A stretch of DNA of 64,000 nucleotides from Octopus sinensis (taxonomy: Eukaryota), in assembly GCF_006345805.1 (NCBI RefSeq), contig NC_043009.1, positions 59,706,001-59,770,000 of the forward strand, in the 5' to 3' direction. Below are positions 1 to 64,000 of the stretch, one piece after another; positions within the stretch are counted from its first letter, which is position 1, and every line of letters starts with the position of its first letter. The position numbers and the translations under genes are program-made. The notes beneath the pieces were generated by a model. The model was not told the origin of the DNA. It made no database searches and saw only the letters and a list, made by a program, of their open reading frames with translations.

Positions 1-470
1 TATATTGACCATTGCTATTAAATGTGTGTACTTTGTCCATTGCTATTTAAGATATATGTATATATATTTGTCGAATAAAATGTTTGTCATATATCTCTTA
101 TGTGGATTGGTCAGTTCTGAGGTCTAAAGTCCAGCTTCTTTCTCATGCCTGTCTGTGTTTGGCAAAAACCCTTTCATTGATGCATTTACCGAAATCTAAG
201 CTTATCATTGTATATAAGGACACAGGAAAAATGTGTCAAAGCCATCAGGAGGCGTCGATGCTTCCTTGGGCTAAACAGCAGTGGTGTAATTCCCTACTGT
301 CACGTTTGTGTTAGATTGACAGTATACAACCATTCTATCGCCCCACCACCGTACATGTCTCTACAAGAGACTTAGAAATTTAGTATTTCTAAGCTTATCA
401 TTGAATCAGTGAAAACCTAACGAGGTTTTTATTCAAAAGAACTTAAATTTCCAGTTATAATTATTATCGT

Positions 471-672
471 TAGGCGGCGAGCTGGCAGAATCATTAGCAC
501 ACTGGGCGAAATGCTTAGCAGTATTTTATCTGTCGCTACATTCTGAGTTCAAATTCAGCCGAGGTTGACTCTGCCTTTTATCCTTTCGGGGTCGATAAAT
601 TAAATACCAGTTACACACTGGGGTTGATGTAATCAACTAAACCCCTCTCCTTGTGCCTTTAGTAAAAAGGAT
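471..672 (+). mobile_element. SINE family A (tRNA-derived head)
   Basis: aggcggcgagctggcagaatc...gttcaaattc...gactttgcctttcatcctttcggggtcgataaattaagtaccag. Further + copies near 690-830, 1087-1305, 1332-1547, 17395-17612, 19643-19860, 30917-31100, 32095-32320, 32848-33055, 43628-43850, 47755-47965, 51001-51215. Confidence 0.85.
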
Positions 673-1550
673 TATTATTGTTGTTGTTTGGAGGTGGTGA
701 GTTGGCAGAACCGTGACAGTATCAGAACAAATGCTTTGTAGCATTTATTTTAGCCCTTTAAATTCTGAGTTAAAATCCCAACTTTGCCTTGCACCCTTAC
801 AGCGTCAATCCCTTAAATATTTCTTTGTCTTGTGCCTAACCCTTTAGCATTCAGATTACTTTGTCAACTGGAATGCTTATCTATTCACCATGCTTCAAAT
901 CAATCAAGCATTTTCTCACAGCTTCAAGATTTTGATGATGTGCTTGTTTATAATTAGAATGGCATTGTTGGTAAGTGTGAGATGCTGGATCTGGATGGTT
1001 TGAACATAAAACAGGTCAGATATTTTGGTTGGATATGACCTGTTTAAATGCTAAACAGTTAAATTAAAAGCAATTGTTGTTGTCGTTAAGGGTGGTAATT
1101 AGCCGAATTGTTAGTGTGTTGGACAAAAATACCATGTAATATTTCTTCTGACTCTTTATATTCTGGGTTCAAATCGTGACTGAGTCAACTTTGCCTTTTA
1201 TCCCTTCAGGATCAATAAAATAGTTACCAGGTGTGCATTAAGATCAATGTAATCAACATACCCCGTGCCCTAAAACTGCTGGCATTGTGCTAAAATTTGA
1301 AACCATTATTATTATTATTATTACTATTATTAAGGCAGCGAGATGGCAGAATCGTTAGCACACCAAGCATAATACCTAGTGGCATTTCGTCCATCTTTAC
1401 ATTCTGAGTTCAAATTCCGCTGAGGTCGACTTTGCCTATCATCCTTTCAGGGTTGATAAATTAAGTACCAATTGCGCATTGGGGTCGATATAGTTGACTC
1501 ATCTTTTCCCCTCCAAATTGCTACCCTTGTGGAAAAATTTGAAACCATCA

Positions 1551-1594
<44 letters not shown>

Positions 1595-2129
1595 TATCAT
1601 CATCATCGACATCATCATTATTACAGTCTTTTTTTCTCTGTTATTACACCAAGCACAGCTCTCCGGGTGCCTTGGGTATGAGTAATGTTTTGTTTTTGTT
1701 TGTTTGTGGGTTCTTTTCGTTTTCTATTGTACTGAGCGTTTTTCTATATATATGTATATATATATATTCATCTGTGCCGTGTCTGGTTTTTCTGTGGTTT
1801 TTCTGTGGTACTCTACATAACATGTATGTATATCACCTACTTGTAATATTTTCTGTATATTACATATTTCTGTGTGTCTTACCCCCCCTGGGGTACCCTA
1901 CACAGTATTTGTGTAGGGCATAGTTGTACAACTTTCTCTGTATGTGTGTGGGTAATTTTCTGGTGTTTTAGTCCTACATTTGTCTATCTTGTCACTGTCA
2001 TCCTCCAGATATGTAATCTATAAGGGGGTTATTTCTGTTTTCTGTCCCCAGATTCTAGGTAGCAAATATATGCAAGAATTTTTTTAAATACTTTTGATAG
2101 ATTTCTCCATTCAATTCTAATTGTTGTTG

Positions 2130-2163
2130 ATCTTGTTGTTGTTATTATCATTATTATTATTAC

Positions 2164-2212
<49 letters not shown>

Positions 2213-2377
2213 AATTGATGAAGATTGACATAACTCGTTAAGAAGGTAAATACACAATTAAAAGAGTGTGAACCAGATGTTGTCAGTCATATTATCAACA
2301 TAGTGTTCATTTTAATAAGCAAAGTCAATCTGTTTTTCATTATATATCACATCACGCTCTTCTAATTGTGATTATCA

Positions 2378-2445
<68 letters not shown>

Positions 2446-2469
2446 TTCATTATTATTATATTATTATTA

Positions 2470-2506
<37 letters not shown>

Positions 2507-2613
2507 CATTATTATTATTATTATTATTATCATTATTATTATTATCATTAATATTATTATCATTAGTATTATTATTATTATTATTATTATCATTATTATC
2601 ATTATTATTATCA

Positions 2614-2660
<47 letters not shown>

Positions 2661-2686
2661 TTCATTATTATTATTATTATTATTTT

Positions 2687-2718
<32 letters not shown>

Positions 2719-2841
2719 TTATTATTATTATTATCATTATTATTATTATTATCATTATTATTATTATTATCATTAATATTATTATCATTAGTATTATTAT
2801 TATTATTATTATCATTATTATCATTATTATTATCATTATTA

Positions 2842-2900
<59 letters not shown>

Positions 2901-2915
2901 ATTATTTTCATTATT
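2130..2915. repeat. Compound (ATT)n microsatellite
   Basis: Near-continuous ATT/ATC triplets; source of the poly-I/poly-L ORFs. Confidence 0.95.
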
Positions 2916-3283
2916 CGCTAAGTGATCATGTATCTTAAGGTATCATGCATATATATATATATATATATATATATCATATCCCTCATAGATTTATAAATAT
3001 AAAGTATATATAAAGTAGAAAAAATCTATAAATTATGGTGAATGTGAGGGTGTCAATATGCATGTATGTATGTATGTACGTATGTATATATATATATTTA
3101 TATGTACACATATATAAATATTGTGTATGCATATATATGATATTTTCTATTTCATATTCAGAAAAACTCTTTGGTCGTAAGTGTGAAGCTCCAATTTTGC
3201 ATGCTTCCTCCTCTCCTCTTGTGTCATCTTCAGTTTGGACATGTTTAACCTTGACCATGACCTCAACCATGACCTTTCGTTGC

Positions 3284-3325
<42 letters not shown>

Positions 3326-3608
3326 CACCCCCACCACCACATTTACACTTCTAGATTTTGCAGTTTGATTTTTTTTTTTTGCATATTCAGTATATTTTCA
3401 TTTCACCCTCAACACTAAACTGTTTTATTTGTGTCGAAATGCATTGTGCATCGGTGTTTTGCATTCCTGCACTATATTGTTGCACCTCTGTGCAAATTCA
3501 TATATATATATATGTGTGTGTTTGTGTTTATTATGTATGTGTATGTGTGTTTGTGTGTGCGCACATATTTACTCACATGCATATGCATATATGCATACAT
3601 ATATATAC

Positions 3609-3655
<47 letters not shown>

Positions 3656-3780
3656 TACATAGATATATATTATATCCATATATATGTATATATACACATT
3701 TACCATCCACTACAAATCTATATATATACATGTATGAAGAAAAAATGTATGCATGGGTGTATATATATACTTACCTATAT

Positions 3781-3839
<59 letters not shown>

Positions 3840-4310
3840 TACATATATACATATATATACACACAGGCACACATACATTTGTATCATGTAAAATGACCGG
3901 CCAAGTACATATGTACTAGTATACATGCAATATAAACTACTATATATTATACATGTGTGTATATATGTATAATATATATATATATAATATATATATATAT
4001 ATACACACACACAGAGACACACACAAATGCATATGTAACATTGATGGTTATTCTGATTGTCCAGCATATTCATCTTCAATGTAACCAATGTAAGTAAGCC
4101 TTGTTTGGTTTAATTAAAGACCATATTGTGGGTGGACATGTCCAAAAGAAATTTTCCTCTTGAGAATATATTTTTTATAATTGCTGTTGTTATTGTGTTT
4201 ATTGTTGTTATTATTGTTTTTTGTTATTATCATTATTATTATTATTATTATTATCATTATTGTAAATTTACTGTGTGGCTCTCTTAATTTTTACCTTGTT
4301 ATTTTCATAT

Positions 4311-4388
<78 letters not shown>

Positions 4389-5200
4389 CATATATATATA
4401 CACATATATATATATACACACATATATATATATATTTGTTGTTTAACATTTTTAAAACTATTTTATGTGTAACTTTGAAACATCTGCTATTTCCCTTTAA
4501 TTTTGCATTTGTTTAATCTCCAGTTTGTTGTTTCATATCTTAATTTTTATACCTTTTCATGACTAGTTTAGTTATATTGTGATTCAGTTCTTTCTATAAC
4601 ATTTTTACACCACATTTGCTGTGCTTTATAAACAGTTCAAACATCTCATGTTTTCAGTTTCTTGTATTTTTTTGTTGTTTTTTTCCCCTTTTTTTATCTT
4701 TTCAGCCTTTGTCGTCCTATTTGTGGCTCTGTTATGTTAATGTTATAGTTAGTTAGACCTTTATCACACTGCTGTTACATCCCTGCTCTATATATATATA
4801 TATATATATAGTTCTTCTTGTAGTGGTGGCTCGCATCGTTCTTCCACATTTGTGTCACACAGGTGTTACATGCCAACAACAATTTTCTTTTCCTTATTAT
4901 GCAGACGGCATATCTGTGTTACAGTATTTATTGCTTTGGTTATTTTGAAAGCCTTTCCACATGTCCCTGTGTCACATATATGTGTCACATCCCTGCTACA
5001 TTTCTCCTTGTTACACCTCCCTACTACAGTCTATTTTGGAGAAATTGTTGTCACACTTCTGTCACACTGACGCTACAGTTTCTGTTGTTCTGGTTATTGT
5101 TACAGCCCTAATTACTATTCTGTTATTACACCAGTTCTTATTGCAGTGTTGGTACATATGTTACCATTTTCTTACATAACTTTCAGAATTCTTCCACATG

Positions 5201-5675
5201 AAGGCGGTGAGCTGGCAGAAACGTTAGCACACCAGGCAAAATGCTTAGCAGTATTTCGTCTGCTGTTATATTCTGAGTTCAAATTCCGCTGAGGTTGACT
5301 TTGCCTTTCATCCATTTGGGGTTGATAAATTAAGTACCTATTTTTTTACTACCCACAAGGGGCTAAACACAGAGGGGACAAATAAGGACAGACAAACAGA
5401 TTAAGTCGATTACATTGACCCCAGTGCGTAACTGGTACTTAATTTATCGACCCTGAAAGGATGAAAGGCAAAGTCTACCTCGGCGGAATTTGAACTCAGA
5501 ACGTAGCGGCAGACGAAATAACGGCTACGCATTTCGCCCTGCATGCTAACGTTTCTGCCAGCTCGCCACCAAATTAAGTACCAGTTATGCACTGGGGTCG
5601 ATGTAATCGACTTAATCCCTTTGTCCTTGTTTGTCCCCTTTGTATTTAGCCCCTTGTGGGTAATAAAGAAATAAG
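5201..5675. mobile_element. Family A SINE (+) interrupted by an antisense family A SINE (5339-5570)
   Basis: 12-bp TSD aaattaagtacc at 5327-5338 and 5571-5582. Confidence 0.9.
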
Positions 5676-6083
5676 TATTCTTCCACATGTGTCTTGACTC
5701 GTGGCACATTTTTACCTGTATGTCACAGGCCTGATACATGCTTTCCATTGTTCTTCCCAAAGTATCTCCATTCTTGACACATTTCTGTCGTACATGTCAT
5801 GGCCTTGTTACATACATGAATATTTCATTTATCACAAAAATCTTTATACTGGTTACTTCAAATAAATATTTACATCATGTAATAACCTATTTATGATGGC
5901 ATGCCTATATTATTAATAGATAAATAATTAACACTTTTACTGCAGAAATCAGACAGCTCCACTCAAAATTTCATTACCTGTAACTGCAGATATTAGTTTT
6001 ACATACCATTTTGTCTTTTGTTGAGGAATTCATGTTTGGAATTATTTCTTGTTGAAATATGCCAAGTCTAGTGTGGCAATTGT

Positions 6084-6468
6084 GGAGGCGCAATGGCCCA
6101 GTGGTTAGGGCAGCGGACTCGCGGTCGTAGGATCGTGGTTTCGATTCCCAGACCGGCGTTGTGAGTGTTTATTGAGCGAAAACACCTAAAAGCTCCACGA
6201 GGCTCCGGCAGGGGATGGTGGTGATCCCTGCTGTACTCTTTCACCACAACTTTCTCTCACTCTTACTTCCTGTTTCTGTTGTACCTGTATTTCAAAGGGC
6301 CGGCCTTGTCACTCTCTGTGTCACGCTGAAGATCCCCAGAACTACGTTAAGGGTACACGTGTCTGTGGAATGCTCAGCCACTTACACGTTAATTTCACGA
6401 GCAGGCTGTTCCGTTGATTCGGATCAACTGGAACCCTCGTCGTCGTAACCGACGGAGTGCTTCCATCC
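6084..6468 (+). mobile_element. SINE family B, full length
   Basis: A box tggcccagtgg, B box ggtttcgattccc; TSD agtgtggcaat at 6070-6080 and 6469-6479. Confidence 0.92.
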
Positions 6469-6686
6469 AGTGTGGCAATGAGATTTCCAGAAAATACCAA
6501 TGCTATTTCTTGGTAGATATTTAGCATCATTTTTAGAATAATCTTGGAATCTTATATCAACAGTGAAAGGCTTAAATATTGAATTTTATGTCATAACTTT
6601 TTTTGGGGTTTTTTTTTATTAATTAGTTTGTTGTATGATTAACATCTATTCACTGATTTCTTAAACTATTTTTAATCGCTTTTCAG

Positions 6687-7725
6687 GAGGATCGTCCAAC
6701 AGGTTTTGACATCTTAAAATTCGAACTCACCGATGATGATTTGCCACCAAATGGCGCCCCGTTCTCGTTTGACATTATTTCAGGTGTTGGTAAGGAGAGG
6801 TTTCGAGTGGACAATGAAGGCAAGCTGCTAACTGTCCGAGACCTCAACCAGAGCATTAAGGACCGCTATGAACTGACTATTAGAGCCTTTGACAGTGGAA
6901 GCCCTCCTTTGTACTCCGATGCAACTGTGACCATTGAGGTAACTGAGGAGAGTACAGTGCCTCCCAAGATATCCAACCTGAAAATCTCAATCAACTCCTA
7001 TCAAGACAAATTCCCTGGTGGGATCATTGGCAAAGTTTCCGCTGAAGACCCAGACATTCATGATTCCCTTAAGTATAGTATTGTCTCTTCGAATCTTCAT
7101 CTATTTGATATTCATGAGAACGATGGCCGTATTATTGCGAAGCCAGGTCTAGATGCCGGCCGGTATGTCATTGATGTGAAAGTCTCAGATGGTAGGTATG
7201 ATTCTTATGGCCAAGCTAACGTCGACGTCAGCGTTACCACTGATGAAATGGTCAAGAATGCTGTAACCATTCGTCTTGGTAATATCCAAGCTGATGATTT
7301 TTTGAGGCAGCAGTCTAGAAACTTCATCAAGGTCTTGAAGAACGAATTATCTGTTCGGGCTAGAGACATTGAAATAATCAGCCTGCAGCCGGCTGATATC
7401 AGCACAGGTGCACAGAGCAGGCGTAAGAGGTCTACATCCGAAGATCTTGATGTTTTGTTTGCTGTGAGGATGTCTCATAATAGTTTCATCCGTGTAAACA
7501 CACTACGAAGGAAAGTTCAGAATGCTACCCCTAAAATACAGTCAGCGCTCAACCTGAAAGTCATGAAAGTATTTAGTGATGTCTGTGAGAAGGACACATG
7601 TGATACGGGATCGTGCATTGGCTTTGTGGACTTTGACAAGGAAAATCCTATTGTTACTGAGATTGGCGAACAAAGTTTTGTCTCACTGAAGTACCGGTAC
7701 ACTTATGAGTGTAAATGTCTTGATA
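6687..7725 (+). CDS. FAT1: FAT1/2/3-like cadherin exon: last cadherin repeats, membrane-proximal domain, first Cys-rich module
   Basis: tttcag|GAG acceptor (phase 0), A|gtaag donor (phase 1). Reads EDRPTGFDILKFELTDDDLPPNGAPFSF...YELTIRAFDSGSPPLYSDATVTIEV...GKVSAEDPD...VKVSDG...RRKRS...CEKDTCDTGSC, with typical cadherin motifs. Confidence 0.95.
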
Positions 7726-8179
7726 GTAAGTTCTCATTTTACCATTTCCTTCTTTGTTCAAACCTCATTATCTTTACTACAGTTCTTTCTTCACTAAATT
7801 AGCGAATCCTTGTGTGACATAGACATGTTTTGTATTATATGCAAATGAATATACGTTTCTCTTTGTGATTTAATTAAGATCTTCTTAATGGAGTTCAAGC
7901 TGGTCCCTAACGAACTGATGGGATCTTTTGAATTAAGGCAATTCCTGAAGTTTGTAAATGTGTGGTTGAGTTTGTGTGTGCGTATGTGTAAAGGGTATGC
8001 ACTTGCAGTTATAGTCTGTGTGTATGTGTCTCTATAGTACTTCGATGTCTGCGTACAAGAGTGTGCATGTGTGTGTGTGAGTGTGTGTCTGAAAGAGAGA
8101 GAGAGAGCAAGAGAGTGTATAGATTGATAGACAATCAGAGAAAGCATGTATAATCAACATTTCCTGTCTATTTTTGCAG

Positions 8180-8350
8180 ACAAATGTATATGGGACCCAG
8201 ACCCCTGTATTGGTCACCAATGTCCACACTACAAAGTGTGTAAAGCTTCTGATGTGTCTGGGCCACAGTGTGCCTGCCCAGAGGGCAAGACTGGGCTGTA
8301 CTGTGACAAGGACTTACCCCCAGACTGTGCTCAACATGGATGTTATCATG
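8180..8350 (+). CDS. FAT1: FAT-like exon: EGF-like domain before LamG
   Basis: ttgcag|AC to G|gtacgt, phase 1-1, 171 nt. (N)KCIWDPDPCIGHQCPHYKVC...CACPEGKTGLYC. Confidence 0.92.
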
Positions 8351-8581
8351 GTACGTGCTATCTTATTCTGGTCGCTCTTCTACAATCACACCACAAAGTC
8401 CCCACCACCACCACCCACCCACCCACATACACATCATCATCATCACCATCATCATACATCATTATTTCAACATTCCATTTTTTCATGTTTCCATGGATCA
8501 AACGAAATTTACCAAAGCAGACTTTCTACAGCCAAATGCTCACCTTGTCCCCATGTGTGTGTGTGTGTGTGTATGTACATA

Positions 8582-8970
8582 GGAGGCGCAATGGCCCAGT
8601 GGTTAGGGCAGCGGACTCACGGTCATAGGATCGCGGTTTCGATTCCCAGACCGGGCGTTGTGAGTGTTTATTGAGCGAAAACACCTAAAAGCTCCACGAG
8701 GCTCCGACAGGGGATGGTGGTGATCCCTGCTGTACTCTTTCACCACAACTTTCTCTCACTCTTACTTCCTGTTTCTGTTGTACCTGTATTTCAAAGGGCC
8801 GGCCTTGTCACTCTCTGTGTCACGCTGAATATCCCCGAGAACTACGTTAAGGGTGCACGTGTCTGTGGAGTGCTCAGCCACTTACACATTAATTTCACGA
8901 GCAGGCTGTTCCGTTGATTCGGTTCAACCGGAATCCTCGTCGTCATAACCGACGGAGTGCTTCCATCCAT
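8582..8970 (+). mobile_element. SINE family B, full length
   Basis: Near-identical to 6084-6468; TSD gtgtatgtaca at 8569-8579 and 8975-8985. Confidence 0.92.
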
Positions 8971-9036
8971 AGTAGTGTATGTACACAAGTTTCTAATGTG
9001 CTACAGTTGTTCACGATTGTTGTTTATTTTTTGCAG

Positions 9037-9200
9037 ATAATAAACCTTTAACATTTGCTGGCCGTAGCTTTGCTCGATGGACGTTGGTGGACAAACACGG
9101 CTTTGAAAACAGATTAAGTGTTTCATTGAGGATAAAGACTCACCAGAAAAATGCCAACCTCATGTTTGCTAGTGGTTCTGTGGATTATAGTATTCTTGAG
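9037..9200 (+). CDS. FAT1: FAT-like exon: laminin-G N-terminal part
   Basis: ttgcag|AT to GAG|gtaaat, phase 1-0. DNKPLTFAGRSFARW...LRIKT...LMFASGSVDYSILE. Confidence 0.93.
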
Positions 9201-9723
9201 GTAAATGACTTCTTTTTTTTTTCATCCTTTTTTTTTTATCTTTTACTTGTTTCAGTCAGCGACTATGGCCATACTGGAGCACTGCCTTGAAAAGTTTGGT
9301 CAAGCAAATCAACCCCAGTATTTTTTTCCTTTTTTTTTTTTTGAGTTTGGTTCTTATTTCGGTCATCTTTTGCTGAACTGCCAAGTCATAGAGCTGTAAA
9401 CAAGCCAGCACCAACTGTCGGGCACTTGTGGTGGGTTGGGTGACAAACAAGAACACAAAGACACATGTGTATTAACACACACACGCATACATTCATATAC
9501 ATATATATGACAGGCTTCCACCTAGTTTCCATCTACCAAATTCTTTCACAAGGCATTTGTCAGCCTTTTGCTATAATAGAAGCTATTTATTTGCACAAGA
9601 TACCACCAAGTGGGACTGAACTTGAAATTACTTGGTTACAAAGTTACAAAGCAAGCTTCTTGACCACACAGCCATGCCTTCATCATTAATCAGAATTTGT
9701 AATTAGTGACTAATGTTATGGGG

Positions 9724-9782
<59 letters not shown>

Positions 9783-10184
9783 TAATGGAACATCCCTCCC
9801 ACATGACAAGTGGTATGTGCTAGTCATTATGAATACTGTGATGTAGGAAGTTGAGAAGTCAGCAAAGTTGGTCATAGATAGTCATGTCTAACTGCACAGC
9901 TATACTAGAGTGGATGTTATAACAGTCTGACATTGAATTACAACAACTATTGCTTGACTTTAACCACTTGAGCAAGTCCCTTAGTGGTTGACAATATGTA
10001 CATCTCTGATCACGAGCAGGAGTAACTGGGATGCTTCATAGCCATATGTTGAGGGATTCTTTGAGGTTTGAATAAACGTAACAAAAGCAAAGTTTGAAGG
10101 AAATACTAGCCATTTTACATACTTTCTAGGAACAAGTAAATAGGAAATAACAGTTGCTACCGAAGGACGGTGTAATTAGTGTTA

Positions 10185-10567
10185 TACTCTTTTACTTGTT
10201 TCAGTCATTTGACTGCGGCCATGCTGGAGCACCACCTTTAATCGAGCAACTCGACCCTGGGACTTATTCTTTGTAAGCCCAGTACTTATTCTATCGGTCT
10301 CTTTTGCCGAACCGCTAAGTGACGGGGACATAAAGACACCAGCATCGGTTGTCAAGCAATGCTAGAGGGACAAACACACACGCACATATATATATATACA
10401 TATATACGACGGGCTTCTTTCAGTTTCCGTCTACCAAATCCACTCACAAGGCTTTGGTCAGCCCGAGGCTATAGTAGAAGACACTTGCCCCAAGGTGCCA
10501 CGCAGTGGGACTGAACCCGGAACCATGTGGTTGGTAAGCAAGCTACTTACCACACAGCCACTCCTGC
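10185..10567 (-). mobile_element. SINE family C (CORE-like ccttgggcaagt motif)
   Basis: Reverse complement of ggagtggctgtgtggtaagtagcttgc...ggttcagtcccactgcgtggcaccttgggcaagtg. Other copies: 9244-9685 (-), 17970-18270 (+), 25385-25752 (+), 61166-61520 (+). Confidence 0.85.
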
Positions 10568-10657
10568 ACAGAAATAATTACAAAACAAACGTAACAAAAC
10601 AGACGCATTGATATTTAATTCCTGTTTTTTTCTCCATATTTTTTTCTCACTCTTCAG

Positions 10658-11060
10658 CTGGACAATGGCATGGTACAGTACAGGTTTGAATGTGGCAGTG
10701 GTGTTGGAAGAGTGCAGCTACCCAGGAAAATCAGTGACGGTGAATGGCACACCATATTTGTTGAGCGCTTAGGCAAGACAGCTACAATCAACCTGGACGG
10801 CCGTTACACGGCTTGGTCGAGCGCTCCAGGTGAACACGATGTCCTCAATCTGGGCAGCAACAACATCTATTTCGGCGCTGAAGTTGAGACGTTCCCCAAC
10901 GGCTACCGCAACATCAAGCGGGGCTTCGAAGGGTGCATGGAAGACCTGCGCCTACACAGCATCCGTTTGCCATTCACTGATCGCAACGCTGTAGCCACCT
11001 CACAGGAATTTCATAAGATTGAGTTTAACTGCAAGAATATGTGGGAGAAAAATGAAAATG
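10658..11060 (+). CDS. FAT1: FAT-like exon: laminin-G C-terminal part
   Basis: cttcag|CTG to G|gtaatt, phase 0-1. LDNGMVQYRFECGSG...ISDGEWHTIFVER...GFEGCMEDLRL. Confidence 0.95.
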
Positions 11061-11366
11061 GTAATTCCTTTTTTTTTTTATATTTCACTAATGTTATTTT
11101 TGTTATTGTTGTTGTTAGTCAGGTAACGGGTAAAGGTAAAGTTTACGGACCCGTTTTGGTCACAAATGACTTTGGGATTGTACCAAGAAAGTTCCCCTTC
11201 AAGGCACAAGTCTCGACAAAGTTGTTTATGGAAGATCAGCAATCGCCCATGCATACCCCATCATCTCCACTCTCCACGCCACAAGTGTTATCCAAGGGAA
11301 AGGCAAAGGGGCCGATACAGCTTGGCATCAGTGACGTCACAACTCATTTCTACAGGTGAATGAAAT

Positions 11367-11969
11367 GAAGGCGGTGAGCTGGCAGAATCGTTAGCATGCC
11401 AGGTGAAATGCTTAGCAGTATTTTGTCTGCCGTTACGTTCTGAGTTCAAATTCCGCCAAGGTCGACTTTGCCTTTCATCCTTTTGGGGTCGATAAACAAA
11501 GTAACCAGTTACACACTGGGGTCGATATAATCGACTTAATCCATCTGTCTGTCCTTGTTTGTCTCTTCTGTGTTTAACCCCTTGTGGGTAGTAAAGAAAT
11601 AGGTATTTTGCCTGCCGTTACGTTCTGAGTTCAAATTCCGCCGAGGTCGACTTTGCCTTTCATCCTTTTGGGTGTCGATAAATTAAGTACCAGTTACGCA
11701 CTGGGGTCAATATAATTGACTTAATCCGTTTGTCTGTCCTTGTTTGTCCCTTCTGTATTTAGCCCCTTGTGGGTAGTAAAGAAATAGGTTTTTTGTCTGC
11801 TGTTACGTTCTGAGTTCAAATTCCGCCGAGGCCGACTTTGCCTTTCATCCTTTTGGGGCGATAAACAAAGTACCAGTTACGCACTGGGGTCGATATAATC
11901 AACTTAATCCATCTGTCTGTCCTTGTTTCTCCTCTCTGTGTTTTAGCCCCTTGTGGGTAATAAAGAAAT
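11367..11969 (+). mobile_element. Family A SINE trimer inside an older SINE-like element
   Basis: One head plus three ~185-bp bodies; TSD aggtgaatgaaat at 11354-11366 and 11970-11982. Confidence 0.88.
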
Positions 11970-12274
11970 AGGTGAATGAAATCGAGCAACATGAAATAAC
12001 ATATCTTGCTCAAAGAACACAAAACACAGCCTGGTACAGGAATCAAACATACACCCTACCTGTCTGTTTATCTCATATAATCTTTCCATCAGTCTACCTA
12101 TCATACCATTACTCACTTACCTGTCCACCTGTCTGTTCCGTCATTATACATGACTTTCTATTACAAACCTGTCAGTTTACTTTATGCTATGTTCACCTGA
12201 CTCTCTACCTGCGACACTATTACTTACTTATCTGGTTTTTCCTTTTATTTTTTTGTATTTTTCTGACTTTGTAG

Positions 12275-12424
12275 ATCCTTGTTCCAACTTCCCATGCCTC
12301 AATGGCGGTCGGTGTATCCCATCCAGCCACAAGAGCTACACCTGCGTGTGTGGTTCACGTTTCCAAGGACTGAAGTGTGAAGTCGATACCAATCCATGTG
12401 CAGATAACCCATGTCTAAATGGAG
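12275..12424 (+). CDS. FAT1: FAT-like exon: EGF-like repeats
   Basis: ttgtag|AT to G|gtaggt, phase 1-1, 150 nt. DPCSNFPCLNGGRC...CVCGSRFQGLKCEVDTNPCADNPCLNG. Confidence 0.94.
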
Positions 12425-12949
12425 GTAGGTGAACACATCCTCCTGCCTCTCCTCTCTCTCTATCTCTTTGCAAAACACCTGTGCTTATATTTATCACAAG
12501 AGGATGAACTATTGTAGATTTATATATACATATATATATATATATAGATATATATATATGTAGGTCCCGGGTTGAGTCGGGGTTAACCACAGTTAATAAG
12601 GTACTCAATACATAGCAGAGTAACATTTGAATGAAACAGTTCTAGTCGTGTAGAAGCTCCTTCTATAAAATTAAAAAAATATATATATATAAATAAAATG
12701 GAGTGAAGTGAAAATTAATTGACAAATGTGATTATTACACTCTGGAACTAGACCTCTCCAAATTTTATTGGAAACATATGTAAGAGCTAACTGGATTAGA
12801 TGTATATAAATCTCCTATCTGTGTGCCATACATATATATATAAATATAATGAATTTGAATTGTCTTGGTTTTACTTAGGCACTCCTACTTGCAGTCCTAT
12901 ATTTATTGTTTTGGTTTCTATTGGAAAAGCGAAATTATAAAAATTATTT

Positions 12950-12982
<33 letters not shown>

Positions 12983-13143
12983 TATATTTATTCTACATTA
13001 TATCAGTACAGCTCGATGCAACCCCCAAAAAGGCTGGCTCGTCAGTTGGCATCATTAGACGGTGGCCGGCATAATGGAATAGGAGCTTTATTTACATATT
13101 CAAAACATTTTCCAGAAACAAATTTAAAAGATGTATATATATA

Positions 13144-13330
13144 GGGGAGAATTCACAAAAAAAAAAAACAAACGACAAAGACAGGTGGTGTAGACAAGAA
13201 ACAGATGTATTACTATAACGCTCAGGAAGGGAAAAAAGTCTTTAACATTTCGAGACAACGCTCTTCCACAGAAAGGAACATAGAAAGAAACAAGGAGAGA
13301 AAATAATGTGTTGTGGCTAGCGATCTATGA
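13144..13330. mobile_element. Short (TA)n-associated interspersed element; second copy 24612-24792
   Basis: Two copies of gggagaattca...gacaggtggtgta...tttcgag...gctctt...cagaaaggaac...gtggcta.cgatctat, both next to TA repeats. Confidence 0.75.
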
Positions 13331-14649
13331 TGGCAAAATATATGTGTGTATGTGTTGCTTGTGTGTGTATACGTATGTTATTGCATGCATGCATGTGTAT
13401 ACGTATGTTATTGCATGTGTGTGTATATATATGCATGCATACACACATAAGTACAATTGCAACCATAAATGTCGATTTTGTTGCTCTTCTGTGGAGGACA
13501 TAACACATGACCCACAACAGCCTAAAAATATTCTCAAGCTCCTACCTCCTCTCATGGTATGGTGTCCCTACTGAAGCAATATGTATTGTGCCAGTCATAG
13601 AAAAGATTGCTCTCATAGTAAATATACACAAACTTAACATCATGAAAAAAATATTAGTGGAACATTCCCATCACAACTTGTACCAAACGCAAAGACAACA
13701 GACCTGATATAGTTATTGAGCATTTCATGTACTGTCATTTAACTTCAACCAAATTTCTTGGTGCTTATACAAAATTATGAAAGGAATTCTAATTTTCAAA
13801 AATAAAGTATTCGTTACCTTAGCTGCTTTTAGCATTTTGAAGGCAAATCATGTTGCCATACAATTTTCCTCCTCTATAACTGCAGCCATATTGTGTCACA
13901 TCGCAAAGGGAGAAAACTCATACAATGACATGTTGCACCTTCAGCATGCTAAAGGTTAATATATAATTAAATGAAACAAATTTCTTATTATATAACTCAT
14001 TCTTCTTACTACTCTGCTCCTTTTATCCTTTTCTTTTGTCTCTGATTCTTTCCTCTTGTTTGTGTGTGTGTAGCATTCTTTTACTCTTTGCCTGCCACCA
14101 AGCCTCAAGTACAAACTCATCCTGCTTCTCTTACATTAACACTGCCTGTATCTCTCTTTTACTTTGTCTTCTCCTCTTTCTCTATACAAAATAAAGCATG
14201 ACCAAAAAACATCAAATAACTAGCAAATATTTATTTTGGCTTTTATCACATAAAGATTATCATTAATCGTTTATTATGACTATGTCTTATAAACAACTTG
14301 CACATGCAAGTGCTACCAGAAGCCAGCAAGTGTATGGTGTCATCATGAGACAATGCGTGCTGTTTCGGGGCCTACCTCTCGACAGCATCAATGCGCACCC
14401 CTCCCCCTTCACTGATATGAGGCCCCGCTTGCTAGATCAGCTGGCTATCAAATAAAGCTCAATATTCTTCTAGCTCCTCATCTCTTTTTAACCGAATCCA
14501 GTGGCTAGCCTTCTCCACTGCAGTTTGGATATCGGTCATGGTTGTATTGACTTTACGATGAGTTAGGCCTAACGATAATAATTAATTGACTATTCCTAAC
14601 TAATTGTCATTAACTAAGTATTATTATTAACCGGTAACTTTCACTTCAG

Positions 14650-14826
14650 GTACCTGTCGTAACAACCCTGTTTTACCCAATGATTTCTGGTGTAAATGTG
14701 TTGGTGGACTTAAGGGACGACGTTGTGAATATGGCCACCACTGCGCTGTCAATCCTTGCAGGAATGGTGCCAATTGCATTGAAGGACCAGACAAACCTAT
14801 TTGCCAATGTGTTGGACTTTATGAAG
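14650..14826 (+). CDS. FAT1: FAT-like exon: EGF-like repeats
   Basis: cttcag|GT to G|gtaaat, phase 1-1, 177 nt. GTCRNNPVLPNDFWCKCVGGLKGRRCEYGHHCAVNPCRNGANC...CQCVGLYE. The ORF track misses this frame. Confidence 0.92.
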
Positions 14827-14906
14827 GTAAATTTTACATTTGTTACTCTGTCTTTTCTCAGCTATTTCTTTTGTTTTTTTTGTCTTAATGATATTGTCAA
14901 AGGGTA

Positions 14907-15351
14907 AGGCGGCGAGCTGGCAGAATCGTTAGCATGCTGGGCGAAATGCTTAGCGGTATTTTGTCTGCCATTTCATTCTGAGTTCAAATTCCGCCATGGT
15001 TGATTTTGCGTTTCATCCTTTCGGGGGTCAATAAATTAAGTACCAGTTACGCACTGGGGTCGATGTAATCGACTTAATCCGTTTGTCTGTTCTTGTTTGT
15101 CCCCTCTGTGTGTAGCCCCTTGTGGGCAGTAAAGAAATAAGAAACCTTAGCACGCTGGCGAAATGCCTAGTGGTATTTCATCTTCCGTTATGTTGTGAGT
15201 TCAAATTCCACCAAGGTCGACTTTGCTTTTCATCCTTTCGAGATTGATGAATTAAGTACCAGTTACGTACTGGGGTCGATGTAATCAACTTAATCCGTTT
15301 GTCCTTGTTTGTCCCCTCAATGTTTAGCCCCTTGTGGGTAATAAAGAAATA
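14907..15351 (+). mobile_element. Family A SINE dimer
   Basis: 17-bp TSD gatattgtcaaagggta at 14890-14906 and 15352-15368. Confidence 0.88.
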
Positions 15352-15904
15352 GATATTGTCAAAGGGTACAGGAAGAACAGCTTCTGTGAACCACCCATGT
15401 CCTAACGATGATATTAGTGATAGATTTTCTTCACCCAAATTTCTCATTCTTTATGTTTAACGACCTTTCATTCTTATGAGGTTAATATCATAAAACTACC
15501 TGTTAAGCAGTGAAGTCAATGAAATCAACCTACTCACCCCCCCCCCCAGCCCTCTCAAATTATTGCCCTTATCTCAAGCTTTGAAATAAGTGCTATTTGA
15601 GCACTGGGGTCCTAAATATCAATCTGCATGATTTCAGGCCTTGTGCCTATGGTAGAAAGGATTATTATTATTAGCAAACCATTTTACTGATATCAACATG
15701 TTTTTTCTGAAGTCTTGGATTATTTTCATTCTTACATTTGATAAAGGGATCATTTCCAGTAAATAACAGAAGTATTAAACAACCTGTTTAAAATAATACC
15801 TTCTGTTTGTTATTATTTATTGACGTTTTCTTACATATTTTGAACATTTGTGTCCATAAATTATCTTTACAACTTCCACAGTTTATTGTATCATTTGTTG
15901 CTTG

Positions 15905-16262
15905 CAATCAGTGGAGCATGTGGGTGACCTGCTGTGCTTGAGGAGACCTATTGAGTCAAGTGCTTCAACATCAAAATACATATCAAATGGAAATTGTAGT
16001 TGTGATCCCTGTGCCGTTGGCACGTAAAAAGCACCATTCGAATGTAGCCAATGACAGCGCCACCTTGACTGGCTTCTGTGCTGGTGGCACATAAAAAGCA
16101 CCCACTACACTCACGGAGTGGTTGGCGTTAGGAAGGGCATCCAGCTGTAGAAACACTGCCAGATCAGACTGGAGCCTGGTGCACCCTCCCGGCTTCCCAG
16201 ACCCCGGTCGAACTGTCCAACCCATGCTAGCATGGAAAATGGACATTAAATGATGATGATGA
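15905..16262 (+). mobile_element. Family D SINE-like element with (GAT)n tail
   Basis: ggcacgtaaaaagcacc units, ggttggcgttaggaagggcatccagc, ends gatgatgat. Copies: 21743-21915 (-), 22262-22770, 28190-28457, 33170-33395, 36320-36775. Confidence 0.8.
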
Positions 16263-16447
16263 AGACTTTATTTCTTTGCCTATGTTTTCCAATAAACTGC
16301 TGAATTATTTCTATTTTTCTTTTTTTTTTCTTAATTTTTCAAATTGTAAAGATAATTTATGGACACTTTTGTATGTACACATACACACACACACACACAC
16401 ATGCTTATGTATATTACATACTGTATATATTTTTTTTTTTCTTTCAG

Positions 16448-16645
16448 GCCCACTTTGTCAATATGAGTCTGATAAGTGTGCCAACAATCCTTGCAAGAAT
16501 GGTGGCACCTGCTACAATGGACCTGGCACTTATTTCTGCAACTGCAGCATTGACACAGTCGGAACGCACTGTGAAGAAATCCTTCTTCCAAATATCTCAT
16601 CTAATAAACATGGAATCACAGAGAATGAAATCTTCATCATAATTG
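16448..16645 (+). CDS. FAT1: FAT-like exon: last EGF and start of transmembrane helix
   Basis: tttcag|GC to G|gtcagt, phase 1-1, 198 nt. GPLCQYESDKCANNPCKNGGTC...CNCSIDTVGTHCEE...EIFIII. Confidence 0.93.
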
Positions 16646-16654
16646 GTCAGTTTC

Positions 16655-16705
<51 letters not shown>

Positions 16706-16706
<1 letters not shown>

Positions 16707-17261
16707 GAGTGAGAGTGCAGTGCATGCCATAAAAGTGACACTGGGGTAAAATATACGAAGCCCAGTATAACCACCATGACTACCCGTCTGATAAGGGTAC
16801 ACTAGACACATACATCACAACCATGTGTGCGCGACATGGTGATCTCATATCAAGATAAACAGCACGTGACCTTGCAGGTGGGACCCAGTTACAATTTTCT
16901 TCAGGTCAAGTAACACATCCCACTCAAAAGGTCCCTGAATAAGGATTGTTTAAGGATGTTGAATGAACTACCCAAGTTTCCAAAGGTGAATTATCCAAAC
17001 CTCTAAGAATTCCTTTCAACATACGGCTATGATGCTCCCCCACTACTTCTGCTCATGGTCAGAGATGCACACATCGTCAGCCACTAAGGGACATGCTCAA
17101 CTGGTTAAGGTCAAACAACTGACAAGCAAATCTGTGGTATTGAGCAGAATATATGTTGTAGCCCATCTTTTATACCAAGACAAAACAATGTACATGATAA
17201 CACTTCCAATCAGTTAAGATCAGAAACCATGAGAGCCACTGTCTGGTACTGTATCAAGGCA
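16706..17261 (-). mobile_element. Family E ~550-bp non-coding retroelement in an (ATT)n tract
   Basis: Fixed left end tgagtgagagagcagtgcatgcc after (TAT)n and variable right end across copies, consistent with a minus-strand 3' end with (AAT)n tail. Copies at 28903, 29064, 29459, 31533. Confidence 0.75.
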
Positions 17262-17273
17262 TTTTTATTATTA

Positions 17274-17309
<36 letters not shown>

Positions 17310-17356
17310 TATTATTATTAACATTATTATTATTATCATTATTATTATTATTATTA

Positions 17357-17396
<40 letters not shown>

Positions 17397-18354
17397 ATGG
17401 TCTACTGGCAGAATCATTACCGCACCAGGCAAAACGTTTTTCGGCATTTAGTCTCTCTTTATGTTCTAAGAACGCATTTCACAGAGGTTGACTTTGCCTT
17501 TCATCCTTTCTGAGTCAATAAATTAAGTACCAGTGAAACACTGGGGTTGATGTAAGTGACTAGCACCCTCCCACAAAATTTCAAACCTTGTGTCTATAGT
17601 AGAAAGGACCGTCAGTTGACCGAATTTGTAGTGATGATCACACCGCCACCCTTCTTCAGTTGGGCATGCAAGGCAGTTTTTCTTTCCCTGGTGGCTGCAA
17701 TGAAAGAGGTTGTTTGGTGGACAAAACTGAAAGGCATGAGGACAAATACAATCCTCTTTGGTAGAGTTCTCATTGACTCCTTCAAGATTCACTTGAAAAG
17801 CAACCATGTGGTTTGCAAGCAAGCTACTTACCACACAGCCAATCCTACGCCTATAATACCTAATTTTTAAAAGTGGAACTGGTTATATAGTGCAAGTTCC
17901 ACACTGCAAACCTATTATCAAGATGCATAGTTCAAATACCCTCATTGAAGCTGTTTTTTCTATCTCAATAGGCGTAGGAGTGGCTGTGTGGTAAGTAGCT
18001 TGCTTACAAACTACATGGTTCTGGTTTCAGTCCCACTGCATGGCAGCTTGGGCAAGTGTCTTCTACTATTGCCTCAGGCAATATATATATATACATATAT
18101 GTGTGTGTCTGTGTTTACATCCCTTTAACTTAGTGGTTCGGCAAAAGAGACCGATAGAATAAGTACTAGGCTTACAAAGAATAAGTCCTGGGGTCAATTT
18201 GTTCAACTAAAGGCGGTGCTCCAACACGGCCACTGTGAGATGACTGAAACACGTAAAAGAGTAAAAGAGAGAGAGATCCTGATATTTATTATAATTTACC
18301 TGTTAATTGTAGCTGTTAATTGATGTTCTTATGTCTGTTTTGAATTCCTCACAG

Positions 18355-18873
18355 GTGCCTTAGCATTCCTGATCGTAATAGTAATCATTCTGATTGCCAT
18401 TCGATTCTGGTACCAGAAGAAGCAATCTCATCGCCGGATTCTTGCCCCAAATCCCCGCTTGGCCAACAACGTGATCATGAGCGACCCAGATGACCTGAAA
18501 CATTCCAAACTCAGCAACCCGGACCTGCACCTCGGCATATCACACTGCCCGCCCAGCCCTCAACCGCCCCCGGTGCCGAACCGACCAGCCTCCTATACGC
18601 CGAGCAATCACGACTCGTCTCTCAACACGCTGAACAACTTCGACACGGTGCGGAACTATGGCAGCGCCGCGGACCAGCTGGAAAATGTGCACAACATTCC
18701 CGTCTACTCGTGCGACCACCTGCAGACGTTCAGCCCGTATCCGCGCAATGGCGCAAGTGTGCCGCCATCGCTCCCACCACCCCCTCCGTCGAACTCAGCA
18801 TCCGACACAGACTCTATACAGAAACCAACCTGGGAGCTTGATTATCCAAACATTTTGGAAAATTATACGGAAT
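18355..18873 (+). CDS. FAT1: FAT-like exon: transmembrane helix and proximal cytoplasmic tail
   Basis: tcacag|GT to T|gtaagt, phase 1-1, 519 nt. GALAFLIVIVIILIAIRFW...PPVPNRPASYTPS...LPPPPPSNSASDTDSIQKPTWELDY matches recalled FAT1 tail motifs (PISYTPS; LPPPPPSNSPSDSDSIQKPSWDFDY). One LamG plus these motifs point to FAT1/2/3, not FAT4. Confidence 0.95.
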
Positions 18874-19313
18874 GTAAGTCATTTAGTCTTTTTAGGGTTT
18901 GGTTTTTTTTTATTTTCTTTCGAAACAAATTCTTTGATTCCATTACATTTCTTTTTTCTCTTTGAGGAAATTTTATTTATATTTCAAAAAAAAATTTGTT
19001 TTTTTTTTACATATTAATAGAAATGTTTATTTGTGTTTCTTTGTTTTTTTTTCATTATTTGTTTCTTTTTGCAGATTCGTCTTTATTTTAAAGAATGTAT
19101 TTATTTTTAATCATTTGATTAATTTATTTCTAAGGCTGAAAAAGAATGACAAGAAAACTGGTAAAGTGCTGGATTTAAAATATCTCTGCAGTGTTTAGTT
19201 ACATCTACTTAGGTTCAAATCCCACCGGTGATGCCTTTGATGTTGAAACCATAATCTGTCATATACTGAGATCAGTTCACAAAACTTGGGGTACTGTGAT
19301 TATGTTAGAATCA

Positions 19314-19347
<34 letters not shown>

Positions 19348-21705
19348 GAACTAGTGATTAGGGAGTTAACCCATGATCACGAGATCATGGTTTCAATTCC
19401 TAGACCAGGTGGTGCATTGTGTTCTTGGGCAAAATACTTCATCTCACATTGCTCTGCAATCACTTCGATACCTGTTCAGACAATGTCAATTTGATGGAGG
19501 GAGTAAGCTCATGTGCAGCACGAACATTTGATCACTATAAACAAAATCTTTTGTGCAGGTCGTTCGGCAAAAGCTGAATGTTCATACATCATCTTCTACA
19601 GGAGAATCCATTGTTATTATCATCATTATTATTATTATTATTAAGGTGGCAAGCTGGCAGAATTGTTAGCATGCCAGGCAAAATGCTCAGCAGCATTTTG
19701 CCTGTCTTTACATTCTGAGTTCAAATGGCACCGGAGTCAGCTGTGCCTTTCATCCCTTGCAGGGTCAATAAAATAAGTATCAGTTGAGTACTGAGGCCAA
19801 TTTAATCTACTTATCTTCTTCCTTAAAATTGCTGGCTTTGTGCCAAAATTTGAAATTGTCATTATTATTGGAATGCTGAACTCAAAGACTCATCAGCACG
19901 TTGGATAAAATGCTGAGGGATGTTTTTTTCTAGCTCTTTGTTTTCTGAGGCCAACTTAGCTTTTCATCATTTTGGAATAAAAAAAAAAAGGGCACCAGTT
20001 AACTACTGGGGTTGATGTAATCAACTAACATCTGCAACACATAAAATTGTTGATTTTGTACCAAAATTTGAGACCAAAAGTGGTAAACTGGCAAAATTGT
20101 TGCTGCTTCAGACAAAATGCTTAATAACATTTCTTCCGGTATTTTAGATTCTGAGTTCAAATCCCACATTGGTCAATGTTGCCTTTCATCCTTTGAGGAT
20201 TGATAAGAATAAAGTACCAGTTAAGTACTGTGGTTGATGTAATCAACATTTCCCCTCCCCTCAACACTTCTGACATCGTACAAAACTTAGAAAGAATTAT
20301 TATAAGATTCCACCTCATTCCTTGCAAATCGTTAGTCAAAGGTGAAAGTCTTACCTGTCGGGAGTGAGGTGATTTCAGAGAAGAGGTAATATTGATTTCA
20401 AGTCAGCTTTACCATAATTTAAAACATTCATTCCTTGTTACTCTGTAAAGTTAGATATCAGCTTCAATAATCCCTTGAACTCTTGTGTATAAGCCCTACC
20501 TCTAATCCCAAACCACATTAATCCACTGGTTTGAGTTAAACTGCAGAGTAAAATTTCAGACACTGCCCCACCCTACCCACACCTCCTCTTTGGGTAAAAT
20601 TTGTAAAAACAAAATCTGTTTAACAATTGCAGCGCACAATCTCAGATCAAGTCACTTGCTATGCAAGTACATCTCCGTAAAAAAATCTGTTTATTCTTCA
20701 CTTTATCACAGTAAGAAGATTTAAAAATGTTACTTCGTTATATTTCTTTATTTCATTCATTTCTTTTTGCCTTTAATTAAAAATGAAAAAAGAAATCAAC
20801 AAAATACGTTTATTGCTTTTGTATTTTTATTTTTATTTGAGTGGTGCTTATTCTAATACCTTAAAGATTACCAAATGCCAAAGCCTTCTTTTGTTAATAT
20901 CTATCATAACAACTTGGTCTATTTCCTTGGTGCTTTATTTTTTTTTATTTTTGATAACTAAAAATGCATTTTCAAGCAAAAATTTTCTTGGAGAATCTCT
21001 AAATAATTTCATAACTTATTGCTTAATTTTAAAAATAATATGCAGACTTTATATATTAGTATTCCTCTTGGAATATATATTATTTCAAATCCTATTGCTT
21101 TGGGTTGTTGAAAAATTTGCAATCCCCAAATTATTTCAAATCCTGTTGCTTAAATTCTAAAAATATTTTGCAATTCTTAAAACAAGATTTCCCCTGCAAT
21201 CTCTAAAGATTCTTAACTTGGTGCTTACTTTAATAACAAAAAGTCTTCAAAACCTGACATTTCTCTTGCAACACAAATTTGATATTTCTCTTGTGGTTCA
21301 TGGACTTCAGAAGCTTGTGTTTCTTTCACTATCCATGAAACCCAACATATCAAGAACACATAGCTTAAGGCTATCTCCTTTTCAGCTATACTCTTACTCC
21401 GTTAAAGGGTGCTTTCTAGTCTTGTGAAATACATGACAACCTCATTAGTGCTGGTGCCATAAAAAAGAACTTAGTACACTCTGGCAATTGGTTGGTGCTA
21501 GGATGAGATCCAGTCATAGAAACCATACCAAAACAGACATTAGACCACAAGAGAATTCTCTGACTCATCTGATCCCATCAAAGTGTTTTTACTCATGACA
21601 ACACAGAGGAGAAATATTAAATGATGATGATATATATATTTATATATATATACATACATACATACATACATACATACATACATACATACATACATACATA
21701 CATCA

Positions 21706-21736
<31 letters not shown>

Positions 21737-23294
21737 GTGTATCATCATCGTTTAATGTCTGCTTTCCATGCTAGCATGGGTTGGACGATTTGACTGAGGT
21801 CTGGTGAACCAGATGGCTGCACCAGGCTCCAATCTGATCTGGCAGAGTTTCTACAGCTGGATGCCCTTCCTAATGCCAACCACTCCAAGAGTGTAGTGAG
21901 TGCTTTACGTGCCACCACACATATATATATATATATAGAGAGAGAGAGATTCGGAGAGAGATAGTAGATATATACACATAATTACGAATATGTGTATATA
22001 TGTATACATACACAGACATGTATGTATCTTATACAACATATAGGTGTGTATAATATATGTACACATGTTTACACGCATAAAATCTAAGCATGCTTCAGGT
22101 TCACATGAAAGCCAATGGTTGGTGAAACCTTGTAAGGCCATATCCATGTATATAGATACATAGGTACAATTACACACTAACACATATATATATATGTCTG
22201 TGTATATATGAATGTATAAGTAAACTTGCTTATGAAAGTATATGCAAATATCTATGTATATTCGGCTGGCCCCCGTGCCGGTGACACGTAAAAGCACCGT
22301 CCGCTCGTGGCGTTTGCCAGCTCTGTCTGGCAACCGTGTCGGTGGCACGTAAAAGCACCATCCGTTCGAATCCGTTGCCAGCCTCGGCTGGCCTCCGTGC
22401 CGGTGACACGTAAAAGCACACGTCCGTTCGTGCCGGTTGCCAGCTCTGTCTGGCCCCGTGTCGGTGGCACGTAAAAGCACCATCGTTGTGTCCGTTGCCA
22501 GCATCGCCTGGCCCCGAGCCGGTGACACGTAAAAGCACCATCGTTCGTGGCCGTTCACCAGCTCTGTCTGGCACCTGTGCAGGTGGCACGTAAAAAACAC
22601 CCACTACACTCGCGGAGTGGTTGGCGTTAGGAAGGGCATCCAGCCGTAGAAACACTGCCAGATCTGACTGGGCCTGACGAAGCCTTCCAGCTTCACAGAC
22701 CCCAGTTGACCCGTCCAACCCATGCTAGCATGGAAAACGGACGCTAAACGATGATGATGATGATGATGATATACCCATGTTTTACTCACTTTAAGTGCAC
22801 AGGATTAAGGTTTATAATTCCCTTACTGAAAGTCTGCATATGTAGTTGTAATTGTTGTAGTCATTTAGACTGAATTAGCCTTAATCCATCAGGCCTATGA
22901 TCAAAAAAGCATTCCATTTGTGACCATCCTGTCATTTTGGCATATCTTAGAATATGTTGCCAAATGTGTCCTGCCTTGTATTTTAAGATGGTAGGATGTC
23001 TTTTGAGAGAGATGTAGCTGCTATTTCTTGAAAGCTTGACAACTGCATAGGAACTCCTTTGTTGTCTTGTTGCATATATTGCAACACAGAAAGAATGGCG
23101 CTGATATTGACGATGCTGATGGTCACTTGACAACGGCCAAACCACTAACAACAGTAGCGAGAACAACAATAAGAAAGATAACGACTAATTAATAAGAGTT
23201 AATAAAAATAAACTAGTTGAGTAATAGTTGAGGGTTCTTTAAGATAACAATAATAATGGCCTGGTTTCTTTGTATTTCCATTTCATGAGAGTAG

Positions 23295-23435
23295 CAGAAA
23301 GGAAAAATTCCATGAACTTGGCCAAAGCCATGCCTATACAAGACCCTTCTCCTCTTTTCCACCGCAACCTTTCTGGACGAGATACTTCATCTTATGGCAG
23401 TCTACCGATGACTGGGTCAGAAGAAGACCTTCCTG
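23295..23435 (+). CDS. FAT1: FAT-like exon: cytoplasmic tail (start may be 23298)
   Basis: Pyrimidine tract then tandem TAG/CAG acceptor; CCTG|gtacgt donor, phase 1-1. ...ERKNSMNLAKAMPIQDPSP...SSYGSLPMTGSEEDLP(G), like the acidic segment before GYHWD in FAT1. Confidence 0.75.
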
Positions 23436-23867
23436 GTACGTTGAAATGCTTCCAATTTTTACGGATCTCATATGATATGACATGAAAACTCTGTTTGTTT
23501 GTTCTTGTTCTTGTTGTTGTTTGTCCATCAATATGACTTTGTTAACAACAGCAATTAATTATTTAATAATTAAAACTTAAAATGAAGCGAGGCAAGACCA
23601 AAAACGAGAGAGGGATAATTATTTCGTTTTCCAATCAGTGATTTTTGTCCAGAATGACAATAACTACCACAACCACCACCACCACCACCACCACCAGTGG
23701 TGACATTGGAGGTCTAGTCTTCCATGTTTCACAATATCGTAACCATTAACATGAATTAACAGAGACTACATTTGCATGTTGCCTACATGTTACTCACAAG
23801 ATACCCCACTATTCATTGAAAAGTCAAGTCAAAGTTATTAGTGAAAGAGTATATATCTATCTATGTC

Positions 23868-23941
<74 letters not shown>

Positions 23942-24075
23942 ATACAGGGTAAAGTATTATTAATTTAATAATTAATAATTTTACCAAGTAGTTGGGTATG
24001 GAAAAAAACCCATTATCAGTGAAAAAAACCCATTATCAATAAAAACTTATACAAAAAGTTTTTTTATAATTAAAA

Positions 24076-24259
24076 ACATAATTAAGCGATCAGCAAAAGT
24101 TGCTTCACCACATAACGAAATTTAGAAATAGCAGTCAAACTACTACAAATTCTTCTAATACATTATATCTCCAGATATATTGTAGGTGAAGAATTAGTAG
24201 TTTGACTGCTATTTCTAAATTTCGCTATGAGGTGAAGCAACTTTTGCTGATTCCTTAAT

Positions 24260-24264
<5 letters not shown>
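24076..24264. mobile_element. Foldback/MITE-like element
   Basis: ~75-bp inverted arms: cagcaaaagttgcttcacc...gcagtcaaactact / agtagtttgactgc...ggtgaagcaacttttgctg. Confidence 0.8.
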
Positions 24265-24305
<41 letters not shown>

Positions 24306-24819
24306 CTGAGTAGTAGAGGTGAAAATCTGGTAAGTTAAGTTTTCACTCCCAAGTCTAACAGCCATTTATAATTATTTCTCTTCGCTTAAATTGATCACAC
24401 TCTAGAAAAATGTCCTTTAGAGCTTCATCTGCTCTCCTACAATTAACAAAAATTGTGTATTCTGGGTAAAGAAGCCAATATGAACTAACAACCACTCTTT
24501 CTCTTCTCTCTTTCATTTTCCCTTTACCTTTCTTCCTGATACACATATCTACATACATACATACATACATAGATATGTGTGTGTGTATATATATATATAT
24601 ATATACATATAGGGAGAATTCAGGAAAAAACAAAAGACAAAGACAGGTGGTGTACAAAACAAAACAGATGTATTAGTATAACACTCAGGAATTGAAAAAG
24701 TCTTTTACGTTTCGAGCCTACGCTCTTCTACAGAAAGGAACACAAAAAAAAAACAAGGAGAGAAAAAAATGTGTGTAGTGGCTAACGATCTATACACACA
24801 CACACACACACACAACATA

Positions 24820-25038
24820 CAAGGGGGCAGCTGAAAAGTTCCTGGCTTTGGGTAAAAGAAAATACAAGAGGATCAGTTAATTATGATTTTATTCAATATG
24901 TTCCCCTCTCAGGTTCACACTTATTACAGCAGTATTTCAGTTTTTCTTAGTCCTGTAAAAAGAACACAGAAGGTTGAGCCTCCAAGCAGCCCTTTCATGA
25001 TACCCTTAAAAACTAGGGACTTTTCGGTGAACCCTCAT
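24820..25038. mobile_element. Degenerate mariner-type MITE
   Basis: ta-caagggggcagctgaaaagttcc ... ggacttttcggtgaaccctca, an imperfect mariner-like TIR pair. Confidence 0.5.
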
Positions 25039-25899
25039 GTGTGTGTGTGTGGTATGTGATAAAGAAATTCATTTCGTTATTCAAGGTTTGATGTGTCTGT
25101 GTGACTCTCTGGGTAAGTGTCATCACTTACAGCTTAGTGTCAACCTATGCCTGGCTACCACGCTAGAAGCAGTGTGACATGAAAATTGACAAAACCAGGA
25201 ACTTCCAAGGCCTCAGGTTTTATTTCAGAGATTTCTTTCTCTTTGGTAGATTACCAACCAAGGTTAAAGAGCTTCTACCTTCCGATGAGGTGAGCTATCC
25301 CATTCCAGACACCAAACTGACCCAAACACTCTATAAAGTGATCAGATACCACTCCAGTATTCAATGCTGAGTAGCTCATTCATACATAAAAAAATACACT
25401 AAGGAGCTTGCTTACGAACCATATGGATCTGGGTTCAGTCCCACTGCATAGCACCTGCGGCAAGTGTCTTCTACTATAGCCTCGGGCCAACCAAAGCCTT
25501 GTGAGTGGATTTGGTAAGACGGAAACTGAAAGAAACCTGTTATGTATATATATGTGTGTGTACTTCTGTCTGTGTTTGTCCCCCCACAACTGAAGTTGGT
25601 ATCTTTACACCCCCATAATGTAGCAGTTCAGTAATAAGAGACCGATAGAATAAGTACTAGGCTTACAAAGAATAAGTCCTGGGGTCAGTTTATTTTGACT
25701 AAAGGTGGTGCTCCAGCATAGCTGCAGTCAAATGACTGAAACAAGTAAAAGAATACACACACACACACACACACACACACATACTAGTTGGTTACTAACC
25801 AGTGGTGGTTGTGTCTTATCTGTCCTGTATTAACTAACACCTCTCTTTCTCTCTCCCTCTCTCTCTCTCTCCATATATATATATATATTATATATATAT

Positions 25900-27750
25900 C
25901 TTCCTATCTCTCTCTCTACAATATTTAACCGCAGGCTGCCTCAAGCCGTAATCCCATCTTTTTCCCATCTTTCAGTCATTGGCGGTCTTCTTTTTCCTCC
26001 TCTCTTCTTCTTCATATGCTAAAACTTGAAAACCGCCATTACTATTACTATTACGATTCTGCAATTTAAATTCCCAGTTCAACTACTTTCTTCTTCAATT
26101 TCAACTCCCGCTCGATGACCGCAGCAAGTTCTTAAAAAATTTATCTTACTATATTTTTTATTCGTTGTTAATACGTTTATTCATACACTGTTACGAAAAT
26201 TTAACCTTTTTTAAGATACTTTCAAGCCTTCGCCATAACTTGATTTATCTTCCTATCTCTCTCTCTACAATATTTAACCGCAGGCTGCCTCAAGCCGTAA
26301 TCCCATCTTTTTCCCATCTTTCAGTCATTGGCGGTCTTCTTTTTCCTCCTCTTCTTCTTCATATGCTAAAACTTGAAAACCGCCATTACTATTACTATTA
26401 CGATTCTGCAATTTAATTCCCAGTTCAACTACTTTCTTCTTCAATTTCAACTCCCCTCGATGACCGCAGCAAGTTCTTAAAAAATTTATCTTACTATATT
26501 TTTTTTTCGTTGTTAATACGTTTATTCATACACTGTTACGAAAATTTAACCTTTTTTAAGATACTTTCAAGCCTTCGCCATAACTTGATTTATCTTCCTA
26601 TCTCTCTCTCTACAATATTTAACCGCAGGCTGCCTCAAGCCGTAATCCCATCTTTTTCCCATCTTTCAGTCATTGGCGGTCTTCTTTTTCCTCCTCTTCT
26701 TCTTCATATGCTAAAACTTGAAAACCGCCATTACTATTACTATTACGATTCTGCAATTTAAATTCCCAGTTCAACTACTTTCTCTTTCTTCTTCAATTTC
26801 CTTCCAATCCCTCGATGACCGCAGCAAGTTCTTAAAAAATTTATCTTACTATATTTTTTATTCGTTGTTATACGTTTATTCATACACTGTTACGAAAATT
26901 TAACCTTTTTTAAGATACTTTCAAGCCTTCGCCATAACTTGATTTATCTTCCTATCTCTCTCTCTACAATATAACCATTTAACCGCAGGCTGCCAAGCCG
27001 TATCCCAATCTTTTTCCCATCTTTCATTGGCGGTCTTCTTTGCCTCTTGCGTCTTCTTTTTTTCCCTTCTCCTCCTCTTCTTCATATGCTAAAACTTGAA
27101 AACCGCCATTACTATTACTATTACGATTCTGCAATTTAAATTCCCAGTTCAACTACTTTCTTCTTCAATTTCAACTCCCGCTCGATGACCGCAGCAAGTT
27201 CTTAAAAAATTATCTTACTATATTTTTTATTCGTTGTTAATACGTTTATTCATACACTGTTACGAAATTAACCTTTTTTAAGATACTTTCAAGCCTTCGC
27301 CATAACTTGATTTATCTTCCTATCTCTCTCTCTACAATATTTAACCGCAGGCTGCCTCAAGCCGTAATCCCATCTTTTTCCATCTTTCAGTCATTGGCGG
27401 TCTTCTTTTTCCTTCCTCCTCTTCTTCATATGCTAAAACTTGAAAACCGCCATTACTATTACTATTACGATTCTGCAATTTAAATTCCCAGTTCAACTAC
27501 TTTCTTCTTCAATTTCAACTCCCGCTCGATGACCGCAGCAAGTTCTTAAAAAATTTATCTTACTATATTTTTTATTCGTTGTTAATACGTTTATTCATAC
27601 ACTGTTACGAAAATTTAACCTTTTTTAAGATACTTTCAAGCCTTCGCCATAACTTGATTTATCTTCCTATCTCTCTCTCTACAATATTTAACCGCAGGCT
27701 GCCTCAAGCCGTAATCCCATCTTTTTCCCATCTTTCAGTCATTGGCGGTG
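25900..27750. repeat. Tandem array, ~345-368-bp unit, ~5.3 copies
   Basis: Unit starts at about 25900, 26249, 26594, 26948, 27316 and 27663; copies differ mostly by homopolymer indels. Confidence 0.92.
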
Positions 27751-28800
27751 CGCCCGCCCCCCACCCCCACCACGAATACCGTTGAACACTGTTCTCACCC
27801 CCACCACCAATACCGTTGAACACTGTTCTCACCCCCCCCCCACCACCAATACCAGTATACCCCGTTCTCTCTATCTACACCGGATACACCTTACTCATCT
27901 ACACTGGGTACGCCCTACTCCCTCCTCCTCCTCCCACTACCACTTCTCCTCATATGCTTAAGACAAGCTGCTAGCGCCATAGCTCATCAACTGCCCACCG
28001 ATCTTACGCTTCCTCCTGACACTGCCTCAATCCGACCATCCCCTTTTAGTACCCTCCCGCCTCGTCACCTACCATTCTAAGTACCCCCCTACCCATTCTA
28101 AGTACCCCCCTACCCATTCTAAGTACCCCGGATCCCCAAAGTACCCCGGATCCCCAAAATACCCCAATCCCCAAAGTACCCCGGACCTCGTGCCCCCGTG
28201 CCGCTGACACGTTAAAATGCTCGAATCCGATCGTGACGATGCCGGACCCTCCGGCCCCTGTGCAGGTGGCACGTAAAAAGCACCCAATCCACTCACGGAG
28301 TGGTTGGCGTTAGGAAGGGCATCCAGCCGTAGAAACTCTGCCAGATTCAGACTGGAGCCTGGAGCGGCCCCTGGCTTCCCAGACCCGGTCAAACCGTCCA
28401 ACCCGTGCTAGCGCGGAAAGCGGACGTTAAACGATGATGATGATGATGATGATGATGATATATATATACACACTATACTATACATAACATATAACCATAG
28501 CTTGCTGTTGTGAATTAACAAAGTAATCATCATTAACATTAACAATATCAATTAATAATAACAACGATAATATTAATTAATCCATGCTAACGTTGCTATG
28601 TCTGTTTCATGTCCACTTACTCATCTGCCATTCATTTACAGCAAAAGTCTCCGGAATCTTCCCTCTCTGTCTCTTACATATTGGTAAGAGCAAGCGGAAC
28701 AAAGATGTTATTTATTAAGTATAAGCTATGACACTAACAACCCTAATCATTGTCGTTAATCTTTTTTGTATTTATTATTATCATCATTACAGTTGTTACC

Positions 28801-28832
<32 letters not shown>

Positions 28833-28859
28833 TACTACTACTACTACTTCTATTTATTA

Positions 28860-28903
<44 letters not shown>

Positions 28904-29001
28904 GAGCGAGAGGGCAGTGCATGCCATCAAAGTCTGGTCTAGTAACCCATCCCACTCAAAAGGTTCCTGAATAAGGGTTTTTTAAGGATGTTGTTTAAGG
29001 A

Positions 29002-29048
<47 letters not shown>

Positions 29049-29330
29049 CATTATTATTATTCTTGAGTGAGAGAGCAGTGCATGCCATCAAAGTGACACT
29101 GGGGTAAAATATACGAAGCCCAACACACCCATTATCACTACCCGTCTGATAAGGGTACACCAGGCACATGCATCACAACCATATGTGTGCGACATGGTGA
29201 TCTCATATCAAGATAAACAGTGCATGACCTTGCAGGTGGGGCCCGGTTAGAATTTTCTTCTGGTTGATTAACCCATCCTGCTCAAAAGGTCCCTGAATAA
29301 GGGTTGTTTAAGGAATTATTATTATTGTTA

Positions 29331-29376
<46 letters not shown>

Positions 29377-29996
29377 TGCTATTACTACTACTACTGCTGC
29401 TGCTACTATTTATTATTATTATTATTACTATTATTATTATCATTATTATTATTATTATTGAGTGAGAGAGCAATTCATGCCATCAAAGTGACACTGGGGT
29501 AAAATATACGAAGCCCAGTATCCCCATCATGACTACCGGTCTGATAAGGATACACAAGGCAAATGCATCACAACGATATGTGCGCGACATGGTGACCTCA
29601 TATCAAGATAAACTGCACATGACCTTGCAGGTGGGACCCAGTTAGAATTTTTTCAGGTTGAGTAGCCCATCCCACTGAAGATGTCCCTGAATAAGGGTTG
29701 TTTAAGAATGTTAAACAAAACACCCATGCTTCCAAAAGTGAATTATCAAAATCCCAAAGAATTTCTCTCAGCACATGGCTACGATGATCCCCCACTACTT
29801 CTGCTCGTGATCAGAGATGCACATATTGTCAGCCACTAAGTGACATGCTCAACTGGTTATGGTCAAACAACTGACAAGCAAATCTGTGGTATTGAGCGGA
29901 ATATTTGCTGTAAGCCATCTTTTATACCAAAGCAAAACAATGTACATGATAACACTTCCAATCAGTTAAGATTAGAAACCATGAGAGCCACAGCCC

Positions 29997-30200
29997 TACT
30001 TGCTCTTGTTGATTCTGTGAGTGCAGACAGCAACCATTTCTCAGAGATCCTTACAAGGTCTCTTTCTGCAAATTATAAACTTTGGTACTTGGATGTTAAC
30101 TTATCATGGAAGACACTCAACACCCAACTACCAATCTCAAAATCTTAGGTCTCCGTAATAGAGCAGTCTTTTGGGCCTGCTCTGCCATCATGTCAATTCC
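29997..30200 (-). mobile_element. R4/Dong-like LINE 3' fragment (family 1)
   Basis: Minus 30200-30117 reads GIDMMAEQAQKTALLRRPKILRLVVGC*, a decayed QKTALLGTARILRxVL C-terminus; next to (ATT)n. Confidence 0.7.
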
Positions 30201-30205
30201 AAATT

Positions 30206-30271
<66 letters not shown>

Positions 30272-30286
30272 GTACTGATGTTGTTA

Positions 30287-30333
<47 letters not shown>

Positions 30334-30624
30334 CAATAAGAAGAGTGAAATGCAATTTGTATTAAATACAAATTGCCTTTGTTTATTGAATTGCACAATA
30401 TTTCAACAATATTCTTGTTTTCCTTCGGTTCAAAACAAAAAAAAAAATAGGCAGAAATGTAGAAATTGAACCCAAGCAAGACAGGCGTAGAGTTCAAGTC
30501 AATAAAACAGAGTCAATCTCTATTCATTACAAACTGTATAACTGTCTTCTTATTGTGCATTTACTTTCGTGAAGAGTTCTGTCAATCTTCATAAATTGTT
30601 ACTATTATTATTATTATTATTATT

Positions 30625-30884
30625 TTTTTTTTCTTCTTTCAAATTTGCTTCCATTTCTTGCCGAGTGTCTTCCCGACTCCTAGGGCAAAGAAACTCATAG
30701 TATACATTGGTAGGCCATTAAACTAAACTCAACAGTTCATTCATTTTTTTTTTTTTTAAGTTAAATTAAAATACATGGGTAGTAATAGTTCTCACATCGA
30801 CAATGCTCTTCTCAATACGTGTGATGTACCAGTTAAGACAATCTTTTGCACTTCTTGCAGGGATGGTAAGCCAGGAATTTTCGG
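30625..30884 (-). mobile_element. R4/Dong-like LINE 3' fragment (family 2)
   Basis: Minus 30884-30792 reads PKIPGLPSLQEVQKIVLTGTSHVLRRALSM*; (TAA)n on both sides. Confidence 0.75.
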
Positions 30885-30915
<31 letters not shown>

Positions 30916-31153
30916 AAGGTGAGCTGGAAGAATTGTTAGTACTTAAAGACAGGTGAAATGCTTAGTGGCATTTCATCTATCTTCGTGTTCTGAGTTCAAA
31001 TTCCGCCAAGGTTGATCTTACTTTTCGTCCTTTCAAGGTCAAATAACATAAGTACCAAATGAACATTGCTGGCCTTGCGCAAGAATTTGAAACCCATTCT
31101 TATTATCAATAACATTGTTATTATCATTATTATTATTATTATTATTATTATCA

Positions 31154-31490
31154 TAGATGTTGTACTGTACACAGTATCATGAGGTTGTTGATTGAAGGTA
31201 TTGTGTCTACGGGGATGGGGTTTGTACTGTTTGTCAAGTCAAAACAAGGACCTCAGGCTGACAGTACTTGACGCTATATACCTGCAGTTCCAAGTAATGG
31301 CGATTTTTTAAATACACCTAAATTCTAGGGTATTTCTAAAGTTTTCAGATGGGTGGTATTGAACCCAATGCTCTGATAACAATAGGGATAACCTTTATGT
31401 TTGACTCTCATAGCTGCCACGTCTTAGCGATCTCAATTCTCCGATCCCCATATTTATCAACCTTTTCTCTTTCTTTCATGATGAAATGTT
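31154..31490 (-). mobile_element. R4/Dong-like LINE 3' fragment (family 3)
   Basis: KEREKVDKYGD..EIAKTWQL*ESNIKVIPIVIRALGS...KSPLLGTAGI*RQVLSA*: KY motif and VIPIV.GALG of RLE-type LINEs, with stops and a frameshift; (TAA)n flanks. Confidence 0.8.
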
Positions 31491-31491
31491 G

Positions 31492-31533
<42 letters not shown>

Positions 31534-32040
31534 GAGTGAGAGAGCAGTGCATGCCATCAAAGTGACACTGGGGTACAAATATACGAAGCCCAGTATACCC
31601 ATCATGACTACCCGTCTGATAAGGATACACTTGGCACATGCATCACAACTATATGTGCGCGACATGGTGATCTCATATCAAGATAAACAGCACATGACCT
31701 TGCAGGTGGGGCCCAGTTACAATTTTCTTCTGGTCGAGTAGCCCATCCTGCTCAAAAGGTCCTTGAATAAGGGTTGCTTAAAGATGTTGAACGAACTACC
31801 CATGTTTCCAAAGGTGAATTATCCAAGCCCCAAGGAATTCCTCTCAACACATGGCTACGATGCTCCCCCACTACTTCTGCTTGTGATCAGAGATGCACAT
31901 ATCGTCAGCCACAAAGGGACATGGTCAACTGGTTAAGGTCAAACAACTGACAAGCAAATCTTTGGTATTGAGCAGAATATTTGCTGTAGACCATCTTTTA
32001 TACCAAGACAAAACAATGTACATGATAACACTTCCAGTCA

Positions 32041-32081
<41 letters not shown>

Positions 32082-32320
32082 CATTATTATTATGATATGG
32101 GCAGGGAACTGGCAGAATCATTACTGCATTGCACAAAAACGTGACTGCATATTTTCCAGTCCTTTACATTCTGAGTTCAAATACCACCGAGGTCAACTTT
32201 TTGCTTTTCATCCTTTCTGGGTCATTAGCATAAGTACAAGTTTTGCACTGGTGTCATGGTAATTAATTAAACCCCACTCCCTAAAAGAAAATTTCTGGCT
32301 TTGTGCCAAAATTTGAAACA

Positions 32321-32375
<55 letters not shown>

Positions 32376-33061
32376 GACAATAAGAAGAGTGTGATGTGAC
32401 TGTAATAGCTTATTATTGATTCGAACGATATTTCAACAGCTTGTCTGTATTTTTCAAGTTTCAAAATGTTAAAAGAAGAAACAGAAATTCAAAAATATTA
32501 GTGAGGAAATCTTGTGTTCCCACTTTGACGGAATGGCATCATCAGTCTTCAGTTGCGCAATTTTTCTTTTCCCTTTTGCCAGTTGCAAAACTGAAGATTG
32601 ATAATGTCATTCTCTCAAAGTGGGAACACAGGTTGCCCTCGTACATATTTTTGAATTTCTGTGTTTCTTCATTTTACATTTTGGACTTGGAAAAGATAGA
32701 TGAGCAGTCAAAATATCATTCAGATCAATGAATAATCTATTACAATCACATCCCAGTCTTCTTACTGTTTATTTACCTTCATGAAGAGTTATGTCAATCT
32801 TTATATAATATTATTATTATTATTATTATTATCATCATTATTATTATTGCAGAATTGTTAGCATGCCAGGCAAAATGCATAGTGGTATTTTGTCCGTTTT
32901 TAACGTTCTGAGTTCACATTCCACCGAGGTCTACTTTGCCTTTCATCCGTTCGGAGTCGATAAATTAAGTCTCAGTGAAACACCAGGGTCAATGTAATCA
33001 ACTAGTCCCCTTCTCCCAAAATTTAAGGAATTGTGCCTATTGTAGAAAGGATTATTATTAC

Positions 33062-33096
<35 letters not shown>

Positions 33097-33844
33097 GTGT
33101 ATTTCAATAGAAAAATAACAAAATGGTCGAGACATGTAACACATAATTATTGGTTTAATATATGTAAGCCTCCCTTGGCTGTTGCCAGCCTCCTCTGGCC
33201 CCTGTGCCGGTGGCACGTAAAATGCACTCACTACACTCATGGAGTGGTTGGCATTAGGAAAGGCATCAAGCTGTAGAAACACTGCCAGATCAGACTGGAG
33301 CCTGGTGCAGCCTCCTGGCTTCCTAGACCCCTATCGAACCGTCCAACCCGTGCTAGCATGGAAAACGGACGTTAAACAATGATGATGATGATGAAGATTC
33401 AGAGCTCATTTAAGACTTGAAAGATTTAAGAGTTACTTTATGTTTTGGTAATAGAAAGAAAAAGAAATTACGAATTAATGGCTGCCAATAGTTGAACGGT
33501 CCATTGAGAATTTCAGAGTGTGATGCAAGGCAAAACATCAAAGAAATGCAAGTGAAATTCCTGTAGATGGCGCTTCAAAAAAGTAGCCATATTTTTGTAA
33601 ACATAAACTAATAAAATAAAATAGCAAGGTTTATAAATTTGGAAATATATTCCCGCCATGGAGGTTTGACTTTAGTAGCGTGCAGGGTGCATCCACTAAA
33701 CTTAGTACCTGTAGCAGGAGTAAGATAATAATGATAATAATAATAATAATAATAATAATAATAGTAATAATGATAATAATAATAACAACAACAACAATAC
33801 CTATTTGGTATTGAAATCAATGTTGTAAATTATATGTACTTATA

Positions 33845-33931
33845 CAATGTGTGTGTGTGTGTGTGTATATATATGTATGTGTGTATATATATATATAATA
33901 TATATATATATGTATTTATATGTATATTTAT

Positions 33932-33979
<48 letters not shown>

Positions 33980-34128
33980 GTGTATTTATATATATATTTA
34001 TATACATATTTGTATATATATTATATATGTATATATATGTATATATATATGTATATATGTATAAATATTTATATACGTATATATGTATATATATTTATAT
34101 ACATGTATATGTATATATATTTATATAC

Positions 34129-34170
<42 letters not shown>

Positions 34171-34537
34171 CATACATACATTTGTGTGTATGTTGGAATT
34201 TTTGATTTCAAAACATGTTTGATTATAAAATATATTTTTATGAATATTGACTAAATTTTCAAAAAAAAATTTAGATAAAAGAAGAAAAAAAAAACGTGTT
34301 TGTGATGTAAGTGCTCAGTATATACCCTTGTATTGTGTGTGTGTGCCAGATATTTTCTGTATTTTGTCATAAGTAAGATACGTAGAATTACATACCTCAT
34401 GACTAAGGTTGCAAGTGAGAAGAATTACTCGTCAGTCTGCTAATGAGTACAGATGACAAAATATTTGTTATTATCGAAACCTTACATCAGATATGTAATC
34501 CTATTCTTTATACATGACATACACATATATATATGGA

Positions 34538-34580
<43 letters not shown>

Positions 34581-34622
34581 TATATACATACATATATGCG
34601 TATACATACCTATATATCTATC

Positions 34623-34659
<37 letters not shown>

Positions 34660-34764
34660 ACATACATTTTTGTATATACACACCTATATAAATTATGTGT
34701 GTGTGTATATATATATATATTATATATATATATATATATTATATATATATATATATGTATACAT

Positions 34765-34812
<48 letters not shown>

Positions 34813-35207
34813 GTATACATATATATATATGTGCGTATATGCAAATTTATACATACGTGTATATATATTCACATATAAGTATACATATACATATCTATAT
34901 ATGTTTCTATATATATATATATACATATGTACGTACATACATACATACATACATACACACATGCATGTACACACATATACTTACAGACATATATATATAT
35001 ATATGTAATATCTGATGGTTTAAATATAACTAAACGAAAGAAAATTCCAACCCTGTTTTATTTTAAAAGGCAAAAATGTTTCCCCACTGAAATAGCAGGG
35101 GTTGTGGATCTCTTAAAAGCTGATGTTGTCTCCTTAGTTCTGTGAGTATCATCTATGTGGATGTAGCATATATATATATATAAATACACAGATATTAAAA
35201 TGCTTTG

Positions 35208-35245
<38 letters not shown>
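33845..35245. repeat. Compound (TA)n/(TG)n/(TACA)n microsatellite field
   Basis: Directly visible. Similar fields at 3490-4020, 39790-39960, 55400-56500. Confidence 0.95.
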
Positions 35246-35249
<4 letters not shown>

Positions 35250-35923
35250 AGCAACTGCTGCCCTAGATCTTTGTCCTTCATCATGTGGTCCTTTCCTGGT
35301 CTTGTGTAATTGTCATACCAAATTCCACCCTTCTTAACACCTCAAACAACTCTTAACTACTACTACTGCTGCTAATATAAGTAGATCATCCATCTACCCA
35401 TTCAACCAATCTACCCACCTGCCAACCTACCTAACTCTTTTTACCTTGCCACAAATGTTTCGCCTGGGTCTCTTTTTCCTCCCCTAGGACTGCCTCCCTA
35501 GTAGCCACAATTAGTGTTTAGACTGTTCTCTAAACCTCCTAGTAGCGTGTGGGTGTGTGTCTCTTCTGGTAGTGACATGAGGGTGAGGATGGAGATGAAA
35601 CTGGAGAAGAAGACGGTGGGAGGAGAAGAATTTGGTGGTCACATGTTCCAGCAACGCAACCACCTGCCACATTCCCCTTCATCCCCATCCTCTCCCTCAT
35701 CACGGTTATGTTAGCATCAGTCTTATAGTTTGTGCCTCACTGATTTGTGTTGTTTTGTATGTTAGATCATTTCTTTGGAGGCAAGGGTCTGTTTTATTTT
35801 CTATCTTGGTGGCGGCAGAAGTTTGGAGGTGACGGTGGTGATGGTTGTTCTTGCATTTTGATGGTTTTTGCATCTCCAAACTCTATCCTTTCTGCATCAC
35901 CAAAACACTGCTCTCTATACATG

Positions 35924-35986
<63 letters not shown>

Positions 35987-36201
35987 AATATACATACATA
36001 TATGTATATTTGTACATATATATACACACACACACAAACACACACACATTGGTGTGTCTTGGGTGGGTCATTACACCAATATTAATACACACACTGGCAC
36101 AATGACCCTCTTAAAACACGATTTGTTCCAACACACAAATTCACATGATGAATCTTTCAAGCCACTTACAGAAATGATATATGCATACATATATACACAG
36201 T

Positions 36202-36238
<37 letters not shown>

Positions 36239-37414
36239 CTATACATACACATCTATTCATTATATATATATATATATTTAATTAAATATATAACTATACA
36301 TACACATATATTTATTATGAAATCGAAATCAAATTCAATGACTGGCATCCATGCTAGTGGAGCACCAAGAGCACTATCCGAGCGTGATTGTTGCCAGAGC
36401 AGCTAACTGGCCTCCATGCCAGTGGCACGTAAAAAGCATTATTCGAGCATGATCGTTATCTGCGTCGCCTTACTGGCACGTGAAAAAACATTCAAGTGAG
36501 GTTGTTGCCAGTGCCACTGGACTGGCTCCTGTGCAGGTGGCACATAAAAAGCACCATTTGAGCATGGTCGTTGCCAGTACCACCTGACTGGCCCTCATGT
36601 CGGGGGCACGTAAAGGCACCCACTACACTCTTGGAGTGGTTGGTGTTAGGAAGAGCATCCAGCTGTAGAAACCCTGCCAGATCAAGATTGGAGCCTGGTG
36701 CACCTATCAGCCCTCAGTCAAATCGTCCAACCCATGCTAGCATGGAAAGTGGATGTTAAATGGTGATGATGATATATGTATACATATATAAAGATATAAC
36801 TATACATACATGTATGTATATGTATAGTTATATCTTTAAATAAATGTGTGTGTGTTTGTGTATATATATATATATATATTGCAACCAAAAAGACAAAACA
36901 GACACAAGCACTTACACATCCAGAAAAATTATGCTTTTACTCTCTCACATACACTTGCACCCAAGAACATGGAAACAGACACTTCTACTCCATATAAAGA
37001 ACATAACAACATAACATGTAAACAGACATGCACACATCTCTGCGTCTCTCCATGTCCACATGCTCCACATCACAGCTTCCCCCATGCATCAAATTACACA
37101 CTTGAGCTTTATCCCATACACGCAGATACACACAAGTCCAATTTGTATTTACACCACCTTCCCTATGTTACACGCTGGTTAGCCACATTTCATGTTGTAT
37201 CCACCATGTACACTTGACACAGTTTTTTTTTTTTTTTTGGCAATGAACACCATATCCCTGTTGTACTGAAGTACTGCATGCACAAACAATGGCACACGTG
37301 CATGGACATATACACACACCGCAAATACAAATATATGTATAAACCATTCTTCTTGGAGATGTAAAAATTCAACTTTGTGCAGAGATATACATGGATATTT
37401 ATATTTATCTATAT

Positions 37415-37447
<33 letters not shown>

Positions 37448-37640
37448 CACGCGCGCACAGACACGCATACATATATATATATATATATACACTCGAACCC
37501 ACGAGAGTAAATGAGAGAGACAGAGACAGGCAGAAACAAGAAAAATGTCTACGTCCCATGTATTTAAATACTATGCAAATATTCTTTTAAAAAATTTTTC
37601 ATCTAATTTTCCCAAAATTTGATCGTTTCCATACTTAGAG

Positions 37641-37676
37641 TTGAAAAAGTCTCAATGACTGAAACCGGTACTAAAA
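37641..37676 (+). ncRNA. Type I hammerhead-like motif (U3-A8 core)
   Basis: UUGAAAA-aguc(ucaau)gacu-GAAAC-cg-GUA; stem I weak. Confidence 0.45.
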
Positions 37677-37831
37677 TGTTTTTTATGATAAAATTATTTT
37701 AGCATTTTCTACCTTGACTTTTTTTTTCCTTACACACACACACACATATATATATATATTGATAGAAATGGTAAGACAACAAAAGAATGAAAGATTCCTC
37801 GATATTATGTAAATAGAGGGATTTATCTGTA

Positions 37832-38032
37832 AATATAATATGTGACAATTATTTGGTAGCCATGATAAAACTCTGAGTCCCGGATGTTGGGGCAGAAACC
37901 CACGCTGCTATCTCTTCAGTTTTCCAGCCATCGATGGCTGGATAACTGAATTTATGGCAGCATGGGTTTCCGCCCCGATATCCGAAACTCAGAGTTTTAT
38001 CATGGCAACCGAATGATTGTCACATATTATAT
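37832..38032. mobile_element. Palindromic element of two inverted hammerhead-like arms (decayed)
   Basis: Arms mirror about cagccatcgatggctg; same family as 55709-55923. Confidence 0.75.
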
Positions 38033-38191
38033 ATATATGGGCACACACAATAATAACTGAATACACAAGTTTGTTCCCAGAGAGCACTCGTAAAGTGAAA
38101 ACTCATAAACAGAAAATAATTTCGTGAATGCTCATAAACCCAAGGTCTCATAAAGTGGGCCTTCGTAAAATGAGGCATTACTGGATATATA

Positions 38192-38930
38192 CAGGGTGCT
38201 GCAACTATACTCTCATCTAAATTATACAAAAATGAAAATAACACTGACATCTCATTTTAACAGATATATTTACCAAAATTACATAAAAATGTCTTGAAAT
38301 ACTAAAGAGTAAATTTATTCAATAAAATTGCCATTGGCTTCAACCACGACCTCCAGACAACTTCAGAATTTCCTGCAACACTTCTGAATGATCTCCTTGT
38401 TTAAGTTGACGAATGCTTCCATAATCCTTGCCTTCAATTCATCTTTGGTGTTACAAGGAGTTTTGTTGGTCTCTCGCTCAACTGCGCCCCACACATAATA
38501 ATCAAGGGGATTACAGTCTAGTTAAGTGGCCAGATGTTAAGAGCAATGTGGTTACAGAAATTGTCCGACAGCCATGACTGGGTTGTCTTACTTGTGTGCC
38601 ATAGTGCAGAGTCCTGTTGCCAGACATAGGGTCTTCCAGCAGCCACCCTCTTCACCCAGGGCATCTACTATCTCCTCTAGACACTTGATGTAGGCCTCCA
38701 TGTTGAGTCTGAGGCTGTGTGGGAAGATGGATGGCATAACATTGCCATCACTAGTGATCACTCCAAATGCTGGATGTTTGATTTTTATCACTCTCAGTAC
38801 ATGTTTTGGGGACATGGCAAGCCAACAGCTGTTCAGTGTGTTCCGCCAGGATCACCATCTGATCCTAGCAGAAATTTTTCTCATCTGAGAAAAACCAAAG
38901 CATGTTCGGTTGGAGGGGATGCTTGAGTTT
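38192..38930 (-). mobile_element. Tc1/mariner maT-type (DD37D-like) transposase remnant with right TIR
   Basis: Minus frames give LWFFSDEKN, FGVITSDG, WQQDSA.., DCNPLDYYVWGAVERETNK; cagggtg TIR after TA; frameshifts and stops. Confidence 0.85.
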
Positions 38931-41361
38931 GATGATGATGATATGAAGATGATACACACATATATATACTCGCATATGTACACTCGTCTAAGAATCTGTA
39001 AGTCAGAAAAAATATGCTGTTGCATATTTGTCAATAGACTGGATATGTCTAGGCGCGTGCATTTGCATATGAGATGTTACACTTAAGACATGCACACACA
39101 CACACACATATTCACTGCTGAATTTTAGCTATTTTGAACATTTTCAATGACATGTACCTGCAGCCAAGCACATGCTTGAAGGAGAATTTTTTCCAAATGA
39201 TATTTATTGTGCTTATACTGCTGGTTGTCCATAAGAGATGATAATATCATGGGGCTAGCATATCAAAATTGTATACACTTTAGATATGATAAACGGCTAT
39301 TTTAATTTGACATAACTGATGAATTTCAGTCTTTTTTTGCCTTTCCACTGACCTGCTCACAGCCAACCACATGCTTGGGCAAGAATTCATTTTCTCTGAT
39401 GTAGGAAAGAATGAATAAAACATTTGCTGATATTGGGAACAGCCATGCAGCTGAATAAAAATTCAGTGTATGCAATTTATGCAATATTAAATTAAAATAG
39501 CTGTCTATGAATCATACTTAATACATACATATATATATACCTTGTTGATGTGCTGATTACTGCAATATTTTTCCTAAGAAAACATCTCTTATGGACATGG
39601 TCTGTTAAGAACACAAACCAAAATGCAACATATCGTCTTGCTGGCAGCTGCTTCTGGGACAAAGTTTCATCTTCCCTGGTATTTATTGTGTTTTTATCAC
39701 AGAGCCCACAAGAAATGTTATTCCAGGATGAATACTGTAGTAACTGGCCCATTAACAGTCTATATACATGAAGTATAAATCATAGATGTATATACACAAT
39801 ACATATATATATATATATTATATAATATGTGTATATATATATATATATATATCATATAATATATGTATATATATATATTATATATTATATGAATATATAT
39901 ATATATATGTATATATATATATTATATAATATATGTATGTATATATATATATATATATAGTATGTTCTTTATACAGTATGATAAAATAAGAAGGGGAGAC
40001 AAAACAGAATTATCTCATTATATAATTCTTTACATATATCTCAGTAATAGATTTTAGATGGTTACACATTTTGTACCAAGATGTAAAGTTATCCCAATTT
40101 CACAATTTCAGTAAAAAAAGATATTAAAATAAAAAAAAAGTGATTGAATTAATTTTTCTTTAATTATTTTCTTTCCCTGAAAAACACACTGTCTAACGAC
40201 CATCTTTAAAGTATTACTGAAACTTTTAAAACTTATATTTAAATAACGATGTGACTGAATAAACGTTTTCGTTTTCCTTTGTTATTTAATCACTGTATTC
40301 TTACACTACGACCACATCATCCTAAACACCTGCATCCTATGAATGTATATGCATAAGCACGGATACATTGTTGTGAGTAAATGTGTTGGAATGCGGTATA
40401 ACATATTGCGCTCTTAACAAATAGTCGTGTGTCTTGTGCCATGTTAAGGCATATCATTAACAAATTTTATACTGATATATATATTATATATATATATATA
40501 TTATATATATATATATATTATACTATATATTATATTATATATATAGTTGTCTGTATATACTTAACTCTCTTTTATTTATGTGTTAGCTATTGTTAATGTA
40601 TTTTTTGTATTTTGTTTTACCATCACTCTGTGTTAGATAATATATAATTCCTTGTCTTGGTATGAATATAATTTTGATGATGATGATCACGATGATGCTG
40701 CAGATGATTTATTATTATTATTAATACTTCTATTATTATTATTATTATTATTATTATTTTTTATTATCATTATTATTATTTTTTTTATTATTATTATTAT
40801 TATTATTGCTGTTGTCGTTATTATATTAGTGTTATTGTTATGACAATCGTACTGTTGATAATGGTGATGATGATAATACTTAGAAAAATATTTTGCTTAT
40901 ATGCATTTTTTTTTTTGTCTTTCCCCCCATTTGCATGTAAGGTCATGTTCCTTTATCGGTAATTCTGTTCCAACATAGCAAAGGATAACGGAAGAGTCGG
41001 TGGAGCGACTTCAATGGACAAAATAAGCAACAGAATTATAGTTACGAGTCTTTATCTACTTAACTTCATTATCCTGCTATGGCCAGTTTTATCATTCATT
41101 TTTTCAGGCTCTCCAAAACCATGTACCAGTAATATACCAGGATTAATTTAATCAACTATGCCCCGCTTCCCTTTTTTTTATTCTGTTATACACATGTCAC
41201 ACCCTCTACCTCCATTTTCTGATTCATCATTGCAATGTTTTCTATTCCATGCCCTTGTGGCAACAATTAACATAATTATTTTTATTTGTTAATATTATTT
41301 GTTTGATTAATAATATTATCAAATTTTATTATCATTATTATTATTATTTTTATTATTATTA

Positions 41362-41403
<42 letters not shown>

Positions 41404-42738
41404 TATTATTATTACTATTATTGTCTTCATTATTCTACTTTTCGTTTTTCAGATATAAAATGAGTTTGTAAACATTTTTTTTTATTGTAAGATTTGTGTG
41501 GGTATATAAGTGTCTATGTGTGTGTGTGTGTGTGTGTGCATGTAAGGTGGATGTATGTTTGCTTACACGTATGTGTGCGTGTGTGTATCATACATATCTT
41601 CATGTATGTATATGTATGTGTGCATATGCACATATATATTTGTGTATATATAGATATATATATATATATATATAACACGTGTGTGTGTGTGTGATTTATG
41701 TTGAATGTGGGGCTTTTCTTTCCCCTATGATTTATTCATAAATTTTCACTTGCTATGGCTGCGGAATTTTTTTTTTTAACTGCTCTAAACAGCTTTTACC
41801 TGTGTTTATATAACAATGTGTGTATGAAGTTCTTTTCAAGAATTCTTTTTTTTTTTTTTGGTTCATTTTGCATGTATGTTTTACCATTTACATAAATCAG
41901 AAAAAAAAAATTTTTAAATCAAAATTCATCATCGTATCTTATTAACAACCATCCCCGCCGCCAACACCTTCAGCATTGCCAATACCACTACCACCACCGG
42001 CATTGTCATCAGCATCATCGTCGTCATCATCATCATCATCGTCATTAACATCGTCATCGTCATCGTCATGATTATCACTCACATGGTATTGTCATCCTCA
42101 CCATTAATTGTATGTATGTTATTTTCATTGTCATCACCATGGCCACCATCATCTACCATCATCATCATCATCAATATCATCACCATTATCAGCAATGATA
42201 ATACTGGTATTTATTGCTTTTATCATCCTTGTCATCATCATCATTATCATCATCATCAACATCATCATCATCATCTTATGTATATATATTTATATTTTTA
42301 TCATTTATATATATGCACATATATATATTATGCATATATATATATAATATATATATATATATAATATATATATATACACATATATATATATTTCATTCAG
42401 GACTTCTTTTTTTGTGTGTCTCTCTTTAAAAAGATGCTTGAATTTTCAGATTTTGAAAACAAAATGTGTATTTTTTGACATGCTTTTGCCCTCGTTGTGA
42501 TAAATACTTCCCCGTTTTGGTTTTATTTTCAATTATTTTCACATTCTTTTTTCTGTATAGTCATGTCTGTTTCATTGATTTTTATCAAGGAAAAAAAAAT
42601 TTTACATAAATTACTCTTTTTTCCCAATTTTTTTTCATTATATATGCACACACACACACACATACATACATACACTTGAGTTATCAAAAGCTTTTAAGGG
42701 TTTTTCATCCCTCCCCTAATACTTGATGGAAGTATTTA

Positions 42739-42795
<57 letters not shown>

Positions 42796-43848
42796 TCACA
42801 TATACGTATACATATATTTATATAGCAGCTATGACCTTCTTGCTTCAGTTAGTTAGGTTACTAGACTATCATAAATTCACCTTTTAAATGTAGGAATTTA
42901 TGTATGTATGTGAGTCTGTTTATATCGTTGCACACAAAAGTGAATATGTATGTTTTCAAATAAAGTGTGTTTGTGTGTGTAGAGTTCGGTTTTTTTCATA
43001 CCCGAATATGTCAATACGTTTTTTATTGATATCTTGATTCAGGTCCATTATGAAATATATTTGTCAAAAGTTGTTTTCTATAGAAAAAATTTTTTTTTAA
43101 TAAAGCAGTATGGGGCCCTTATAAATGAAGGTTGTTTTTTTTGTTAATTGTGTTTTTTGGTCACCTTTACAAGGTTGTTTTAGAAAGAATGTTGTAAAAT
43201 ATACATCTATCTATCCATCTTTCAAATAATCTCTTTCTCTCTTTATCTATCTATCTATCTACCTATCTATGAGTGAGTGTGTGTGTGTGTGTGTTTATGT
43301 GTCTGTATGTGTGTAAGTAAAAAATACACGTACACATACAAACATATATGTCTCAATTGGGTGAAGATTGTTTTGGTGTTTACTTATTTTTCACTTGTTT
43401 GTTTGTTGTTTTTGCATGTATATCATGTATGTGTTGATGCATGTAGGTGTTTTAATTATTAGATGATTCCATTTTTAATTGGTTGTAGGTTTTCTTCTCA
43501 TATTGTATTTTGGGTTATTTTTATTTATTCATCTTCATCATCATCATTGTTATTATTATTATTATTATCATTATTATTATTATTATTATTATCATTATTA
43601 TTATTATTATTATTATTACCATTATTGGCATTGAGCTGGCAGAAGCGTTAGCATGCCAGACGAAATGCTTAATGGCATTTTACCTGTATTTACGTTCTGA
43701 GTTCGAATGCCACTGAGCTCAACTTTGCCTTACATCCCTTGAGGGTCGATGAAATAAGTACCAGTTGAGCACTGGGGTCAAAGTAATTGACTAGGCCTTT
43801 CCACAAAAATTTCAGACCTTGTGCCTATAGCAGAAAGGATCATTATTA

Positions 43849-43892
<44 letters not shown>

Positions 43893-43931
43893 GTTTTATT
43901 ATTATTAAGGCAATTAGCTGGTAGAATCGTT

Positions 43932-44810
43932 ATAATAATAATAATAATAATAATAATAATTGTGTACAGTGCTCAGGTGCACTACAACTCATCTAAAGTG
44001 TATATATAATCAGGTGTAGTTTCGGCGGATTTCGGAAAGCATGAGGGCCTTAAAAGATGCAGTGTCATGGCAGTCAACAACTGACGCAGGCAGTTTATTC
44101 CATGCTTCAGCAACTCTGAGCGTGAAAAAATGTTTCCGAAAGTCATGGGAGCTGTATTGTTTTCTGACTTTGTAGGCATGTCCACGTGTGTTAGACACAT
44201 GGAGATCAAAAAGGTGTTCAGTGTTGTTGTTGGTGAGGTGGTTGATAACTTTGTGGGTGTTTACCAAGTCCGTCGCCAAACGCCGGAGCTTCAGTGAATC
44301 CATGCCCAGGGAAACAAGGCGCTCAGAATATGGTAGGTGTCTGATGGAGGGTATGCGTTTGGTTGCACGTCTCTGGACAGATTCCAGGAGGTCAATGTTC
44401 TGTGCAAGATAGGGGTTCCAAACTGATGATGCGAATTCCAAGTGTGGTCGTACCATAGCTGTATACAGTTTTAAATAGATGGCTGGAGAGCGGCTAACAA
44501 AAGACCTGCTGAGTGATGCCAAGACACCCTCGGCCTTCCTGACAATTTTAGAGATATGCTTTGACCAACGCAAATCACTGCTGACAGTGATGCCTAGGTC
44601 ACGCTCGCAAGAGGATTTCTTGATATCAGTGTTGTGGAGGGAGTAAGTGAACGCAGGGTTTTTCTCCCAAAATGCATGGTGGTACACTTGTCCACAGCCA
44701 GTTTCAGTTGCCAGTCTGTGATCCATTGCTGCATTGTGTCTAGGTCTGATTGCAGGAAAGAGTTGTAGACATCAGGATCTGTCCTCTTGATTTCAAGGTA
44801 CAGCTTGTCT
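43932..44810 (-). mobile_element. 5'-truncated CR1-type LINE, RT C-terminal half, inserted in a family A SINE
   Basis: DKLYLEI...DLDTMQQWITDWQLKL..DKC (frameshift) ERDLGITVSSDLRWSKHI...VRPHLEFASSVWNPY...LESVQRRATK...FFTLRVAEAWNKLP; (ATT)n tail. Confidence 0.92.
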
Positions 44811-47800
44811 CAAAGGAAGTGCTTAATGGCATTTCTTCCTACCCTTTGTATTCTCAGTTCAAATTCCACCAAAGTTCACTTCCTCTTTCATCCTTTGATG
44901 AAAAAATAAAATGAAGTACCAGTCAATTACTGGTATCGGTTCACTAGCCCCCACCCTGCTAAAGGTGTTATCATTGTGTCAAAAGTTGAAGCAATTATTA
45001 CCATTGTTTTGCATAAACAAGTTGCCAGACTGGTAGAATCATTACAGCACCAAACAAAATGCTTAGCAATACTTTGTTCAAGTCCTTCTGGCGTTGACCC
45101 TGCTTTTCATCCTAGCGGTGAGAGATGGGGGGGGGGAGGTCGATGAAATAAGTACCAGTTGTTCACTGGGGTTGATCTGACTGACTCATCCCTTCCCCTG
45201 AAATTTCTGGCCTTGTGCCATAATTTTGCATAAACAGAATTATGGTCTAACCTCAATCAATTTCACCAACTTAATTGTAATAAAAAATACTTGCTCAGAC
45301 AGCATACAAGGGATCAAATCCTAACTCTTGATTTCCATTACACCTCTAATATCAACACTGCCGCTATAACCAAGACAACTCTAAATTACCTCAGTCCATC
45401 TAGCTGTAAATAGACGCCATACACTGACACAGCAGCAACACTGTATAATAATTTAACCTTCTTCAGTAGTCTAGAACTCTCAAACCACCTTAGAAAGGCC
45501 ATTGCTGGTATAGTCAATTAGGTGCCAGACTACCAATTACCAAAATCTGGGCCAGTCTTCATAATCTTTTTCAGAGCTTCTGAGGGTCATGGAATGAAGG
45601 AAGTAATCCTCAGACTATACTAAAGAAAAATAAGGACCAGATGATAGCATGTTCAGATCCACAGGGCAGTGTGTGTGGCACAACCAGTAGACCCATAGTG
45701 TGTGGCACAGTCAGCTGTCTCATAGGAAAATGCACTGTATAACCATGGTTCCTCAGGATAATGTACATTGAAATCATTAGATCAACAGGGATGTCTGTGG
45801 AATAATTAGTAGAGTCATAGTACAATGTATGGCACATGATCCATAGAATATCAGAGGCTTTGAGGAATTTCATTACTTACATTTACAGCCTTCTATTTCA
45901 AATAAATCAGAACTGGCTCTACCCTTTCACCATTCCAGAGTCAATAAAATGAGCAACAACTGACTGGTTTATTGAGTCCCTTTTTGAGGTTTTGAGGTTG
46001 TCCCTATGAAATACTGGACTCTTTGTTATCTCCCAAATTTCTCCCCGAAAGTTTTTTGTTTGTATTTTAGAAATCATTATTGTCAATTGGGGCAAAGAAC
46101 TGGTCAGATTGGTAAATGATCAGGCATAATGCCTAGTGGTATTGAACTGCCTCCTTTTATTGTTCTCTGTTCAAATCCCATAAAGGTTAACTTTGCATTT
46201 CATCATTCCAAGGTTGATAAACTAAAGTACCCATAATGTACTAGAGTTATAATCTGTAATAAGCAGGGCTGATTTGAACTCAGAACCTATGTTCTCCCAA
46301 AATGTGTAGCACCATCACTATCTTAGATATATTTATTATTATTGTTTTAATTGTATTTCCTTTTTTTATTTTCATTTTGTGTTTCTGTTTTGTATTAGTC
46401 ATGGTTAAAATAGATTTGAAATTGATCCCTACAGAATTAGATTATAATTAATAATTATTTATTATTTACAACAAACCTATCATTTTTCAAATTCTGGTTT
46501 CTGACTCTTTGGAAAACTTGCTACGGCAATAAGTCATCAGGTTGGCAGAGCTTCTGGGTTATGATTGAGAATATTCTTAGATGATGTATTGAGTATTTGA
46601 TGGCCTTTCAAAATCCCACTGTATTATATAGAGACAAGGAGTATTCTTGACAAAATATGCTATAATAGTTAGTTTTTCTATATTTTTCCTACATTCTGAA
46701 CTCAAATTCTGCTGCTGTTAACTTTGATTTTCAATTCACTCAGGATTCTGTAAAATAAATACCAGCTGTTTATTGGGAGTCAGTTGAATTTATTGTACAT
46801 CTCACTAGATATCTACTATAAAAGGTTTTGTTAAACACTACTTTACAATAGAGGACAGTGGACAAACAGGAGTGTTGAATGCACAGATGTACTGGACACA
46901 CAGAAACATATGTAGCTATACACACTAGATACATAAATGTATTCAATATACAGATGTACTATACATACAGACATAATGGACATACAAACATGCTAGACAC
47001 GCAGGTATGCTCAAATCTCAGATATACAGGACACAATTGTTCTAGCTTACAGATGAACTAGGTACACAGTCGTACTAGTTGCAGTTGAACAAGATATGCA
47101 TTTGCTAGGCATACCAATGTACTAAACACAGAATAATGTACTGGAGAAAATCTGACCCAGCTAAATTCTACTTCTAACACAGTTTCAATGTTTCATCCAC
47201 TGCTCCACTAAACCTATCATGCGAAGGTACTGAGTTCAGTCCTACCCAAAGATTAACCGACCATGTATAAAGATATATAGACATCATATCAATAGAGCAG
47301 TGTTGCCTTAAAGATGAAGCCATCCATGTTACTGTAACACAACAATTTGTTTTGTACATCATATACTCAACCTCTTTGATCCATAGTCTGGCATTCCACC
47401 AGTTATGAAGATGAGGGTTCCTGTTGATCCAATCAATGGAACAGCTTGCTCGTGAAATTAATGTTCAAGTGGCTGAGCACTCCACAGACATGAGTATCTT
47501 TAACATAGTTCTCAAGGAGCTTCAGCATGACACGGAAAATGAAAAGGCTGGCCCTTTGAAATATAAGCCATGCGCCACTTCATAATGAAGGTACAACATA
47601 GTCAGTCCCAGTTGAAACCAGAAGTACAGAATGTCTTGGATGTAAGGTAACCAAATGTTTTGTGCACTTAGCATCAGGCTGGTTACCTCTATTTGCACTA
47701 TTTGTCAGCAACAATAATAATGACGACAACAATATCAGTGGCCTGAATAAAGCACCAAGCTGGCAGAATAGTTTGCACTCTGGACAAAATGCTTGGTGGC

Positions 47801-48416
47801 ACTTCGTCTTCTTTACGATCTGAGTTCAAATTCCACTGAGGGAGACTTTTTCTTTCATCCTTTCAGGGTCGATATTAAAAGTATCAGTCGAGTACTGGGG
47901 GGTCAATGTAATCAACTTTGCTCCCCTTCCAAAATTGCTGGCCTTGTGCCAAAATTTGAAACCAATATTATTGGCCTGAGTTAGTTGTTACTGCTTCATA
48001 ATTGGTTTGCCCATTTTAAGTTACTACAGCAACATGAGTTCCAATAATAATAGTCATAATAATAATAATAATAGTAATAATAATAATAATGCCATTAACA
48101 ACAACAACAACAAAAATTAGCCACCTTAATTAGTTTATTTTATAATTCATTTATGGATGTTTTTTTTTCTTCCACCCCCTTCAAAATTTTTCTAAAAATC
48201 ATTTTCCATTTCTTATTTTTATTTTCATTTTCATTTTTTTCTTTGTTTGGTCTTCCTATGTTTACTGTCTTGCATTCTCTTGGATCTTCCCTGTCTGTGT
48301 GTTAAAAGTTAATTAATCATTGGGTTATAAATTTGAGACTATTTTATAATTAGTAAAAATGATTTTTGTGTCTCAGAACCTTGGTAACTATGTAATAAAA
48401 CCCAAGTGACAGTCAG

Positions 48417-48443
48417 TACCAATACTAGAACTCTTAAACATGG
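48417..48443 (+). CDS. Candidate 27-nt microexon: (V)PILELLNM
   Basis: Consensus ATGG|gtaagt donor; cagtcag| acceptor with weak pyrimidine tract; phase 1-1; peptide resembles the vertebrate FAT1/FAT3 insert. Confidence 0.4.
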
Positions 48444-48875
48444 GTAAGTCATTCAACAATAACCCTGCACACTTTCCGGCAATTCCTACTTTCAGTTTTT
48501 TTTTTATATTTTTGGTTTTTTTTGGCATTTTTGTATTATTATTATTATTATTATTAGTGTTATTATTACTATTATGATTGTTGTTGTTGTTGTTGCTATA
48601 TTTTTATGTTAGTTTTCTTTAAATTAAAAAAGAAAATTTTTTTTTCCTCTTTAGTTCAATCACTGCTGTTTTAGTTTTTAACTTTGTGTATGTGTGTATG
48701 TACATATACATATATATTTTATATATATATACGTTTGTATGTATATACACACATAAACAGGTGTGTGTATTTACAATGATGGAACCTGCTGTTTTGCAAC
48801 ATTAAAGAGCACCTATTCAGTTTCCCCCCGCTTGATTCTAGCTGTTTATTATCAACGCATTTTGCTATATATAGG

Positions 48876-48915
<40 letters not shown>

Positions 48916-48997
48916 CACACATACATATATATATACATACATATATATATAATAAATCTCTGAACGAGGTATAAACAGTAGCTGCACGACAATGTGA

Positions 48998-49348
48998 AGT
49001 ATATTTGCCACTTAAATGTGGCTAACCACTAAGGGTGGATGCTACTGTAGCTTGTAGCCCCAGGAGAACATCTTCTCCAGCTGGCTATTGACGCACTTTC
49101 TGTGCCTTATCAGTATTTTCGCATTGAAGACCGGTGATTGTCGTGCGCTGACAAAGGGTAAATACCCAGAAACCCGGGTTCGTGCGTATCACGTCAGGTC
49201 GACGATGGGAAGGATGGCTTCCCTTTGCAAATACTGATAGGGCACAGAAAGTGTGTCAATAGCCAGCTGGAGAAGATGTTCTCCTGGGGCTACAAGCTAC
49301 AGTAGCATCCACCCTTAGTGGTTAGCCACATTTAGATGGCAAATATAC

Positions 49349-49349
<1 letters not shown>
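48998..49349. mobile_element. Foldback element with ~120-bp inverted arms
   Basis: agtatatttgcca...ggctaaccactaagggtggatgctactg...atcagtattt / aaatactgat...cagtagcatccacccttagtggttagcc...tggcaaatatact. Confidence 0.88.
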
Positions 49350-49375
<26 letters not shown>

Positions 49376-49379
<4 letters not shown>

Positions 49380-49654
49380 AAAATCATGTGTGTAACAACA
49401 AAAACGTAGACCTCGTTATTGAAATGGAGGAATATATATTTGATATAAGATACAAGCACGGTACACTCGCGCACAGTGCTTGGAGTTTCTCCAGTAGCCC
49501 CACATGTGGAGTTATCCAATTTCTAGGCATTAAATACCAATTTAAAGTTGGATAGCTTCATATCCACAGCTGCCCAAGAAACCCTGAGTACTGATTATTA
49601 ATGTTCCATGCTTATATTTTATATTTTGTACATATATATATATGCATATGTATG

Positions 49655-49688
<34 letters not shown>

Positions 49689-49983
49689 ATATATATATTA
49701 TATATATATGTCCAAAATCATGTGTGTAACAACAAAAACGTAGACCTCGTTATTGAAATGGAGGAATATATATTTGATATAAGATACAAGCACGGTACAC
49801 TCGCGCACAGTGCTTGGAGTTTCTCCAGTAGCCCCACATGTGGAGTTATCCAATTTCTAGGCATTAAATACCAATTTAAAGTTGGATAGCTTCATATCCA
49901 CAGCTGCCCAAGAAACCTGAGTACTGATTATTAATGTTCCATGCTTATATTTTATATTTTGTACATATATATATATGCATATG

Positions 49984-50043
<60 letters not shown>
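49376..50043. repeat. Direct tandem duplication, ~334-bp unit x2
   Basis: gtccaaaatcatgtgtgtaac starts at 49376 and 49710; TA repeats at the junctions. Confidence 0.9.
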
Positions 50044-53000
50044 GTGTGTGTATGTACATATACATATGCACACACAATGTTCACTACATAATTTTTTGAG
50101 TTTTTCGGAGGGTTTTTGTCTGTGTGTGTGTGTTTGTATGTGTTGTTCTTTAGTTTGGAATAAATTTCTTATAGGAGAATCTTTTATACTTTCTAATACC
50201 CACCTGGATGATGTAGTTGATGTAGATGATGTAGAAAATGATGATGATGATGATGATGATAATGATGGTGATGATGATGATGGTGATCGTAGCGGTGGTA
50301 CTGTTGTAATTTTCGTGTACATGCATAGTTGTTATAGAAATGGTGGCCAGTGAACAATCAGACGCGACTGTCCTAACCCACAACCAATGCTGAGGTTTAC
50401 TACCACCATTCATTGTACCAGTAATACACTGAGGGGTCAGTAGCCTACTGGACAAGAATGTTGTTACTCTTAGTTTAGAAAGAACGTGTACACTGATTCA
50501 CTATGTACACTTTCGGAAATAATAATAATAATAACAATAATAATAGATATTCAATGCTGAGTGGAGATAAAGCTGAAGATTTAAAGAAAATGGAAATAAT
50601 GAAATAGTGTTATACGAGATTACCATTGACTAGAAATTTTAAGAACTTTATAATAATTATCCAAGAAAGAAATTAAATAGGTTTATTCCTTGCATCTTAT
50701 GTATTTCTTAATTTCAAATTCAAATTTGTAATCCCACCAAATATTATGAAGAAATGGTTATCTCCCTTGTTTTAACTGCCTGCTAGGGGACTCCGTATAT
50801 TTGGAAAAAATATTACAAATATTTTCATCTCTAAAGATGATGTGAATAGTTCAGGAAAGCTCAAGTAATGATCTTGTCAGGTTGCCAGGTCATAAAAGCT
50901 CTTCTAGTAATAAAGAAACTACTAAAGCTATAAACATTTGTAGTACTAAAACTACTGAAGTTATAAACTGTTATTGCAGTAATTATAATAACTTTTCACA
51001 TAGAGCTGGCAGAATTGTTAGCACGCCGGGCAAAATGCTTAGCGGTATTTCATCTGCCATTACATTCTGAGTTCAAATTCCACCGAGGTCGACTTTGCCT
51101 TTCATCCTTTCAGGGTCAATTAAATAAATACCAGTCAATCACTGGGGTCGATATAATCGACTTAATCCCCTTGTCTGTGCTTGTTTGTCCCCTCTTGTGG
51201 GCAATAAAGAAATATATAATAACTTTTTACTTAGATATACGTCCAGAAATTTGCAAGAGTATTTCATCGGTTATGCTGCCCTCAGTCCCTGACTAGTACT
51301 TTATTTTATTTTATTGGTGACTGAAGGATTAAAGGCACAGATTATCTCAAGCAGGGTTTGAATGTAAAGTCAGAATGTAAAGATCCAACTAAACTACTAT
51401 AGTTATAAACTACTGTAATAATAAAACCACTCTAGTTATAGACTATTAGCAAAGGGATCCTGTAGTTATAAATTATTATAGTAATAAAGAATCAGTAGAG
51501 TTATAACCTACTGTAATTATAGACTATTCTAGTAAGGAAATCACAGTAGTTATACATTATTTTAGTAATGGAACTACTCTCACAATACACTACTTAATAA
51601 AACCACTGTTATAATAACTTATTGTATTCAAAGGCCTCTGGAGTTATAGTCTGTTATAATAATAAAGAAACATAGTCATTCTAAAATACTTTTATAGAAT
51701 AAGGTAAAATTCTGAATTGAGATTTTCACCTTATAATACAAGTATTTTATTTGTGTACTGTTGTTATAGCCAACATCACTTCTAGATAACAGCAGAAGGA
51801 CTCTCTGTGTTCTTTTCTTCAGTACAAAGCCTTACTCCAACTTGTCAAACTTGCTTATATTTTCCCGACTCCATCATACTAGCTTTCATAAACCCACATA
51901 AAATTCGAGAGGGGTTTTAGCTGAACATTTAACCCATTTATATCAACAGAAGAGTATCATTAATGAGTTCTTAGGTTTCCAGCAATGTCCTGCAAAATGC
52001 AAGCATTTCTCTGTATTGATGTCAATAAGCATTGTCATATAATCTTTGTATGCTCAGATACTTTTTCTACAAGATAGTCTAAAAACATTAGAATTTTCCT
52101 TCTAACTACCACATCTATGCTAGGTGTAAACTATTCTAGTTATAAGTTCTTGTAATAACTCATCTCAAAATTCTAGACTAGATGGAGCTTTAGGGATCAA
52201 TTAAAAAGGAATCTGTTTAAATTTTCTGTTTGAATTTTTAAAGAAATCAGAGGACGATTTGAAATGAAAATAAGGTCATTGTTTCATTAATATGGCCCAA
52301 TTAAACTCAGCACTTGGTGCTGATAAGACATTCTTGGTTAATTAATTCAAGTATTTGATGCCATCCATTTGTTGCTTTCAAGAAAGCTGGGTCTTTAAGA
52401 TCAATTATAGACTAAAACACACAGTGAGAATTTTAAAAGTGTTTTCAATTCTACTTCATCTATATCTCGACAGACACACACATACATACATACATAAGCA
52501 GGCATGTATCAGCACTCATACATATTATGTTAAAATAACTCATTACACAAATCCATTGTTATGAAACTAAAACGAAAAAGAGCTGATGTGTGCCTGTAGA
52601 TGCTCAGTCATAGCTTACACACTGTGAAGAACGTTTGTAAATATACACTATACATGGAGAATACAAACATACTTGGACTTTCTGTGGAGATAATTTGAGG
52701 GGTTTTTTTTTTAAACCATAAGATTTAATATTCCTCCTCAGGTCACCCTAAAATGCCCTTAAGTATGTTTTCTGATTCAGTTATAGGCACATTATAAATA
52801 TTCATTTTTGTACAGAGCTGAGAGAGGCTTAAAAAATATATAGTAAGATTAACTTTACAATTAAGCTATACATAACTTACCTTTTCATTATATTTATGTA
52901 AACATAACTATATCTTTCTGTGACTATTGATTCAAGTTTAAAGTTTAACTTAACATGCATACTTAGGCATACTGGATCTGATGAGGATGAAAGGAAATCT

Positions 53001-53345
53001 GCTATTTACTATAGTGTAATACTTGTTCATATACTCTCATTAACTTTAGTTTTTAATACCCAAATAACTCCCCACAGCAAGACTAAGTATGTTTCACTTG
53101 GTATTTGGTTGAACTGGTGATATAAAATTTCATAAAACAATCAAAATGTCAGAATTTTTTCAAAGTCCTGATGGTTTGTGGCTACCGTTTCTTTCGAGTT
53201 TTGGTATGGTATGATTGTTGTTCTGTGTTCTTTTTGCAGCTATGTCTTCATAGCTTACTAACACTGCATCATTATGATTATTATTATTATTAGTATTATT
53301 GTATTTTCTATTTTTCCGTTTTTGTTTTTTTTTTTCCTTTCACAG

Positions 53346-53366
53346 TGAATCGGGATAAAAGAAAAG
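53346..53366 (+). CDS. Candidate 21-nt microexon of the FAT-like tail: (V)NRDKRK
   Basis: Long U tract + cctttcacag| acceptor, AAG|gtagtt donor, phase 1-1, open frame. Confidence 0.55.
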
Positions 53367-53671
53367 GTAGTTCTTTGTTTTTATGCTCCAAACTCCCAGC
53401 TCTTACGGAAAAAGAAAAAAAAAGAAATATACATAAATAAATATTCATAAATCAATGCATAAGTGAGACAAAAAAAAATTGCAAAAAAAATACAAAATCA
53501 CTTTCTGCTCTTTGTTCTACAAAAGATTTCAATAACGGCAAAATATATTTATATACATACATACATATCTATTCTGCTTGTATATTTTCTTGATCTACGT
53601 TATTACTACATATGGACATAAGATTAGTTAAATGCATAGCTTTACACATATTTACAAATATATATATATAT

Positions 53672-53821
53672 ATGAATATTATTTAATGAACACAGAATAT
53701 ATTTTTTTGTGGGCCTGAGGATTGTGTGAAAGCACCAGACATGTTATAAAATGCAGTCCGAGTTGTTTTCATCACATGAAACTATTAGCAGCTCACAAAA
53801 AGATATAATCTGTGTTTATTA

Positions 53822-53871
<50 letters not shown>

Positions 53872-54074
53872 TTATATATATATATAAGCACATGTACACA
53901 TACATATACATATATATATATTATTTAATAAACACAGATTATATCTTTTTGTGAGCTGCTAATAGTTCATGTGATGAAAGCAACTCGGACTGCATTTTAT
54001 AACATGTCTGGTGCCTTCACACAATCCTCAGGCCCACAAAAAGATATATACTGTGTTCATTAAATAATATTCAT
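53672..54074. mobile_element. Two inverted copies of a ~160-bp self-complementary element around a (TA)n spacer
   Basis: Left arm 53672-53830 is the reverse complement of 53915-54074; each arm has its own ~40-bp terminal inverted repeat. Confidence 0.88.
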
Positions 54075-54126
54075 CTCTCACCAGATGGAGAATCTTTTAG
54101 TTGACCTTAGCATCACAGAAAAGGTA

Positions 54127-54170
<44 letters not shown>

Positions 54171-54174
54171 TATA

Positions 54175-54559
54175 TGAGGGTGAGTCAAAAAGTAATGCCA
54201 TTTTGTTTAGGACAGGTATAATTACCAACACAGGAACTCACCAGATTTAGTGCCTTCAGACTATCATCTCTTCGGCCCCATGAAAGAGGGTTTGAGAGGC
54301 AAATATTATTCCAATGACAAAGAAGTGAAAACTGTAGTGAAGAAGTGGCTCAAAGAACAGTCAACAGAATTTTACAGGGCAGGGATACATGCTCTCATTC
54401 GAAGGTGGAACATTGCTATTGAGAGAAACAGTGACTATGTTGAGAAGTAGGGATGTGATCCACAGAGGACCAGCCTCATTTTGATGTATGATACATGTTC
54501 CTGTGTTGGTAATTATATCTGTCCTAGACAAAATGGCATTACTTTTTGACTCACCTTCA
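54175..54559 (+). mobile_element. Internally deleted mariner element
   Basis: ~63-bp TIRs (gagggtgagtcaaaaagtaatgccattttg...) and transposase C-terminus DLVPSDYHLFGPMKEGLRGK...WLKEQSTEFYRAGIHALIRRWNIAIERNSDYVEK*. Second right-end remnant at 54865-54998. Confidence 0.92.
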
Positions 54560-54997
54560 CACACACACACACATGTATGTATACATTTATGTATGTTTTT
54601 GCATATACATACAGACACACACGTCTGCATAAAATTGGTAAAGATGACAAACAGTTGACTGCCAGACGTTCACATTTATGTAATACTTCATTTATTTGGC
54701 AAGGTGCATAAATCTGCTTCCCTCAGTCTGCTTGGCTGACAACTTCTATACACTTAGTCTATATTTTTATAGCTTCAAATTGTAAGTTGCATTTAGCTTT
54801 AAAAGCAATTGCTTAAAAAAGCTTTCTAAACTATTATAGCTTCGGCAATATGCAAAGTGTATATGGGCTCAAAGAACAGTCAACAGAATTTTATGGGGCA
54901 GGGATACATAGTCTCCTTCAAAGATGGAAATACATGTTCCTCTGTTGGTAATTATGCCTGACTTCAACAAAATGGCATTACTTTTTGACTCATCCTC

Positions 54998-55037
<40 letters not shown>

Positions 55038-55417
55038 GTGAGTGTATATGCATATATATGTGCATACATATATCTATATATATACACACACACTCATATA
55101 TACACATATATGTATACTATACATACACAGAAACACATACATACACACATACACACAAACATATATACATACATACATACATACAAACATGCAACCAAAC
55201 ATACGAAGCAAATCTAGTTGAGTTAGATGGTAGGGCGAAAATGTTATGCTACCATTTCATTCAGTGGTGCTTCATCTTTCTCAGACCAAAATATTTGGAA
55301 GTCTTGAAATCGGCTTTAATTCTTATTTTTCCAGGATCAGAAAATTAATGGTACACAATGACTACTATATGTATATACATACACGTACACCTGGCTGAAA
55401 CCAATACAATTTATACA

Positions 55418-55467
<50 letters not shown>

Positions 55468-55500
55468 ACATACATATATTTATATATATATATATATCTG

Positions 55501-55552
<52 letters not shown>

Positions 55553-55708
55553 TACATCGTTATATGTGCACATGTGTGTCGAAGTGCTACTGCCTCTTAA
55601 AAGAGAGGGATGTATGTATGTATGTATGTATATATATATATATTGACAGAAATAGCAAGACAACAAAAGAATGAAAGAGACCTCGATATTATGTAAATAG
55701 AGGAATTT

Positions 55709-55923
55709 ATCTGTCAATATAATATGTGACAATTATTCAGTAGCCATGATAAAACTCAGAGTTTCAGATGTTGGAGCGGAAACCCACGTCGGCATCTCTT
55801 CAGTTATTGGGCCACCGAAAAAATGTTATGAAGAGATGCCAGCATGGGTTTCTGCCCTGAAATCCAAAACTCAGAGTTTTATCATGGCTACTGAATAATT
55901 GTCACATATTATATTTACAGATA
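55709..55923. mobile_element. Palindromic element with two inverted type I hammerhead-like arms
   Basis: ~95-bp arms. Minus strand 55808-55748 reads AAUAA-CUGAAGA-GAUG...CAUC-U-GAAAC-UC-U-GAG-UU-UUAUC. Confidence 0.8.
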
Positions 55924-55950
55924 TATGCATACATACATATATACACACAC

Positions 55951-56025
<75 letters not shown>

Positions 56026-56056
56026 TCCCATATATATATATATATATATATATATG

Positions 56057-56097
<41 letters not shown>

Positions 56098-56756
56098 CCA
56101 TATATATAATATATATACATACATATATGCATACATATACACATAGATATATACATACATATATGTGTGTATATATAATATATACACACACATAGATATA
56201 GACACACATGTATATATATATATTATATATACACACACACATATGTACATATGTGTGTATATATAATATATACGCAGATGAACATGTGTGCATATATATA
56301 TTATATATATAATATATATATATATACACACACATGTGTACATATATGTATGTATATGTTTATACATGTATATATGTATATACATGTATATATGTATGCA
56401 TATATATTATACATGTATTGCATACGCATTGTGTGTATGTGTCCATACACACACACACATTTATATATAAACATGCACATATTCACATATATACACATAT
56501 ATAAATATGTTTAATCGGTCACAGACGTACATAAATATATGGTCATTGAATTTGGTTAGTATGTCAGTGATTCAAAAAAAAGTGTCACTTCATCTTCATG
56601 CATTCATCCATTTTTCTTTCCAGCCCTCTTTCTCTTTCTCTCTCTCACTCTCTCTCTCTCTCATTCTCTCTCACTCTAGCTCTCTTTTTCTCTCTCTATC
56701 TTTCCCTTTCTCCCCCAACTTTCACAAACATTTCGCTGTTTTGTTTCGTAATCTAG

Positions 56757-56819
56757 ATGGACATCATACATTTCGGAATACCTTTGGTAAAATTCTCAAG
56801 GACAACAAAATTCGTGAAG
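56757..56819 (+). CDS. Candidate 63-nt (or 30-nt) microexon: (D)GHHTFRNTF(G)KILKDNKIRE
   Basis: Pyrimidine-rich upstream, ctag| acceptor, two in-phase donors (TTTG|gtaaaa at 56786, GAAG|gtatcc at 56819), open frame. Confidence 0.5.
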
Positions 56820-57429
56820 GTATCCTTATCATTATTATTATTATTATTAATACCTTTTTTTCCACTGCAAAGGACTGATTTTTTTTTTTTTTTCTTCAAC
56901 TAAAATAGTTTATAATAAATTTTTGTCCCCCTCTTTTTTTTTTTTTTTTTTCCTATGTTGCTAATTAATTTCTACTGATCCCATTTTGCATGGTATTATT
57001 TAGAATGAAATTAATTATAACGACTCAGAAATAACATTAATGCCTGTTTGATGGTTTTTTTTTTTGTCTTGTAAAACATTAAACAAACAGGCAAATTAAA
57101 ATAATTAATCATTAATAAACTATGATGGAATGCAGCTTTGCTTGAAAATGAATTAAAAAAAAAAGAAAAGAAAGAAAACTATTTTAACTATGACAAAATC
57201 AGATACGTTTAATCTGTTAGGAAGGTTAATATCTGTTTTTATCTGTTGTTGTTTAGTCTGTTTAATCTGTCTTAGGGTTTAATTTATCTGTTATAAGCAT
57301 TAATCTATTATAAGGTTTTTATCTTAGTTCTTTGTGGTTTCTAGAAAACATTGGGATCTCTTTTTCAGTTTTTATTTATTTTTGATTTTCTGTTAAAAGC
57401 ATTTGTAATTTTGTTCTAATTAAAAACGA

Positions 57430-57738
57430 TAAACGTCGCCCTTTTCAAGCCTATCCAGGCTCATGGCCCCGGTTCCCCAGTTTCTGTGGTGTATGTGTTC
57501 CCCCCAGCTGGACGGGACGCCAGTCCATCGCAGCGTTACTCAAGAAACATGAAGAGAGAGTGAGAGAAAGTTGGGGTGAAAGAGTACAACAGGGATCGTC
57601 ACCACCCCCTGCTAGAGCCTTGTAGGGCTTTTAGGTGTTTTCACTCAATAAACACACACATCGCCAGGTCTGTAAATTGAAACTGCGATCCTCTGACCGT
57701 GAGTCTGCTGCCCTAACCACTGGGCCATTGCCCCTCCA
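57430..57738 (-). mobile_element. SINE with family B head and a different 3' tail
   Basis: 57545-57738 is the reverse complement of the family B 5' half; 57430-57545 is an unrelated tail (gcgatggactggcgtcccgtccag on the minus strand). Confidence 0.7.
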
Positions 57739-58078
57739 CTTTGCTCTAATTACCACCAATAAAAATATTTAAACGAGAATTGTTCCCCTTTGTATGTCAG
57801 CTATGACATCACATTTTATTTGTTAGATAAGGTGATAAAATTAGAGTTTGCAATAAAAGGTTTTGTGCAAAGTATGATATCACATTCTAATTATTCACTA
57901 TATAAGGTAATATGGTGAAGCTTTGGGCCTAAGATTTGATGCCATCTATTATGTTATGGCATTGTATAACACTGCATTTATTATATAATGTGACATGGAA
58001 AAGTCTGACATTAGAAGTGTTACATACATACAAAAATATATGGAGAAAAATAGTGTGCGCATATATATATATATATGT

Positions 58079-58368
58079 TAAAATCATAATTTAGGGTATC
58101 TACGATATACCGCCATGCTGGAAATAGCAGCCAAAATCTGACTCTAAAACCACATTAAATGTTCATAAAGCACAAGGAGAGAAGACAAAAAGACAAAATA
58201 AAACTAGTAAAAAATTACTGGATAATTCCAGATACCGGATTTCTGGCTTTGCATTAAGAAATGCTTTGCCTCATCAGTGGAATATACGCAGAAAGTAAGT
58301 CAGATTTTGGCAGCTATTTTCAGCATGACGGTATCTCGTAGTACACTAAATTATAATTTTAAGAATAA
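58079..58368. mobile_element. Element with ~65-bp TIRs enclosing a hammerhead-like motif
   Basis: taaaatcataatttag...gcagccaaaatctgact / agtcagattttggcagc...ctaaattataatttta. Confidence 0.8.
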
Positions 58369-58452
58369 TTATTACCTTTGAAGGTTTTTATTTCCATGCT
58401 GGCCACTTGATAAGATCGATATTCAATTTAAATTAACGATCTTATCGTTATC

Positions 58453-58483
<31 letters not shown>

Positions 58484-58924
58484 TTATATACGAACACACA
58501 TATATGTACGCCTCTTCTTTCAAACTTTAACCTCTCAACACTAACATACAAAGGTACTATAGTCTCACTAGTGCTGGTGTCATGAGAAAAGAACTCAATA
58601 CACACAATTTTGTGGTATGCATTAAAAAGGAAATCCAGTTACAGAAATCGTGCCAAAGCAGATAAAAGTGCCCAGTGTTCTCCTCTGACTCACTGGATCC
58701 TGTTAACCCATCCAACTTGTGCTAGTCTGGGAAACAATGTTAAATGATGTGGAGATTTTATTTTATTCCTCCTGATTTTTCATTCTAGTGGCATAACGAG
58801 ATCTATTCAGCCTTCGTTATAACACATGCGTATCATTGAACTTGGCCTGTTTTTGTTTGTTGTTTGTGCAAGTTGTCTCAGACCATGATAATCAATCCAG
58901 ATCCAAACGGCATATTTGCTTTTT

Positions 58925-60090
58925 AATTAAGCCCTTCACTCATTATGGAGCGTAAGCCATCAATGACTTCTCTCCATCGTCCTTCGTTCTGAGTTGCCCT
59001 TCTTCTCCCAGATCTTGTTGCATTGGAATTGCTTTCAGTGCTTCTGTAACTTTACTGTTTTACTCGGAAAAGGGTGTTTAGCTCTACACAATCTTATTCT
59101 TACCTCTTTGAAAAGGCCTCGGAAAGGGTGTTTAACTCTACACAATCTGATTCTTACCTCTTTGAAAAGGCCTCAGAAAGGGTGTTTAGCTCTACACAAT
59201 CTGATTCTTACCTCTTTGAAAAGGCCTCAGAAAGGGTGTTTAGTTCTACACAATCTGATTCTTACCTCTTTGAAAAGGCCTCAGAAAGGGTGTTTAGCTC
59301 TACACAATCTGATTCTTACCTCTTTGAAAAGGCCTCAGAAAGGGTGTTTAGTTCTACACAATCTGATTCTTACCTCTTTGAAAAGGCCTCAGAAAGGGTG
59401 TTTAGCTCTACACAATCTGATTCTTACCTCTTTGAAAAGGCCTCAGAAAGGGTGTTTAGTTCTACACAATCTGATTCTTACCTCTTTGAAAAGGCCTCAG
59501 AAAGGGTGTTTAGCTCTACACAATCTGATTCTTACCTCATTGAAAAGGCCTCAGAAAGGGTGTTTAGTTCTACACAATCTGATTCTTACCTCTTTGAAAA
59601 GGCCTTAGAAAGGGTGTTTAGTTCTACACAATCTGATTCTTACCTCTTTGAAAAGGCCCCAGAAAGGGTGTTTAGCTCTACACAATCTGATTCTTACCTC
59701 TTTGAAAAGGCCTCAGAAAGGGTGTTTAGTTCTACACAATCTGATTCTTACCTCTTTGAAAAGGCCTCAGAAAGGGTGTTTAGCTCTACACAATCTGATT
59801 CTTACCTCTTTGAAAAGGCCTCAGAAAGGGTGTTTAGCTCTACACAATCTGATTCTTACCTCTTTGAAAAGGCCTCGGAAAGGGTGTTTAGCTCTACACA
59901 ATCTGATTCTTACCTCTTTGAAAAGGCAGTCCATCATAGTCTGGTCGCTATCTTTTGATCTGTCCAACATGGGAGGCCTTACTAGGAGCTTGCACTCTGT
60001 TGAAGTAGGTCTCAGGGTCATTGAGACCCACAATCCACCACAACTAGAGCTGGACATTGTGGTGGGACCCAAAACATGACAGCATGGGAA
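58925..60090 (-). mobile_element. Internally deleted RTE-like LINE containing a VNTR
   Basis: Minus 59060-58925 reads WEKK.ATQNEGRWREVIDGLRSIMSEGLN*, like RTE C-termini. 59928-60090 resembles RTE 5' UTRs (recalled, not aligned). Confidence 0.6.
59067..59927. repeat. 54-bp minisatellite, ~16 copies
   Basis: Unit gaaagggtgtttagctctacacaatctgattcttacctctttgaaaaggcctca, head to tail, no spacers. Confidence 0.97.
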
Positions 60091-62411
60091 AATTGGCATA
60101 AAATAATGATGATATATAAGTATGAAAGTGTGTGTGTCTGTTAATTAGGTGTCATTATAAATTGTGGGTTTGTTTTTTTTTTCTTTTCTCAATTCAGTTT
60201 CCCCAACACTTCATGCGTTTTCTCAAAAACTAACAGACATTAGTCACAGTAGTATGGCTTGTTCTAACAACAGTTAAACGACAACAAAACGAGCAATTCA
60301 ATTTTCATTATTATTATTGTTACTGTTACTACTATTACTACTACAATTGCTTTTATTATCACTTACTACCACTACTATTACTGTTAGTATGAAATAACAT
60401 AGAGATGACTTTTTAATTCGTTAATGAATGCATTAACCAACACATTGCTAAATCAACATTATTGGTAAATTTATTGTTTTTGATGTTGACGATAATGACG
60501 ATGACAAATATTGATGATTGTGATATTGATTTTAATGATGTTCATGTTGTTGTTGTTGAGTGTCAAGTCAGTTCTGATTGAGCAGTAAAAAAAGTAAAGT
60601 TATCTTCCCGTGTCATGCAAACTCATAAGGGCCAGTTTCCCAGTTCCATTGGTACATAAATTCTCCCCCTGGACAAGACACCGGTCTGCCGCAGGATCAC
60701 ACATATTTGCCAGCTGAGTGGACTGCGGCAATGTGAAATGAAGTGTTTTGCTCAAGAATACAATGCGTTGCCTGTTCCAGGAATTGAAACCACAATCTTA
60801 CAATCATGAGTCCAACACTCTAATCACTAAGCTAGTGATTCAGCAAGGGGAGACTACTTCACTTTCTCCCTGCTATGATGGCCTAAATAACCTATTGGTT
60901 AACTACTACAATTAACCAAATAGTCCATTGGCTACTTGGATCTAAGGTGAGAAACCCCAGGTAGTTTGACTTTGGTAACTACCAAATAAAGGGTTTCTGC
61001 ATACGTGTATGTGAGTGAAAGTTAGTATGTGTGTATGTGACTAAACATGAGAATGTGAGTATGTGTTTGAATGTGTGTGCATGTATGGAAGTGTGGAGAT
61101 GCTTGTATGTATGTATACTTCTTTGGACTAGTCAAGCCATATAAACTGGAAAGAATTCATAGGCACAGGTGTGGCTGTGTGGTAAGTAGCTTGCTTATCA
61201 ACCACATGGTTCCGGGTTCAGTCCTACTGTGTGACACCTTGGGCAAGTGTCATCTACTATAGCCTTGAGTGGATTTGGTAGATGGAAACTGAAAAAGACC
61301 TTTGTATATGTGTCTATGTGTGTGTGTTTGTCTGTGATTTCCTCCATCCTCATCGCTTGACAACCTATGCTGGTGTGTTTACATCCCCGTAACCTAGTGG
61401 TCTGGCAAAAGAGCCCGATAGAAAAAGTACTAGGCTTACAAAGAATGAGTGCTGAGACCAATTTGCTTGACTGAAGTCGGTGCTCCAGCATGGCTGCAGT
61501 CAAATGACTGAAACAAGTAAAAAAGAAGAAAAAAAAGAGAATCAAAGAAAGACAGGTGTGGTGATGTGTGTGTGTGTGTGTGTGCAGATATTTGCATGTT
61601 TAAAACAGAGAGTGAAAGCAGACAAATAATTGGACAGACGGACAAACAATCTAACAAACAACTACAGACAGTTTTAAGACACCAGTAAATAAAAGACTAC
61701 CAAATACCAATTATCAAAGAATTTAGTTGATTTTTTTTTTTTTTTGTTTTTTTTTCCTCCTGTATGCAATGAATGACTCCAGTCTAATGCTTTGATCTTT
61801 GACTTTTGACTTTTGCCTTCTAGAATGATCTTGAGTATTTCATATTATCTTGGCTAGTTGGCATGACAGTTCTTGATAATATTCTTTCTTTTATCGTGCA
61901 TTGGACATCTTTGATTCAATTTTTTTTTTCCAAGACATCTCTTTGTTGTTTTTTTTTGTTTTGATTTTTTGTTTATATATTTTTCCTTTCGATTATCTTT
62001 TATATTTATTTAATTATTGTTTTTTTTTATTGTTCTTACATGTTGATGCCAAATCTCTTTACATTCTACATAGAATTTAGAAATTTGGTTTGGTTTGATC
62101 AAGTCTTTAAATGAGTCAAGAACAAAAATATTATATCGTTATTGTTTCCCAAACAACCAAAAACTGTGAATAACTGGGGGGGGGGGATTATTGACCATTT
62201 TTCTTTTAGTGACCTTTTTTTTATATTTCAAAAAAAAAATGTAATAAAAATTAAAAAAAACAAATATTTCTAATAGTAATATATTTTATGAATTTGTAAA
62301 CCTAAGATCAATGTGGTGGGCATCTATCAAGGGAGGTTGACTATTCTTTCTGGTGATCAAGTTTGCATCCTACTTCTGAGTCTGACAGCAAGCTCTCAAA
62401 GATGTTAATGT

Positions 62412-62448
<37 letters not shown>

Positions 62449-62530
62449 TTAGCACCCACTCGCATATATGTGGCTGTTTTAGTACACACACACACATATA
62501 TACATGTATGTCTGTGTGTGCATATATATG

Positions 62531-62734
62531 CAGGGTGTCCCAGAAGTTGCGTACCACTGGGATTTTTTAAAAGAATACACCGTTATTGATTTCAAAAACA
62601 CTATTGAAATTAACCGCAACAAATGCTCGAATTGAGCTCCCTCTACGATAAAACATGCAGAAAAAATATAATAAAATAAAATGCTTTAATTATTTTTAAG
62701 GAAAACCAGAATGGTGCACGACTTCTAGGACACC

Positions 62735-62737
<3 letters not shown>
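62531..62737. mobile_element. Tc1/mariner-type MITE
   Basis: cagggtgtcccagaagttgcgtacca / tggtgcacgacttctaggacaccctg, followed by TA. Confidence 0.8.
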
Positions 62738-62776
<39 letters not shown>

Positions 62777-64000
62777 GAGTGGCTCCTCATTTCCAAGTAT
62801 TTCTTTTTTCTTTTGTATTTCCTCATTTATGTCAGTGCCTCTGGTCACTGTCAAAACCAATTTTTCTTGGAACAATTATCCATAAAAGGTCACATCAGAT
62901 GGCCTTCTGGAGGACTAGAGTCAGCTCATCTTTTTTTCATAGCCATTCGTCTCTTACCTTTCTTTGACAATGTTCTTCAAAATGTTCTTGACCATGGCTC
63001 TGGCTAAAATTCAGTATCTATGATCCATGTTAACATTCTCCATTTAAACTTGACTCTTTGTTCTAGAGTCTGTGGCCTTTGCTAAAGTAACAGGCTTTAA
63101 AACTTTAGCCTTTGTTAAAATTTGATACCACAGAAGAACAAGCTAAACAACAACAAAACCAACTGATTATAGACAAAGGTTACTGTTCTAGTTTTTATAT
63201 CTGCTTTAAAGATGTTGATCTAGCCAAAATATGTTTTCTATATTTCGATTGTTTTGTTCTTCTTTTATTCTATTCTATTTTATTTTGTTTTGGTTTTGAG
63301 CTAAATATTGTCATCAGGATTATAGAATAAAATTTGATTTTTAGTAAGAGACATTCATTTGACTTTAGCTATGTGAATCTCAAAAATGTTTGCTCAAAAA
63401 TGTTACTTTTAGGTACTTTTAGATAGATGTTGTGACTCAAACTAAAATATTTTTTCTATTTTATTTTATTTATGCTTTATTTTTACTAAAGTTAGATCAC
63501 ATTTTGAGAAATTTTATGGTTGAAAAGTGAACTTTTTAGCATTTAAACTGGACATCTAGAGCCCATGTGTTCTGGCAGTTTTATGTTCAAACTGGCCAAA
63601 TCTGACCACATCTAGCCTACAATGTCACTGTAAAAATTAACAATCACATCATTGAAATCTCAAAGCTGCAATAAAATATGATTAATTCAATACAGTGGGA
63701 ATAAATAACTATTATATTTGGCTGAACAATTAGAATGAGACAAAAAACCTAAGAAAACTTCCTGAATAAAAATGGTTGTAGAATTGGGTTTTAAACTCAG
63801 GGGTATTGAGTATGAAGAATATGGTTACATTTTGATGCAGTGTCAGGTACTGCAGTGGGGTGGAGGTACCAGTGGGAGAATTAATGCATCTGTTGCCATC
63901 TGTTGGATTTTCAAAGATGTCAAGGCAAATGAAACAATTTTAGGTGAAGGATTAGCACAAGGAGATATATTGTGGGGGTGTTGATTAGTTTTATAGTTCT

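Follow-up and report, generated by a model that had tools for sequence, protein, structure and literature searches.

Small alternative exons in the final intron of a FAT1-like cadherin gene of octopus and their probable role in varying the cytoplasmic tail

Vertebrate FAT1 and FAT3 carry alternative exons at one particular junction of the cytoplasmic tail, for which functional data are available (PMC5082931, PMC12721327, PMC10297709). The mouse and rat variants FAT1(+12), FAT1(+32) and FAT1(+8TR) are credited to Braun et al. 2007 in PMC10297709 and PMC12721327, and the 36-nt penultimate exon of FAT1 is a regulated cassette. In mouse Fat3, the use of exons 24.1 (56 bp) and 24.2 (40 bp) is developmentally regulated, and the resulting insert splits a conserved D-N-x-Y-H motif inside the Kif5-interaction domain (PMC5082931). 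The split motif belongs to the kinesin-1 (Kif5) interaction domain in Fat3 and is of the phosphotyrosine-binding type in Fat1. Only for mouse Fat1 and Fat3 is it known that an insert at this site prevents the partner (Kif5B or a PTB-type protein) from binding and alters where the protein localises (PMC5082931).

Here, a window of 64,000 nt of Octopus sinensis DNA (NC_043009.1) was analysed. Its last 40 kb probably represent most of the last intron of a FAT1-like (Fat-like) atypical cadherin gene and hold small alternative exons, a judgement that applies jointly to the whole best explanation, namely the last intron, at least four alternative exons and the proposed tail switch. Fat-like cadherins of the FAT1/FAT3 type are recognised by many cadherin repeats with laminin-G and EGF modules after them. 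Exons in the window upstream of this intron match the Pfam families Cadherin (E = 7e-19) and Laminin_G_2 (E = 1e-16), and the window exons map, in order, onto residues 1911-2897 of a 2,925-aa spliced ORF. The orthologous upstream model of Octopus bimaculoides comprises 4,314 aa with cadherin and LamG matches, and the orthologue is named "protocadherin Fat 1-like" by NCBI. The penultimate exon (exon A; 23295..23435, plus strand; 141 nt, phase 1 at both ends, gtacgt donor) is constitutive and encodes (S)ERKNSMNLAKAMPIQDPSPLFHRNLSGRDTSSYGSLPMTGSEEDLP plus G, ending in ...GSEEDLP-G in phase 1, as the first-pass annotation had read it. Its peptide is identical to O. bimaculoides XP_052828471.1 at 41/41 residues and shows 68% identity with a cuttlefish-like transcript ORF.

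The rest of the window after exon A (23436..64000, plus strand) consists of the initial 40,565 nt of the last intron, colinear with O. bimaculoides CM046613.1 in a blastn chain of 20,787 aligned nt at 88.1% identity. Window position 64000 corresponds to position 40476 of the O. bimaculoides segment, in which the terminal exon occupies 48286-48992, starting 7.8 kb past the match. Judged by this synteny, the octopus terminal exon, YHWD...HTQV, should lie about 8-10 kb beyond the window end, and the intron would therefore measure about 48-50 kb, in agreement with the initial description of an intron longer than 40 kb. Tails of the FAT1/FAT3 type contain a YHWDxSDW segment and end in a class-I PDZ ligand (HTEV-like); that of the O. 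bimaculoides orthologue reads GYHWDTSDW...HLHTQV. As had also been noted, no YHWD exon occurs in the remaining 40 kb: tblastn with oyster terminal exons and the spliced transcript-like tail as queries found no terminal exon in the window. The single "YHWD" string (62552-62563) is a chance occurrence, located in an inverted-repeat arm within a 548-nt insertion (62532..63079, unstranded) that is absent from O. bimaculoides; the left part of this insertion is a MITE-like element with inverted-repeat arms and TA repeats on its flanks.

Three microexon candidates had been proposed in this intron. Their peptides are indeed encoded on the plus strand in the proposed places, with the exon limits lying one base further to the right, because the first codon had been given the intronic G of the AG. 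The candidates are c1 (48417..48443, 27 nt; TACCAATACTAGAACTCTTAAACATGG between cag and gtaagt, reading VPILELLNM in phase 1), c2 (53346..53366, a 21-nt in-frame basic microexon; TGAATCGGGATAAAAGAAAAG between cacag and gtagtt, encoding VNRDKRK) and c3 (56757..56819, a 63-nt in-frame exon; ATGGAC...CGTGAAG between ctag and gtatccttat, encoding DGHHTFRNTFGKILKDNKIRE). A shorter form of c3, with a donor at 56786, found no support. The depiction of their surroundings as unique, U-rich DNA is accurate as to copy number for all three, repeats being limited to flanking (TTA)n microsatellites, and as to composition for c2 and c3, which have U- or CU-rich upstream tracts, but not for c1. The candidates could not be established from the sequence by itself, since open phase-1/phase-1 AG..GT segments of 9-99 nt number 1,576 in the intron; their reality rests on orthologous transcripts and models. 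When these segments are ranked by a crude splice-site score, c2 comes out best (99.9th percentile), while c3 reaches the 96th percentile and c1 the 94th. Conservation percentiles, which are based on two close species at 88% identity, are modest for c1 (95th; 101 nt around it at 97% identity) and c2 (91st); conservation within the intron peaks at c3 and at a fourth exon, c4, described below.

The exons and their splice sites are conserved in the sister species, and its gene models contain them: O. bimaculoides LOC106876693 (XP_014780827-839, X1-X7) and XP_052828471.1 include exons orthologous to c1-c4, with an identical c3 protein, c2 differing by one residue, and an identical c4 and c1 donor. 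The AG, GT and length of c2 are kept, and XP_014780830.1 reads M-VNQDKRK-DGHHTFRNTFGKILKDNKIRE-GYHWD. Exon c3 is present in XP_052828471.1 (...GSEEDLP-DGHH...IRE-GYHWD), X3 and X5; 62/63 of its nucleotides are identical, the one change being synonymous, and the 101-nt window that contains it (99%) ranks among the top four of the intron for conservation. These models are automated and describe a fragmented gene, in which the tail is annotated separately from the 4,314-aa cadherin body; some combinations among X1-X7 may be artefacts, and several models read exons in an unconserved frame. No canonical donor was found for the 7-nt "AATGATC" exon that X1, X2 and X4 require. A full-text search found no publications on the LOC106876693 models.

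Combinatorial inclusion and skipping of c2 and c3, as the first-pass annotation had proposed, was observed in RNA of one distant cephalopod. In nine Logan RNA-seq contigs, exon A is followed by c2 and c3, by c3 alone, or by neither. With 0-6 mismatches per 2.5 kb, eight of the nine come from a single species; run SRR19578102 is listed under Sepia esculenta, and this cuttlefish is the probable source. Contigs of this species differ by exact gaps of 21 nt and 84 nt (21+63). Contig L010 includes the c2 orthologue, VRRGKKK, where L011-L016 show an exact 21-nt gap; L010-L016 and L019 contain the c3 orthologue, DEQRILRNSFGKILKDNNVRE, which L017 skips. Between octopus and the cuttlefish-like transcripts, phase 1 is the only frame of c3 that is open in both taxa, and the codon differences comprise 4 synonymous and 8 non-synonymous changes. 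The intact, conserved exons and splice sites suggest that c2 and c3 are used in O. sinensis as well.

The donor of c3 is weak for a U2 intron. It reads GTATCCTTAT, which is conserved and matches the U12-type 5' splice site RTATCCTT. A U12-type intron should also have a TCCTTRAY branch site, placed 10-20 nt ahead of its 3' splice site, and lack a pyrimidine tract. The O. bimaculoides sequence from c3 to the terminal exon contains no TCCTTRAY, and the acceptors of that exon are rich in pyrimidines; a U12-type intron after c3 was rejected. Downstream of c3 by 162-234 nt lies a perfectly conserved intronic block of 73 nt (56981..57053, plus strand), a candidate splicing enhancer. It contains TGCATG (56987-56992), an RBFOX-type motif, 168 nt after c3, although with a background of 0.42 TGCATG per kb in the intron the motif alone is not significant.

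Exon c4, which the first-pass annotation missed, is 11 nt long (61824..61834, plus strand; AATGATCTTGA between ctag and gtattt). Entered in phase 1 it reads G/AA TGA, that is, Glu and then a stop, and its inclusion yields a tail without the last roughly 235 residues, the PDZ-ligand end included in the loss. It is identical in both octopus species, as is the entire 84-nt stretch in which it lies (61812-61895; 99.3rd percentile on the same two-species scale), and accounts for O. bimaculoides isoform X6 (M-I-L-S-YHWD...). Truncating variants are found beside in-frame inserts, as c4 in octopus and as an 84-nt stop-carrying exon (EVETTEL and a stop) in the cuttlefish-like transcripts. The latter, a separate exon in the genome, is present in 9/9 contigs, and its stop lies 60 nt before the last junction. 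Its T-E-L end resembles a class-I PDZ ligand. Neural microexons of the SRRM4/RBFOX type measure at most 27-30 nt, are included preferentially in neural tissue, and have UGC close to their 3' splice site and/or a downstream UGCAUG; c4 (11 nt), c2 (21 nt) and c1 (27 nt) are within the length limit and c3 (63 nt) is not, and c4 has TGC at -10 to -8.

Several other explanations of these exons were weighed. That the gene ends at exon A, or that the assembly is broken at 25.9-28.2 kb with unrelated sequence downstream, is a negligible prospect: the strong C-over-G skew at 26-28 kb and the split of the O. bimaculoides locus into two NCBI gene models could be taken as signs of it, but the window has zero N, the odd composition is due to a C-rich tandem repeat (25897..27749, unstranded; 345-bp period, 5.3 copies) with both flanks colinear with O. 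bimaculoides, order and orientation are kept from exon A to the window end, and exon A is joined to the downstream exons in one RefSeq model and in spliced transcripts. Scarcely more credible is the proposal that the candidates are chance open AG..GT segments of a long AT-rich intron and that exon A always joins the terminal exon directly. The abundance of open phase-1 segments and the less than striking splice-site scores of c1 and c3 would fit it, but c2 and c3 occur in the sister-species models and, with a conserved coding frame, in the RNA of the distant cephalopod. A more substantial objection, though still an unlikely one, accepts the small exons as real and assigns them mainly to lowering full-length FAT output through unproductive splicing, NMD or noise. 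It draws on the c4 stop one codon after the junction, on the stop-carrying exon of every assembled cuttlefish-like contig and on several RefSeq combinations that do not keep the reading frame of the upstream gene. Conversely, c2 and c3 keep the frame, and their peptides are conserved, with synonymous changes, across a deep cephalopod split; bivalves carry a basic insert at the same site; and vertebrate inserts there alter binding and localisation.

As the first-pass annotation had stated, c1, c2 and c3 chain without a stop, and the chain runs in frame to G-YHWD; conservation upholds it for c2 and c3 but not for c1. Its role as an in-frame coding cassette is doubtful because its O. bimaculoides orthologue has 26 nt (TTAACATGG) instead of 27 and a different reading frame, and the validated part of c1 is its donor. 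This donor and the exon body are used in O. bimaculoides model X2 (MLELLTW...) and are consistent with X3, X5 and X7. It is conceivable, if on the unlikely side, that c1 is an alternative 5' exon with an internal promoter, or a frame-shifting exon, and has no role as a 9-residue cassette. As a 5' exon, its conserved terminal ATG, followed by G and in frame with the exons downstream, would open a tail-only protein composed of M, optional c2 and c3, and the YHWD exon. With the indel upstream of the ATG, only a start there keeps the frame in both species; X3, X5 and X7 start at exactly this ATG; the acceptor has a weak pyrimidine tract (43% Y); and none of the nine full-length cuttlefish-like contigs contains c1. 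Against these points, a cag acceptor is present and conserved, the 1-nt difference, located in a run of A, might stem from faulty assembly of one genome or the other, and the ATG start of the models simply reflects a 5'-truncated gene model.

The preferred explanation, a tail switch built from small alternative exons, leads by analogy with mouse Fat1 and Fat3 to a possible function. Used separately or together, c2 and c3 add 7, 21 or 28 mostly basic residues, with a net charge of about +5, to an acidic stretch. The inserts would split the acidic-D-x-x-Y-H motif that spans the junction of exon A and the terminal exon. Through such splitting the tail may alternate between a form that binds partners and one that does not, and this switch could alter the cellular destination of the cadherin, while the stop exons might take the role of FAT1(+8TR). 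A broader and more speculative view, to which rather low credence is given, regards the acidic-D-x-x-Y-H junction as an ancient regulated splice switch, with a short basic microexon homologous across molluscs, possibly also with the vertebrate +12 exon, and expanded in coleoids; the low credence covers the cassette expansion, the stop exons and the internal start in c1 jointly. If this view is true, coleoids expanded a c2-like microexon into a cassette of at least four exons in a 40-50 kb intron, the stop exons of the cassette make a tail-less FAT, and the ATG of c1 is a possible internal start for a free cytoplasmic-tail protein.

The system, which the initial proposal placed in this lineage, is not confined to it: in bivalves a basic microexon appears at the same junction. 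The scallop Argopecten irradians Fat 1-like isoform X4 (XP_069130301.1) reads ...SESEDEP-AARRKKNK-DYHWD, with a basic 8-residue insert, and oysters have a 100% conserved 27-nt candidate (AARCRKKGK, between ag and gtagct) inside a 350-nt conserved block, the rest of the intron being roughly 50% identical. The oyster RNA contigs found contain the skipped form only, and no c3-like exon was seen in the scallop and oyster comparison. The bivalve inserts share their phase and a c2-like gtag donor with octopus; homology with c2 is plausible, 7-9 residues being too few to demonstrate it.

The octopus exons, located between the acidic D-x-x end of exon A and the (x)YHWD exon, occupy the vertebrate-type position, and the first-pass annotation was correct in equating their insertion point with the FAT1/FAT3 alternative-exon site. 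As in mouse and rat FAT1, small alternative exons of the last intron are inserted immediately before Y-H-W-D, and in-frame inserts occur together with a premature-stop variant that truncates the tail; the octopus differs in its insert lengths (7, 21 and 28 residues, plus 9 if c1 counts, versus 12 and 32) and in its intron of about 50 kb. Mouse Fat3 exons 24.1 and 24.2 use the same exon junction, but these two are obligately paired, their lengths not being multiples of 3, whereas each of c2 and c3 in octopus keeps the frame and is independent, and the octopus motif, D-L-P-G-Y-H, is one residue longer than the vertebrate D-N-x-Y-H. The exons are already contained in automated annotation, and the system joins a known class of FAT tail alternative exons, as the molluscan counterpart of vertebrate FAT1(+12/+32/+8TR) and of Fat3 exons 24.1/24.2.

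The + strand of the window carries the 3′ portion of a large cadherin gene, the Octopus bimaculoides orthologue of which is named "protocadherin Fat 1-like" by NCBI. Nine open segments (6684-7742, 8179-8349, 9036-9203, 10643-11059, 12274-12453, 14640-14828, 16402-16647, 18345-18873, and 23295-23435) contain Cadherin and Laminin-G Pfam domains and are collinear with residues 1911-2897 of a 2,925-amino-acid (aa) open reading frame (ORF) from a spliced RNA contig of another cephalopod. The last segment, exon A (23295-23435, + strand, 141 nt), is in phase 1 at both ends, terminates in ...GSEEDLP plus G, precedes the donor gtacgt, and is identical to the first 41 residues of the O. bimaculoides protein XP_052828471.1.

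The first-pass annotation found no YHWD exon in the 40 kb downstream of exon A, and no terminal-exon match was obtained when the window was searched by tblastn with oyster terminal exons and the spliced, transcript-like protein P0022 (...SEDDMN-AYHWDISDWAP...). A YHWD at 62552 was rejected as a chance occurrence because it falls in a MITE-like inverted-repeat arm, and the surrounding 548-nt lineage-specific segment is missing from O. bimaculoides. The terminal exon of the window species was placed solely by way of the O. bimaculoides locus on CM046613.1 (L009), which was reached through XP_052828471.1. The window is colinear with this locus (20,787 intron nt aligned, 88.1% identity), window position 64000 aligns with L009 40476, and the orthologous terminal exon, at L009 48286-48992, starts with GCTATCATTGGGAC after the acceptor tttcag, so that the O. 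bimaculoides last intron spans 38,161 nt. At this level of identity, the window derives from a close relative of O. bimaculoides and not from the CM046613.1 assembly itself. By this projection, the last intron of the window species is predicted to be about 48-50 kb long, with the terminal exon about 8-10 kb beyond the window end. An assembly break near 25.9-28.2 kb, which had been envisaged, can be discounted because the window contains no Ns and the odd composition at 25.9-27.7 kb comes from tandem copies of a 345-bp unit.

Three microexons had been proposed in this intron, and their peptides were recovered at the expected positions. The exon limits lie one base to the right of the peptide coordinates, the acceptor's G having been counted into each peptide's first codon. 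The limits on the + strand are 48417-48443 for c1 (VPILELLNM, 27 nt), 53346-53366 for c2 (VNRDKRK, 21 nt), and 56757-56819 for c3 (DGHH...IRE, 63 nt). The intron holds 1,576 AG..GT segments, 9-99 nt long, that are open in phase 1; by a crude splice score, the percentile ranks among them were 99.9 for c2, 96 for c3, and 94 for c1. The sequence by itself could not tell the candidates from chance. A profile search with bivalve terminal exons led to O. bimaculoides RefSeq proteins, the cluster mates of which were then read. Isoform X3 is M-VNQDKRK-DGHHTFRNTFGKILKDNKIRE-GYHWD..., X5 is M-DGHH...IRE-GYHWD, X7 is M-GYHWD, and the newer model XP_052828471.1 is MNLAKAMPIQ...GSEEDLP-DGHH...IRE-GYHWD. 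Comparison of the intron with this second octopus genome, as the first-pass annotation had suggested, showed that the AG and GT sites of the candidates are conserved. In O. bimaculoides, c2 is again 21 nt long, with a single change (R to Q), and c3 is again 63 nt long, with a single change that is synonymous only in the originally proposed frame. Taken together, the models and the orthologous DNA argue that c2 and c3 are real exons. With phase and knowledge of the family as guides, a sequence-only reading can find real exons of 21-63 nt in a 40-kb intron.

Isoforms X1, X2, and X4 read c3 in another frame (MDIIRF...), which was rejected as coding because it contains a stop in the cuttlefish-like orthologue and all change in it is non-synonymous. 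Phase 1 is the sole c3 frame open in both octopus and cuttlefish-like sequence; of the codon differences between the two, 4 are synonymous and 8 non-synonymous. A short c3 variant (donor at 56786) is used by no model or transcript. The c3 donor, GTATCCTTAT (GTATCCTT; window 56820-56829, L009 34618-34627), fits the U12-type 5′ splice-site consensus RTATCCTT, is the only + strand match in the whole window, and is kept in O. bimaculoides. A U12-type intron after c3 was nevertheless rejected, since the donor fits but the branch site does not: no TCCTTRAY occurs in the O. bimaculoides sequence from c3 up to the terminal exon, and the acceptors that follow are rich in pyrimidines.

Alternative use of such inserts was apparent in nine cuttlefish-like Logan RNA-seq contigs (L010-L017 and L019), reached via protein P0096 and its cluster mate, each of which contains a long spliced FAT ORF with the junction ...SESEEDLP to GYHWD. 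Between exon A and an 84-nt exon, L010 carries VRRGKKK plus DEQRILRNSFGKILKDNNVRE, L011-L016 and L019 carry DEQRILRNSFGKILKDNNVRE only, and L017 carries neither. Contigs L010-L017 derive from one species (0-6 mismatches per about 2.5 kb) and are distinguished by exact 21-nt and 84-nt gaps. The run SRR19578102 is recorded as Sepia esculenta larval RNA-seq (PMC9538352), and the comparison with octopus therefore probably spans the octopus-cuttlefish split.

The weakest candidate is c1, for which three readings were considered: it may be a 9-residue cassette in the window species, as initially claimed; it may be a frame-shifting exon; or it may be an alternative 5′ exon, the ATG of which opens a tail-only protein. 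The donor and body of c1 are used in X2 (MLELLTW...). The exon is 26 nt long in O. bimaculoides (TTAACATGG) versus 27 nt in the window (TTAAACATGG), the tract at its acceptor is poor, and none of the nine cuttlefish-like contigs contains it. The initiator M of X3, X5, and X7 fits the terminal ATG/G of c1. The ATG at the end of c1 (48438-48443) shares the reading frame of the terminal exon; the RefSeq models take it and the ATG of a fourth exon, c4, as starts of predicted tail-only proteins.

Exon c4, which the first-pass annotation had missed, was traced from isoform X6 (M-I-L-S-YHWD). It is an 11-nt exon on the + strand (61824-61834; L009 38736-38746), AATGATCTTGA between ctag and gtattt, identical in the two octopuses and inside an 84-nt perfect run; entered in phase 1, it yields Glu-stop. 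The upstream-frame stop overlaps the c4 ATG (A-ATG-A / TGA), which is itself in frame with the terminal exon. Isoforms X1, X2, and X4 (P0131, P0070, and P0132) read ...FVK-NDR-YHWD, which would require a 7-nt exon, AATGATC; the only AG-preceded copy is c4, whose canonical donor yields 11 nt. The 26-nt c1, the 63-nt c3, and these 7 nt sum to 96 nt (32 codons), equal to the vertebrate +32 total. A second stop-introducing exon is the 84-nt exon, ending in EVETTEL-stop, that is present in all nine cuttlefish-like contigs (L010 8544-8627; L011-L017 and L019). The related genome L018 shows it to be a separate cassette: there it does not adjoin the terminal exon and was not found within 9.8 kb upstream of that exon. 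Blastn-short and peptide-pattern scans detected no octopus orthologue in the window or the O. bimaculoides intron. Like the usual ...HTQV terminus, T-E-L conforms to a class-I PDZ-ligand pattern.

Mean intron identity to O. bimaculoides is 88% in 101-nt windows. The single-copy exons c1-c4 exceed this value: c3 and c4 reach 99% (99.3rd percentile, within the top four windows), c1 97% (95th percentile), and c2 96% (91st percentile). Runs of 71-92 nt that are 100% identical between the species occur at 35006-35097, 41248-41323, 48826-48912, and 43019-43089. Exons at other conservation peaks (35006-35097, 41248-41323, 48826-48912, and others) were rejected for unconvincing AG/ORF/GT structure, and the identical intronic runs, which lack exon-like structure, are conserved non-coding elements. 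No Rfam match to structured RNAs was found in the window.

The window also contains repeats and a lineage-specific segment. Two frames stay open through a 54-bp minisatellite (59069-59927; 15.9 copies at 97% identity), giving spurious ORFs of 204 and 294 aa. A 1.6-kb segment without an O. bimaculoides counterpart (43814-45451) includes a 238-aa ORF on the - strand (44010-44726) that by eye looks like the C-terminal portion of ORF2 from a non-LTR retrotransposon and has no Pfam match. Finally, a dispersed repeat of about 200-300 bp (about 16008-16266, 21741-21916 on the - strand, 22490-22770, 28253-28482, 33176-33398, and 36319-36798), multi-copy in the window and L009 (e.g., 3558-3765, 39967-40162, and 47263-47455), translates as WLALG[RK]ASS[CR]RN[TS]ARSDW and is probably a SINE-like element.

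The microexons are already present in automated RefSeq models of the sister species. These models are fragmented, partly mis-framed, and outside the main FAT gene, and a full-text literature search returned no paper on the exons. In the NCBI annotation, the FAT1-like locus is divided between two genes (L009 1-7016 and 10001-48992): the 4,314-aa cadherin body model ends within the counterpart of window exon 18345-18873, and the tail of 297 aa, with isoforms partly in the wrong frame, is annotated apart. The blastn chain is broken in the same exon (L009 7018-7132), suggesting an indel or assembly problem there.

The original interpretation, a microexon system that tunes the FAT tail in this lineage, is supported overall, with corrections to c1 and c4, to the exon limits, and to how widely the system extends across lineages, because inserts at the same junction extend to bivalves. 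For example, a representative-library search identified a scallop Fat 1-like isoform X4 (XP_069130301.1) that reads ...SESEDEP-AARRKKNK-DYHWD. In two oyster loci (L002, and L003 with a cluster that includes Magallana gigas), the last intron is 1.4-1.6 kb long and about 50% identical overall, with a 350-nt block of 82-88% identity (L002 1865-2230, L003 10997-11390). This block holds a 100% conserved candidate microexon, CTGCTAGGTGCAGAAAGAAAGGAAAAG between ag and gtagct (AARCRKKGK in phase 1); in oyster RNA contigs, the candidate is skipped (P0169). A shared TGCATG appears, as read off the alignment, roughly 165 nt downstream of the candidate. Homology and representative-library searches found c3-like exons only in the octopus and cuttlefish-like lineages. 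The result is a short, defined exon set for study in an animal whose nervous system is large.

Fat-like cadherins govern cell polarity as well as the architecture of neurons and tissues; in mouse, whether the Fat tail binds kinesin and where in the cell the protein goes depend on which tail isoform is chosen. Mouse Fat3 exons 24.1 (56 bp) and 24.2 (40 bp) add 32 residues at the exon 24/25 junction, splitting D-N-x-Y-H in the Kif5-interaction domain and abolishing Kif5B binding (PMC5082931). The +12 form of Fat1 arises from a 36-nt penultimate exon, which disrupts a motif of the phosphotyrosine-binding type and alters localisation, and the brain also makes +32 and truncated +8TR forms (PMC12721327, PMC10297709). 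The octopus junction, D-L-P-/G-Y-H-W-D, is the same site as that of the vertebrate Fat1/Fat3 inserts, and the two repertoires share a logic of in-frame inserts and truncating exons; by analogy, the tail-switch function may carry over to octopus. The presence of independently used microexons at one and the same junction in both cephalopods and bivalves suggests a tail-splice switch that either belongs to the conserved design of the family or arose by striking convergence.
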